Shown piece by piece: positions 1-64,000 of a stretch of DNA of 64,000 nucleotides (positions within the stretch are counted from its first letter, which is position 1; each line of letters opens with the position of its first letter). The DNA comes from Lingula anatina (taxonomy: Eukaryota; Animalia; Brachiopoda). Location of the stretch: NCBI GenBank assembly GCA_051362555.1, contig CM120643.1, positions 7,812,001-7,876,000 of the forward strand, given 5' to 3'. The notes below the pieces were generated by a model. That model saw only the letters and a list, made by a program, of their open reading frames with translations, ran no database searches and was not told the origin of the DNA. Made by a program: the position numbers and the translations under genes.

Positions 1-435
1 GCCAAAATTTGCTAAATTCTTTATTTTAAAGAAATAATAATGAAATGATTTTCTCCATATTACTTATACAAAATTGCTGCAGACATCTTTTATACTTAAT
101 TATCCTTGGGCAAACCATAAGATGAGCACTAACATAAGACAAGACAGCAAAGCTGACAAAATATACAGACATAAAACATGTTGCAACAAGAGTTTAATAG
201 ATTTTTTCTGTGACAGCACCAAATATATACAAATATGGGCCAAGGCCTATAGGTTTGCAAATTCACCAGTTTTACCATTAGTTATATAATAGTTTCTTTC
301 AATACTTATAAAACTGTACATGTGTATTTGTAAAAATAATCAAATCCTGCTCATTTTTAATTAAAGCAGTCTTTTTACTAAACAAAGCTACTCTGCATAT
401 TTGATGTCAAACAAAAATATGGTTTGGTATCTATG

Positions 436-2359
436 CTAGGCTCACGCTAGACGCTCGCAAAGTTCGCTATAGCGAATTGCATTTCAGAAATGCGAAAACA
501 AAATGTTACACGTTCGCAAATTTTGCGAAACTGTTAATACAATAAAATGTTAATCACCTTTCAGTGCGTTTGCTTTGGTTTTGCATTAAAAAATACAAGT
601 CACCACGCTAACATCGTTGTTTACATCGTTGCCTATGTCCAAGTGAAAGTGAATATATAGATGCCTCCGTTTCGTGCAGATACTAATTGAAAACGAGGCA
701 ACAATTTAGAGACGGTGCACCGAGTCGTGTGATGTACATTCTAGCCTTATAAGTGTGAAAATAAAATTAAAACGATTAAGAAAATAATAAACAAATAAAT
801 GTAAATGTATAATAATCATTCCACATCCATATGATTAACGGGGTTAGGCAACCAAAGTTTCAGTGCGGGATAGCCCGCACTAGCAGTCAGCACATGGCGC
901 TCAAAATGTGATCCGCGGAGAACGATGTGGCAATGCTTTCAAAGATTTTTGAAAAGGTAAGGTGATTTTTTATCTGACATGTAAACAAAATTGTATTACA
1001 TACAAAATTTAAGCTTTGGAATGTAAAATAAAAAGTGAGTGAATAACTTTTCGTAGTTGGAGCTCATTTTGCTGTAAGTTAGTAACTTTCAACAGTGAAA
1101 GGTTTTTAATGGTCCACGTATTCTGTCTTCGGGTGACTAATTGTCGTATAATCTTGTATTAATGAGAATTTTGGTAAATTTATTTTTCTTTAACAGTTTG
1201 TTGTACCCAGCAAAGAAAAAAGAATACCTTTCTTCTAAAAATGCTTACACGACCACGTGACGATCGATGCGTTGCGCACCAAGCAATGTTTATCGACATA
1301 AATGCGTTCTTGATTTATTTTTGTGCGGGGAAGATAATGATTAAATCAATGAAATATTATAATGATTGGAAAGTTAATAAAGCCATGTGTACAATTTTGT
1401 ACGATTAATATTCATTCTGCAGTTTCAGTTGCCGTTATATTTGTGATCGTGATGAATTTGAAGATTGACCATTTTTCAAGTAGTACATTTTTCAAGGGCA
1501 GGCAAAGAAAAGGATTGCTTCTTCTAATAAGCAGTCCAGAATAGAATCGTTTTTCACCACAGCTACTAGAATACCTCCAACAGAGCAGCCTTTTCAATAC
1601 TATGAACCAGTAGGTGGGCCACTTCTAGACTTACCTGATGACCTTGTGACAATTACCAACATGGAGTCTACTAGTAGTTGCACATTAGAAATTGAAATCA
1701 TTTTTGTGTAATGTCAACATTAATGCTATAGATGAATTACAGTGCCTTATTATCCTCCAACTCAATGGGATTATTCATATCATGTTAATACAGCTAGATT
1801 TAAAGTTTGAATGCAGCTGTATTGGAATATTTTTGTTGTTATCCTTTTATTTATTAGTATATTTACTTTTCAAACACTGTCATCTTCAAGATGTGACATT
1901 TAACTCCCATCACCCTGAAGCTCTGTACATTTTCTGTATTTTTTTTTCAGATTACTTGCAATGTGTTGAAATGAAATAGTGCAAAATGTTTTTAAATTGT
2001 TGTTTTTGTTTAATAATTATGTAATGTATATGCTGATGTAACCTGGGAATAAAGTGACATATGAACTCTGTCTCTCTTTGACTCTTGGATCTTGGTTTCT
2101 ACCTAATGTTGTTAAGGCATGCATAAGCTTTTATTAAAATATTATTTGCATTAACTTACACATTTAGTCTGTTTTATTATTTAATTTTGCGTTTTAATGC
2201 TGTCCAGTGTCTTCCTTTATGTATGTCAGCATAAAAACTGATAAATGGTGGTACTGTTCGACTTTCAAATTTTGCTAATTGAAATAAGAAAATGCTAATA
2301 GAAATTTGTACCCTTTAGCAACTTTTGCTAATCAAAAATAATGACTAGAGTGAGCACAG
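436..2359. mobile_element. Non-autonomous hAT-like DNA transposon with 5-bp TSD (hAT5-like)
   Basis: Imperfect 15-bp TIRs CTAGGCTCACGCTAG / CTAGAGTGAGCACAG (12/15). Flanked by CTATG direct repeats (431-435, 2360-2364). TT(C/T)GCTA subterminal motifs at both ends. No transposase ORF. Confidence 0.65.
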
Positions 2360-2396
2360 CTATGGTAAGACAGTCACCAAAATACATGCAAAAATA

Positions 2397-2427
<31 letters not shown>

Positions 2428-2457
2428 GTGTTTTTTAAATTTTTTACTCAGTCAAAG

Positions 2458-2489
<32 letters not shown>

Positions 2490-3532
2490 GGGTGGGGGGG
2501 GGGGGCATGCATCATGTTCAGCATGAATACCAGTGGATGTCTGGGGATGGCTACAGGAACATGGACCCTATCTCCTGATGTCAGGGAGGAAAAAGAAATG
2601 GTTGGAGCCTGGTTCACAAACCTTGACAGCATTGAGACAAATCATCTCCAACAAAAGATTTCAGGAGGACAATATGTCAAGAACAAGTATTTTCCCCAAA
2701 TAAAGGTAGGAAGATGATATAATATATGCAACATGACTGCATTAAAGGGAAATGTTTTTAATAAAAAGGGGGAAACAATGGCCATAATACCAGGAAGATG
2801 CATGTCTAAGGCACAGCCACTTGATGTCTGCCTCAACAAGCCTTTTAAGGACCAATTATGAAAGCTGTGGACTGACTTCATGGGGGGGGGGGGGGGGGGG
2901 CGGTGGACAGCACTGACAGGAGACTTAGCCAAATCTTCACAGCATCCAAGACCACAGTGGTGCAAGGGATTGCCACTGCATGGTCTGGCAGAGATGGTGG
3001 TCAAGTCCTTCAGTGTGACTGGCATTACTGGACAGACACAGACAGACAGACCTGCAGACATCACAGGTATGTTTGACACGTTGATGACAATTGCAAGGAC
3101 TTTCTAGGCTTTCACACAGTGGACAGACTGGACAAATCCATTTGCTAAACAATGACACAGCAATAATTAAACTACTCCAATAAACTAAGTTTAAGATTAG
3201 ATAATATCATATGTTAGATAATATAATCTCTCATAATAAAATCTCTCTTGAAACAAGGTGCCTAGATGTTTCTGCTTAAATTCAGAAATTCTGCTTAAAT
3301 TCAGAAGTAGCTAAAGAGAAATTGAAACCTTGTCTTGACATGATATTTTGTAATAAAACGATGTTGACAAATACATTATAGTTTTTATTGATTTCGTAAC
3401 ATACCCCAGTAACATAAATTACCCTCCTTTGTCTATTGCGACCTCTGATAAGCAATCTTTTAAGATAAATATGAACTTCTGTTATAATATCAACATAATT
3501 TTTTTCAACATGTATACATGTACATGTATTTA

Positions 3533-4699
3533 TCTGCCATGGTAAACATGCATGTTTTCATATCCATTCATTCATCTGTGACACAACTGCATGCCCAGGC
3601 CTTCATTAAAAACATGAAGTCTTTCTCTGGCTATCATGGCTGTGATAAATACACCCAACCAGGCAAATGGGTGGGGGAAAATGACCTTCCCAGAGACAAA
3701 TGCTCCAGTTAGGACTGACTCATCATTTGATGAAATCAGAGATGAAGAACATCATCATGGACCCACTGCACTGTATAAAGTGAATATTGGGATGGTCTCT
3801 TGTTTCACCCTAGACTACCATTAAGACAATTCTCGACCTTCTTTTCAGGTAAGTCAACAAAACAAAATCGAGATGCACTAAAAAAAATATAATTATTTAC
3901 TACCAGACATTGTCCTAGGAAGTAGTGATAAATATCGAACAATATCAGAGGAACAAGGATAAATGCCGATAAGAATAAAAGCTAGAAAGTCAGATTTTTG
4001 AAAATTTCGTCACACCCAAAAGTTGGGGATGCGTAATTTTGAAAAAATCTTCAGATTAACGCAATTAAAAAAAATGATTAATTTTTTCAAAATTTTCAGG
4101 ACTTTACCGTACATGCATGTAGTTTGTTTAGGAGGTGGTGAAACGTTTACTTCTAAGTTTCTTATGTGGATGAAAGGTCCCTTGAAATGTAGACTTGGAG
4201 GTGGCATTTTGAATTAAATATCAAGGTGTTTAGTTTTTTCTTAAACCAAATATACCATCTGAATTTTCCAGAAGGCCAACCTTTGTTTGAAATTGCCTAA
4301 TGGAAAGCTACAGAATTCCGCCAGTTTCTGTTTGGGCACGTTGCACTGTCTGAAATTCTAGACCCCAATTTATATCAACACTTTTTACTCTTATGTGTAT
4401 CAATGCACATATTACTAAATGAACACTTATGTAAACAGTACAATAGTTATGCAAATGAGCTTCTTGTAGTTTTTGTACAGCAGCTTATGCAAATGTACAG
4501 AGAAGAAATGGCAGTATACAATGTTCATGGGTTGACACATCTCTCATTGGATGCTAACAACTTTGGGAGCCTAGATAATATTTCAGCATTTCCTTTTGAA
4601 AATTATTTACAGAAACTAAAACACATGGTGTGGAAACCACCCTTCTCCATATCACAAGTTATAAGAAGGCTGTCTACATATAAGAATTGTGCATCATAA
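3533..4699 (+). pseudogene. EnSpm/CACTA transposase relic
   Basis: Frameshifted pieces carry AFIKNMKSFSGYHGCDK, LDY|MHVVCLG, WKATEFRQF and YNVHGLTHL...GSLDNISAFPFENYL, typical of animal EnSpm transposases. Confidence 0.85.
3818..4109. mobile_element. 292-bp insertion with TA duplication splitting the LDYMH motif
   Basis: TA at 3816-17 and 4110-11. Removing the insert restores CTA GAC TAC ATG CAT GTA (LDYMHV). The TIR match is weak. Confidence 0.6.
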
Positions 4700-4974
4700 G
4701 TAAAACACCCTTCTAGTAAATATCCAATTTTGTCGAAAAGACATGCAAAAGACCCATTACCAGATTCTCTAAAATCAGGCACACAGTTTAGCAAGGTGGA
4801 AACAGAAAAATCCTTAAATGCTAATCACAGCCCTAAATGTGTTGGTAAATTACAGAATAGTGCTGTTTCTTATAAAGACCCAACTCTTTGTGAAAACATC
4901 AGTAGCAAGGAAGCTCATGGTTTTGGCTTTCAAATTTATCACTAAATTGATTTAAATATAATTATTTTAGAAAA

Positions 4975-5368
4975 ATGGCCTTTCTCCTGGTCGAGTTCAT
5001 AGAAGACGCTGACATAGCTATATCGCCTCATAAGTGGATATTAGAGGATATGAAATTGCATTCTGGCCTCCCTTTACAAGAGATAAGAGTGTGCAGACTG
5101 CCATAAAGTCCCACCTAGTCCAGGACAGAACCACATGGAAAAATAGGCATTTTAAGTGTTCCAAACATCTAGAATTAATGTGCATACTACATGTATCACA
5201 TGTTCCAGTCCAAAATGTGACATTTTAATGTCAATTCATTAATTTCATTTTGCAGATGGCTATGACAATGTTAGAAGGAAACTGAACATAGCTCAATATG
5301 AATCTGACATCGTAACAGAAAACGAAGAGATTATTCCAGCATCTCAGAGAAGTAAGAGAAAGAAGAGG
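4975..5368 (+). pseudogene. N-terminal exons of an EnSpm accessory (second) gene
   Basis: MAFLLVEF...KW...FWPP exon, then an AG acceptor at about 5255 and a YDNVRRKLNIAQYESD exon. Lies directly after the transposase relic. Confidence 0.5.
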
Positions 5369-5429
5369 TTAGAAATGTGTCATAATATTAACTAATATCA
5401 CATATTTTATATCTACACATGAATTATCT

Positions 5430-5610
5430 ATGCTGAAAATGAGAAGGCCAAGAGCAGACCAAAAAAAAAAAAAAACTTTTGCAAAAAGAAATGCTAAGGG
5501 AGTAAAAACATTTAATTTGGATGTTGGGGATGCAATTTTGAAGAAACAAATAAAAAACGTCAGGAGAAAGGGTGGCAAACTGGAGAATTTCTGGATAGGA
5601 CCTTACAAGT
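5430..5610 (+). pseudogene. Integrase C-terminal fragment (Ginger/Gypsy GPY module)
   Basis: VGDAILKK...RRKGGKLENFWIGPYK, followed by a GTAAGT donor. Confidence 0.65.
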
Positions 5611-5657
5611 AAGTTATTTGTAATTTTAAATTAAAAAAAAAAATATATATATATATA

Positions 5658-5670
5658 TTTTGCTCACCCT

Positions 5671-5738
<68 letters not shown>

Positions 5739-5751
5739 AGGGTGAGCAAAA
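5658..5751. repeat. Perfect palindrome centred on (TA)30
   Basis: TTTTGCTCACCCTGTAC-(TA)30-GTACAGGGTGAGCAAAA. Confidence 0.95.
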
Positions 5752-5979
5752 ACAATAAAAAAAACTCCTGGAAAAGTTTAATTTAGAAAGTTTTGGCCTG
5801 GAATTTTTTATTTAGATGTTTTCTGTGAGAACAGCTATGAACAGTTTGCTCCAAGAAGATACGGGTTGCATTCTTATACAAACTAGCAGGTGGCTGAATA
5901 TGCTCAGATAGTGGAATAGATTGGTTTTAATGGATTCATCAAGGCTAACGAAAAGGGTCTTTATCATAGATTATAAAAA

Positions 5980-8095
5980 TAACTGGTCTAGTGAGATAAA
6001 TAGTTATAAATAAAATATAATAGAGATAAAATTCACCTCTCTACACAATTAAAGATAAAAAAGGAAAAATCCAGGTGGTACATCATGACAGATTGAGAAA
6101 ATTTATTGAAAGAGAGAGTGATTTTCAGTTGAATGAACCACAATTGGTGGAACCAATTGTAAAAAGATCAAGATTTGGTAGACAAATTAAGATGCCATCT
6201 CAATGAAGAGACTTCAGTTTAAAATTATCATGTTGATGTATATGTTGTTTATTAGTTAAGGTATAGTTGTATATAAATACTTCCTTAATTTTTTGGCAGT
6301 GCTGAAATAAAAGGAATTTAATTTAATTATTTGTATTTTTTATATAGATGATGGATGAATCAAACCTTATCCATATACTAGAAGAAGAATTTCAATGGTG
6401 TAAAGACTGGACTGAATCACCAGAAACTTTATACATATACTCTCTAAGAAATTCAGAAGAAGCCCAAATGATAATCTATTTGGGAAAATTATGGAAGGAA
6501 ATTTTTTTAAGAGAAATTGGATATGATTGGTTTCTAGACCATGAAGAAGAAATCAAAGAGTTATCTAAGGAAGAATGTATAGAATTTTTTAAAATAATTT
6601 TTTTTTGTATTAAAATACAATATCTCAAAGACAAACTCTTTTATTAAAACAACATATATATATATAATAAAAAGATTTATAAAGTATCTGATAGTTTGTA
6701 CTTTATATTATATTTCAGATAAATTGATCAAAACAACAGTCCAAGTTGGTATATGTTTTTTTTTCTAAATATCTGTTTGAATTTTATTGTTGAGCATGAT
6801 GCATTGAACACTGCATGAATAAGTTTATCTATTTTAGTGTTTTTTGGATTATGGTTGTTCTTTAAAAAAAATGAATATATAAGATTATCATATATAATGT
6901 ACGGGTCAAGATTTATGGGTTTACAACTTCAGACTTACCTGAGTTGTGCAACTTCATGTATTCTGGATTTTCTGTTTTCTGTTTCTAATATCCCATGCTT
7001 TCTTACATGCCAGCAAATTTGCTGGGTCAGCTTTCCAGTACCTCTCGCAGTAACCTACTCCTTTCCTTTCTTAGACATGCCAGGCTGTCTGTACTGTAGG
7101 AAGATGTTCACTGATAGAAGCAACTGGAAGCGGCATGAGAGGAGCTGTTTAAATTGCCACAGCAGTTTAAAATTTGTAGAAAACCGTATGCTGGCAGAGC
7201 ATTATAAATGGAAGCATGAATCGGAAAGAATGAGAAGAGCCCAGCAGTCCTAGAGATCTTGGAGAAGCCTCCTCTGCTGGTTGACGTAACACCTGGGGAG
7301 GAGGTGACCCTCACCCCATCCCCTTTCTCCAGCCCCAGGTCAACTAGAAGAAATTTGAAAGTAGGACCACCCCCTCAACAAGACAAACACCCAAGTTCGT
7401 CGGAGGAAGAGGAAGAGAAACCGCCGAGTAAAGTGAGCCAAAGAAAAGTAAAGGAGGAAGATGGGGAGATAGATATGGTAGCCTTATTCCGAAGGGTCAA
7501 GTGACTGCGTGAGAGAGAAGTCCGCTACCCAAATGGGAGAAGAGATATTGTTAGGAGCTTTTACTTTTAATAGAAAAAGAAAAACAATATAAAGAAAGAT
7601 GAACAGTTTGATGACTAAAAGAAGTGAAAAACAAAAAGGTCAATAAAGTCTTGTTAAACTTACAACTGAGTCTTACTTTGATTCAGGAGAATCAAATTTA
7701 AAAGGTTGGGGGCAGTGTAACACTACCCTCCCTCCTTTTCTGTTTGGATTCAAATACCACATTTGCACCTAATCTCTTTAGAAATTCACTGTGGTAGGGT
7801 TAGCGGTTACGTACCTGCCCTCCAGCTTTATTTGATTCCCCCTACTGCAATTGTTTCTGTCAATTATTAGAAACTTTAATTTTAAAATGACAAAACTACT
7901 ACTACAGTACATTGACGATACATGCATGGAAGCTGCCATGTTTGCTACTCAATGTTTTGACCTTCACAGTGACAGCAGCTCGTGCTCCAGGCGGCTACTG
8001 TCACTAGTTTACCACTTTATGCTGACCTACACAGCACGCGCAGTCCCTCTCCATGTGACTGCTGACATCACCGAGTCAGGGTATAAATAGAAGAG
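5980..8095 (+). mobile_element. 3' part of a Gypsy-like LTR retrotransposon (integrase end, 3' region, PPT, start of 3' LTR)
   Basis: LYTIKDKKGKIQVVHHDRLRKF at about 6040-6105. Purine tract AAAAGGTTGGGGGCAG followed by TGTAAC at 7716. TATAAA at about 8083. The LTR right end was not found. Confidence 0.55.
7077..7253 (+). pseudogene. Small zinc-finger-like ORF in the Gypsy 3' region
   Basis: MPGCLYCRKMFTDRSNWKRHERSC (CxxC-x12-HxxxC) plus CLNC...HYKWKH. Preceded by a polypyrimidine-AG acceptor. Confidence 0.5.
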
Positions 8096-8149
8096 CGTGC
8101 TGATGAGAGGGAGCCTTTTTCGACGTAGAAGACTCAGGAGAGGAATCAG

Positions 8150-8447
8150 CAAGCAATGTAGAAGCCTTTTTACCAGATGATTTTGCAGTTAAATATTGAT
8201 TGGCTTCCATTATTTCAGAGCACAAACCAGAATTTCTGGCCCATAGTAGGAAAAATAGTAAACCTCCCGACAAAGAGCCTTTTCTAATTGCTTTATTCCC
8301 TGGGGTATCTAAGCCCGATAATTTAGACAATTATTTACAGACTAGTGCCAACAAATACAAGGTGGATTAATCAGCCATGGTAAACATGTATTCATATCCA
8401 TTCATTCATTCATCTGTGACACACCTGCCCTGGCCTTCATTAAAATC
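8150..8447 (+). pseudogene. EnSpm/CACTA transposase fragment
   Basis: EPFLIALFPGVSKPDNLDNYL and SFICDTPALAFIK. 8373-8447 is homologous to 3533-3615. Confidence 0.7.
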
Positions 8448-9884
8448 ATTTCATTTTTAACTTTGATTTTTGTATCTACAGAGGCCTCCACACAACTCAA
8501 AATTACCAGTAAGTTGTGGCAAATTTATTCAGTTTTCCGACAATGTAAGCATGTAAAGAACTTTGCCTTAAGCTAGGAATTTCACAAATCAATTCACAGT
8601 CATGTGCATAAAAAATGCACGCTCGCCATTTCCACGTTTCAGCCTTGTTTTGGCTTCACATACGTCCGTTTCCATAACCCTTGGAAGGTGATTATCACAT
8701 GTTCGCAGATTCTTATGATATTAACATCAATTTTTCTTTTACAGTACTTACTCATTAGTAAATATTTCTGTTTATTTGTTTATTCTTGTTGCTTTCATTT
8801 AATGGGTCTTGCTTTTAATGTTTTGATATTCTTTATTTGTCTCTTTTGCCGTTTTCACTTGTCAATTTTATCTAATTTTCTACTGTCTCTACTGTGGTGC
8901 CTTTGCCAGTCTTTTGTGTTGTTTGATATTTATACTTCTTTGTCTGCCTGCCTTACTGTCCAGTCGTCAGTTCTGTCCGTATCTGTCATTGTGAGCTTTT
9001 TAACGCCATTTTCCAGTGTGGTGCCTTTGCCAGTCTTTTGGCCTGCTTGCTATTCATACTTGTTTGTCTTCCTGTCAGTGAGTGCTTGAGGCAGATAAAA
9101 TGCTCGGGGAAAATGAAACAGATTTTTCATCAAATGAACAATGGCTTCCTTTTTTCTGATGGAAATTCATCTGTGTAGTTGTAGGTGTTCTGGGATTCCA
9201 CAAAATATTGACAAAAACTCTTCAGTCAAGCAAATGTGAAATGTGGTCACTCACTCATGCAATGCATAAATAAAAAAGACCACACCTACTGAGATCACAC
9301 GCACACACCGACTTTACTTGAGAAGGACAGGAGAAGGACATGACTCTCTTTATAAGATATAGACTCCACAATTTATGTAAGTGTATTTGTTTTAATTTAT
9401 GAGAATCATTGTTTTATATAATACTTTTGAATATATTATATTATTGTATTTTTATTTTTATTTTAGTGACCAGCTATCGGCTATCAACTATCAGCTTATC
9501 AATATCAGCAATTTTGAATAAACTGAAAATAAAGCCAACCGTGTACAAAAAGGAGTTCTGTTCTTTCTAACCCAAAACAGTAGGATATGATTCAAGTATT
9601 AAACTTTTCAATTTCTACCATGTGAATAAGGCCCTGAAGAGTTGTAAGTATCCCAGCTGGGCTATAAGAAAGGTACTGAACAATGTTGGAGCTGATAAGG
9701 AGTCAACACCTGAGGATGACGAGAGAAGACAAGATAAGCCCAAAACCAGTATAGTGATCCCATACATGAAAGGGAGATCAGAACAGCTGAAACGAATTTA
9801 TACAAAACACAAAGTGAATGTTTGCTTTAGACCTCACAGAATACTCAAACAGATTCTTTGTCATTCTAAAGATAAGACTGACAA

Positions 9885-10620
9885 AAAGGGAAGTTTGGCG
9901 TAGTCAAACGTTTATTTATGGCGACAGTCTGATTCTTCACAAGTTTGCAAGTAGCCTCGGATTCAATGCTACACAAGTTGTTAACATTTTTGCTCTAGCC
10001 TCGGATTCAATGCTGCATCTATCGCGATCAGACTCCCTGTCCAATCACGGACGTTTATTATGGCATAACTTGCCGAAAATTTGCATAAGCCTCGGATTCA
10101 ACGCTGCATCTTTTGATCAGACACCCTGTCCAATCACGGATGGGGGTTTCACTTAGGTTCGCGCCTCAGCGTTTAACCAAATGAGCGTTACTATTCCTTC
10201 CCACTTTTTATATAAGGTTCTATAGTGTATGCAATTGTCAGAATAATTTTACGTTCGCCATCTTCAATTTAAACTGTATTAACAGTTACGGATTCACAGA
10301 TATTTCAAGTCGGGACTTTTGGCGAACCTGCTGATAGATCGACGCATCTCCGGCTTTCCCACGAACAGAACTCCAATTTGCTACAAGTAAGTTTTTTCTT
10401 TATTTGAGTTATTGATTTTGCGAATTATAGTAGCATGGCTGTTCTTGTCATTGGGCATTCTTTTGTACACAGGCTCCAATCTTACCTCGACCAAGGTCGG
10501 GACGACCGCACGGCGAAAGACTTTGGATTCCCTGAATCAGTACACTGGCACGGAATAGGTGGCCGTACGGTCCCTAAACTGGTCAGATACGATTTGGGCA
10601 TCCTTCGCCGGGTCCGCCCG
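9885..10620 (+). mobile_element. SGNH-hydrolase cassette copy 1 (3'-truncated; probable Ngaro/DIRS repeat)
   Basis: Starts AAAGGGAAGTTTGGC as in copy 2. Contains three CCTCGGATTCAA(T/C)GCT repeats, CCAAT boxes, a TATATAA, a GTAAGT donor at 10387 and the ORF start MAVLVIGHSFV. Confidence 0.65.
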
Positions 10621-10938
10621 GTTAGTGGCGCAATTTACCATATAAGGTGCCAGGGTAACAAGAACTGTGAATGTGAGAAAGACTACATCGGGGAAACGGA
10701 AAGAACTTTAAAATCTAGAGTGATGGAACATAAAAGACGGAGCCTCACCACCACGGAGGTTTCTAGGCACATTCATGTAGATTATCCAGGACATGAAATC
10801 CCATGGGAGACAGCAAAGATCTTGGACAGGGACCCTTCTTGGTGTGAAAGGGGGGTAAAGGAGTTCATTTACATCAGGGCACATATTAACCCAAGCTTGA
10901 ACAGAGATGGGGGGAGGCACCAATTGTCACATATTTGA
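10435..10938 (+). CDS. Chimeric open ORF: SGNH hydrolase N-terminus (62 aa) fused in frame to the Penelope GIY-YIG endonuclease
   Basis: The provided 167-aa ORF. Junction RRVRP|VSGAIY at 10620/10621. Expression is unknown. Confidence 0.5.
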   Translation: MAVLVIGHSFVHRLQSYLDQGRDDRTAKDFGFPESVHWHGIGGRTVPKLVRYDLGILRRVRPVSGAIYHIRCQGNKNCECEKDYIGETERTLKSRVMEHKRRSLTTTEVSRHIHVDYPGHEIPWETAKILDRDPSWCERGVKEFIYIRAHINPSLNRDGGRHQLSHI

Positions 10939-10988
10939 GACAACGCAATCACCAAAGCACTGGTGAGCAGTGATCGTCCCATATGACA

Positions 10989-11030
10989 TCACACTGAAGA
11001 AGATCATGAATGTGATCAAAAGCTCTGTTA
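10989..11030 (+). ncRNA. Minimal hammerhead ribozyme motif of the Penelope pLTR (probably inactive)
   Basis: TCACA-CTGAAGA-A-GATCA...TGATC-[A]AAA-GC-TC-TGTTA: CUGANGA core, stem II, palindromic AGCT stem III. The GAAA box reads AAAA. Confidence 0.55.
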
Positions 11031-11753
11031 GATATAGCTCTATTTTTAGTGTAAAAATTGAAAAGTTTAAAACTTGAATCATGACTTCCTTTTTTGCCTA
11101 TTTGCTTCAAATAATGTTAACGCAGTTATTTGAGAATGTTGGTATAACCACATATCCTTATCATCATACCAAGTATAGCTGATCAAGAGATAAGATCCTG
11201 CACAACCATCTTTCATAAAATTAGAATTTTCTTTTGTGATTGATTTTATAGCATTTGACTATTGTTGTTCTTGGCTTTGGCTCTATTCTGGCATATGAGA
11301 AAAACCACAATTAGATCAGCATGACAACAAATGAAACAGTGTAAATACACGACTAACAGCAGTTAGTTTACCATGTAAGAGCAAAGGATACACATTAAGT
11401 CTAAATCGAAACCATTTATTATCCTAATTTCTTCTTTTCTTTTTAACCCTTTCTAATGCCATGATGTGATTTCATGTTGGTGCCCATATCTGCAGATTTG
11501 TTTGTGAATTTTTTTAACATGTGGAAAGATTTGGACATGTGAGTTGGTCCAGAAAGGTATATTCATACATTTTACCAAAAGGCTATAACATAATATAATA
11601 TATACAATAATGCTGTGATCTATTATATACAGAATAAATACATTACTTACAGAAATATTATACAGCTGGTAGACATATACTTGGAACATTTTAGACTGCC
11701 AGACATAGAGAATTGAAAGGTGTAAATGCTGATCAAGATAATGTCCAGCTGAG

Positions 11754-14700
11754 GTTACTTTAACTCCTTTTCTACAAATGCCCGAGGGGTGGCCATTCTA
11801 ATTAATAATAACTTCGAGTTTGAATTTTTTAAAGAACAAAAAACAAATGATGGCAATCTCTTAGCGTTGGATATTGGTATAAACAAAGTCCGATTTACTT
11901 TAATTAACATATATGGTCCTAATAGAGATAGCCCAGATTTCTACGAACAAATACGACAAACTATTGTCGATTTTAATAATGAAAACTTTTTCATCTGTGG
12001 AGATTTTAATCTCGTTTTAGACCCGGTGCTAGATTCAAGCAATTACCGTCATGTAAATAACCCCAGAGCAAGGAAGAAAGTAATTGAAATAATGAATGAT
12101 CTTGATATAATTGACTTTTTCAGAGTATTGTATCCAGGAGAAAGAAGGTTTACGTGGAGAAGAAGGAATCCGTTGAGGCAAGCTAGGCTCGATTTTTTCT
12201 TGATCGCCGATAACCTACAAAATTCTGTAAACAACATTTCTATAAATGCAGGTTACCGTTCTGACCACTCATCAATAATACTAGAACTAAAATTAAATAA
12301 ATTCATCAAAGGCAGGGGGACTTGGATCTTTAATAATACTCTCTTAAATGACGTGGAATATGTAACTAAAATTAAGGAAACGATATTAAAAGTTAAGAGA
12401 CAGTATACAATCCCCGTATATAATTTGGAACATATAGATGACATTCCGAACGAGTCTATTACCTTCATAATTGATGACTCGCTATTTTTTGAAACTCTTT
12501 TAATGGAAATTAGAGGCGCGACTATATCATATTCCTCTTACAGAAATAAGCAAGCCTGTAAACTCGAAAATGATTTGGAAAACTCAATAAATGAACTAGA
12601 AACTAATTCTCAATTCCAAGACATTTCAGATCTATTGGAAGCAAAAAAGACAGAATTGAAAAACATAAGACAGAAGAAACTAAAAGGTATCCTTTTGCGA
12701 GCAAAAGCAAGGTGGGTGGAAGAAGGTGAGAAGCCGACAAAATACTTCTGTTTTCTTGAATCTAGACATTACGTGAACAAAACTATACAAAATCTAGAAC
12801 TGCAAGACGGTACTGTTATTTTCGATCAAAAGGAAATACTTAATGAAGCTAAATTATTTTATGAGCGTCTGTATTCCTCAAAAAAAGAATTTGTAGAAAA
12901 AACTGATCTTCGAGTCCTTCTTGACCAATTTAACGTGCCTAAATTAAATGATACCGAAAAAGAACTGCTACAGGGAGAAATCTCCAAGACAGAACTTCTT
13001 ACAGTCCTAAAGAAAATGAAGAATAACAAATCTCCGGGTTCCGACGGTTTTACAACTGAGTTTTACAAATTTTTTTGGTCAGATTTGAAAGAATTTATGG
13101 TCAGAACGGTAAATGAAGTATTTCGTAAAGAAAGGTTACCAACTAGCCAGAAACTCGGCATTATTACTTGTATCCCGAAAGGGGACAAGAATAGAAAATT
13201 TTTACAAAATTGGCGACCTATAACATTATTAAATGTATTTTATAAACTAATATCCGGATGTATAGCTGAACGAATGAAAACTGTATTAGACAAACTAATT
13301 TCCCCTACTCAATCTGGGTTTTTAGCTGGCCGCTATATAGGAGAAAACACACGGTTGATATATGACCTAATGCACATCACAGAAAAACGAAATATTCCAG
13401 GCTTGCTTGTTTTGATTGATTTTGAAAAGGCTTTCGATTCGGTTGACTGGGATTTTATAATTAATGTACTAGACTTCTTTCATTTTGGTGACGCAATTAA
13501 AAAATGGTTTGGGATATTAAATTTCGACTGCAGCGCCTCCATTAGTCAGTGCGGTCATTTATCCGAGTACTTCAGAATCTCGAGAGGATGCCGTCAGGGT
13601 GACCCCCTCTCCCCGTACATTTTTATTTTATGTGCTGAAATACTTTCGTTACTGATCAAGAATAATAGTGATATTACTGGTATAAAGATAGAGAATACAG
13701 AATTTAGAATATCACAATATGCTGACGACACTACCCTCATTCTCAACGGTAGCAGACTCTCATTTCTTGCAGCATTTAATACACTTGATTTCTTTTCAAA
13801 AATATCAGGTTTGGCGATAAATAAGAGTAAGACTAAACTAATTTGGATTGGCGCAAAAAAGTTTAGCAAGGAAGTGTTTCACCATGTAAGATGGAAGATG
13901 AATTGGGTTTATGACAGTTTTAATTTGTTAGGTATTGAATTTACATTGAATTTGCAGGATATGATAAAAACTAATTTTGAACAATACATCGTAAAAATTA
14001 AAAGAATGTTGCAACAATGGGAAAGGAGACCTTTGACGCCCATTGGCAAAATCACTGTACTGAAAACCCTGGTTGTACCCATGTTAAACCACCTATTCAT
14101 TTCCCTTCCCAATCCAGATGAAACATACATGAAATTACTAAACACAATGTTCTTTCAATTTATATGGGGCAAAAAGACGGAAAAAGTGAAAAGGAGTGTA
14201 ATAACTGGTAATTATGAACAAGGTGGTCTTAAGATGCTAGATTTATTTGACTTTATTGCTTCTCTTAAATGTACTTGGATTAGAAGAATTTATCAGACAG
14301 ACAACATATATGTTCCACTTCTCCAAGCTATTTTTGATCGAGATGTAATAAGTTATATATTTACTTTTGGGAATGCGTATCTAGACAAGCTTATTAAGGA
14401 TTGTAGTAACTGTTTTTGGAAAGATGTTCTGGTTTCCTGGAAATTAGTGTTAACACGCTTACTAGAAAGAAAAAGTATAATATCTGTGGAGCCGATTTGG
14501 TATAATGATAATTTTAGGATTGGGGGCAAGCCTGTGTTTATAAGAAAATGGTTTAACAAAGGCGTCAAAATTGTTAGCGATTTTCTTGAAAATAACAGAA
14601 TTTTAACAAAGGAAGAATTTGAACAAAAATTTAGCCTACAAAACTGTTGTGCGCTTACATTTTATGGTATACGAAATTCTATTAAGCACAGGCTTATGAA

Positions 14701-15603
14701 TAAAACGCATAACGATGTTCTTGAGATCACCTCTCACCCTTTTTTGCCTCAAGCAATAGAGCTTCTTATCAAACATAGTAAAGGCTGTAGAGACTTTTAT
14801 CAAACTCTCTACAAGCCAGCTACACGAATGACAAATGAAAAAAAATGGAACGCAAAGTCAAATTTTGATGTACATTGGAAAGATGTCTATAAGAACTGTT
14901 TCGAAACAACAAAGAACACCAAACTGCAGTGGTTCCAATACCGCATAATACATAGGCTCCTGCCTGTTAAATCATATTTAAAAACTATAGGGATTGAAAA
15001 CGATGACGTCTGTTCTCTTTGTGGTGTTGCAAGGGAAGACATTTCGCATACTTTCTTCCATTGCGCGTATAGTAAAAAAATTTGGGAAGAACTGAAAGCT
15101 TACATCTTTAACAGAACGAATAAAAACATTACCTTTAATGAAAAATGCATCCTTTTCGGCTATCCAACAAACCCAAACAGCCCAATTAATTTTGTTATTC
15201 TTTGTACGAAATTTTATATTTACAAAAGTTTCAAAAAGAAAGAATGTATGCGTCTTTCTTCACTCATAAATTACATAAAGGATCAATTTATAATAGAAAA
15301 ATTCAATGCATTAAAAAAGCTAAATTTAACAAACTTTGAAAAAAAATGGGAAAATTGGTCAGACATGTTTGAATTTAATTAGCTTCAGCAAAATAATATT
15401 TTGCACTTTTTACTTAATAATATGTTGTAGTTATGGATGAATACATTGTGGTATCGATCTTTATTATTATTATTATTACTATTATTACACCTATTGTTCA
15501 TGAGATTATAAACTTATATTCGTGTGTGTGAGAGAGAGAGTGAGTGTGCAGTGTGCATTTACCATACTTGGGTATATGTACTTTCTTATACTGAAATTTT
15601 TCA

Positions 15604-15650
<47 letters not shown>
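11754..15650 (+). mobile_element. Young 5'-truncated non-LTR retrotransposon (L1/Tx1 group)
   Basis: Perfect TSD GATAATGTCCAGCTGAG (11737-11753, 15651-15667). AATAAA runs into a 45-nt poly(A) (15606-15650). No ORF1. Confidence 0.97.
11789..15382 (+). CDS. LINE ORF2: APE endonuclease (N-terminally truncated), reverse transcriptase, C-terminal CCHC zinc finger
   Basis: 1197 uninterrupted codons. NIYGPN, GDFN, RLDFFL, SDH (APE); KSPGSDG, WRPITLLN, DFEKAFD, GCRQGDPLSP, QYADD (RT); CSLC...HTFFHC. The frame extends back to 11753 (GYFNSFSTNARGV) with no true start codon. Confidence 0.95.
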   Translation: MAILINNNFEFEFFKEQKTNDGNLLALDIGINKVRFTLINIYGPNRDSPDFYEQIRQTIVDFNNENFFICGDFNLVLDPVLDSSNYRHVNNPRARKKVIEIMNDLDIIDFFRVLYPGERRFTWRRRNPLRQARLDFFLIADNLQNSVNNISINAGYRSDHSSIILELKLNKFIKGRGTWIFNNTLLNDVEYVTKIKETILKVKRQYTIPVYNLEHIDDIPNESITFIIDDSLFFETLLMEIRGATISYSSYRNKQACKLENDLENSINELETNSQFQDISDLLEAKKTELKNIRQKKLKGILLRAKARWVEEGEKPTKYFCFLESRHYVNKTIQNLELQDGTVIFDQKEILNEAKLFYERLYSSKKEFVEKTDLRVLLDQFNVPKLNDTEKELLQGEISKTELLTVLKKMKNNKSPGSDGFTTEFYKFFWSDLKEFMVRTVNEVFRKERLPTSQKLGIITCIPKGDKNRKFLQNWRPITLLNVFYKLISGCIAERMKTVLDKLISPTQSGFLAGRYIGENTRLIYDLMHITEKRNIPGLLVLIDFEKAFDSVDWDFIINVLDFFHFGDAIKKWFGILNFDCSASISQCGHLSEYFRISRGCRQGDPLSPYIFILCAEILSLLIKNNSDITGIKIENTEFRISQYADDTTLILNGSRLSFLAAFNTLDFFSKISGLAINKSKTKLIWIGAKKFSKEVFHHVRWKMNWVYDSFNLLGIEFTLNLQDMIKTNFEQYIVKIKRMLQQWERRPLTPIGKITVLKTLVVPMLNHLFISLPNPDETYMKLLNTMFFQFIWGKKTEKVKRSVITGNYEQGGLKMLDLFDFIASLKCTWIRRIYQTDNIYVPLLQAIFDRDVISYIFTFGNAYLDKLIKDCSNCFWKDVLVSWKLVLTRLLERKSIISVEPIWYNDNFRIGGKPVFIRKWFNKGVKIVSDFLENNRILTKEEFEQKFSLQNCCALTFYGIRNSIKHRLMNKTHNDVLEITSHPFLPQAIELLIKHSKGCRDFYQTLYKPATRMTNEKKWNAKSNFDVHWKDVYKNCFETTKNTKLQWFQYRIIHRLLPVKSYLKTIGIENDDVCSLCGVAREDISHTFFHCAYSKKIWEELKAYIFNRTNKNITFNEKCILFGYPTNPNSPINFVILCTKFYIYKSFKKKECMRLSSLINYIKDQFIIEKFNALKKLNLTNFEKKWENWSDMFEFN

Positions 15651-15652
<2 letters not shown>

Positions 15653-16522
15653 TAATGTCCAGCTGAGCAGACAAGGTATCTACAACCACAAGACAAGATG
15701 GAAGGATGGAGAAGGATTACATGACCACATCAGATCAGGAAGACCCACTAAGTTCACAGATCTTCATAAGACGGTCATTGATGACAAGATGACCAGGAAT
15801 AAGGACCTGGTTGCCAAAGACTTGAAAGAAATTATCAAAGAACATACAGGTGAAAACAACACCACTTTCAAATAAATTTGTATATATCAAGAAAAAATTT
15901 TATAAACTGAAAGTTCATATAACTCCAGCGCTGTACGGATATTAAGAAAAAATGTTGGCTGGATGAAGAGTAGCAAAGACTACTGCCAGCTTGTGAGGAT
16001 TGTCAGCTGTCTGAAAAGAGTAAACTAGTGTTGGGAGGCCCTGGCAGTTGAAGACAAATTTGAGGACAGTGTTTTCTGGTAAATAATAAGCAAAAATCTA
16101 CAGATCTGCATTCAATATACAACATATATGTTGTTGATTTCGTGCATATGTTTCAGATCTTTTATTCTGCTCACTTTGTAAATTCATATATATTAGCACC
16201 ATTGTTGAAAAGATATACATACAAACATTTACAATAATTTTTCTTGTATTTAATTTTTGAGTTAAATATTGTTTTACTTAATAATATACTATTTGTTCAT
16301 TTACTTCAGATGAGTGTACCGTGGAAATGGACTCAAACTGCTGACATATTTTCCAGAAAGTGATAAGAGATGAAAACTGAAACGAAATTAGCCTGCCATA
16401 CCCACTACACAGCAGACCTAAGCACCCGTACAAGGTCCATGTATGGGCAGGTTAGACGCTACAGTGGAATATTAATACTGATGTGAAAAATGTTTACTTC
16501 ACTTGTAGAAATGTGATGAATT

Positions 16523-17563
16523 AAAGGGAAGTTTGGCAGCTGAGTCTATAACCTAGTTCCGATGGGATTCACTATGTAATTTTGGCTATACTTGTACAAA
16601 CCTCGGATTGAGTGCTGCATGAGCCGACGAGCCTCGGATTCAATGCTGCACATAAAATCGCATGAAGTTGCGGATTCAGTGCTACATCTTTGGCAACTGA
16701 TTGTGATTGGCCAATCATCTTATCCAATCACAGTAACTAGGTCGTGACATTTGGCCCAATCAGGATGAACTAGGTCAGGCGTTTCCACAAGGTTCGTGCT
16801 GCCGCGTTTAATGAAGTGAGCGATAGTATTCTTTCTCACATTGCTCTCACGCACGACATTCGCTAAAGAACAAACAACAGATTACTTTCCAATTCGCCAC
16901 TGTACGATTTTGATCAGCAAACAAGTAAGTTTTTCCTTTTTCAATCTATTTGCGAGCTTTTGACTTACAGACTTACGATCACCATGGCAGTTCTCGTTAT
17001 CGGTCATTCATTTGTTCATAGGCTTAGTTCATTTCTCGACCAAGGTCAGGACGTACGTGCAACGAAAGATTTCGGTTTTCCCCAACTCTGTGCACTGGCA
17101 CGGGATAGGCTGCCGCACGGTCCCTAAACTAGTCAGGTATGATTTGGGGATCCTTGGCTGGGTATGACCTGACTTGGTCGTACTTATCATTGGTTTTAAC
17201 GACATGTCTGACCGTAGTGTTTCTCCCTCTAACCTTTGTAAGGATATTGAAGAGTTAGCCCGTCGTTTTCATGACGAATTTGGTGTTTCTCATGTGGTGG
17301 TGAATCAAGTTCACCACAGACTGCGTCCCCATCACCCTTCTTTTTATGATCAAGTTGACCAGCTCAACATTCATCTTGCAGACTTGCCCTTAAGAAATCC
17401 ATTTATTTCCTTTTGGAAGAACGTAGGTCTGCGGAAAATCACCTGGCTTCACATCAAACCAGACGGGGTGCATCTTTCGGATGTGGGCCAGTATAAACTG
17501 TATCGTAGTCTGCGGGGCGCCATTATTAGGAAGGCCTTCCAGCTTGGCATTAAGCTTTCCTAA
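16523..17563 (+). mobile_element. SGNH-hydrolase cassette copy 2 (probable Ngaro/DIRS repeat)
   Basis: Same 15-bp start, repeated CGGATT motifs, CCAAT boxes and GTAAGT donor (16925) as copy 1. The right end is approximate. Confidence 0.65.
16984..17563 (+). pseudogene. SGNH/GDSL-like hydrolase (full length, one frameshift, one stop)
   Basis: Blocks IGHS, GIG, GFND and DGVH. A +1 C at about 17080-17083 and TGA at 17165. Confidence 0.85.
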
Positions 17564-17869
17564 TCTCTTCCAACTTCATCATAGTAATTCAGTATTATCG
17601 TATATCAATTTCTGTTGTGAGATGTGTGAGATGCTTTAAGGTTAATTTGACAGGTGTCCTTCAATTATAACCATACGTATATATATATATATATACCTTT
17701 ATATATAGGGTGTTTGATGTAAAAAGTGCAAAATTAAGAATTTGGAAGTGGTTATAGAATGAACCTTGTAATTGTTCCATATGATGACTGACTATTATGA
17801 TTAGAGAAGATTTTGATTTCTAAAAACTTTTTGAAAAGATTGCATTAAAGATATATGCTTATTTTTTTG

Positions 17870-18230
17870 TTTAGAGAAAAGCAGAGTGGTTGGTTTGGCC
17901 AACTGGGCAAGAACTGGCATGTGACTGTGGTGATCTTCTGAAACAATTCTAATGAGGTTTGTGTTATTATACAGTTAAGTAAAAATTTCATTGTTAACTG
18001 TAATTATATCGCTAATATGAAACCTGCTATTTCTTTGTATTAGTATAACAGACAAAACATATATTTACATGTATTTGACCTTAATTTTATTTTATTTCAG
18101 CATAGAACATTTACATTTTGCAACATGTGAAACAGGAGTACAAAATGTAGTTTGCAGTTGCCTCCATTTTGGAGAACACACTTGAAAATGTTGCTAAAGG
18201 GGTTCCTCAGATTAAACAAGCCAGCATCAG
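17870..18230 (+). pseudogene. DDE transposase relic, two exons (possibly Sola3-like)
   Basis: FREKQSGWFGQLGKNWHVTVV and FAVASILENTL...IKQASIR. The family assignment is from memory of the FRExQSxWFGxxGxxWH motif. Confidence 0.45.
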
Positions 18231-18804
18231 GTACCTGTCCATTTTATTTACAAATGCATGAATGAAAACAGCTAGCTAGTGTGTTTTTCATTCTGTTGTG
18301 TGGGAATAACATCAATGCATTTCCACTCAAGGTAGATGTTTACAAAAGATATTTACTTTGACATATGTATTACTAAATTTATTTCTGTAAGTGTACAAGT
18401 CATGCATTACCATTGCCTTTTAAATATATGAGGAAGCTGACTTCTGTCAAAATCATATACATGACATATGTTATTTGTATACTAACAATCATCCTATTAT
18501 AATTACTTGTAGGGGTGGATGTCTGCAGTGAGCAGAGAAGAGTTGGAAGATATTATTGTGGAGGTGTGTGATTGGTCCTCTGCAAATGGCATGGATATAA
18601 GAACACTCCCTGAAGAAGAGTGGAGATGTCCCCCCAAGATCCCTAGCCATCTATAAGTGATCAGCCAATGAGGTGTGTGTGCGAGCATTGTTGTGGGAAT
18701 GCCCAGTGAGGCTGAAAGGATTTGCTGCAATCAATAGCATATCTTCAGGAGTAAGCATATAAATAAAAGAGATACGTTTTACAGAGGCGCTTGCAGACAC
18801 AGTA

Positions 18805-19180
18805 TTAGAGACACCCCAAAAGATGGCAACTGTTTCTTCTCGGCCATCAGTGACCAGTTGGATTTCCTCAAACAAGATAAAGAGTTAACCCACACACAGC
18901 TGAGAGCAAAACTCATTGATCATCTAATGAATTTGCCTGATATGAGTAAAATATTATTATTTTTAAATTAACTAAAGCTTGATTGTATTTTTTGCACGTG
19001 CTCATTATGATTTTTTGAAAAAAAATTAAACCTGAAATGTGGTGAAAATTTTAGGACGTGAAGAATGGCTTACAAAATTCCATGACAGAACCCTTGACCT
19101 CCTACCTGGAGTAGATGGCAACTGATGGCACATATGCTGAACATATTGCATGCAAATACCTGGCTCAAGCACTTCCAATT
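18805..19180 (+). pseudogene. OTU-family cysteine protease relic
   Basis: RDTPKDGNCFFSAISDQL catalytic Cys motif, TQLRAKLIDHL, then a further exon YLE*MATDGTYAEH. Confidence 0.75.
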
Positions 19181-19789
19181 AAAAAAAAAAATTTACTATA
19201 CACATACATACCAATAATAAGGGATGCCTCTGTTTGATCACATTTATCTAGTGTTTTTATCGGATGAATGTCATTTAAAAATCACCTTTCAAAATGGATG
19301 AGGATGACATTCAACATTTTGATGGACTTAAATTTGTGACATTAGAAAATGTCAAATTTTAAACTAAATTCGTCCATTGCCTCTGAAAATGTACACCAAA
19401 AGGAAAAAGCATAAAAATTCCAGACCACATACTGCTCCTCCATTTTAATGTATGTCAAAAATGAAATTTGAGCATTTAACAGTGGTCTTGGTGAATTAGA
19501 CAAAATATATCTGAAACAATTCATTAAGCCTACAGAACATAATTTTATGAATTTTAGATTTGTATTATTACAAAATAAAATTGGCCTGTCCATACAAAGC
19601 AACAGGCCTTCTTACCAATAATAGTATTATTTGTAAGACAATTTTCTACACGTTTATTTTCCAGGCCTACCACCACCAACCCAAAATGGGAACAAGAACA
19701 TACTGACCTTTAGAGACTACCATACAAAATGTGTGGATTTCTATCCTTTGTCAGGCAAAAGTGAAGCTGGAGTGGCCCTCCACATTATT

Positions 19790-21060
19790 ATATAAAGACA
19801 TTTTACAGGTCTGTTCATGTGCTTTATATAAAGACAGTCTTGCCAGACTCTATGGCTGTGGACGTACTAAGAATATTTCATCCAATTGTTCCAAACACTA
19901 AGATACAACCAATTTTTAAACCTTACTTATGGCTACATTATATGATAATGACGTCTTGTCCTCAATTACTTGGTTATAATTTTACGCAACCAATGGCTAT
20001 TTCAGAAACATAAACTTCACTACTTGAAATAACTTTCAACACCTCTGCTGAGTATTGTTCAATTTGCAAAGCAGCTTAATTGTTATAATATATAAGCCAA
20101 GGGACCATGCTGAAACTCTGAAATATGCAGTAGAGGCAGAGACAACTAATAAGACTACATATGGTGTAAAAGCTAGGGTTTAGTGTGATGTTCCGTTTGC
20201 CAAATTTTGATGTTATCCATTCAGTTTCTATAGATTATATGCATTGAGTTTTATTGGGAGTTCAGAAGATGCTGCTCCATTTGTGGTTAGACAGTAGTAA
20301 CAAATCAGAGCCATATTATATTGGAAATTACATGTCTGGGTTAGATGACAGAATTAAAGCATTAATTAACTCCTCCAAATGTAATAAACCGCTCACCTAG
20401 GACTTTTACTGAACTTAAGCACTGGAAAGCTTCTGAATTCAGATAATTTCTTTAATTTCATTCTGTAGCTTGTTTAGTAGGCATCCTACCATATGGATAT
20501 CTTAAGTCATTACTTTTTTCTTGTAGAGTCAATTTACCTGCTCCTCAAAACTAGTATAAGCACTGCTGATGTAGCAAGAGCAAGAGTTCTCTTGAAATTA
20601 TTTTGTGCTAAGATTGATTGTTTGTATTCACCTCGAAATGACACTTATATTAATGTACATTGCCTTGTTCATTTATGTGACTAAGCTATCTTGGGTCCCT
20701 TATGAACACAGTCTTGTTTTTTCTATGAAGACCTTAATGGGGAGTTGAGAAAACTATTCCATGGGACAAGCTCTGTGAAATTACAGATTTCATCTGCTGT
20801 TGTTATTCACCAACAATTACCAGATCTAGTGAAGCAATTAGTTCCAGGTTCAGAAACGGGGACATTCTATTTGAAATTAGCAAAGAAAACATTACCTTAC
20901 AACAGGTCACTGCTATTTGGACACAGTTATGCAGTAGGGCATTTTGTCAGCTGTAATCTTTTGGATGGAACTAGAGAATTGATAGAAAATATTTGTGGCC
21001 CAATCAAAAGGGTACACAATTGTGCTATCCTCTCATGAGTGACATTACTTTTCAATCTCT
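19790..21060 (+). pseudogene. EnSpm/CACTA transposase relic
   Basis: SIDYMH*VLLGVQK, PPNVINRSPR...HWKASEFR, NVHCLVHL, LGPL*TQSCFFYEDLNG.LRKLFHGT. Confidence 0.9.
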
Positions 21061-21509
21061 TTCATACAGGAACTGTGCAGACCGCAGAAAATTTCTGATA
21101 AGTGTAATACTTTTTAATGAAGTCGCGGGCATGGGCACGTAAGTAGTAATGTAATTGTTCCTATCACTTTAATTGGTCCAAGTCAACTTTAATTTTACCT
21201 CACTTTATTACCCTTTATCTAAAGTTACGATAATTTGCAGCCACATGGTCTGTCACTCCAATATATGAGGTATAAAACCAGACAGCAGCCTAGAAATAAA
21301 TGGAGTCGGGAATCGTGGACCAAACCTTGAATCTTCAGCAGACAGATTAGAGTCCCTAGAGTAAAATATACCCTGCGGTATCGAAAATAAACTAAGGCAA
21401 AGTGAAAGACTACACTTGACCCTGACATAAATGCTGAAGAAATCTTGAACAATACAAAAAAATTACAAGTGGTAAATTTGGTGGGAAGGACAAGGTTACC
21501 AATGAAATG

Positions 21510-22064
21510 ATCCAATTGGGAAAGGATTTTCTTATAGATGCCTGAAATGAATGGAAACGAATGGAGTCATGCAAGTGTGCCTTGGCATTGAATGACCAGT
21601 TCAATGATGTAATTTTGACAGATGATTGTGCAATGCACAGATTTTTAATTCTTAAACAGCGCAATACATGTAACCATTAATTCCATGCAGGTTACAGATC
21701 TGGAGCTGGATATTTTTTATATAATTTTATTATTATTTTAATGTTATTGATTATTATTAAAATATTATCGACAAGGTATTGGTTAAGAAAGAAATTTAAC
21801 ATAATGGTAGATTTAACCTAGTATTTGTGCAATTAAAAAGTCACTGCATATATATGGACACAGCTAGTGGACGCTGAAAAGTTGCATGGACTGACGTCAA
21901 TTTTATTGCAAAAATCATTTCAGGAGAATGCTCCGTATAAATGCAAAGGAATGGACGTTTTGTTTTCTGCAAGGTCATTCGGGACGAGAATGGAAACGAT
22001 ATTAGCGCTCAGCTTAGGCTCAGGCCCAAACCCAAACACCCATATAAAGTGCACGTGTGGGCAG
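21510..22064 (+). pseudogene. Second intron-containing Tc1-like transposase relic
   Basis: DQFNDVILTDDC and PKPKHPYKVHVWAG|GTAAG. The donor position after WAG matches copy 1. Confidence 0.65.
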
Positions 22065-22519
22065 GTAAGCAGTGCAAACTGTACAACTACTTTGGCATTT
22101 GATAATTTAAGTCTTGAAACAATGTCTGTGTGCAATGCAAAATGGCATCAACAAGAAAATTTGCTCTTTTATGGTCTGTGATTTGGCCCTCATAAACCTG
22201 CAATAACAGTAATGAGGAAATAAACGGAGACCTACTAAAATTAATTCACAGCACGCAGTTTGTAGAATTGCAAATTACCTCCATTGTTGGCTAAGTTCAG
22301 CAAATCCCCATGTTAATGTGTGGTGTGCTAATGGAAAATGTAGGTCAAATGGGGAAAGAGTTTGTGGCATCTTTGTAAAAAAATAAATAAATAAATAAAT
22401 AAATAAATAAAAGTTGCAGTAGCAGATACATAAGATCAAGATGTGATGTTATTGAAAAAATCAAGAAAAAAAGTGGGATTTTGTAATCAAGTTAATAAAA
22501 AAAATTATCACTGTTGTAA

Positions 22520-22885
22520 GTATTTAGCTGGGGTAGTTGAATGTTTTGACAGAGTGATGTTAAGAGGGACAGTATATCACACAAGTAACTGCACAAGAGC
22601 AAAGGCCAAAAATTCATTTACTATCAAATATGTAAGTGATGATAGTGTAAGATTTGGTCACATAGAGCGGTTTTTAAAAACTCGGAAATACTGGGTGAGA
22701 CCGTGGATTGCAAGACGCCACTTGTAAGGCGATTACAAACATTTGATGAAAGAACTTTTGATAAGACTACAGCCTCACCTAACAAAACCAGTGCTGTAAT
22801 AAAAACAAATTTGCATATGATATTCATTGAAATTCAGGGTACATCATTTGTTGCAGAGAGTCCAAACACTCATGAAACAGATTGA
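22520..22885 (+). pseudogene. EnSpm transposase C-terminal fragment
   Basis: FDRVMLRGTVYHTSNCTRAKAKNSFTIKY...FGHIERF and the terminal FVAESPNTHETD*. Confidence 0.6.
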
Positions 22886-23765
22886 TTTTACAAGGAGAAC
22901 AGTTTTTGAAAGTGTTTTTTTTAATGCCAGAAGTTGTGTTGAGTTTTTCAACAGCTTCTCTGAAATTTCAATTACCGGGGGACCATAGAAATACTGACTG
23001 GATTCCAGCAGGGTTTTAGTCCAATTCCAGTGCACTCTAGGGAAGTGGATGCCTCATAACCCTGTAAGGAGTACATGCCAAGGCAAGTGTGGCTGCCTTT
23101 AAATAAACCAAGTCTTAGTGTGGGTGCAGCAGCAGCACTAAAATCTGTAGCTGGCGGAAGAACTAACCAATACAGTCAACAGTGGCTACAGAGGAACAAA
23201 GGGCAGGTCAGTGACCCTGATTTTGGCCTCTGTACTGCGCAAAAATCAGCAGGTCTTGTTTGAAAATCTGTTTGTGCCATGGCCATTCAGTCAGCGGGTT
23301 ATGTTCGACAATCAAGTCATGTTGGAAAATCTCTTTATTTTTCCTCATCAAGTATATATTTAATCAGCAGGTTTTGTTTGAAAATCAGCAGGTCATGTTC
23401 AAAAATTTGTTTCTGTTGTCACCATCAAGTCTACAATTGATTGAAAACCTTTGTTGTCTGCTTATTTTCAACATCAAATGTGGAAGAAAGATTTTAATCT
23501 CCATAGTCATTAACAGCCTTTTTGGAGCATGTGAACTGATATAATTACCCTGCTCTTCCCAATAATTTTGCTGCACCCTATAATACTAACTTCCCTTGAC
23601 CAATTCCCATAATAGTGATTGCTTGCGCCCCGCCCCTTTCCTGCTGAAACACCTATTCCTGCCACATCTCTTCCCTCTGTGCATAATGCAATGCGCACTG
23701 CATACAACAGCAAACATGAAAGAGGAATTATGCACTCAATGCACAGCATTGGACATCAAATAATT

Positions 23766-23927
23766 CACAGGCAATCAACAAATTTCAGGATTCGTGGTTG
23801 AATCGTAATCAGTTCGTGATTGATCAAGAATTGCAAGAACTGACTATGAATATATTTGAATCTGTTAAGAATTTCACGAACTGATTACGATTCAACAACA
23901 AATCCTGAAATTTGTCAATTCCTGGTG
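23766..23927. mobile_element. 162-bp CAC...GTG MITE with 3-bp TSD (CACTA/Chapaev group)
   Basis: About 55-bp inverted arms (ACAAATTTCAGGATT...CAGTTCGTGA and its reverse complement). ATT on both flanks. Confidence 0.8.
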
Positions 23928-25428
23928 ATTTGTGGGATCCGTGGTCTGTGTGAAATAGGGGCATAAGCTGGGATACATTTAAAAAAGCAGCTGGTATTTG
24001 CCAAGATGCATGCTACAATACAATCAAGAGTTACTGGTAAGATGGGCCAGTTGAAGCATATCACAGAGCTTGTTACCAAGATTACACCAACACGGAACAC
24101 CTTACAAGGCTGAAAAAGAAAAAGGTCAAGAACTGATGCTGACAATTTTACATATTGCATGTTGGTTGCTTCCTTGCTTTCCTTTTTTTCAGCTCTATCC
24201 TTTCTTTTCTTTGTTAGCTTTTGCCTTGAAAATGCCTCCACCAAAGTTGGTGCTGAACAACAAATTGCATACGCATTTATCTGTTCTTTTTTGGGAATCA
24301 TGTTAGTCAGCATGAGCTATATTATTTGGCTCAATTGGAAGAAGGTACTCTTGCTGCACTTTGATAATAAGCTCCAACTGTGATCCATCTTAAATTTTGT
24401 TAAAAATGATGAACCACAAGAAAACATTCCAAAAGAACACTGAAGAGGATTCAGCAGCTTTTAGAAGTCAACAAGATTTTAAGTAAAGAAAAACAACCTG
24501 CAAATGGGGGAAAAAAATGGTTATTCTGGGAGTAATGACAAAATTGACAAAACAATACTTTTAGTTGAAGTCCAAACCAGATTATTATCAATGGCTAAGG
24601 AAATTGAAAAAAATCAATCTGTTCTCAATATAGCATCTTTTGACCCTGTCAAATTCCATTTTGAGTTTACAGACCCTTTTCCCTGGAATGTAATTAGTTT
24701 TCTATGTATTACTAATAATGAATTTTAGGAGTTAAAGAAGAAAATCACAGGTAACTTTGATTGGTACTGTGAGAAAGGAATGGTGAGAAGAATTATTTTA
24801 CCTGTGATTTTTTGATGATATTTAAGAAACTCAAACAGAATTCTCAGAGTTTACCAGAGAGTTATCCCACAAAATAAAACATGGTCAATTCTATATATAT
24901 TTTTCTGTGGAATCTAAGAAATTTTTGTTTGAAAAACCAATGAGAAAAAAATGAAGGCATGGCAGGAAATAACTAGGTTTGGGCCAATTTTTTTAATCAA
25001 AAGCACAAGAATAGGTGACTTGAATATTGATATATTTTAATATTATAATTCTTTCCTCCACTTAAATTCTTCTTTTATAAACATAAGGAATTACATCATT
25101 ATGCATAGCATATTGAAGAAAATTGGAAACATTAAATTTTTGTTTAATTATCACTGAAAAAATTAGTTATCTTATTGATTTTCAGAGTCAACAATATAGG
25201 TCTTGGGAGAAAAGATGTGAAAGTTATAAGGAAGAAGTGGTCGGATTTTTCCAGCTGCTCCAAAAAGGAGGCAGAAAGGAGGAAGATTCAAAAGACTGAT
25301 GGTGGTGGGGTCTCTCAAATAATGTTGACTCCCATGCAAGAAAAGGTTAAATAATGTTAGCATTTTATAAAAAATTTAATGTATATAATCAGAACATACC
25401 TTATGTAGATCGATGGCTTTTTGTTTGA

Positions 25429-25473
<45 letters not shown>

Positions 25474-25599
25474 CATTTATTTATATCAAATGATTATTAA
25501 AGGTACTTTTGTTTCAGGTTGTGTCAATTATTGGTGAGACTGCCATTGCTGGCCTTCAAGGAGAAATTGACACATTCCAACAACAAAATCAAAATGACG

Positions 25600-26130
25600 A
25601 GTATACCAAAATTACAACCGAAGAGCTCAAAATTTTAGTGGACGGGGTATCTGCTTAAAGTGACATTTTCTTTTTTCAAAATTCAGCAATGTTAATGTTA
25701 TAACTAACAGACTGAAAAAGGAAATATGGGAGGCAATAACAAATAAGTAAGTTGATTAGTTACTTTGTCAATGCATTGTAATTATTGATCCTACATTATT
25801 TTTAATTTGGAATGACATTAAAATTGAGTAGTGATTACTCACTATGTGACAGAAATTAAAAGGAAAAACCTACATTGACTACCAAATTTTTTGTGTTTAA
25901 TGTGAAGTTAAAGGGCTCTTGATGAATAACGGAACATACAACGGTCTCTATATCTTCCTGCTTATAGCGTCAACAGTGTGTCCAAAGTTCACCGAGACAA
26001 CGCAAGCGTGCGTAGGAAATGGATAGATTTATGTTCCAAGATGAAACACACAGAAAAACAATGGAGAAACAGTATGGGGAAGACAGTGAGCAGTCCCTGT
26101 CCCAAAGAACTGTCCCCTTTAGAACAAAAG
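25600..26130 (+). pseudogene. Myb/SANT-like (MADF/Harbinger ORF2-type) DNA-binding domain relic, two exons
   Basis: TTEELKILVDGV...KKEIWEAITNK|GTAAGT...TAG|VNSVSKVHRDNASVRRKWIDL. Confidence 0.7.
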
Positions 26131-26569
26131 GTAAGTTTTAAATATAACTGACATTAACAATTTCCTGTAATCATTATAGGTAATGAACCTCTAGTGGCCG
26201 CTGAGTACAGAAATAAATTGAATTTATTAATAAATATTTTTTACTCTTTAAAAATTATATATTTTGGTTACTCTTTCTTCTTATATAGACTTATTTAAAT
26301 ACCTTTTAACACTAATACCATCACTATGCATGAAGACACCGTTTCTAAAATATAAAGTAGGATGCTGAAACTAATATTCAAATCTGAAGATAAACTAAAT
26401 TTTTCAGCTTGGGGGAATACGATACAGTCATGCCAGGAGAAGCAGAAGCCAGTTAACCGAGAGAGGAATTGGAAGGTACTCTATTAATATCAGTAATCTT
26501 AAGACCCATTTTTTTTACATTCACAGATCATTTTTATTACTAATATTTTAACACAAATCATTTTTTGTT

Positions 26570-26608
<39 letters not shown>

Positions 26609-27799
26609 ATATTTTGTGTTCCTGTTTTTTTAATAAGAAGTCCTAGATAAAATACTAGTCCAACCTAGAAATGCATCAAAGAAACAAGTAAGAATTTTTT
26701 AAATATTACTTCGCCTTGCATAATGAAGAATAATTTGGAAAAAGCAAGGTACCATTTTATAAAATTTAACATAGGCCTAGACAAACTATATGGGGAGAGA
26801 AATTGTACTTTTAATACACATTGTTTATTGCATAAAGTCTCGAAAGTCAGAGATTTTTTTTTTTTTACGAAAGCTTAATTGGTGACCTGAGAAAACAATT
26901 TCATGGAACCCAGCAGGTAAAATTGCAAATAGTCACAGTGGTGTGCATTCAACACAAATTACCAGAGTTAATTGAACAAGTAAAGGATGGTGCTGTGTAG
27001 GTCCTGGTGCAGCAGATGACTAAATGGCCAAGTTTGAAATTTTCAGGCAGGATAGGTTATTCCTCTCATATCCTTGGACTATGTTCTTCCTTTTTGCCTC
27101 CTACTTATTTTGCCCACAGTGCTGTTTTTGAGTATTCAAAATTTTTAAGAATTTGATCACCATAGAGGATTTGTTTTTTGCATTTGTTTTTTGTAAGTCA
27201 TACAATGTAGTAAAAAAGAGAAATTGTTTTACTGCAAAGAGGGAAGAGGGTTATTGTGAGATACAATTTTTTTTATCAAATGCAGTACTATTGATGGTTG
27301 CAGATATTTTGTTGTTATGTTTTTGCTTAGTGGATCTAAACAATTTGTGTCACAATTTCTAAATTTTGAGGAGAAAGATTAGTAATTGTAGTTTTTGTAA
27401 GATTGGGGAAGGTACAGCTTTGAGTCATTAAAACAGTTACTAGTATAAACCTACACATTATCCTCCCTTCTTGTGATAGATTTGATCAAGTTTCATATCA
27501 ACAGATATACAGTTTCACTAAGAGAAAAAATACCCAAAGATCGACAGTGCGGAGCTGTCACCGATTACTTTGGCAGCTTTAGTGCCAAACAGCTAGTACC
27601 TATTTTGGCAGTGTACATATTTTGGCACACATATAAATATGTCATATTGGGAGAGATTATAGGAAAGAGAAGAAGGAGGATTACAAAAAAAAAAAAAAAA
27701 AAAAAGACAATAAGAAAATGGTGAATGTATTTTCATTTTTTAATAATAAAATGTAATGTATACATGCAATGTATTGGTGAATTATAATTTACATTTTGC

Positions 27800-28570
27800 A
27801 ACATTATACGGCAAAGAGATTATGATCATATACAATGTTCATGTTTTTACACATTTAGCTGATCACTCGAAGTTATATGGCCCATTACAACTATTTGCAG
27901 GATTTCCATATGAAAACTACCTGCACAGTATTAAAAAGTTAATAAGAAATCCTTCATTTCCTCTTCAACAAGCCATATGGCACCTTGATGAAATGATGCA
28001 CTTGGCTCCATCATTGAAAACAAAAGAAACAGTCAGCATGCAATAAAGGGTACCGGAGGAGACTGATTGTGCCCAGAAGTGACGTGTAGTGGTGTTAGAA
28101 GCGAAGATGAGTGGTCATTTTAACCTGGAGGTGAACGGGAGAGAAGATGTTTAGTCAGAGGAAAAAGAGGTTAATTACTAATAATTTTAAGCTTTGTGAT
28201 CAGCTTACCTGAATTCTCTTTTCTTCTTTTTTGGGAAGATCTTGTCAGTGAAATGTTTTATTATGAATGCATCACATTTTATTGTACATTTGTACCTTTT
28301 TTCTTTCTATCCTATTAGGATTTCAAGAAGTACAGTAGTGTGGAAATGTCTTGTGAAGTCGAGCAGTGCCGTTGACCAAAGACAACAAGGTCAGTTCTTA
28401 AAAATTGACAAAATTGTGAGTGAACTTAATGTTCTATAATTGTTGAATGTTTAACCTTCTAAGCTGCATTTGCAGATGACAATCAAAAGGCACACCTGAA
28501 GTGTAAAAAATTAGAGTCCAGGCTGTCAACAGACCTAGAAACAACAGACACAGAAGACAGAAGAAGAAAA
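27800..28570 (+). pseudogene. EnSpm transposase fragment and accessory-gene remnants
   Basis: YNVHVFTHLADHSKLYGPLQLFAGFPYENYLHSIKKLIR, and later STDLETTDTEDRRRK. Confidence 0.75.
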
Positions 28571-29769
28571 GTAATTTGTATCACTATGCCGTTGATATTC
28601 TTGCAAGTGATAAGTGTCTGTTCACCTCATCATAAATAACACATGCTTTTTTAAAAATGAATAGCTCTGTGCATATGTTATATTGTCAGGATGGCACTCT
28701 AAGTATTCCGTGACAGAGCTTTGAAAAACAATATAAATTTCCTGAATGGGTTAAGTATCAGGTTAACACTTTAATGTTATTGGCAAAACAAGTTAAATAC
28801 CCCTCAGTTTTGTTAATGTACTGTAAATAAATTGAGTTACCCTTAGCAAAATGAAAAGTCTGCAGCAAACTTGCAAAAAATTTGCAGCAAATTTGCTGCA
28901 AACCAAATAGTTTGCAAGAAACTGTTTGCAGGTTGTTGCAAGAAAAATCACAGTTGTTGCAAATTTGCTGCAAATTTGCAGGAAGATTAAAAGTTTGCAG
29001 GTAGTTCGCAAGAAAACTATCATTTTCTAGCAAATTCGCAGCAAATTTGCAAGAAAGCTTCTATTTTCTTGCAAATTTGCAGCAAATTTGCAAGAAGACC
29101 CTCATTTACATAAAAGTTTGCTGGATGTTTGCAAGAAAGACTATACACTGTTGCAAATTTGCAGCAAATTTGCAAGAAACTGCTCATTTACATAAAAGCC
29201 TGAAGAAAGTTTGCAAGGATAAATATACCCTGTTGCAAATTTGCAGAAAATTTGCAAGAAAACCTTCATTTACATAACATTTTGCAGGAAGTTTGCAAGA
29301 AAGACTAACATTGTTGCAAATGCAGTAAATTTGCAATAAACTCCTCATTTACATAAAGGTTTGCAAGAAACTCAGCTTTTATACACACCAAGTTGATTCA
29401 TTTGCAAGAAATTGCAAGAAATTGTTTCATGTTTGCAGCAAATTTGCAAATTCTTTTTCATATAAAAGTTTGCCTGAGTTTTGCAAGAAAGTCCATACCT
29501 TTTTTTACTAACATACAGTTAAATTAATGATGTTTGCACTGAGCATGGGTGTCAGGATGTGCCATTTTCAAGCCAAAATATTAGTATTAAGTTTAGAAAA
29601 AAAAAAAAAAAAGGCCAAGTTAACTAACAGTTTATGAGATTTTTGCATGAAACTAAGAAATTTATAAACTTTAGTTTATGAGAAGTCTGAAGACACCTGA
29701 AGACACTTAGACATTTGTTAATAGTTTGGGAGAAGTTTGCAAGATGACATTTACTTAGTTTGCATCAAA

Positions 29770-30225
29770 TTTTCGAGATACTCAGCAGTCTACTTACAGT
29801 TTGCGATAAGTTTGCAAGAAACTTAGACATCAACTTACAGTTCACAAGAAGTTTGCAAGAAACTTAAACAATTACTTACAGTTCGCGATAACTTTGCAAG
29901 AAACTTAGACAATTACTTACAGTTCGCGATAAGTTTGCAAGAAACTTAGACAATTACTTACAGTTCGCGACAAGTTTGCAAGAAACTTAAACAATTACTT
30001 ACAGTTTGCCATAAGTTTGCAAGAAACTTAGACAATTCCTTACAGTTCGCGATAACTTTGCAAGAAACATAGACAATTACTTACAGTTCGCGACAAGTTT
30101 GCAAGAAACTTAGACAATTACTTACAGTTTGCGACAAGTTTGCAAGAAACTTAGACAATTACTTACAGTTCGCGATAAGTTTGCAAGAAACTTAGAAATT
30201 AACTTACAGTTCGCAAGAAGTTTGC
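29770..30225. repeat. 41-bp tandem array (about 11 copies) within the subterminal region
   Basis: Unit TTTGCAAGAAACTTAGACAATTACTTACAGTTCGCGATAAG, period 41. Confidence 0.92.
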
Positions 30226-30825
30226 AAAAAAAAAAAAAAAAAATGGCTATTTGCTTACAGTTTGCAAAAAACTTATAAAAATAGAAATTAACTTTTTTTT
30301 TGAAATAATCAAGATTTAGGCATTTGAAAACTTCTTTTCCATTCTCGAAACCATCCTTACTCAAACTAACAAAATTGTACTAAAAAAAAAAAAAAAAACA
30401 ACAATTCATGTTCAGTTATGGATTTTGCCCACTTTTTGGCCAAATTTATTTATTTACATAACCCCACATAAAAAAAAAAAAAAAATAGTTCCAAAGGTTT
30501 ATATAAATGATTATTTATTCATAATAACATTTGTACTTGATATAATTTAAGTTCTTATGTATTATTATCAAATTAATACTTTGATTTACTGCTTATAAAA
30601 CCGAGTAACCAGGATGATGTTAAGATTTCATAGGGTTTTCATGATTTAGGCAGATTTGGAGCAATACTGAATTATGATGTAACCCACCAACTATCAATGA
30701 ACATAAAAATCAACACTACAGGGGATGACATTCCTGAGAAGTACTTCTTAAAAACAAATAAACTCTTTAGCCCAGGGTGAGTTTGCAAACCAGTGTATAC
30801 TGATGAGCATGTGAAGATCACTTAA

Positions 30826-31989
30826 GGATGTAGATAACAGGGGTAGCTATCTTCTAAACCGGCCAAGATATACCAACATGTTACATATCAATAGAAAGCT
30901 TATTTCAACAGCTCTTCATTTCATATCCTTATTTTATTATGTAATCATTACGTAATGAGATATAATGCTTAATAGGTGTGCTCAACATGATCTTTACACC
31001 TTAAAAACTAGAAGTCCACTACAAATGGACATGTGTAGACAGCTTGACTCGTGAGTCCTCATAGGGATCAACAAGAATGCGCCTCAAATTAGCGATATGT
31101 GTTAAATTAGCAGAGATATCAAAATAAACTTGGTTTCCAGTTCAACGAGACCCCCTAGCCTAACTAAAGCATGCCTAAGTTGAAAACGGAGCTGATGTTA
31201 TGAAATCCCAGACACATACTTTCAGACAAACCTTAGATCTAACGAATGAATACCAGCTTTCATCGGTTGAGAGTTCTAATTAATTTTGGCACTGGTCTAA
31301 ATCGTTCTCTTGAAGCCATAAACTGAAGCGGAGAAATCAGCCTTTTAGTGCTCCCCGGAGATTCCAACGTTATATAATCAGTGAGCTGCATTGGCAAGCT
31401 GAGAAATTTAGTTATTTATACTGGTTCAGCCCTCTACTCACTGCCTATGTAACTGTCACTATGCCTTTCATCCATTTTCAACATTATTATTGAACATTTT
31501 CAACCGGAGGCCCCCTCCATGTATTGACAGCAGCCACCATGTTAGTCGTGACGTCAGCCTTCTTCACCACGTGACACCTAGGGGGAGTGCCTTTGCCCAT
31601 ATACGTCTCATCTATATGTCTGCTTTTTAAAGCTTTAATAGATGTCAGAATTAAGTCCACTGATAAATTCAAAATGAAAAGTATTGTTTGGCAAGTGAAA
31701 GCGCGACGTTACTCACAGAATGTGAAAGGTTAGCAGCAATCTAGTATGGGAAATATACAGCTGCACAGTGGAGCTGCCAATCAAACACATATATGGACAA
31801 GTGTGACCTACTTTAAAACTCAGACACGCTACCACAGTGGTAAATCAGCAATTAGGCTAAAATTAAGGGTTTATTTGTAAACTTCCATTATTTTAAGATA
31901 GGCTGATATGTAGTTGATATTTCATCTATCTAATACTGACAAATTCAGAAAAACACCCAAATTTTGACAATTTACTGTTATCTACATCC
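30826..31989. mobile_element. Non-autonomous Kolobok-like element
   Basis: Perfect 15-bp TIR GGATGTAGATAACAG. TTAA TSD at 30822-25 and 31990-93. GG...CC termini. Confidence 0.85.
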
Positions 31990-32323
31990 TTAAAGGGATA
32001 ATAACTCTTCGTATGAGACCAATATTTCACAATAAAAACCTTGTGAATAACTCATAGAAATATAATATATTCTGTTTTACCACAAAAACAGCAGTTATAG
32101 CTTTTATTCTGATAGTTGAACTTGTCTTTAGACCACGTGACCTCCATTGATGTCTATACTCTGTTAAAATCTCTTAAGAGATTTTAACAAAAAAACCAAA
32201 CTTTTTAGAAAAAAACCAGGGACTAACTATGAATGTAAAAATGGATTCATTAACCATTGGTAAGTATGGGAAAATTGTTGTTTACTCCAGGAAAATTCAT
32301 TTTTTGGCCGAAACGAAGAGTTA

Positions 32324-32512
32324 TTATTGCTTTAATTGACTCCCAGTAATTGCATGGGCAGTGGCATACAGAAAAATGAGCAAAATACTAAGGTGCACTG
32401 TCAAGTTATGATCAGGGTAAATTGGTTTGTCACATGGGTCATCACAGGTATCTCCATTGAAATCATCATCACTGTCACTATAATCACCATCACAGTGCAC
32501 TTCATTACTCAA
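32324..32512 (-). pseudogene. N-terminal EnSpm transposase remnant inside the 13.3-kb element
   Basis: Acidic stretch, then PIYPDHNLTVHLSILLIFLYATAHAITGSQL. Confidence 0.55.
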
Positions 32513-33218
32513 CTCTTCTTCGCTATAAGAGAAGTTAGGACCACAGTTTTCTTTGCCATTGTCATTTTCACAAACTTCTTTTAGTTGTGTTATTGTGTCA
32601 GATATGTCACATATAGCTGTTGCTTAAATATTCTGTACATCCAACTCTTTGGCATTCTCAGGATAAGGTCTTTATCTTTTGGGTCTCACTCTACCAAGTT
32701 GGTCAGCCATCTTGTCTAAAAAAAATAAGAAAAAAAGAATTATGAAAAATATATGTCACAATAAGCCTAGATTGATCAAATTTATTATAACAGGTCTCAT
32801 TGATTAAAACAAGATGTACATTTTCAGTCCCCATTTACTATAGATTACTAAGTAGCATTGTATTCAAAGCAGAAAGATTCTCATTTCATTATATAGCACC
32901 TACATAAACAAACTGATTTCTATCTAAGCAAAGAACAGTGGTCCTTCAATTGAAATGCATACTAGTAAGGGTGAAACTTCAAATTCAGTGTCCTTGACAC
33001 ATCTGGTCTTTCAAATTTTCATGGATAATTACAGTGCAGCAGAATGGCTGTTTGGTTCTTTTATGGAAACTACACACCTGAGAGATAATTAACTGTCTAA
33101 GCAGACCAACATATTACACACTGATTCTTATCTGAGAGGTCTTTCAATTCAATTTGTTAAATCTCCAAGCCCTGTGGTTCATCAGAATGAAACAATGAAA
33201 GAATTAAATGCAAATTAT

Positions 33219-33250
<32 letters not shown>

Positions 33251-35049
33251 AAACAGCAAACCCATGCTTATTAAGTTCAGTTGCATATATTCCTTTTTTC
33301 AATTATTTGTCCTTCTTGAAAAGTAATCATTATACTTGGATCCTCAGTTTTCAGGATTTTTAGCTTACATAATTAGTGAAGTATGAATAAAGTTTTATTT
33401 ACAGTTATTTGTGCATTGATTATTTAATTTTCCTCGACTTTAACACCCCCCCTCCCCAATCCGACATTCTTAATAGTAAAAATGTATTTCTGCTTAAGCA
33501 TGCTGTGGAATGGACATTTAAGAATAAAACCCTAGATGTCACTCAAATCATGTAATTCACAGGCTCTTAAACTCTAATTAGTGCCTGAATACCTTTAAAT
33601 TTCTTCTGCTAGTTTGTACATTGATAGTCTTCATATAGCAATACATGTATATATTCCTTATGTCTGTGGTATTGGCTTGTTCGAATAGAATTGCACTGTA
33701 AAATGATCAAGTAAATGTTGATAGTCCTTAATGCTAGAAAATTATATTTTCCTTGGCACTTGTTATTATTTTCTGAATCTTTTCTTGTAGTTTTTTGTTC
33801 TTTTTTTTCACTTTTGACCTTCAAATTTTTGCAATGTATTAAACTTATTTTTTAAGAGACACCTGCCAGATTCCCCCACCATCCCCCCCATTCAAGTCTC
33901 TGACATGCTCATCTTGCAAGATGCTGAGAGAAAGGATGAAACCTGTTCACACCTGACTGTTAATAACTGATCTGTATCTAGGTAAAGATCATGGACCTTA
34001 AAATTCCTACTTGCTAATTAGAGAAGCATTTAACAACAAACAAGTATCTATCCCTTAAGGTACATACTGTCTTTCAACAAGCTTAGCTGAACAATTCCAC
34101 TTCTAAGAGTATTTACAGGTCATCAAAGCTTAATGTGACTACAACTCAATTTTAAATTCTATATTATCTGACAGATATTTTAGGACTACCTAAGCTATTT
34201 AGCTTCACTGGATTATAATGGATTCAATTAAAAGCATTTCACTTCCTGACAAATAACCCAAATGACTGTAGAAGGGGTTCTAATATAGGAAAATTGCATT
34301 TTGTTATGCATATACCTAGAGACATCAAAATTTTATCAATTTTAGGATGCATAAATGGTAAATTTTTGCCACAAAAGCTCACCAATTGCTAGTAAAAATT
34401 TTAAATAGTACTAAGATAATTACCGCAAGACATCATTCAATACTGCCCGAAAAATGATATTTGAACAATATTTTCTGCTAGCTTGCTATGCCGATATAAT
34501 CCAGGCAGATAAGTAAGATATGTACTTGTATGTTAAATTTTCAGCCAAAATTTAAAATAAGGAGCAGTTAAAAGCTCCTTTTTGCTGATCAAGTGATTTT
34601 TCCTTGTCATGTCTAATAAATTATTCTAGTTGTATAACAAACTAGTAGAAGTAGTTAATAAGCATTTACTGAGAATCCATGTTTCACCACACTCAGTTCA
34701 AAATGTACCTTTAACTATGGTAATATACACAGAAACCTACAGCTAATTTTATTAGATTTTGTTAAACTAGAATAAACTAAATAGGGAATGACAGTAGACA
34801 AGGGTAATATTTTATACACAGTTAAGTATCAAACTGTCATGTCTTAAGAAACACTAAAGGGAATCCTCCTTCCAAATTCTTAGTTGACACTCACTCTTAT
34901 AAAGGTGACAATTTTCAATGGGGCTATCAGTTTTTTTCACCACTGGGTGGCGCGCGTGTTTTAGTTGGGGTACTTTTGCACATGCGCGTACTTTCTCGTG
35001 TGTTTGCAGTTTCATTTTTAATCTGACGCTGGAAATATCGCTCTTAATA

Positions 35050-36350
35050 ATGCCAGGATACTGTTGTGTTCCGGAATGTACATCGTCAACAGCAGGTCAT
35101 TCTTTTCCGAAAGACACAAAGCTGAGTTACCAGTGGAGAGTTGCCATCAGGAGGGTTGATTCTTCATCAAAAACACTATGGAAACTAAAGGCACATGACA
35201 AAGTCTGTTTCCTCCACTTTCGTGAGGAAGATTACACTTCTACAAGTTTTACTTGCTGTTGTCGCTTTTAGTATTAATAATGAGTTTGTCAACTTATTTA
35301 TTAGATCTTTGTTATCGATGTTTAAGTAATTGTGTCGTTTAACGTGCTTAGAATGTTAATTTTTAAGACATTCTTCACCTAACATATATGTAGCGATTTG
35401 AGGGAGAAAACACTCTACCGACTAAGCTACCGAGCCCGGGTCAACCCCGACCAGCCACAACAATTATTTCTTCGTTTTTATGTGATAATACATAAGGTTT
35501 TTTAAAGGCCACGTTTTCAAATTAGGACAACTTGATTTTTATTGTATTAATAATCGTTATGTGCACTCCTTTTGCAGATGAGAGAAAAAGACTGAAGCCA
35601 GGAACGATACCATCCATATTTCCATTTAATAATTCGCATAGTATCAGATCCGATGAAGTGGAGGTAAATATAACGCATGATATAATAACAGATTTATAAA
35701 TAAAATATTTCTTATTATTTGTATAATTATCTGTCTTAATACTAGAAATACTAGAGACGGACTAAAGGGGACAAGAGGCAGTCAGATCTGCGTCATTTCT
35801 ATCATCTACACAGATTTTATGTGTTAATTAACAACGAAGTATTTTTCTTTGTGTAATTTATTAACTTATGTATTTATTTTTTGTTGTATCCTATATAGGA
35901 TGAGTCTCAAGCAGATGAAGCAGTGGCAGACAAACATGAAGAATGCGCTGGTGAGAGCCAAAAAGAAAGTACAGCTTCCCAGTGTGATATCACTACACCA
36001 TCAGACACAAGAGAAAGCATCATGCTGTACCAGAAAAATGCAAAGGCTGTCTAGTATCAAACTGGATTTATTGTCATATTGAACATTTCATGTTGTTTTT
36101 CAATGGCCTTTGGCCAGCAGCTCACCACTTGAATTTCAAATGTTTGTCACCAGGGCCAATGTTTTTTTATCATTATGAAACTGAGACAAGCCTTTGACGA
36201 TTATTTAGCTCTCCGTTTCAAGCTATCGGTAACAACGGTGTCAAAAATAATAAGCACATGGATCAACTTTGTTTTTCCAGCTCAGTGAAATGAACATTTG
36301 GCCAGAACGTGACATTGTTGACGACTATATGTCTGTAAATTTTAAGAAAT
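35050..36350 (+). pseudogene. THAP zinc finger plus transposase helical region
   Basis: MPGYCCVPEC...FP...W...VCFLHF, next exon RLKPGTIPSIF, later MKLRQ...LALRFKLSVTTVSKIISTWINF...IWP. Confidence 0.85.
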
Positions 36351-37301
36351 ATGGAGTATTGATTTCATGGGTAAACTGGCATAATTTGTCCTTGTCTTGT
36401 CTTTCGGTTGCATTCAAAATATCACCAAACCTAAAAATGATAAAATTAAATTAGTGAGATAGGTTTTTTTTTACTGTTCTTTTCAATTTGTATTCCAAAT
36501 GCAAAATGAAATTGTACATTCATAGCATTAAATGTTGACCTTCAAACCATGATATATCATCTCACAACTTGTATTTCTGTATTATAATGCAACTACAGGT
36601 ATATATAGTAGCTCAAGCTAGGACACGATATTGATACAAGACATTTGAACAAGTAAAAAACAAGCAAACTTATTTTCGTTTGCACACCTACCTCGATGCT
36701 GTTATTCTCCATGATCTTTCTTCATGCCACACTCGACTTTTACTTTGGCCTCTAGTTCTGTTTTCAAGTTCTGACACTTCCTTCTCTGTGACCTACCAAC
36801 ATCAATGCAATTATGAGGGAGTGAAAAAAACTATGATGCTAACAAAACGATGCTAACATTCTTGGCAAACACTGTTTTGATTGTCTACCTCATCTATACT
36901 TAGTTATGTCAATTGTCATTGACATAAAACACGCATCAACCCTTGTTTCTCCTTTACAAATTTGTGTTGACACAAGTCATGTGTTAAATGTCGGACCTGG
37001 TACACGAAATTTGATTACCGAAACGAACGGTCCTTTATCGACTAGGAGTGCCTACAATAAACATATTTTAAACATAAATACCTTCATTATATTCTCGGAA
37101 TATGGAAATACGCAATGACAATATCATTATCTTGAAATATAGTAATAAATTAGGCATATTAGTAGTGCGGAACTAGCCGCCGCTTACACCTGGCTTTTGA
37201 CAGGGAGCTCACACAGAAACCCATATTTTACGGGAAGATTCGAGCGCGAAACCTTCAATATTAATGATACAATTGACACATTTATAAGTAAACACACTAA
37301 C

Positions 37302-37402
37302 CTTTCTACCAAATCCTGTTTCTTTCCTCTAGTGGGGGCTCCTCTTTCAACTAGTTGAAGTTTTAACTTCGCCACCGTTTGCTTCCCATACTCTAAAGCC
37401 AT
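37302..37402 (-). pseudogene. SAP-domain first exon (ISL2EU second gene)
   Basis: MALEYGKQTVAKLKLQLVERGAPTRGKKQDLVER followed by a GTTAG donor. Confidence 0.75.
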
Positions 37403-38229
37403 TTCTACACGGACGCGAAAACGAGGCTATCTTCAATAACCACTATTACCCCAGCGCCCTCTTTAGGACAAACGGCTCCGCGTATAGCCCCATTGGACGA
37501 CAACTATCTGAAATGCTCAGCCCACAAGATGTGCTGCTAGCAAGGAAGAGCCCTATTCACACCTGATTGTTAATTACTATAGCACTGATCTGTATCAAAG
37601 ATTCGGGGACTATTGTAAAGTGAATAATTTTTTGTTGTTTAGGACAAGCAAGTCCCCATCTCCTAAGACTCAAACTGTCTCTTAATAAGCTTTCCTAAAC
37701 AATTCCACTTTGAAGAATACAGCACAGCAGAGCCTAATCTAACTGTAACTCAAAAATTTAATGTAACCTGACATATAAGTACATTTGGGCTATTTAACTT
37801 CACTGGATTGTTATAGACTTGATTTAAAATGTCATCATTATTTGACACAAAGCTAAAATGTAAGCAGAAAAGATGCTTTTAATGTAAAAATGCATTTTAT
37901 ATGGCATTTATCAGTTTTAAGACATTAAAATTATTTAACTTTTATCAATGTCAATTCATAAAAAATACACAAACCAAATGCTCCTTTTAATAAAACAATG
38001 TAAACATAATATAAATCTGATGGTAACTTAGGAATGGAAAGAAAAAAAAGTAATATTTACTAACACTCACTATTTAAACAATGTATCAAACTGTTTCGTG
38101 CTGTTTTTAATTTTTTTCTGAAGAGACACCTGAGAGACCTCCTACATTCAAGTCTCTGTTGACACCCACTCAAATATTGCGATGATAATTTTCAATCATC
38201 TGAAAACTATCTTTCTAGATAAGCTGCTA

Positions 38230-38625
38230 CGTACCTTTCACTGCATGGTTTGCTAGTATTGCTGGGATTCATCTTCCGCGAAATAAAGACACGCGCAGCC
38301 TTGACGACTTTTCAACAATTCCACCCCAGTAAACAATAGTTGGTCTGGATGCAGGAGCAGATCTGTAGAGGTGTTGGCAGAATCTACCTTTTTTAATAGT
38401 TAGATCAAATTTAAGATTCTTGGTCCACGGAGCTCTCATGAACGGCGATTATCTGACAACCGGAAATGGTCATGAAAACGACTAATCGTGATTGGTTGAT
38501 GCGCCATCTGATGCATCACGGGAAATTTTGAAGAAGAAGACCGTTTGAGATTTACCGGCAGCTGATTTTAAGTTGGTGTAACCAGTTAGAAATTATTATG
38601 CGTTGATTGCAAAGCCAGGTAAGTG
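38230..38625. promoter_or_regulatory. Putative bidirectional CpG-rich promoter inside the CACTA element
   Basis: CpG-rich, with CCGGAA and ATTGG motifs. Outward-facing donors: AAG|GTACGT on - at about 38235 and CAG|GTAAGT on + at 38619. Confidence 0.4.
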
Positions 38626-38842
38626 CAAAGGTTAATCAGAACGTTTGATTCAAGATAGGATTTTACTACACTCAGAGAATTCTCATCATGCCTGCGAGTA
38701 GAAAGTAGAAAGTAAACCGATTCTAAATACAGTTCTAGTATGGGGGCGCTAGTATGGTACTTGTTGGGAAGGCCATCTCGTTCTCTCTCTCTCTCTTTCT
38801 CTTCTTATTTTCCTCTCTCTCTCTCTCTCTCTCCTTTTTTTC

Positions 38843-38886
<44 letters not shown>

Positions 38887-38928
38887 CGGTTGAATAAGTG
38901 TGTAACTATATTCTTTTTAAATTATAGA

Positions 38929-39097
38929 GACGTGGATTACTATTGGTTTTGACAAGGATGGAGTTGTATCAGTGGAAGACGTTTCGAAGTTTGAGAGGGA
39001 GGAAGAGTAAGAAGGGGAAGTCCCTACTGTTGGAGAGACACTCATGGCTCCTTGGGATGGTTGCATGTATTTGGCAAAAGTGATTTACATTTAGTGG
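38929..39097 (+). pseudogene. Tudor/SH3-like exon of a CACTA accessory gene
   Basis: AG...GT-bounded exon encoding VGETLMAPWDGCMYLAKVIYIS, with one stop. Confidence 0.45.
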
Positions 39098-39169
39098 TAA
39101 GTGTATTCTCAATTAGTATAGTTTGCTTAGGTGAAATAAATTCAAAGGGCAGAAGGGTTCATACGGCAC

Positions 39170-39624
39170 TTAAGGTACATATTTACAGAGCATCGCTGTA
39201 ACATGGATTTCCAGTAACACATATAAACTACTTCTTCAAATTTCCTAATTACTCAAATAAATTTAACATGACAAGGGGTAAACTGAATAAGTCACCAGAT
39301 TGGTCATTAAAGAGCTTTAGACTGCTCCTTTCTTTAAATTTTTGGCCAGAAATTTAGCCTTTTTTCATGACCTATTATTATTATTATTTTTTTATTTATT
39401 TATTATTATTATTATTTATTTTTTTGCCCATTGATATACAGCATAGAGTGCTAGCAGAAAAATCTGTTCAAATATTTTTTCTTTTCTTTTTTTTTTTTTT
39501 TTGGAGGGGGGGTTAATTAAACTATGCCTTTTGGTAATCCTCTAAGTTATACTACTTGAAACTATATGCTGGCATTTTGTTGGCTTATGTGCATGGCCAA
39601 AATTTACTTCATATGCACCTTTAA
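39170..39624. mobile_element. TTAA-flanked ~450-bp element; a diverged inverted copy lies at about 34345-34714
   Basis: TTAAGGTACA...TGCACCTTTAA ends. Blocks such as CTGCTCCTT..TTTAAATTTTGGC and GCTAGCAGAAAA match 34345-34714 in reverse. Confidence 0.5.
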
Positions 39625-40651
39625 ACTTAGCCCCTTGAATTTACTTTTAATCTTGAAAAAAAAACTTGCACATTCAATCATATCTGCCACAGGAAAAAAT
39701 TATAGTTTTAATAGTCTTGATGGTTTTAAAAGTCAGTTTTGGTCATTTCCACAGAAAGGAGAAATATCAAAGTGCAAATACATGTGTTTTAAAAGAATGC
39801 TTTGAAACCTATTCTCCTTTTATTTTAGATTTCAGAAATGCATGTCTGAAGGAAAAGAAGGCATATGTGAAAGGTGAGTAAATGTATTTTCAGTGAGTGT
39901 CAAAGACTTCTGAACAAATCTAAGAATTTAAGTGTATCACCCTCATACTGACTTATCTCTTCTTTGTGAAACTAATATGTCTGATAATTCCATAATTACT
40001 GTTGTTTTTTTTTTTTAATAGTAACACAGAATCCAAAATGTTTCAGTGTTGCCTTGCTTCTGAATAACAGGAACCCCACTTTTTTTTAGTTCAAACAACC
40101 ATGCAACCTATGATGAACTGTTCATTTATAAAAAGGACAACCAGAGCAATGGTAGTAGTGTAAGTATATTGTTAATTGACCTGCAATTGCTGTTGCATAT
40201 CTTTTCCACTAAATGCTGAAAAAATTGTAATTTCCTCTTTCAAATAATAAGTACATTTTACACACATGAATTCAAATTTAATAAAGCTTTCCCTGTGTTA
40301 TTCAAGGAAAAAAATCAGAGCCAGCTTGTAATGCAGCAGTTGAAGAAAGTGTTTCAGTGCCTCGTGCATCATCTGTCCCCCGTCTTACTCCCACCATCTC
40401 CAACCCTGTGCCCTCCATATCTCCCCCCCCCATACCATATCCAACCCTGTGCCCTCCATAACTCCCCACACGCATACCCTGTGCCCTCCATATCCATCCC
40501 CCCCCCCCCCCATCTGTCTCATTTAGTTTTTTAAATGAAGTCATGCTTTCTTTATTTATTGTATAAATTCTCTTTCTTTCAGTGTATGTTATTAACAACT
40601 TGAAAATGGATGGGCCAGCAATTAAGCACACTATGAGTGCAAAAATTCACA

Positions 40652-40825
40652 CTTGTAAAATTTGTTGCACTCACAGGTAGTTTGTCAAGTAAGCTTCTAG
40701 TAGTTTCCATTAATAAAAACATATATATATTGACCTGCAATTATATATATATATATGTTTTTATTAATGGAAACTACTAGAAGCTTACTTGACAAACTAC
40801 CTGTGAGTGCAACAAATTTTACAAG
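40652..40825. repeat. Perfect ~79-bp-arm inverted repeat with a TA-rich centre
   Basis: CTTGTAAAATTTGTTGCACTCACAGGTAG...AAAAACATATATATAT and its exact reverse complement, around a TGACCTGCAAT spacer. Confidence 0.95.
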
Positions 40826-42974
40826 AAATGTCAAGTTTTATTTTTCTTGTCTTTCAGATGTGATATGGTGCTTGTATCCCAGTCGAAATTTGGTCTGACT
40901 TCTCTAGCGAGTGAAACAACAGCGGTGATATGTTTTCCAGAGATCAACTACAACCTGCCTGATCTCTACGTTTATTTCTCTGGCTGACAGATTTGGAGTC
41001 TCCTAGGACAGCAGGGACTATCTAGCTATCAGTTCAACTGACCAAACTCACTCTGAGCTCTTATACTAAGTTCTACTCCTTATATACTTATACACACAAA
41101 ATACATTACAGTGAATCATTAACAGGATTGAGATATTGAAGCCAGTTAACAGAATTAAGACATATTACTAAGGACTCGATAATTAAACTCGGACTTCTTT
41201 AAACTTGGATGTAAATAAAGTTGTTGAATCCTCTTAAAGATTAAAGCATCCTTTATAGCTTGGTTACTGTTCTTTCCAATGAATAAAATGCATAAGCAGA
41301 TTCACGTTGTATCATTATATCAGAGACATCTGAACAATCTTTACCAAATGTTGATTTAATTTGATTTAAATGTGCAAGTTTCTAAAATAAAATATTGAAA
41401 AATGTTTATGGTGTTTCTTACTGATATTCTGTGTGTGCTATTTTTTCATTCATTTGATAATTTTCTGTATGTGTTCTGCCAGCTGCACTATATGGCTAAA
41501 ATACAGTAATAAAATTTTGCTACTCTATGATTTCAAATATGGCATACATGATTGAGATTTAATTTAAAAAAAACTGGCATAAATAAAAGCATAATCACTG
41601 GGGTAAATATTAGTTGTCAGTCTACTGCAATAGTGGTACTGCAGAAGAATGTTTTTTCGATTTGTTTTTTTTTTTTTTTTTTTGGGGGGGGGGGGGGGGG
41701 GGGAGGGTTCCGGAAAAATTCACGAGAACAGTTCTGGAGATTTTGCAGCAAATTTGCAAGAAGGATTTCTTATGAGTTTGCAGAGCATTCGCAAGAACAG
41801 TTCTGGAGGGTTTGCAGCAAATTTGCAAGAACTTATAGTGAATTTGCAGAAAATTCGCAAGAACAGTTCTGGAGAGTTTGCAGCAAATTCGCAAGAACTG
41901 TAGTGGAGAGTTTGCAGCAAATTCGCATGAATGGTTCTTGAGAGTTTGCAGCAAATTTGCAAGAAACCTGTGACAGATTCCCTTTTGTCATGCTGATTAA
42001 GTTTGTGGGGAGTTTGCAGCAAATTTGCAAGAGACTTAATTTACATGGTAAATTTCCTCTTGCAAATTTGTTGCAAATTTGCAGCAACTGTTTGCAAGAA
42101 GCCTTAAATTTTGCTAAGGGTATTTGTATTATTTAATATTTTATGGGATTGCTCATTTTAATATTTTGCTTTTAGATAAGACTGAAGAAGAGGATTATAG
42201 GGTTTTTGATGTTGAGGGCAAGGTAGGTATGAAAAGAAAAGGTAATGTCCCTTCCTTGTCACTTAAATGGAGAAAAAACCTTTCATCCAGTAGGTATGAC
42301 ATTTTTTCTAAAACAATATGAAGTCAAAGACATGCCTGGTTGACTAGAGATGAAATAGACTTAGCCCATGGAATTTTATCAGATATGTTCCCAAAGGTAG
42401 AGGGCTTTCATGGTACTTGTGCCCTAGAGTTTGTTCAAAATGGTCATATCTTATCCACCCCCACTTCTTCATTTGTGCAGATAGATAATCTTAACTCCCA
42501 TTGGCTTACTCTTTCCAACATTTTATTAAAATAGCAATATTAGCAATTGTGTTCAAATTCCACACCTAGCGCTAGACTGAAAGGTAAAATTGCTGAGACT
42601 GATGCCTCATTGCTTTTTGCTACATCCAAGAAAAAAATTTTGGAGCATAAAGATGTTCAGGAGCAAACTGGTGATAATGACATTGGTCTTTTTAGTCCGG
42701 TTGCTTAGGGCAAAAAAATGGCCAAATCGTGACACAGCAGATAAAAGCAGCAAATTTTGCATGTGGGCACCTTTTGACATACTAAATCAAATTAGAGCCG
42801 TAGCCCACAGAAAAAATTTACCGTTTGGCCAAAAAATCCAAAATGGCCGCCAACTTGTGAAATTTTGTAGAAATATATACATATCTATGTTGATTTTTAT
42901 CAAATTAAGTATTTTCTCAATGTTTTCCACATCCTTATTACCCATATTATGCATATGTGTCAGATAACAAACTA

Positions 42975-43986
42975 CTCTGAAGTATCAAATAAACGTACCG
43001 GTACGTTAATTAATTTTCCAAATTTCTTCCCGCCGGTACGCTCCATTTTCACCCAGTACGCTTATTAATTTTTCAAAAATCTTCCACCCGGTATGTTTAT
43101 TAAATACAAATTGTACCGGTGGGAAATTACACAAGTACAAGTCACGCTTTTTATTTTCTTAAATTGAAGTATAATGAGAAGAAAATTGAGATCTCAACTC
43201 ATTACCGACTGTTCTACCAACAGCACTGGAAAGTAGGTCAAGCGGAAGTCGCTCTCTGAACACAACAGTACATGCGTCACCTGATTTCAGTTCCTATAAA
43301 TAGACGTGCTTTCCCTTCAACAGTGACAACTACTCATGTACATCGATCGAATGATGCAATGTCGCAAGGTGATAGGATCATATTTATAGCTAAGGAGGTC
43401 ATTTCAAGTGCAGCAAAGAAGTTGTGCCTGTTTTCAAACGTCAATTATTTCATGCCGATTTATGATTTAAACGATGTTAAATCACATTTCTATGTAAGAT
43501 AAACCCTTAGGAGTTTACAGGTATGCAAAACGAACCTTATATCTGAGAATAAATTTACTATGAATAACGTCTCCGTATGGCTCTCGGAGGCGGCTTAGGT
43601 GCGACATATCTGGGTCTTCGGCCCCTGACGATTATGAAATTTAACTCATGGCAAATATATATATATATATTAACATAAATTATAATACTGAGTGAATTTT
43701 ACCTGGTGAATTTTTTTTTTTTTTTACAATGATCAATAGCTAGCTTTTTTCTTTCTCTTCTTCTTCTTTACTTTTATTTATTTATCTCATTTTTTTTGGG
43801 GGGGGGGGGGGGGGAGTGGTGCAAAGGTTTTTTCCACCCAGTACTTTTATTCCATCCAGTACTTTTATTAAATTTCGAGATTTTTTACACCCAGTACTTT
43901 TATTCCATCAGTACTTTTATTAAATTTTGAGATTTTTTCCACCCAGTACTTTTATTCCATCAGTTCTTTTATTCGATACTTCAGAG
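42975..43986. mobile_element. Tc1/mariner-pogo-type MITE nested in the Academ arm
   Basis: TIR CTCTGAAGTATC(A/G)AATAAA, TA TSD, CACCCAGTAC subterminal repeats. Confidence 0.85.
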
Positions 43987-44323
43987 TAGTGTCCTTGGAC
44001 TTATTGAAAAATCCAAGATGGCCGCCGTATGGCATAGGAATACTAGAACATGTACAATGGTTTTCAACTAACTTATGCCAACTAGGAAGATGCATTGCCC
44101 ACTATCTAATTAATTTTGTTTCTTATTGCACAAATAATATATTTGTGGTGAGTAACTAACCTTTATTCACAGGCAATTTGAGAAAAATCCAAGATGGCCC
44201 CCCATATCAAAGGAATACTAGTATACACATAGGGCTTCTTCTGCCATGGAGATATAATATTGATTGATAAATTAGGCTTATTTCTGAGTATTTTCCACAT
44301 CTTTTTAATTCACATAATACATA

Positions 44324-44421
44324 CCCAGCAGACAAACGACATTGATTCACTGTTGAATCAACGTTAATTTTGGTGGATCAACATTGAATCAACGTAGAAT
44401 CAATGCCGTTTGCCTGCTGGG
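44324..44421. mobile_element. 98-bp CCC-ended mini EnSpm-like MITE
   Basis: CCCAGCAGACAAACGACATTGATTC / GAATCAATGCCGTTTGCCTGCTGGG, TA TSD, internal TTGAATCAACGT repeats. Confidence 0.85.
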
Positions 44422-47400
44422 TATGTGATGAGAATGTTATGTGTATCCTTTTTGAAAACAAAACAAAACAAAATGGCTGCCATTAGCCATAGAAGGTGGC
44501 GTTCAGTTAATACCTGCTAGAGATAGGCTTACAAATAAAATGAAGCTGAATTCAGTTGTTATTCTGTTTTTTTAGCATTATTATCCCGTGATACATATCT
44601 GTTAGGTAATTAATGTCCATATTTTATCTTTTTGGGAAAATCCAAGATGGCCTTCTTTTCCCCATAGGAAAACTGGTGCATTAGATTTTATAGGCACTTC
44701 TTAGGCAAATGAGGGTAATCATGATATTTTTTCAAAATATTTAAGGGTATACACTTTTTACCAACCTGATAGATATCTAAAAGTCCGAAAAGAATGTTGG
44801 AAATACCGAGAAACAAAATTCATTTTATATTGAACCCAATGTCTCTCTGGCAGTAGTTGACTGTACTATTCCTATTGTGAATTGCAGCAATCTTGAATTT
44901 TCTCAAATACGCAAGATGCACACTTGCTAAACACCAGATTTATAAAGAGTAAGGTTAATAAGGATGTCAACATGTTTAAACATCAAACGGCTTTATTTCG
45001 TGTTGGAATCAATGTCTGAACTGTTCTATTAATTGACACCTATGTGCATTTGAATGATATATTCCTATGACAACTGGCAGCTATCTTGGGTTTTCTCCGA
45101 ATAATACTCAAGGATACATACACTTTCAAAACACACAGAGTCTTTCATAGGGATAAATAGGATATGAAAAACATTTAAAAACGACCCAAAGTTAACTACA
45201 CTTAAATCGTACTCAGTGTATCTCTAGCATTATTTGATTATGTGTTCGAATATTCTAATGACAAAAGGCAGACATCTTGAATTTTTTCAGAATACCCAAA
45301 GATACACACATGCTACAGACCAGGTATACATCATAGTGGTAATAATAAATGGAATGAAAAACATAAATTATTTAAAAAAAAGAAAACCCATGGAGATGTA
45401 ATTGTATAATGAACCATATGCCTCTCTAGCAGCAATTGAAACCCACCCATTAGTATTCCTATGTTAAATTGTAGGTATCTTTTTCTCAGAATATCCAAGG
45501 ATGCACACCATTTACCCACCAGAAAAATATATCATAGGACTAATAAGGATGAGCAAAACTTGATAAGCAAACATAAATTCACCCTGGTAATAGATGAAAA
45601 GCCATGGATGTGCAGTTGTAATTCCAGTAGTATTCCTATGGCCAGTGACGGCCATCTTGGGTTTTCTCAAAATGATCAAATATGCACATTTATTACCTGC
45701 TAGATATGTATCAAAGTGTAATAATAATGTGTAAAACACTAAAAAAATAAACTGAATTTGATAGTGAATTAGCTGGCATTAGTTCCAACCTTTTGTAATA
45801 CTAGAAGTATTCCTATTACATATGACGGCCATCTTGGATTTTCTCAAAATGCCCAAGAATACTGTTAGTTACTCACCACATACATATTGTGTGGGTAGAA
45901 AAGATGTGGAAAACACTCAGAAACCAGCTTAATTTGATAGTGAAAAACTAATCTTTCCAGTTGCCATTAGTTTAATCCCCCGTATACTAGAATTCCTGTG
46001 GCACATGGCAGCCATCTTGGATTTTCCAAAATCCCCAAGAACACTTCGTAGTTATTCTCCACAAACATATTATGTGGGTAACAAAGATCTGAGAAACAGA
46101 CTTAATTGAATAGTGGACAACGTATCGTTCTAGCTGTGCACTAGTATTCCTATGGCTGTTTCTATGGCAAATTACAGCCATCTTGGATTTTTTAAAAAGT
46201 CCAAGGGAACTTGTTTGCTATCTGACATATATGAATAAAATGGGTAATAAGGGTGTGGAAAACTCTGAGAAAATAATTTATTTGATAAAAATCAACATAG
46301 GTATGTACATATTTCTAAAGAATTCAATAAATTGGCGGCCATTTTGGATTTTTTGGCCAAACGGTAAATTTTTTCCGTGGGCTACGGCTCTAATTTGATT
46401 TAGAATGTCAAAAGGTACCCACATGCAAAATTTGATGCTTTTATCCGCCGTGTCACGATTTTTTCCTTAAGCCACCGGACTATTTTACCATTGCAGTGCT
46501 TTGGAACAAGACCTGAGGACTTCATTTGGGAGCAAAGGGCGATGAAGGACCATCTCAGCAAGTGCTTTGAAAGTGGACGGCTAGAAATGTTCCCATATAG
46601 AGCAGAGAACCGCCACCATACAAGACCAAAATTGTCTAAATTTCCAATATATTGCCATTGTGGGCAGGTCTATGACAGAAACCAGGGCTGGATTGAATGT
46701 GAAGACTGCCTGCAATGGTTCTATCTCAAATGTGAAGGGATCCAGTCATCTGGCCTGGAGAATCTACATCTTAGGGTGTTATTCTATAGAGCTGTAATCT
46801 GGCAGATAGACACATTGTACTAGTTTGGGAAGGTTCTTGCTAAGTGCAATCATTGCAATTAGCTTAAATGGCTGAGTTACTGAGGAGAAGGTATGCATGT
46901 ACGACAGAAACCAGGACTGGATTGAATGTGCAGACTGACTGCAATCAATTAAAGTGCATCTCAAGTGTGAATGGCCCCAGTCATCCACCCTGGAGAATCT
47001 ACAGCAGTCACGTTGTGCCTGTACATAAAAATCACAGAATATTTATTTATGCCAAATTGTATTTATGGTAATGACATAAAAGTCACTTTTAGCTTTCATT
47101 AAGTATGTCATGTAACTCAGACAAATAAAATACTTCACTGAAAGGAATTACTGTTTTTAGCTTTCTGAATATAACTCAAGTGTGTTGACATCAGTCTTCA
47201 TCTTTCCAGCAGCAGGCAACGAGGCCATAAAACCAAATATTTGTGCTCAAGAAATAATGAAAATCACAGATAAAGTATCACTTGTCCAAAATTGGGAAAT
47301 TACAGAGTCATGAACAGCCATGAAGACATAAACACCCTCCACAGATATTATCACTGCTAAATGACACCATACACAATTCATACTCTCAGACTATACAACC

Positions 47401-48199
47401 TTTAAACCAATGAAACCTCAGGCAAGTGAACCTTCTGACTAGCAAACCTTTGGAACAGCTGGGCATCTGCATCACCAAACTATCAGACCTATGAACCTCT
47501 GACTATTGAACCTTTTGAACCATTGGATCTTGGCATCATCAAACTATCAGACCAATAAACCTTCTTACTGCTGTCATGCACCTGACAAATCATTTAACAA
47601 TGCTAACAATTAACCATTTCATAAATTCACAAAATGACAATATTTAATAATTAAAATAAATATCAGAATCAGAAACAATATTAAGTTATAGGGTAAACAA
47701 CAGATGTGTCCCAAAGTGCTGGACAGATGTGTCACTGTCACAAAGTGCTGGACAGACGCAGTGATCAGAATATAGACAGACTGAACGTGTCTGTATATAA
47801 TAAATATGTGATAAAATTTGCATAATGCAACTTAATGACCTCACAATAACAGAGATCATTTATAAAATATCATAATTGACCTGAAATATATATTCACATT
47901 TAAATATTTTTACTGTCTTGTTCTCTTCAGTGATGGCTTATTGTCTACCACAATCTCACTGTATATGCTACCTCTACTAGTACTGTAACAGTTTCCATGC
48001 ATATGGGGAAAATTATTATAACACATCACAACTGAGCTGAAATATCAATTCACTCTTGAACATTTCCATCATGTTAATTCTTAACAAATGACAGGTGTGA
48101 CTAATAAAACATTTAATGACTATAAAAATTAAATTTCCATTACAATTAAAGCAGTGAAACATTATTTTTATTCATGATAATCCATGCTTTCCTCATTGA

Positions 48200-50540
48200 A
48201 ATCATCATTTCATTGCACCTCCCCCAAAAAATGTACCAACTGGTGTTTGTGTCTCTACACAAAGAGGGGAAACAAATAGCCTATCCTTATTTGTATATAA
48301 AAAAAAAAAACAACCATACATTTTGTCAGCTATCTGCAAGAGGACCAGTCACCTGTTTACAATGGCTTTCCTGTCTCTGGCTGTTCATTCATTCTAAAAC
48401 TTGCCACATCCATGATCCCATGTCTTGCACAACTGGATGAGATGAAGATGTTTCTGTTGCTGTCTTTTTATGTCTGCTTCTTCTAAAATACATGTCCCCC
48501 ATGTTCAGCCAGGTAAAGTCAGTTCACCTAGAAGACACCATGCTGTATGGAGACTGGAGCTGGAAAAAGAGACATGGCAATGTATAAGTGAAGGAACACA
48601 AATTACCTTAACACAAAGAAAAGACAAAAACCTGACAGTCCACCAGAGCCAGTTGGGAAAAATATTAAAACTATGGTACACTGCCAAGTGCCCACCTTAT
48701 ATGGTAGACATCATTGTTGTGGTGATTGAACTGTGATAAGTTAAAAATGACCTTTGCCTTTTGAAGGCTGTTGGGCACAATTGTGACAAAAGAGACCAGC
48801 ACATTCTCAGATTGAATACAGTTTAATAAACAGAATTCTGCCAAATCTGTGGGAATTAATGTGAAATTTGCACACAAAATGCTTAACATCTGTAAAAATT
48901 TGGGATAATTATATCAATTGACTGCAACTAATTGAAAGATGTTTTCTGAGGAGTAATTTGAGTCACTAAAGAAATTACTAATAATAATGACAAAATTACT
49001 TCAACTTAAAGGAAACAAAAAAATATGATAACTGCTTTCTTTCTCTACAGAGGAAGATTAGGAGACCAATTATATATTGTCACATGACTTGTAAAACACT
49101 ATCAACCATTAGTTTAATGTAGCACCTGCCAGCAGTCCAGTTACTGTCATGACAATGGGTCATCCCAGGGAAGTAATGACCACTGCTCCACTTTGGGTCC
49201 AATTTATTTCATCCCAAACTGACCACATCAAGCAGGCCACTACAGAGACCAAACGAGTGTGTAAACTAGAAAAAATATAAACATATATTAAACAAGGCAA
49301 TCAACCACTTGACCACTGATGATAAGAACTAATAAAATTGAGTGCTTCAGCCAGCCAAAGAACATGAATTTCAGACACTATGTTTAAAGCACATGCCATA
49401 TGAACAACATTTTAATTGAACTATTTTGTACAAAAGACTAATGGTTTAAACTAAACCAATTAATTGTCGACAAATGAGAGATATGGATCAAAAATGCCAT
49501 TAATGACTATAAAGATACAATGCAAATTACAATTTTAACTTTTTTTAATAAAGAAGAGTGGATAATTACAAAAACCCATGCTTTTCAAGTCACATTGGAA
49601 ACCACTGGATTCCAAAAATTTTTGTCTCTACAGAGGAAAGAAAGAGACCTATTATACCCACTGTTACTTGAAAAAGAAAAACTGTTCATTTTGTGTACAA
49701 CCTGCAAGAAGTCCAGTTACCTGTTTACCATGGCTGTTCTGTCTCTGGCTCTTCACAACCCATTCATCCTGAAACTTGCTGTGTCTTGTACAACTGTGTG
49801 AGATGAAGGGATATTCCTGCAGCTTCTATTTCCTGTCTATTTCATATTAACAATACATGTCCTCCATTTTCAGCCAGGTAAAGTCAGTTCACCTAGAAGA
49901 CACAATGCTGTATGGAGACTGGAGCTGGAAAAAGAGACGAAAGATTATATTAATGAAGTGACATAACTATCTTAATAAAAAGACAGAACCCTGACAGTCC
50001 ACAAGAGTCAGCAGAGCTAAACCTACAATACCAGTATACTGCCTAATGTCCACCTAATATGACAGACATCACAGTTGTGGTGACTGGACCAAGACAAGTT
50101 TAAAATGTCTTTTGGAGGCTGCTGGGCACAATTGTGACTGCTGAGTTGAGCACAATCTTAGATTAAACATAGTTAAATAAGCAGAACTCTGCCAAATCTG
50201 GAATTTCTGTGAAATTTGCACACAAATTGCCTAACACCTGTAATAATCTGGGATAAGTATTTCAGTTAACTGTGCCTTGTTAAAGTACATTTTGTAAAGA
50301 GTAACATAAGAAAAGTGAAAAAAATTATTTAAATTTACAGAAAACACAAAATATGATAACTGGTTTGTTGATCTACATGGGAAGGATAGAAGACAAATTA
50401 TCTATTGTAACACAACTTGTAAAACAAAACCAAGCAATAATTTTGTGCACTACCTGCAAGGAGGTTTTTTTGGCATGGTGATGGGTGACTGTGGGTAATG
50501 ACCACTGCTCCACCTTGGGTCAAATACATATCACCTGTTA
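48200..50540 (-). repeat. Diverged tandem duplication, period about 1365 bp, with minus-strand splice-like signals
   Basis: Homologous blocks, for example AGCCAGGTAAAGTCAGTTCACCTAGAAGACAC at 48507 and 49872, and TGTGAAATTTGCACACAAA in both copies. Confidence 0.8.
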
Positions 50541-50805
50541 TGACCAGGTCCCGTGGGTCTCACTCGCCATGTGCTTCTTTCACACTCGTTCCCATTACCA
50601 CATCATCCACCAGGTGGTGGCCCCAGTCAAGACGCCACTAATCGGCAGCCGTGTATTGGATATAACATTCCTCCCAACCTTAATTTTTTTCTACAACATA
50701 TAAGCTTAAAAATCATTATCATTATCATTATATTTTGAATCCTGAAGAATTTTCAGTTTTCATATTGTATAAAGTCACATCTTGAGTGCTATATGCTTAA
50801 GCCTT

Positions 50806-51268
50806 TCAGGACAGCGATCCGCCTTCATCCTGATTAAATATCAATTATCTCAGATTACTTTTTTTCAGGACAGCGATCCGCCTTCATCCGGATTACATTT
50901 AAAAAAAAATCTCAGATTACTTTTTTTTTAGGACAGCGATCCACCTTCATCCTGATTACATAGAAATAATCTCAGATTCCTTTTTTTTTTTTAGGACAGT
51001 GATCCACCTTCGTCCTGATTAAATATCAATTATCTCAGATTACTTTTTTTTAGGACAGCGATCCGCCTTCATCCTGATAAATATAAATTATCTCATATTC
51101 CTTTTTTTCAGGACAGCGATCTGCCTTCATCCTGATTAAATATAAATTATCTCAGATTACTTTTTTCAGGACAGCGATCCGCCTTCATCCTGATTACATA
51201 GAAATTACCTCAGATTACTTTTTTTCTCCTCAGGACAGCGATCAGCCTTCATCCTGATTACATATAAA
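50806..51268. repeat. ~60-bp tandem array (8 copies) with variable T-tract
   Basis: Unit GGACAGCGATCCGCCTTCATCCTGATTAAATATCAATTATCTCAGATTAC(T)nCA. Confidence 0.92.
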
Positions 51269-51299
51269 TGATTGAACTGTCACTTTAATACATAATCTT

Positions 51300-52250
51300 T
51301 AAAGTAACCGGTCTTCTGATCGTTCTCTATGGTCTAGTGTAATTGGTTCTGCAATATGATCACTGTTTTTCTCTTGCTGTGGCATCTTCTCATCAATTGA
51401 ATTCTGTGTATTTAATGCAATATCATCTAAGTTTGGAATATTCTGTGTGTCTGTTGCTGCATTGTCACTTTTCACTGTAATATATCACTAAGTTACAATT
51501 CACATGCATCATCTTGTCTTCTCATCTCATTTGTGTTTTCTTTCAAATATAAGTCTGCTGGAATTTTCATTCCATTATCTGTTGTGTTTATGACATTGTT
51601 ACACAGTTTGAATTGACTTGTGTCTCTGCAGATTGTTCTTCTGTCTGTAACTCTTCTGGCAGTAACTTGAGAACCATGTATTTCCATGACGATACAGAAA
51701 ATCAGTTCATATGGTGCTGAGAGTTTGTTTCTTTTGTGCTGTTTAACTAAAACATAGTCACGTATAATGAGCGTATTCTCCCTCAAAGTTTGATTAGTGT
51801 TGGGTCAGTGAGTGTTTTCTCTGCTATCTCACTGAGTATCGCTGCATTTTCAGATTTGACCATCCATCTGATCATCTTCTCTGTACTATGACCACCCATT
51901 TGTGGCAGTGGGTGTCTGGAGAGATAATCTGGGTCTGCATCATTCTTTCCTGGCTCATATACCACTTCATAGTCAACATTTTGTAAGTCCATCACCCATT
52001 TCTCTATTCTCTGTGGTAATTTTGCTTGTGCTTTGTCAAACATGGGTAGTAATGGTTTTGTGTGCTTCAATAATACTAAATTCTTCTCTCATGTCCCAGT
52101 ATGGTTCAATGTCCTCATCTTTTCTGTAGAGATTGCTCATTCCAATCTCCTGTTGGGCCTCCAAGTTTGATTAGTGTTGGGTCAGTGAGGGTTTTCTCTG
52201 CTATCTCATTGAGAATCACTGCATTTTCAGATTTGACCACTCTGTCAAAC
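51300..52250 (-). pseudogene. Rearranged Gypsy pol relic (RNase H end and integrase C-terminus)
   Basis: KPLLPMF...PQRIEKWVMDLQ...YEPGK...DYLSRHP and DYVLVKQHKRNKLSAPY. 51785-51862 is duplicated at 52164-52240. Confidence 0.85.
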
Positions 52251-53049
52251 TGTGTGCCTGAGCTGAAAAAACAAAAAAGAGAAATACTCATTATAAACAT
52301 TCAACAGGCCTGTAGCCAGCTATTTCAAAAGTTTTTTTTTTCCTAAAAAAGTGGACATTTTACCATGAAACCATTGTGTACCTAAATGAAACTTTACCCA
52401 GAGGGAACCTTTTCCCAGCAAAAAGGGCTGTTCGTTCGCATGTCTAAACTGGCAATGGTCCTGGTCAAAGTCAAACTTGGCAGCTTCCTCATATTCACAG
52501 AAATTTGTACTTTCAAAAAATTTCTAATATGCATGATGTTTTGCTATGACTTCATGTAAAAAAAATCAAACTTAAAATTGTCATCATTTTATATTGGCAA
52601 TTTAAGCTAAATTTAGGGGGACATTTGTTGCGACTTTGCATCTTAAGCGGCCCGACATGCCTCAAAATGTGTCACAACACTACATTCAATGCAGGAATGG
52701 TGCAGTCCAGATGTAACATTGTAATAATGTGATGTTATACTTGGCTACATACTGGGGTATGTATGAATTCCTAACATGCAAAGCAATTACTTCACTCCAG
52801 TTGGAGGGCTATGGCTATATAGAGAGTTATAAAGATACCTGATAGGACGATGTGAACACTGCAAAAATCCCCACAAATAACTTTTTAGGACAACATATAG
52901 AAACCCTATTGCTCCCTAACTCTGCTAGAACCGTTTACGTTTTACCTCAGACATTTCCAGAAAACCAGATCTTCTGAATAACACTTATAACACTCCCTTT
53001 ATCTATCCTCTAGCTCTTGTATCTGCAGCTCTCTCTCACTCTCTCTCTC

Positions 53050-53400
53050 TCTCTCAAAAGCCCCGCCCAACTGTCGCTTTCAATCCCAAGACTTCCGGTA
53101 CCAGATCACTGCAACAAATTACTCACCCTCTTGTCATCAAGAATGTCTTTGCATGCATTTAAAAGGATGCTGGAATCGTGGAATGTTCTACTGCTTCAGA
53201 TGAGACTTTGATGGTAACTCATAAATATATCTTGTCCTTGGTATAGCGTTATTTCATAACGTGTAAAATGTTCCCGCTCCACCGAACTAAGCCCGACTAA
53301 GTAGGTCAACGAAAACCCGCAGTGAATACTGGGTCACAGTACATCCGGTCACATGAAGCGCGCCGCAGTTTTACTCTGCGTCCAAGTTATTATATCTTTT
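53050..53400 (-). promoter_or_regulatory. Putative CpG-rich promoter and first exon of a leftward transcript
   Basis: Onset of CpG-rich DNA, GC box CCCCGCCC, CTTCCGG motif. Consensus donor GAGG|GTGAGT on - at 53127/53126. Strong acceptor TTTCTCTTTTTTGTTTTTTCAG on - at 52263. Confidence 0.4.
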
Positions 53401-53884
53401 GATTTTTTGTTTAGATGTGATATTATTGATTGAGAATATATTTTTACAAAAAGGTAATTTTAAGTTCTTTTTAATTGTTATTTTTATATATTTTCTTTTT
53501 GCTTCAACTTTTGCTAGATGTCAGCACTGCTAACACAACGCTCAATATGAGCAAATGGAGTTTAATTAGCATTAAAAGTATAATAAACATACTTGAAAAT
53601 ATTATAAAGTCAATTTTTGCTAAAATATCCTGCAAAGTTACTAGTACCTGTACTTTACTTTTATAGACTGCGCCAGAGACTGCGCTAGTAGGCTTAGGGA
53701 AGCCTATTAATATTAGATGCGCGTTAATTTTTTTTCAAAAGGTCTAAATTTTTTCCTCAATCCCAAGTATATTTTCTCAATGCCTGGTAACGAAGGTTTT
53801 GCAAATGGCTTTCTAAGAGAATGTCGTGTTTCATGTAAAACATCTGACTGTGCTCTATTAACATATCGTCTAGCCTTGGACATA

Positions 53885-55543
53885 CAGACTTGACATTTAA
53901 TATGGAATATTTCAGTTTCGAAGGTATGCCTAGGTAAAAATGCGTTCTTTTTTTCAAAAAACTCCGATCTCATATAAGATATGTGAATGGAGAAGTGTGC
54001 AGTCAGGTGTGTTGCTACCAATTAACTGAATACCAGGTTTGTTGCGCTGCTGGATTAGTAATATGCAGTGATTTAATTGGTTGGTGCTCCTTTGGGCAGG
54101 TCAAAGCTTGGCTTTGGCAAAGCATAGTTCTGTCAAAAATGTATCCATATGTCGGCAACTAGTGCATAGAAGAATTTGAAATTTTGCAAGCACGTGGTCG
54201 TTTTTGCAGTGTGTAAAATGAGCTATGCAGTGCTTTACAAATTTGTTAATCTGTGGCAGAATGGCGCAAAAAAGACAGACACTGCCAGACAGATAATTGC
54301 GCCAAACGAAACGGTCCGCGCAGTTTTATAGAGTAATGCCCGGACTGATGTACCTACACAGAGGCCACACCCAATTATTGACATCTTACCACCAGGGTAC
54401 AGGACCCACTGTCTTGCGGAATATGCTGTTGCAACTAAACAAATACCACCCAGTCCGTTCAGAATGAGGGGTAAATTGCCACCAATACGCATTTTTTAAG
54501 GCCCTTAGTAAACACCAAACTGGTTTTAGCAGGTTAGAATACCAGACGACCCATGAGGAACCCACTGTAAACAACAAAACATCGTTGTATATTTCTCTAA
54601 TGAATTGGGGGCCTTGACCGTTTCTGGGTTGAACACTGAAACCTCGTGGCTTTCTTTATTGAGGTCAGATTTTTCCTGTTCCGCTCAACTAGTCAAAACA
54701 GAGTTTACAGACATCAAGAGGAGGCCAACGACGAAGCGTGAGTCGCGTCTTAAGTGACATAGGGTATTAACAGCGTCAGTATTTGGAGTGGATACCACAT
54801 TGATGCTAAAACACCAATGGTAGTCATCGACGAAAACCTGAACCAGATCAAATAAAGGAATAATCTGGGAACCGCTTGACTATCATTTGATAGGGGGCAA
54901 CTTTGGAACAATTTTCGGTTGCACGGTAAGATTGACGGTTCACACAGAGCACTTTTAACAGCAGATTACTTACAGAACTAAGGCAAAGAGCAGCTACCTT
55001 GGTCATCAAAATCGCCATATTTGAACCACATAGACAATATGTGGGCAGGCCATTACTCGCCCAATCAATGGCCTACATGTCCTACAACAAAACTGGACCA
55101 AATTGGACAGATTTTGGCCGATGCCTGGAATGCTATTCCAGATTGAACTCTAAAAACCTATCCAAAGGAATGCCTTGCCACTTCAGAGCGCTGGTAGTAG
55201 CCAGAAAAGGTCAGGTGTAACAGCGACCGCTACTGTGAAAAGACACTGACATGAGAGTCCTTTGTGGAGCGTGTAACTTTTTAACAGACAATAATTTGGA
55301 AAATATGGAGATCCAAAATATCTCTTTTAATGGTTGTCATATGACATAGAATAGGCAATGTGTTTTTGTTTGCTTCTCTGGCGAATTCAGTTAATGGACT
55401 GATGTCATCATGACATCAAAGAGATGATTAAAAGTTATTAAAACACGAGTTTAATCCTTATTTTCATTTTTCAGTCAGCAAAATAGGAAAAAACTGATGA
55501 AAAATGATTTGGAAAAAAAATTCCATATTAAATGTCAAGTCTG
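53885..55543 (+). mobile_element. Full-length but degenerate Tc1 element
   Basis: TIR CAGACTTGACATTTAATATGGAA and TA TSD. Decayed transposase at about 54200-55235 (RRPMRNPL, LPWSSKSPYLNHIDNMW). Confidence 0.88.
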
Positions 55544-56042
55544 TATGTATAAAGTCCAGCTAATCATGAGGGCCCGCTGGGAAGGGGGGGGGGTAGTGAC
55601 CACAGTTCACGGCCAAAGGAAAATAAAATCATCAAATCACAAATCACACATATTAATTATAAACTTTATTCATATCTCATTGAAAATGCTAGTCTGGCGA
55701 GCTGAAAATAACTATCATCGACTATAATGACTTCGTTTCACTAGGGACGAGGGAAAGAAACCCGCAATTCACGATTCCCGGGAATGGGGTGCTTCACGGA
55801 TAACGTTTATTAAAATAAGAACGCTGAGAGCATCTCAGGAAATGATAAGTGGCTTTCACGGATAAGGAAAATACCCAATGGGGCCTTCCGTTATTGTTTT
55901 AACTAAAATGAAGATTAATGACTAAAATATTTCAAAAGCATCAAACAACTAAAATTAATGATCTGCAGCAAAAATACGCGACGGAGGATTTCTCAGTTTT
56001 TAAAAGCCCGGCGGCACCGCGAAAATAGCTGCAAGTTATTTA

Positions 56043-56285
56043 GGGGAGACCGGGGCTAGTTGGACCCCGGAGCAAGTTGGCCCTCCCATCAATTTATGAC
56101 CAAATAACTATGGGGTAAAAGAATTGATCACATCATTTTGTAAAGTGACCGTATCTAATAGTGCTAAGAAAGCGTCGGCAGTGAGTCCAAATGAAATAAT
56201 TTAGCATCTAACTAAAAGTAACTTTATTAAAGAGACTTGATGGGGGGCCAACTTACCCCGGGCTCCAACTAGCCCCGGTCTCCCC
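56043..56285. mobile_element. 243-bp MITE with ~50-bp TIRs and TA TSD
   Basis: GGGGAGACCGGGGCTAGTTGGA... / ...TCCAACTAGCCCCGGTCTCCCC. Confidence 0.9.
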
Positions 56286-56806
56286 TATTGCTTGCTTAAG
56301 ATAAACATTCTACATATTTTCTGAGACGTTAGACATTATACTTGCTTCCTAACAAGTTCCTAATATATTTTTTTTTTACTTTATTGAAAATAATCTTATG
56401 GGCGAATGTGAGATGGTGTTGTGAGCGACAGTAACGAAGGTTTAAAATTAAGTCCGCATTTCGTGTTGATTAGCACAGGTGCTGAGCTAACTTATGAAAC
56501 GATTTTCGTGTGCATCGAAAGACTTACTAAAGTGAAAAAGAGCGGGAGAAGAGAGACAAAATGTTATTATTACATTGTATTCATCCACACAACGTACCTC
56601 CGACCGTGTTATGAGTTCAACCTTCTTTGAGGACTCAGATGATAGCTGTCGTCAATACTGCTTTTACATAACGTAACAAACGCCATCGTCCTTTGCGTTC
56701 AAATCATACACAGAAATATTTCTTTAAAAAATTATGAAAGGCATTTTTGACTTTTATACATATTTGTGAATATCTAGAGTAAACTCTATCTGTGGCTCGA
56801 GTAGAG

Positions 56807-56841
<35 letters not shown>

Positions 56842-57029
56842 GTTGTGTTTGGCCGAATTCACAGTCAATTGATCCTCGGACCAGAATAGATTACAAACCT
56901 CTTTTATGATAATTAATTAATATGACTGATAGATAAAACTGTAGATTTTCATTCCACCACATTTTCCGTATCTTTACGGAAAAAGATATATATATTGATA
57001 ACGCATCTTAATTTAAAGGTTAACTCTGA

Positions 57030-57368
57030 AAGATAAAAAAAAATGACCGACGTACCTTTTGCTTGTGAACCTTCTTCAGGTAGGCCTACCAAAACAAGAA
57101 TAAACAAGCAAACGACTGGTATAAGCGTGATAAAGGTTAACGTCTTGAAGATTATGTTATAATAAAACAAGAAATTTAATTCATTGAGATATTCATTGTC
57201 TCTATAAAGTCCTTTTTTTAAAGTGTCTAATATTTCTATTAGCTTCTCGACAATCTGTCTTTGTCTTGTGTCGCGTATGTGTCCTTTTAAAATGGTGACT
57301 GTTTGTACTGTGGTGGTTCTTGATGCGAGTTTTAAGGGCGTAAGACGGCTTTTTTCTATCGTTTTCAC
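57030..57368 (-). mobile_element. Degenerate 3' end of a Penelope-like element
   Basis: VTILKG...RQRQIVEKLIEILDTL.KGLYRD resembles a GIY-YIG C-terminus. Followed by a CCTGAAGAAGG...ACGTCGGTC pLTR-like motif. Confidence 0.5.
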
Positions 57369-58361
57369 TTTTAATTACTATAAGTTCTATTACTGTACAT
57401 AGCTACCAATTATCTGCGCTTTAAGCTTGTACTTTTTATTACAGATACAAGCAAGGCAAGCAAAAAGTCTCTGGCAGTGAATTGTGAACTGTTGCTGCTA
57501 CCACTCCTACATAAAGTAGATATTGCAAACATATATCGGCACATGAATCAATAAGATATCAGACAACTTTCATAGAAAATAAACTGAAATTAAAGCTGGA
57601 TACTCTTTTATCTATTATCATTTCGCATTTACGTTAAATCTCGGCACGTACGTCTTCATCACCATCATACTTTAGTCGCAGTCCGAAGCGACGAAGTTCG
57701 AACAGTGCATATCAAAATCGTAAATAGGAGTTCTTACGTAGGAAACATCGCGCTAGAGAACAGGTTTAATTAAGGCATTCTTGTTAGCAGTATTGTCACT
57801 ATTTTAGGGAATCATGAACAAATCTGGATGGCTCTATCTATAACAAAGCAATTGTTACCTAAAAATAAAAAAAATACTTTTCAGAATTAATGCAAGAAAA
57901 ATTAATGAAAAGAACAAAGGCAAAATATTTTTAATTAAAAATAGAATCTGGACGACAAATACAGCTTCAAGCAAATAAAAATAGAAATAGAATATACACA
58001 CCCTTGTCTTACAATTAATTTTTAAAATAATGTCGGTACCTTGCCAATGTATGGCAGGACTGCGTGAAAACGACATGCACTCTCCCCTACACTAAACACA
58101 CACACGCTCGCGCGCACACACACACACACACACGCGCGCGCGCGAGCGCGCACGCACACACAGGCTCGAAGAGGGGGAGAGCCAAATCCAATCACTGAAG
58201 TTGTACATCGGTTCATTGTTTGACCTAAGTAAATCATCGTAAAATAAACGAATCAGATCAAAATTATAATAAAGCGCGGTATGTGCAGACCAGCAAAACT
58301 ACTCTTTCCCGTTGCCAAAGCTCTTAATCCAGGTCTATCTTTTAAAATAAAATAGTTTATT

Positions 58362-58393
58362 CATGGACCTAATTAGAGTTAGTTAGGTCCATG
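58362..58393. mobile_element. 32-bp minimal P-superfamily-like element
   Basis: CATGGACCTAA-10 nt-TTAGGTCCATG, flanked by the 7-bp direct repeat GTTTATT. Confidence 0.75.
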
Positions 58394-59947
58394 GTTTATT
58401 GTATAACAAAAAAAAAAACATGTATAAAACAACAGACTTCGGTCAAATAATCTAGCAGTGTGTAATACTGTGCATGAACCAAAAATATATGCTATAGATG
58501 TAACATTATCAAAAATAGAAATACTATATCATGAAAAGTCACATTAGAATTCTCCCCCCCCCCCCCCCCCCACCAATACGCCCCTTTTCTATTTTCTAAT
58601 AATACCACACAAACTCAGCGTGTGTAGGAGTGTGAAAAGTAGATCAAAAGATAGGATATGCCATGTAAGAATTCATAGGGGAGAAAGGTAATCTCCTTTT
58701 GCTCTTTTTTTTTAAACCTGTCAACTTTGAGAAGAAATACAGTGAAACGGTGTCTCTCATTGCACTTAGTCAATATAAATTCAAATATGTAAAACATCTT
58801 TCCTTTATCACGTAATTCTTCAGAGGTAATAAAATACAGCATTTCCCTAGAAAACCTTTACCCCCTCTTGTGAATGCAATGTGCCGTCTGCAGAGCTCAG
58901 CGTCTGCTACCTCGCTGGATGCTTCGCGGTTCCCGGCATGTGAACAGTTAACGCGGTCCAAAAAAATTTAGGGGGAGTCAGATGAAATATAGAGGGACCG
59001 TGGCATCTATAAAGTTCTACATGATGAAGCTGGAGATGTGGGCTAGTTTTCCTCTTTATTTCAAAGATTGCAATATACTCTGACTTTCAGTACCCCCATG
59101 CAAGCAAAATATTTTGCTGGTATCTTGATACATCTCCCACTTGTGTCTACCCCCTGAAACGGTCCACACTAAAAAATCAATAATCGTATGGCAATTTTAT
59201 ACAGGCAATTGACCTACTTTTATACCCATTCAGCTATTGTCGAGTTTTATGGTTGTGGAGTGAAAACGTGATACACGTCTGTGATATAAAAATTATTTCT
59301 AATTACATAATTTACAAACAGTGCATTTGGAATAAAGGTGTCCAGATTTGTGAGCAAAAGATGACATTGCTATTTGAAAATAATGAAAAAATTGGAGACA
59401 AGCCTTAATCAGAAAAAATGCATTTTTTCTCTTATATGCAAATTAGGTTCTTTGAAGTAATATAAGACTGGCCGGAAGTGATGTTCAGAGATTTGTAACG
59501 ATGATGATCTTGATGGCCTTGATGATCTTAATGGTGGTTCAAAAAATATTATCAAAGTTTTCAGTTGTCATCTGGTGAGAAAGAAATTTTCTGCACTAAC
59601 ACAATCATTCCACGAGTGAAAAATAATTAGTAAACGCGCCTCAGATGCTCTGCAGACGTCACGGCTTTTGGGCGAAAATCACACGCGACATTTCGTCATA
59701 ATCATTTGATATAGGTAAAAAACTGTGATTGAAAATGGATATCGGCAAAGCATTAAAATTTTGACAGCATTTGTGTTTGTGTTCGACAAGGATGAATTTA
59801 ATTAGAATACCCCCTCTCTCTTTTAAAGCGAATATAAAGGAGAAAGCCGAGCGAAAAAAAATAATGCGCATAACAGTCAAAATATTCAGAAGTAAAAAAG
59901 TTCAGAGTTAAAAATCTTGTTGGCCACTACAGTTCGGGTACGTACGG

Positions 59948-60701
59948 ATAAAATTTAGTCCCAAAATATTACACGTCCCTATACTCCCGTTACCGATAGA
60001 TACATAAAGGAAAAACGGAAAAAACGTCTTTTTAGATTTAAATACCAATAGATCCGATTTTTTTCTGCTGTCCTATATATTTGCGTTCCTATAGATATGA
60101 CGTCCTCATAAAACCACGTCCTTTAAATCCGCATACCTATAGATCCACGTATTTTTAGATCCAAATACCGATAGATCCATTACAGGTACACTATTGCTCG
60201 AAATGGTTGGTATACTACTCAGTACATAAAATGCACTTCTTTAAAACGGCAGTACGCAGTCAGCAATATATTATTCTACTAGATCGTTTTCACACAATAC
60301 TCAGTGAAAGAACATAAAAAGAACAAAAGTGTGTTCTATATTTCACAACGCTTAATTACTGTTCTAGCGTCAGAACACTGTTTAAAGCGTTCTCAAAATG
60401 CAACATTCGAACACGTAAAAAGTGTTCTGAATTTACATGTAAATGTGTTCTTAACAAAACAAAACAAAAAAGAACATAAAAATGTGTTCTAAATTTCACA
60501 ACGCAAGTTGATATGGGCCTTTTAGCCGATTACGATGTCAGATAGATGGATCTAGCGGTACCTGGATCTAAAGATACGTGGGTTTATAGGAATCTGTTGG
60601 TGGATCTATCGGAACGTAAATTTAACGAGACGTAAATCTATTGAGACGTGTATGTATAGAGACGTATCTATCGGGGCGAATATTTTATTGGGACGTTTAT
60701 C
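59948..60701. mobile_element. Diverged MITE-like element with inverted ATAGATCC/GGATCTAT repeat arms
   Basis: Left arm GATAAA...GTCCCAAAATATT...CGATAGATAC against right arm GTATCTATCG...AATATTTTATTGGGACGTTTATC. Ends are approximate. Confidence 0.45.
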
Positions 60702-60703
60702 TA

Positions 60704-62362
60704 CAGGGTTACCACTTAATATGGAATATTATTTTTTGGCGAGTAAATTTTCTACAAAATATTTAATTTCTCTCTAACTACTTTAAATCTAAAACTGAGG
60801 TGTCACTCCATGTGTAGCCAGGTGTGTTACCTAATTTCCACAAAACTCTCGAAACAATTGATGCATGCAGCTGCATGTTCTGTTGTCAGAAATGTGAGGG
60901 GTGGTCTTTTCGGCAATTTCTGCCCTTGTATAAAAACGCATGGGTTTGGTCAATCTTTGGAGTGTGTTTAGAGAAGCAACAAAGGGATCGCTCTGAAACT
61001 TGACTGGTACCGTAGTGAAGATATGGTTCGACAGCTAAGCAACGCAGCTTACTATGGGATTCTTGCTCTCAGAGAAAATGACCAGAAACGGACAGCCATT
61101 GCCAGGCAATGCAACATTTATCAGGAACCGTTAGTAAAGTCCTCCAAAGAAGTGCTACAACAGGGGGACCTACTCCAATACCTCGACCTGGGTGTCCGCG
61201 TATCACACCAGGAAGACAGGATCGCTTTCTCCATAGAGTGCGCCGTGCTGGTCGTCAAAGACAACCAGTGTCTTCAGAAAAGAGTGGCAGAATGTCATTC
61301 AAACGCCCGTTTCAAGGTCCCTCGTGAACAAGAGATTACTGCAAGCTGGTTATTTTGCACGAAGACCAGTAGGGAAACCAATGTTAACAGCAGGTCATAT
61401 ACAGCGCCGTCTGCAATGGACTGGGGACCACGTGCCCTTGCAGCCAAAACACTGGAATCACGTCGTTTTCGGTGATGAGGCCAGATATGGAGTTTTTAGG
61501 GTTGGCGGTGGAATCCGTGTCTGCCAACGTGTACGAGAGGCATAAAACGATAATTGTGTACTGCCTAGGGTACAAGCATGGGGTGTTAACGTCTCTGTTT
61601 GGGGAGCATTTCATGTCGGTGTCCAGAACCAGTTGGTTTTTCTAGGAGGCAACCTCAACCAGGGTTCCTACAGAGACATTCCACAGCAAACAATGCTTCG
61701 ATTGGTAAGAGTCATCTTCAGGAACAACTTTGTGTACCAAGACGACTGAGCAACCCCACATCGAGGCCGCAGAATCACTGTTTTTCTTCGAAACCAATGG
61801 GTTCAGCAACTGCCCTGGCCTGCAAACTCTCCAGATATGAACCCAATTGAAAAACTTTGGACAAAAATAACCCACAGAATTAATAGCTATGGTCCTCGGC
61901 CGGTAAATAGTGATGAACTGCAACAGGCAAATATCACTGCGTAGAATGATATCCCCATCCAAACTCTAAAAAACGTGTCACAGGGTATGCCATGTAGGAT
62001 GAGGGCGCTGCAAGCGGCTGCTGGAGGTCATACTCGCAGTTACTGACTTTTCATGATTTACTGTAGTGAGTTCTTTGACTGTGTAACATATCACTGTCTG
62101 GAGGCTATCATTTTCTTTAATATCTTAGCTTAAAGTTAATACTGACATCAAACTGTTGATATGGTTTTCTGGGGGTGTTCCTTTCTTTTGAATGGCATCT
62201 TATGTCAGATTTGATATCATTGACCAAAATATCTCACAACAGAAGACTAGATGTTTTTATCACTCAGTGACATACTTTTTTAATGACTCAAGCCAAAAAA
62301 TAATTAATCAGCACTCAAAAATAACAATGATAAAAAATATTCCATATTAAGTAGCAACCCTG
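60704..62362 (+). mobile_element. Full-length Tc1 (DD34E) element with pseudogenised transposase (61023-62046)
   Basis: TIR CAGGGTT(A/G)C(C/T)ACTTAATATGGAATAT and TA TSD. Motifs RPGCPR, VVFGDEAR, QDD*ATPH and WPANSPDMNPIE, with 34 codons between the second D and E. Confidence 0.93.
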
Positions 62363-63258
62363 TATATGGCGGACCCCTACAGTTCCTCTTCATAGAGGAT
62401 CACATGCAAAATTTTAAGGCAACTTGTAGCCTTTTCAATTGATGTTGTAAAGTAAATGACTTTCACTAACTGCAGATAAAGATTATAACGGAATCAAACA
62501 AGTTAAAGGAAAGGGAGTTATTGAGTGTTGCGCCGACAGACAATTCACAACGTAAATAACAACAACAACAATCTACACGCAATATGGTAATGTGCTTATC
62601 GGTAACGCAGTGGCGGATTTAGAGGTTTCTGAAAAATATATCGCACCAATATTCCCCTCTTGAAATTAGAATTTTGTCTAACCTTTGTATATTTTTAATT
62701 GGAAAATCTACTTATTGATTATTATTCCATTTTTTCACAAAAATTATTTGTTTTTCTTAAGAAAATTAAAGTGAAAGGGAAAAGATTAGAGGGAGAAAAA
62801 GAGCAACTATTGAACATACATATTTTCCCAAAAAATATCCTTTATTACAGTGAAATAATGAAGAACCAAGGAATTATAACTCCTTGGAAGAACATACATA
62901 CTATTGGCATGCATGTACCAAAAACAAAAAGACTTTCACTAGTATCTAAAAATGAAAACCAATATATCTTCCCACCTCCAAAAGAATTAACAAAATTTCA
63001 AGTATGGCATTACAGTATGGACAGACCTCTATTCAAACAAATAAAAAATACATCAGTAGAACAATTTTAAATATCTAATTTCCTTGATCTGAAAACAGTA
63101 AAGGAACGAATCTGATAAACTACACTGATATAATTTTATTTCCATTTCTTATTCTTTACTTCACAATACACGCTAACAGATTTACCATCATTTTAATATA
63201 AACAACTAACAAAATTGTTAAGATGCAGAAAATGTCAAAAGAACATGTTTACATATGC

Positions 63259-63551
63259 AACTAAAAAAGCACTCGGAGAGCGCAGACCTCTGCCAAGTCA
63301 GCAAAGTCTCCACCCAATGCCGTTTCACCCCTAAATTTTCATTCTATAATGATTAAGTTTTTTATTTTTGATTATTGATTGATTATTGATTGATAATTGA
63401 TCCAGATCACCACCAAAAACTATTCATCTGTTCTTTGGCCCACTTCTGACAGTTCCTGAAAAATTCATTAAAATCGGTCCACAGCTTTTTGAGTTATGTG
63501 GATGACAGACAAACAAGGGTGAAAACATAACCTCCTTGGCAGAGGTAATTA
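63259..63551 (-). mobile_element. Helentron-associated (HINE/DINE-1-like) non-autonomous element
   Basis: On -: ATTACCTCTGCCAAGGAGGTTATGTTTTC (subTIR plus IR), a GTTT/GTCT tract, then the second subTIR CTTGGCAGAGGT and the 3' hairpin GCGCTCTCCGAGTGC followed by Ts. Confidence 0.75.
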
Positions 63552-64000
63552 GTACAATAATGAGACAGTTAACATGCCAAAGAAATGAAAATAGCATAGG
63601 TGACAGCAATGTACAGACATGGCTGAAAATAAAAATCATATTTAAGTGAATGTTGCAATGGTGTGGGACAAATTTTCCTCCAGCCTTCTTAAAGCTTTTA
63701 TATTTGTACAACATTAATAAAATTTCCATCTGAAGACGTCTATACAAATGTCACATGACATACAGTTTAAAGCCAGAAGGAAAAAGCATTATTATGTCTT
63801 GTATATTGTAAAATTAAAATTTATTTTCTACCCTTTTCTGAACCAAGACAAAAGTCCTTGGAATGTCGAGTACACCAAGGGAGCCAACACAGATGTATTT
63901 CTAGGATAATGTATTTTAAAAAACAAACTGCAAAGTGCTATTTTGGATTTTCATCTGGATTCTTCATTTCAACTCCACTGTTACATTAACTAAGCTGTAT

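What the first reader, a model, noticed from the sequence alone, without database searches (positions are those of the whole stretch)
3500..53400. Candidate unistrand antisense transposon trap (piRNA-cluster-like) driven from a promoter at ~53 kb
Seen: from 3.5 to 28.6 kb every coding relic I can recognise lies on the + strand. That is about 18 pieces from unrelated groups (EnSpm, Ginger/Gypsy, Penelope, SGNH cassette, Tx1/L1, Tc1, Sola-like, OTU, Myb), and many are short abutting scraps without their own termini. The Ulp1-PHD relic at 42-46 kb is also +. A CpG-rich segment at 53.05-53.4 kb has a consensus minus-strand donor and a strong acceptor at 52263. Known: unistrand piRNA clusters such as Drosophila flamenco are spliced Pol II transcripts that accumulate antisense TE fragments. 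Inference: a long leftward transcript reads these fragments antisense. Exceptions are the Gypsy relic at 51-52 kb and parts of the two bidirectional elements.
Basis: partly seen in the sequence, partly recalled or inferred. Interest (0 to 1): 0.8.

Follow-up and report, generated by a model that had tools for sequence, protein, structure and literature searches.

The report
One-way transposon debris behind active promoter
In what is likely a lamp-shell (brachiopod) genome, a promoter makes a spliced RNA that runs towards 25 kb of broken jumping-gene pieces all facing the other way, a layout that would suit a source of transposon-silencing small RNAs, although those small RNAs are untested and the RNA is not shown to reach the pieces.

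Summary
At 3.5-28.6 kb, 11 of 11 tool-supported coding relics are on the + strand (p=0.001), among them six separate EnSpm transposase pieces; 11 weaker or by-eye pieces agree. The 53-kb promoter is real: one polyA library shows minus-strand RNA starting just under 53.3 kb, spliced at the predicted donor and acceptor. CpG depletion begins at that same point (best change point 53.15 kb) and runs leftwards. Best named homologues are from Lingula anatina. Not shown: that this RNA reads the debris, or any piRNA. Depth over 15.7-28.8 kb is about 50-fold below exon 1, patchy and on both strands. Most clipped exon-1 reads continue into sequence not found in the window, so the block may be intronic. 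The 25 kb next to the promoter is strand-mixed (3:3), and both Tc1 relics upstream of it are also +. Best reading (0.5): a unistrand piRNA-precursor-type locus; main rival (0.3): ordinary intronic antisense bias. A new candidate member of a known kind; the scan noted the same layout in three other genomes.

The parts
53127..53300 (-). First exon of a leftward spliced transcript; 5' end between about 53.2 and 53.3 kb; donor GT at 53126
   Evidence: X1 depth 10 in 53075-53299, 0 in 53300-53749, all first-mate +; 5 reads clipped at 53127 and 22 at 53132
53050..53400 (-). Promoter region; CpG change point; two ETS-type motifs (53348, 53098) and a GC box (53068)
   Evidence: change point 53150, 2 of the window's 4 CCGGA[AT]GT and 1 of 4 GGGCGG lie in 52.8-53.6 kb (0.05 expected each); motif names recalled
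52946..52990 (-). Small alternative exon (left end exact, right end approximate), donor GT at 52945, joined to 52262
   Evidence: 9 reads clipped at 52264 continue in sequence like 52948-52977 with 4 differences in 30
51300..52262 (-). Exon through a decayed Gypsy-type relic, read in the sense direction; acceptor AG at 52263-52264
   Evidence: X1 depth up to 12.6, first-mate +; Gypsy label by recalled motifs only
48353..48559 (-). Downstream exon used by exon 1; duplicate copy at 49720-49924
   Evidence: 5 reads join 53127 to sequence equal to 48530-48559; the donor at 48352 is predicted from sequence only; duplication 73%
3488..4939 (+). EnSpm/CMC transposase relic A
   Evidence: tblastn E 1.7e-71, 59% to P0001
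5490..6203 (+). Integrase C-terminal scraps and a LINE 3' scrap
   Evidence: Integrase_p58_C E 0.002; the rest by eye
6348..7500 (+). Short ORFs, one with a C2H2 finger; family unknown
   Evidence: zf-C2H2_jaz E 4e-4
8059..8546 (+). EnSpm transposase relic B
   Evidence: tblastn E 8.7e-19
9573..11096 (+). Penelope-like relic with an SGNH cassette (about 9900-10620) nested in it
   Evidence: Penelope by eye; inverted end pair; cassette 74% to the 17-kb copy
11753..15650 (+). Young 5'-truncated Tx1/L1 insertion, open 1209-aa ORF2, poly-A tail, 17-19 nt target duplication
   Evidence: (RVT_1 E 1.3e-32)
15651..16470 (+). Tc1/IS630-like transposase relic, the target of the L1
   Evidence: HTH_29 E 0.004; 57% to the 21.9-kb piece
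16520..17600 (+). SGNH hydrolase cassette, copy 2
   Evidence: Lipase_GDSL_2 E 1.3e-5
17870..19800 (+). Spliced relic, OTU protease piece and integrase-core scrap
   Evidence: OTU E 1.7e-4; others by eye
20094..21100 (+). EnSpm transposase relic C
   Evidence: 82-93% to Lingula anatina P0122 over most of its length, E 2.8e-142
21228..22880 (+). Second Tc1-like relic and EnSpm relic D
   Evidence: tblastx link; tblastn E 2e-5
25185..26130 (+). Two Myb/SANT-like exon scraps
   Evidence: Myb_DNA-bind_5 E 0.014 and 0.005, at noise level singly
26720..28600 (+). EnSpm relics E and F
   Evidence: tblastn E 1.3e-14 and 4.5e-20; DUF4218 E 1.9e-6
28840..42120 (.). 13.3-kb EnSpm-type element with terminal inverted repeats and subterminal arrays; transposase N-terminus on - (32327-32623), spliced accessory-type gene on + (38.9-40.9 kb), nested THAP/HTH_Tnp_4 (+) and SAP (-) pair at 35.0-37.4 kb
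   Evidence: ends; arrays; domains; transposase piece E 0.036
42322..46820 (+). PHD-bearing relic interrupted by a 3.8-kb inverted-repeat element (42693-46482)
   Evidence: PHD E 0.004; arms 87% over 280 nt; Ulp1 label by eye only
2001..53000 (.). CpG-depleted domain left of the promoter (o/e 0.41 against 0.86 at 53.4-62 kb)

Best explanation
A promoter at about 53.3 kb makes a leftward, alternatively spliced RNA with no long reading frame in the exons seen, and the one-strand transposon debris at 3.5-28.6 kb likely lies inside this transcription unit and likely serves as template for antisense piRNAs. Shown: the promoter, its direction, the splice sites, the strand bias and the CpG step. Inferred: transcription has long continued leftwards in the germ line (hence CpG loss by gene-body methylation); insertions of many families landed and were cut down by deletion; antisense pieces were kept because they yield silencing RNAs and do not stop the transcript; varied splicing from one first exon spreads the pieces over many low-abundance precursors, which PIWI-pathway processing would further deplete from polyA RNA.
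For: Strand-pure block: 11 of 11, run probability 0.004 for 11 in 18 and 7e-5 for 17 in 24 at even odds. Six EnSpm pieces, five of them from the same C-terminal part of the protein at 35-57% identity to each other where compared, so they are separate insertions. Hand-drawn relic intervals cover 16811 of 25113 nt, median 476 nt. Minus-strand RNA from 53.3 kb in X1, near absent in X4, X5, X7, so not housekeeping. One first exon, several continuations, as described for flamenco (PMC4120762, passages). CpG change point at the RNA start, 5 of 2000 block permutations reach it. A young L1 is also antisense. Sparse reads in the block lean to minus-strand RNA, summed depth 7.76 against 2.78 after dropping 4 multi-copy bins. 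The piRNA pathway is reported as conserved in almost all Lophotrochozoa (PMC11114477, passage), and Lymnaea clusters are rich in DNA transposons (PMC6128900, passage).
Against: No piRNA data. Depth over 15.7-28.8 kb is 0.18 in X1 against 10 on exon 1, with both strands and no splice joint; the lean is not significant (17 against 9 occupied run-bins, p 0.17). 22 clipped exon-1 reads continue into sequence not found in the window. The proximal 25 kb is 3:3 and the Gypsy relic is read sense, the reverse of the flam-like pattern in which sense insertions are rare near the 5' end and the bias is Gypsy-driven (PMC10643416, passages). Both Tc1 relics upstream of the promoter are +. AATAAA is not depleted on the minus strand (38 + against 39 -). 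107 of 137 X1 reads are only 95-99% alike, so part of the signal may come from a paralogue or a divergent haplotype. At a 2:1 or 3:1 intronic bias an 11-run has probability 0.04 or 0.12.
Confidence: 0.5

Rival explanations
1. The block lies in a long intron of an ordinary gene or lncRNA whose first exon is at 53 kb and whose next main exon is left of the window; sense insertions were purged because their splice and poly-A signals damage the transcript, and no piRNAs are made from it.
For: The commonest exon-1 continuation is not in the window; depth in the block is intron-like, about 50-fold below exon 1; CpG loss is the usual gene-body and intron signature in invertebrates (PMC8857917, passages on cnidarians); ETS and GC-box motifs are ordinary promoter parts; antisense bias of intronic LINEs and LTRs is established in mammals (PMC3088655, passages).
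Against: Purity (about 17-19 insertions, none sense) and density (67%) are high for such a bias: run of 17 in 24 has probability 0.003 at 2:1 and 0.02 at 3:1; the cited paper left DNA transposons out of its orientation analysis; expression is restricted to 1 of 4 runs; exons seen give ORFs of 37 and 86 aa only.
Confidence: 0.3
2. Two separate things: a short spliced lncRNA at about 47-53.3 kb, and a one-strand block that was shaped by another leftward promoter (for example read-through from the 28.8-42.1 kb EnSpm-type element) or cut off from its promoter by that insertion.
For: All exons located lie at 48.3-53.3 kb; strand purity stops at the element's left end and cumulative GC skew turns at 29-30 kb; minus-strand AATAAA sites exist at 44-48 kb.
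Against: CpG depletion is continuous from 53.2 kb to at least 17.7 kb; no read pile-up at 28.4-28.8 kb. The 28.8-51.3 kb interval was not covered by reads, so this is untested.
Confidence: 0.13
3. Chance: a repeat-dense region whose orientation run was picked out after the fact from very many windows.
For: Boundaries were chosen after looking; the scan covers about 250,000 windows; half of the pieces are by-eye calls; no genome background was available.
Against: The run is unlikely even with free boundaries (0.004 strict, 7e-5 full), and its direction agrees with an independently shown promoter and CpG step.
Confidence: 0.07

Closest known systems
flamenco and flam-like unistrand piRNA clusters of Drosophila (PMC10643416, PMC4120762; passages read)
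   Same: Discrete promoter, one direction, spliced RNA with a shared first exon and several continuations, transposon fragments mostly antisense.
   Different: Flam-like bias is carried by Gypsy LTR elements and is strongest near the promoter; here the archive is mostly DNA-transposon and LINE scraps, purity is in the distal half, the one Gypsy-type relic is sense, and no piRNAs are shown.
piRNA clusters of molluscs (Lymnaea stagnalis, Crassostrea gigas; PMC6128900, PMC11067994; passages read) and unistrand clusters of Nematostella (402 of 457; PMC5731801, passage read)
   Same: Transposon-rich loci in marine and freshwater invertebrates, with DNA transposons enriched in Lymnaea and stage- or tissue-restricted activity.
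   Different: Those are defined by small-RNA mapping; the passages seen give sizes of 2.7-17 kb for the molluscs of PMC11067994 and do not describe promoters or insertion orientation; they stress young elements, while most pieces here are decayed.
Antisense orientation bias of intronic transposons (PMC3088655, mammals; passages read)
   Same: Elements inside a transcription unit lie mostly antisense.
   Different: Described for LINE and LTR elements as a partial bias; here it is complete over 25 kb and mostly involves DNA-transposon coding scraps.

Membership tests
Unistrand (flamenco-type) piRNA cluster | Discrete promoter, transcription in one direction | tested here: met
   X1: minus-strand RNA from just under 53.3 kb, none at 53300-53749 on either strand
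Unistrand (flamenco-type) piRNA cluster | Spliced precursor with a shared first exon and varied downstream exons | tested here: met
   Exon 1 continues into 48559 (5 reads), near 52260 (2 reads, imperfect) and an unlocated sequence (majority of 22 reads); 52946 joins 52262 (9 reads); paralogue origin of some reads not excluded
Unistrand (flamenco-type) piRNA cluster | Transposon fragments predominantly antisense to the transcript | tested here: met
   11 of 11 in 3.5-28.6 kb; 3 + and 3 - in 28.6-53 kb
Unistrand (flamenco-type) piRNA cluster | The precursor covers the fragments | tested here: inconclusive
   47, 34, 21 and 3 reads on 13.1 kb, both strands, no splice joints; CpG depletion continuous
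Unistrand (flamenco-type) piRNA cluster | Uniquely mapping 24-32 nt, 1U-biased small RNAs from one strand | not testable with these tools
   No small-RNA run was listed
Unistrand (flamenco-type) piRNA cluster | Non-coding transcript | tested here: inconclusive
   Longest ATG frames 37 and 86 aa in two predicted spliced forms; the unlocated exon is unknown
Unistrand (flamenco-type) piRNA cluster | Gonadal or germ-line expression | not testable with these tools
   Tissues are coded; exon 1 on in X1, near zero in X4, X5, X7
Drosophila flam-like loci in the strict sense | Antisense Gypsy enrichment, sense insertions rare near the 5' end | tested here: not met
   Content is mostly EnSpm, Tc1-like and LINE; the Gypsy-type relic next to the promoter is sense (criterion)
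Ordinary host-gene intron with antisense bias | A downstream exon left of the block, spliced to exon 1 | not testable with these tools
   No whole genome; the unlocated continuation is absent from the window

The most novel reading that the evidence does not exclude
A flamenco-type master locus in a brachiopod: one promoter, marked by a sharp CpG step and possibly present in several paralogous copies, feeds alternatively spliced precursors through an archive of short internal coding scraps from many transposon superfamilies, mainly DNA transposons (six EnSpm lineages), so that one locus silences a broad range of elements instead of Gypsy alone.
Probability: 0.25. Interest if true: 0.65.

Novelty: new member of a known kind. 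Interest (0 to 1): 0.45.

Why it matters
Unistrand piRNA clusters are known, but their promoters and insertion patterns are worked out mainly in flies and mammals. Two literature searches (listings only) showed no paper whose title or abstract start describes a brachiopod piRNA cluster. If small RNAs confirm it, this gives a lophotrochozoan cluster with a mapped promoter and first exon, an archive dominated by DNA transposons, and a cheap sequence-only rule (strand-pure debris plus a CpG step facing it) for finding such loci. If not, it is a strong case of intronic antisense selection acting on DNA transposons.

Tried and rejected
No whole genome is held, so no background strand ratio and no search for the unlocated exon or for promoter paralogues. 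RNA-run search: no RNA holder listed; nine same-species raw-read runs were offered, none small-RNA; 6 of the 9 were laid (X1-X5, X7). Only 51275-58000 and 15660-28800 were laid; 28.8-51.3 kb and 1-15.6 kb have no read data. Pfam, NCBIfam, PDB and homologue searches did not confirm the by-eye Penelope, Gypsy, integrase-core, pogo, LINE-tail, Ulp1 or Tc1-like labels; a whole-window Pfam scan reading through stops was not obtained. The Atlas gave no answer for the 6348-6644 ORF. No Rfam match. A-MYB/OVO-type promoter motifs: one MYB-type site near the promoter against 1.1 expected, no CNGTTA (motif from PMC11789646, passages): no support. Splice-signal and AATAAA strand counts in the block: no clear asymmetry. 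A central bidirectional promoter at the GC-skew turn (29-30 kb) was considered and dropped: the turn coincides with the end of an inserted element and the right half has as many + as - relics. The idea that the EnSpm pieces are one broken element was rejected: five repeat the same C-terminal protein region at low identity. No supplements were read; cluster coordinate tables in them could bear on size and orientation comparisons.
Full report
Setting. The window is 35% G+C animal DNA packed with transposon remains. The best named homologues of two EnSpm-type transposase relics are Lingula anatina proteins, at 65% and 82%; the decayed relic at 20094-21100 is 82-93% identical to the second over most of its length. 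The genome is therefore likely that of a lingulid brachiopod (inference). No whole genome is held.

The strand bias. All 691 stop-free segments of 40 aa or more (340 +, 351 -) were scanned with Pfam, and 120 plus 1 EnSpm-type homologues were run against both strands. Between 3.5 and 28.6 kb eleven relics have good support and all are +: six EnSpm pieces (E from 2e-5 to 2.8e-142), the Tx1/L1 ORF2, two SGNH cassettes, an OTU piece and a C2H2-finger ORF; two-sided p = 0.001. Five of the EnSpm pieces repeat the same C-terminal protein region, at 35-57% identity where compared, and the sixth overlaps relic A at 80% nucleotide identity, so they are separate insertions. Six minus-strand Pfam hits at E<=0.02 fall in the span; none is a transposon family, four lie on the back of + relics, and about 14 false hits are expected from 691 queries at that cut-off. 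The longest minus-strand stop-free segment outside L1 has no homologue. Eleven further + pieces rest on weak Pfam hits (Integrase_p58_C, HTH_29, two Myb) or on motifs I recall (Penelope, LINE tail, integrase core and tail, a second Tc1-like piece linked by tblastx, a short ORF, a spliced relic); searches meant to confirm these labels were blank. My hand-drawn intervals cover 16811 of 25113 nt, median 476 nt, and only two inverted-repeat pairs lie in the block, none around an EnSpm piece. Allowing free boundaries, a run of 11 in 18 has probability 0.004 at even odds, 0.04 at 2:1 and 0.12 at 3:1; a run of 17 in 24 has 7e-5, 0.003 and 0.02.

Limits of the bias. From 28.6 to 53 kb the count is three + (THAP with HTH_Tnp_4, a spliced gene at 38.9-40.9 kb seen by eye, the PHD relic) and three - (EnSpm N-terminus E 0.036, SAP E 1.4e-9, the Gypsy-type relic by eye). 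Four of these sit in one 13.3-kb element with inverted ends at 28840 and 42120. Upstream of the promoter both Tc1 relics are also +, so no switch of orientation marks the promoter, though two cases say little.

The promoter. In polyA run X1, 137 reads lie on 51275-58000; depth is 10 at 53075-53299 and 0 at 53300-53749, all with the first mate on +. These reads break at minus-strand GT and AG sites, which fixes the RNA as minus-strand. Five reads leave exon 1 at 53127 and continue in sequence equal to 48530-48559, the start of a minus-strand exon behind a pyrimidine tract; its duplicate at 49924 differs by one letter in the tested 24. Nine reads use the acceptor at 52263, coming from a small exon that ends at 52946, with 4 differences in 30 letters. 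Twenty-two reads clipped at 53132 give a mixed consensus (agreement 0.69) that is not in the window: an exon beyond the left edge, a paralogue or another haplotype. 107 of 137 reads are 95-99% alike, so some may come from a paralogous locus. X4, X5 and X7 have depth 0, 0.16 and 0 on exon 1. Two predicted spliced forms hold ATG frames of at most 37 and 86 aa.

The CpG step. CpG observed/expected is 0.41 over 2-53 kb and 0.86 over 53.4-62 kb; the best single change point is 53150, reached by 5 of 2000 permutations of 1-kb blocks; with two change points the most depleted domain is 17.7-53.2 kb. In invertebrates methylation is concentrated on gene bodies, introns and intronic transposons (PMC8857917, passages, mainly cnidarian data), so this is the expected trace of a long unit transcribed in the germ line (inference). 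It fits a piRNA precursor and an ordinary long intron equally.

Does the RNA reach the block? On 15660-28800, X1, X2, X3 and X4 gave 47, 34, 21 and 3 reads, patchy, on both strands, with no splice joint and with loose ends only at two multi-copy spots. Mean minus-RNA depth in X1 is 0.18, about 50-fold below exon 1. Summed depth is 11.65 against 6.92 in favour of minus-strand RNA, 7.76 against 2.78 after dropping four bins with multi-copy sequence; by occupied run-bins 17 against 9, p = 0.17. About 6% of each run was read and reads under 95% identity were not counted. So the block is not a constant exon of the main polyA RNA; low-level read-through is possible but not shown. No small-RNA run was listed.

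How it most likely works. Shown: a sample-restricted leftward promoter, varied splicing, a CpG-depleted domain starting at it, and strand-pure debris 25-50 kb downstream, including one young antisense L1 with intact target duplication. Inferred: the unit extends through the debris, antisense pieces were kept, and precursors are cut into piRNAs (0.5). For flamenco a constant first exon is joined through introns of 0.7 to 158 kb to many downstream parts (PMC4120762, passage), which would give the high exon-1 and low distal depth seen here. But the same data fit a long intron with purifying selection against sense insertions (0.3), and the 53-kb RNA could be a short lncRNA unrelated to the block (0.13). 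Chance is least likely (0.07).

Comparison. It is laid out like a unistrand cluster; membership is not established because the defining small RNAs are untested. It fails the strict flam-like pattern: there the bias is carried by Gypsy elements and sense insertions are rare near the 5' end (PMC10643416, passages). DNA-transposon-rich clusters are reported in Lymnaea (PMC6128900, passages), most Nematostella clusters are unistrand (PMC5731801, passage), and mollusc clusters of 2.7-17 kb are listed in PMC11067994 (passages). The piRNA pathway is reported as conserved in almost all Lophotrochozoa (PMC11114477, passage). Searches for Lingula or brachiopod with piRNA returned 4 and 10 papers (4 and 8 listed; listings only), none on a brachiopod cluster by title or abstract start. 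Three earlier notes of this scan describe the same layout in other genomes; they are unchecked and are not counted as support.

Verdict. Real feature, real promoter, unproven function: a good candidate new member of a known kind, interest 0.45.

Noticed in passing
window 11735-15667: Young 5'-truncated Tx1/L1 with an open 1209-aa ORF2, A45 tail and a 17-19 nt target duplication, inserted in a Tc1-like relic; CpG o/e 0.86, so little decayed.
   Followed up: yes
window 28840-42120: 13.3-kb element with 13-nt inverted ends starting CCC, TA on both flanks, and long subterminal arrays of 34-41 nt units; divergent transposase and accessory-type gene; likely EnSpm/CMC type.
   Followed up: partly
window 35040-37430: THAP and HTH_Tnp_4 on + facing a SAP-domain gene on -, the layout I recall for ISL2EU/Harbinger-related elements; nested in the large element.
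   Followed up: partly
window 42693-46482: 3.8-kb non-coding element with 280-nt inverted arms (87%) and internal repeats of about 180 nt, splitting the PHD-bearing relic.
   Followed up: no
window 48303-50533: Tandem duplication (73% identity) that copies an exon with its acceptor and donor; reads use the left copy. CpG is almost absent here (0 in 48001-49000).
   Followed up: partly
window 10408-10935: A 176-aa open frame formed by a truncated SGNH cassette abutting a Penelope-like endonuclease piece in frame; probably accidental.
   Followed up: no
window 50804-51269: 58-nt minisatellite, about 8 copies, between the Gypsy-derived exon and the duplicated exons.
   Followed up: no
   Followed up: no
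window 51785-52138: X1 reads carry about 15 recurring differences in 350 nt, some in all reads and some in about half, pointing to paralogous copies of the transcribed unit or to strongly divergent haplotypes.
   Followed up: no
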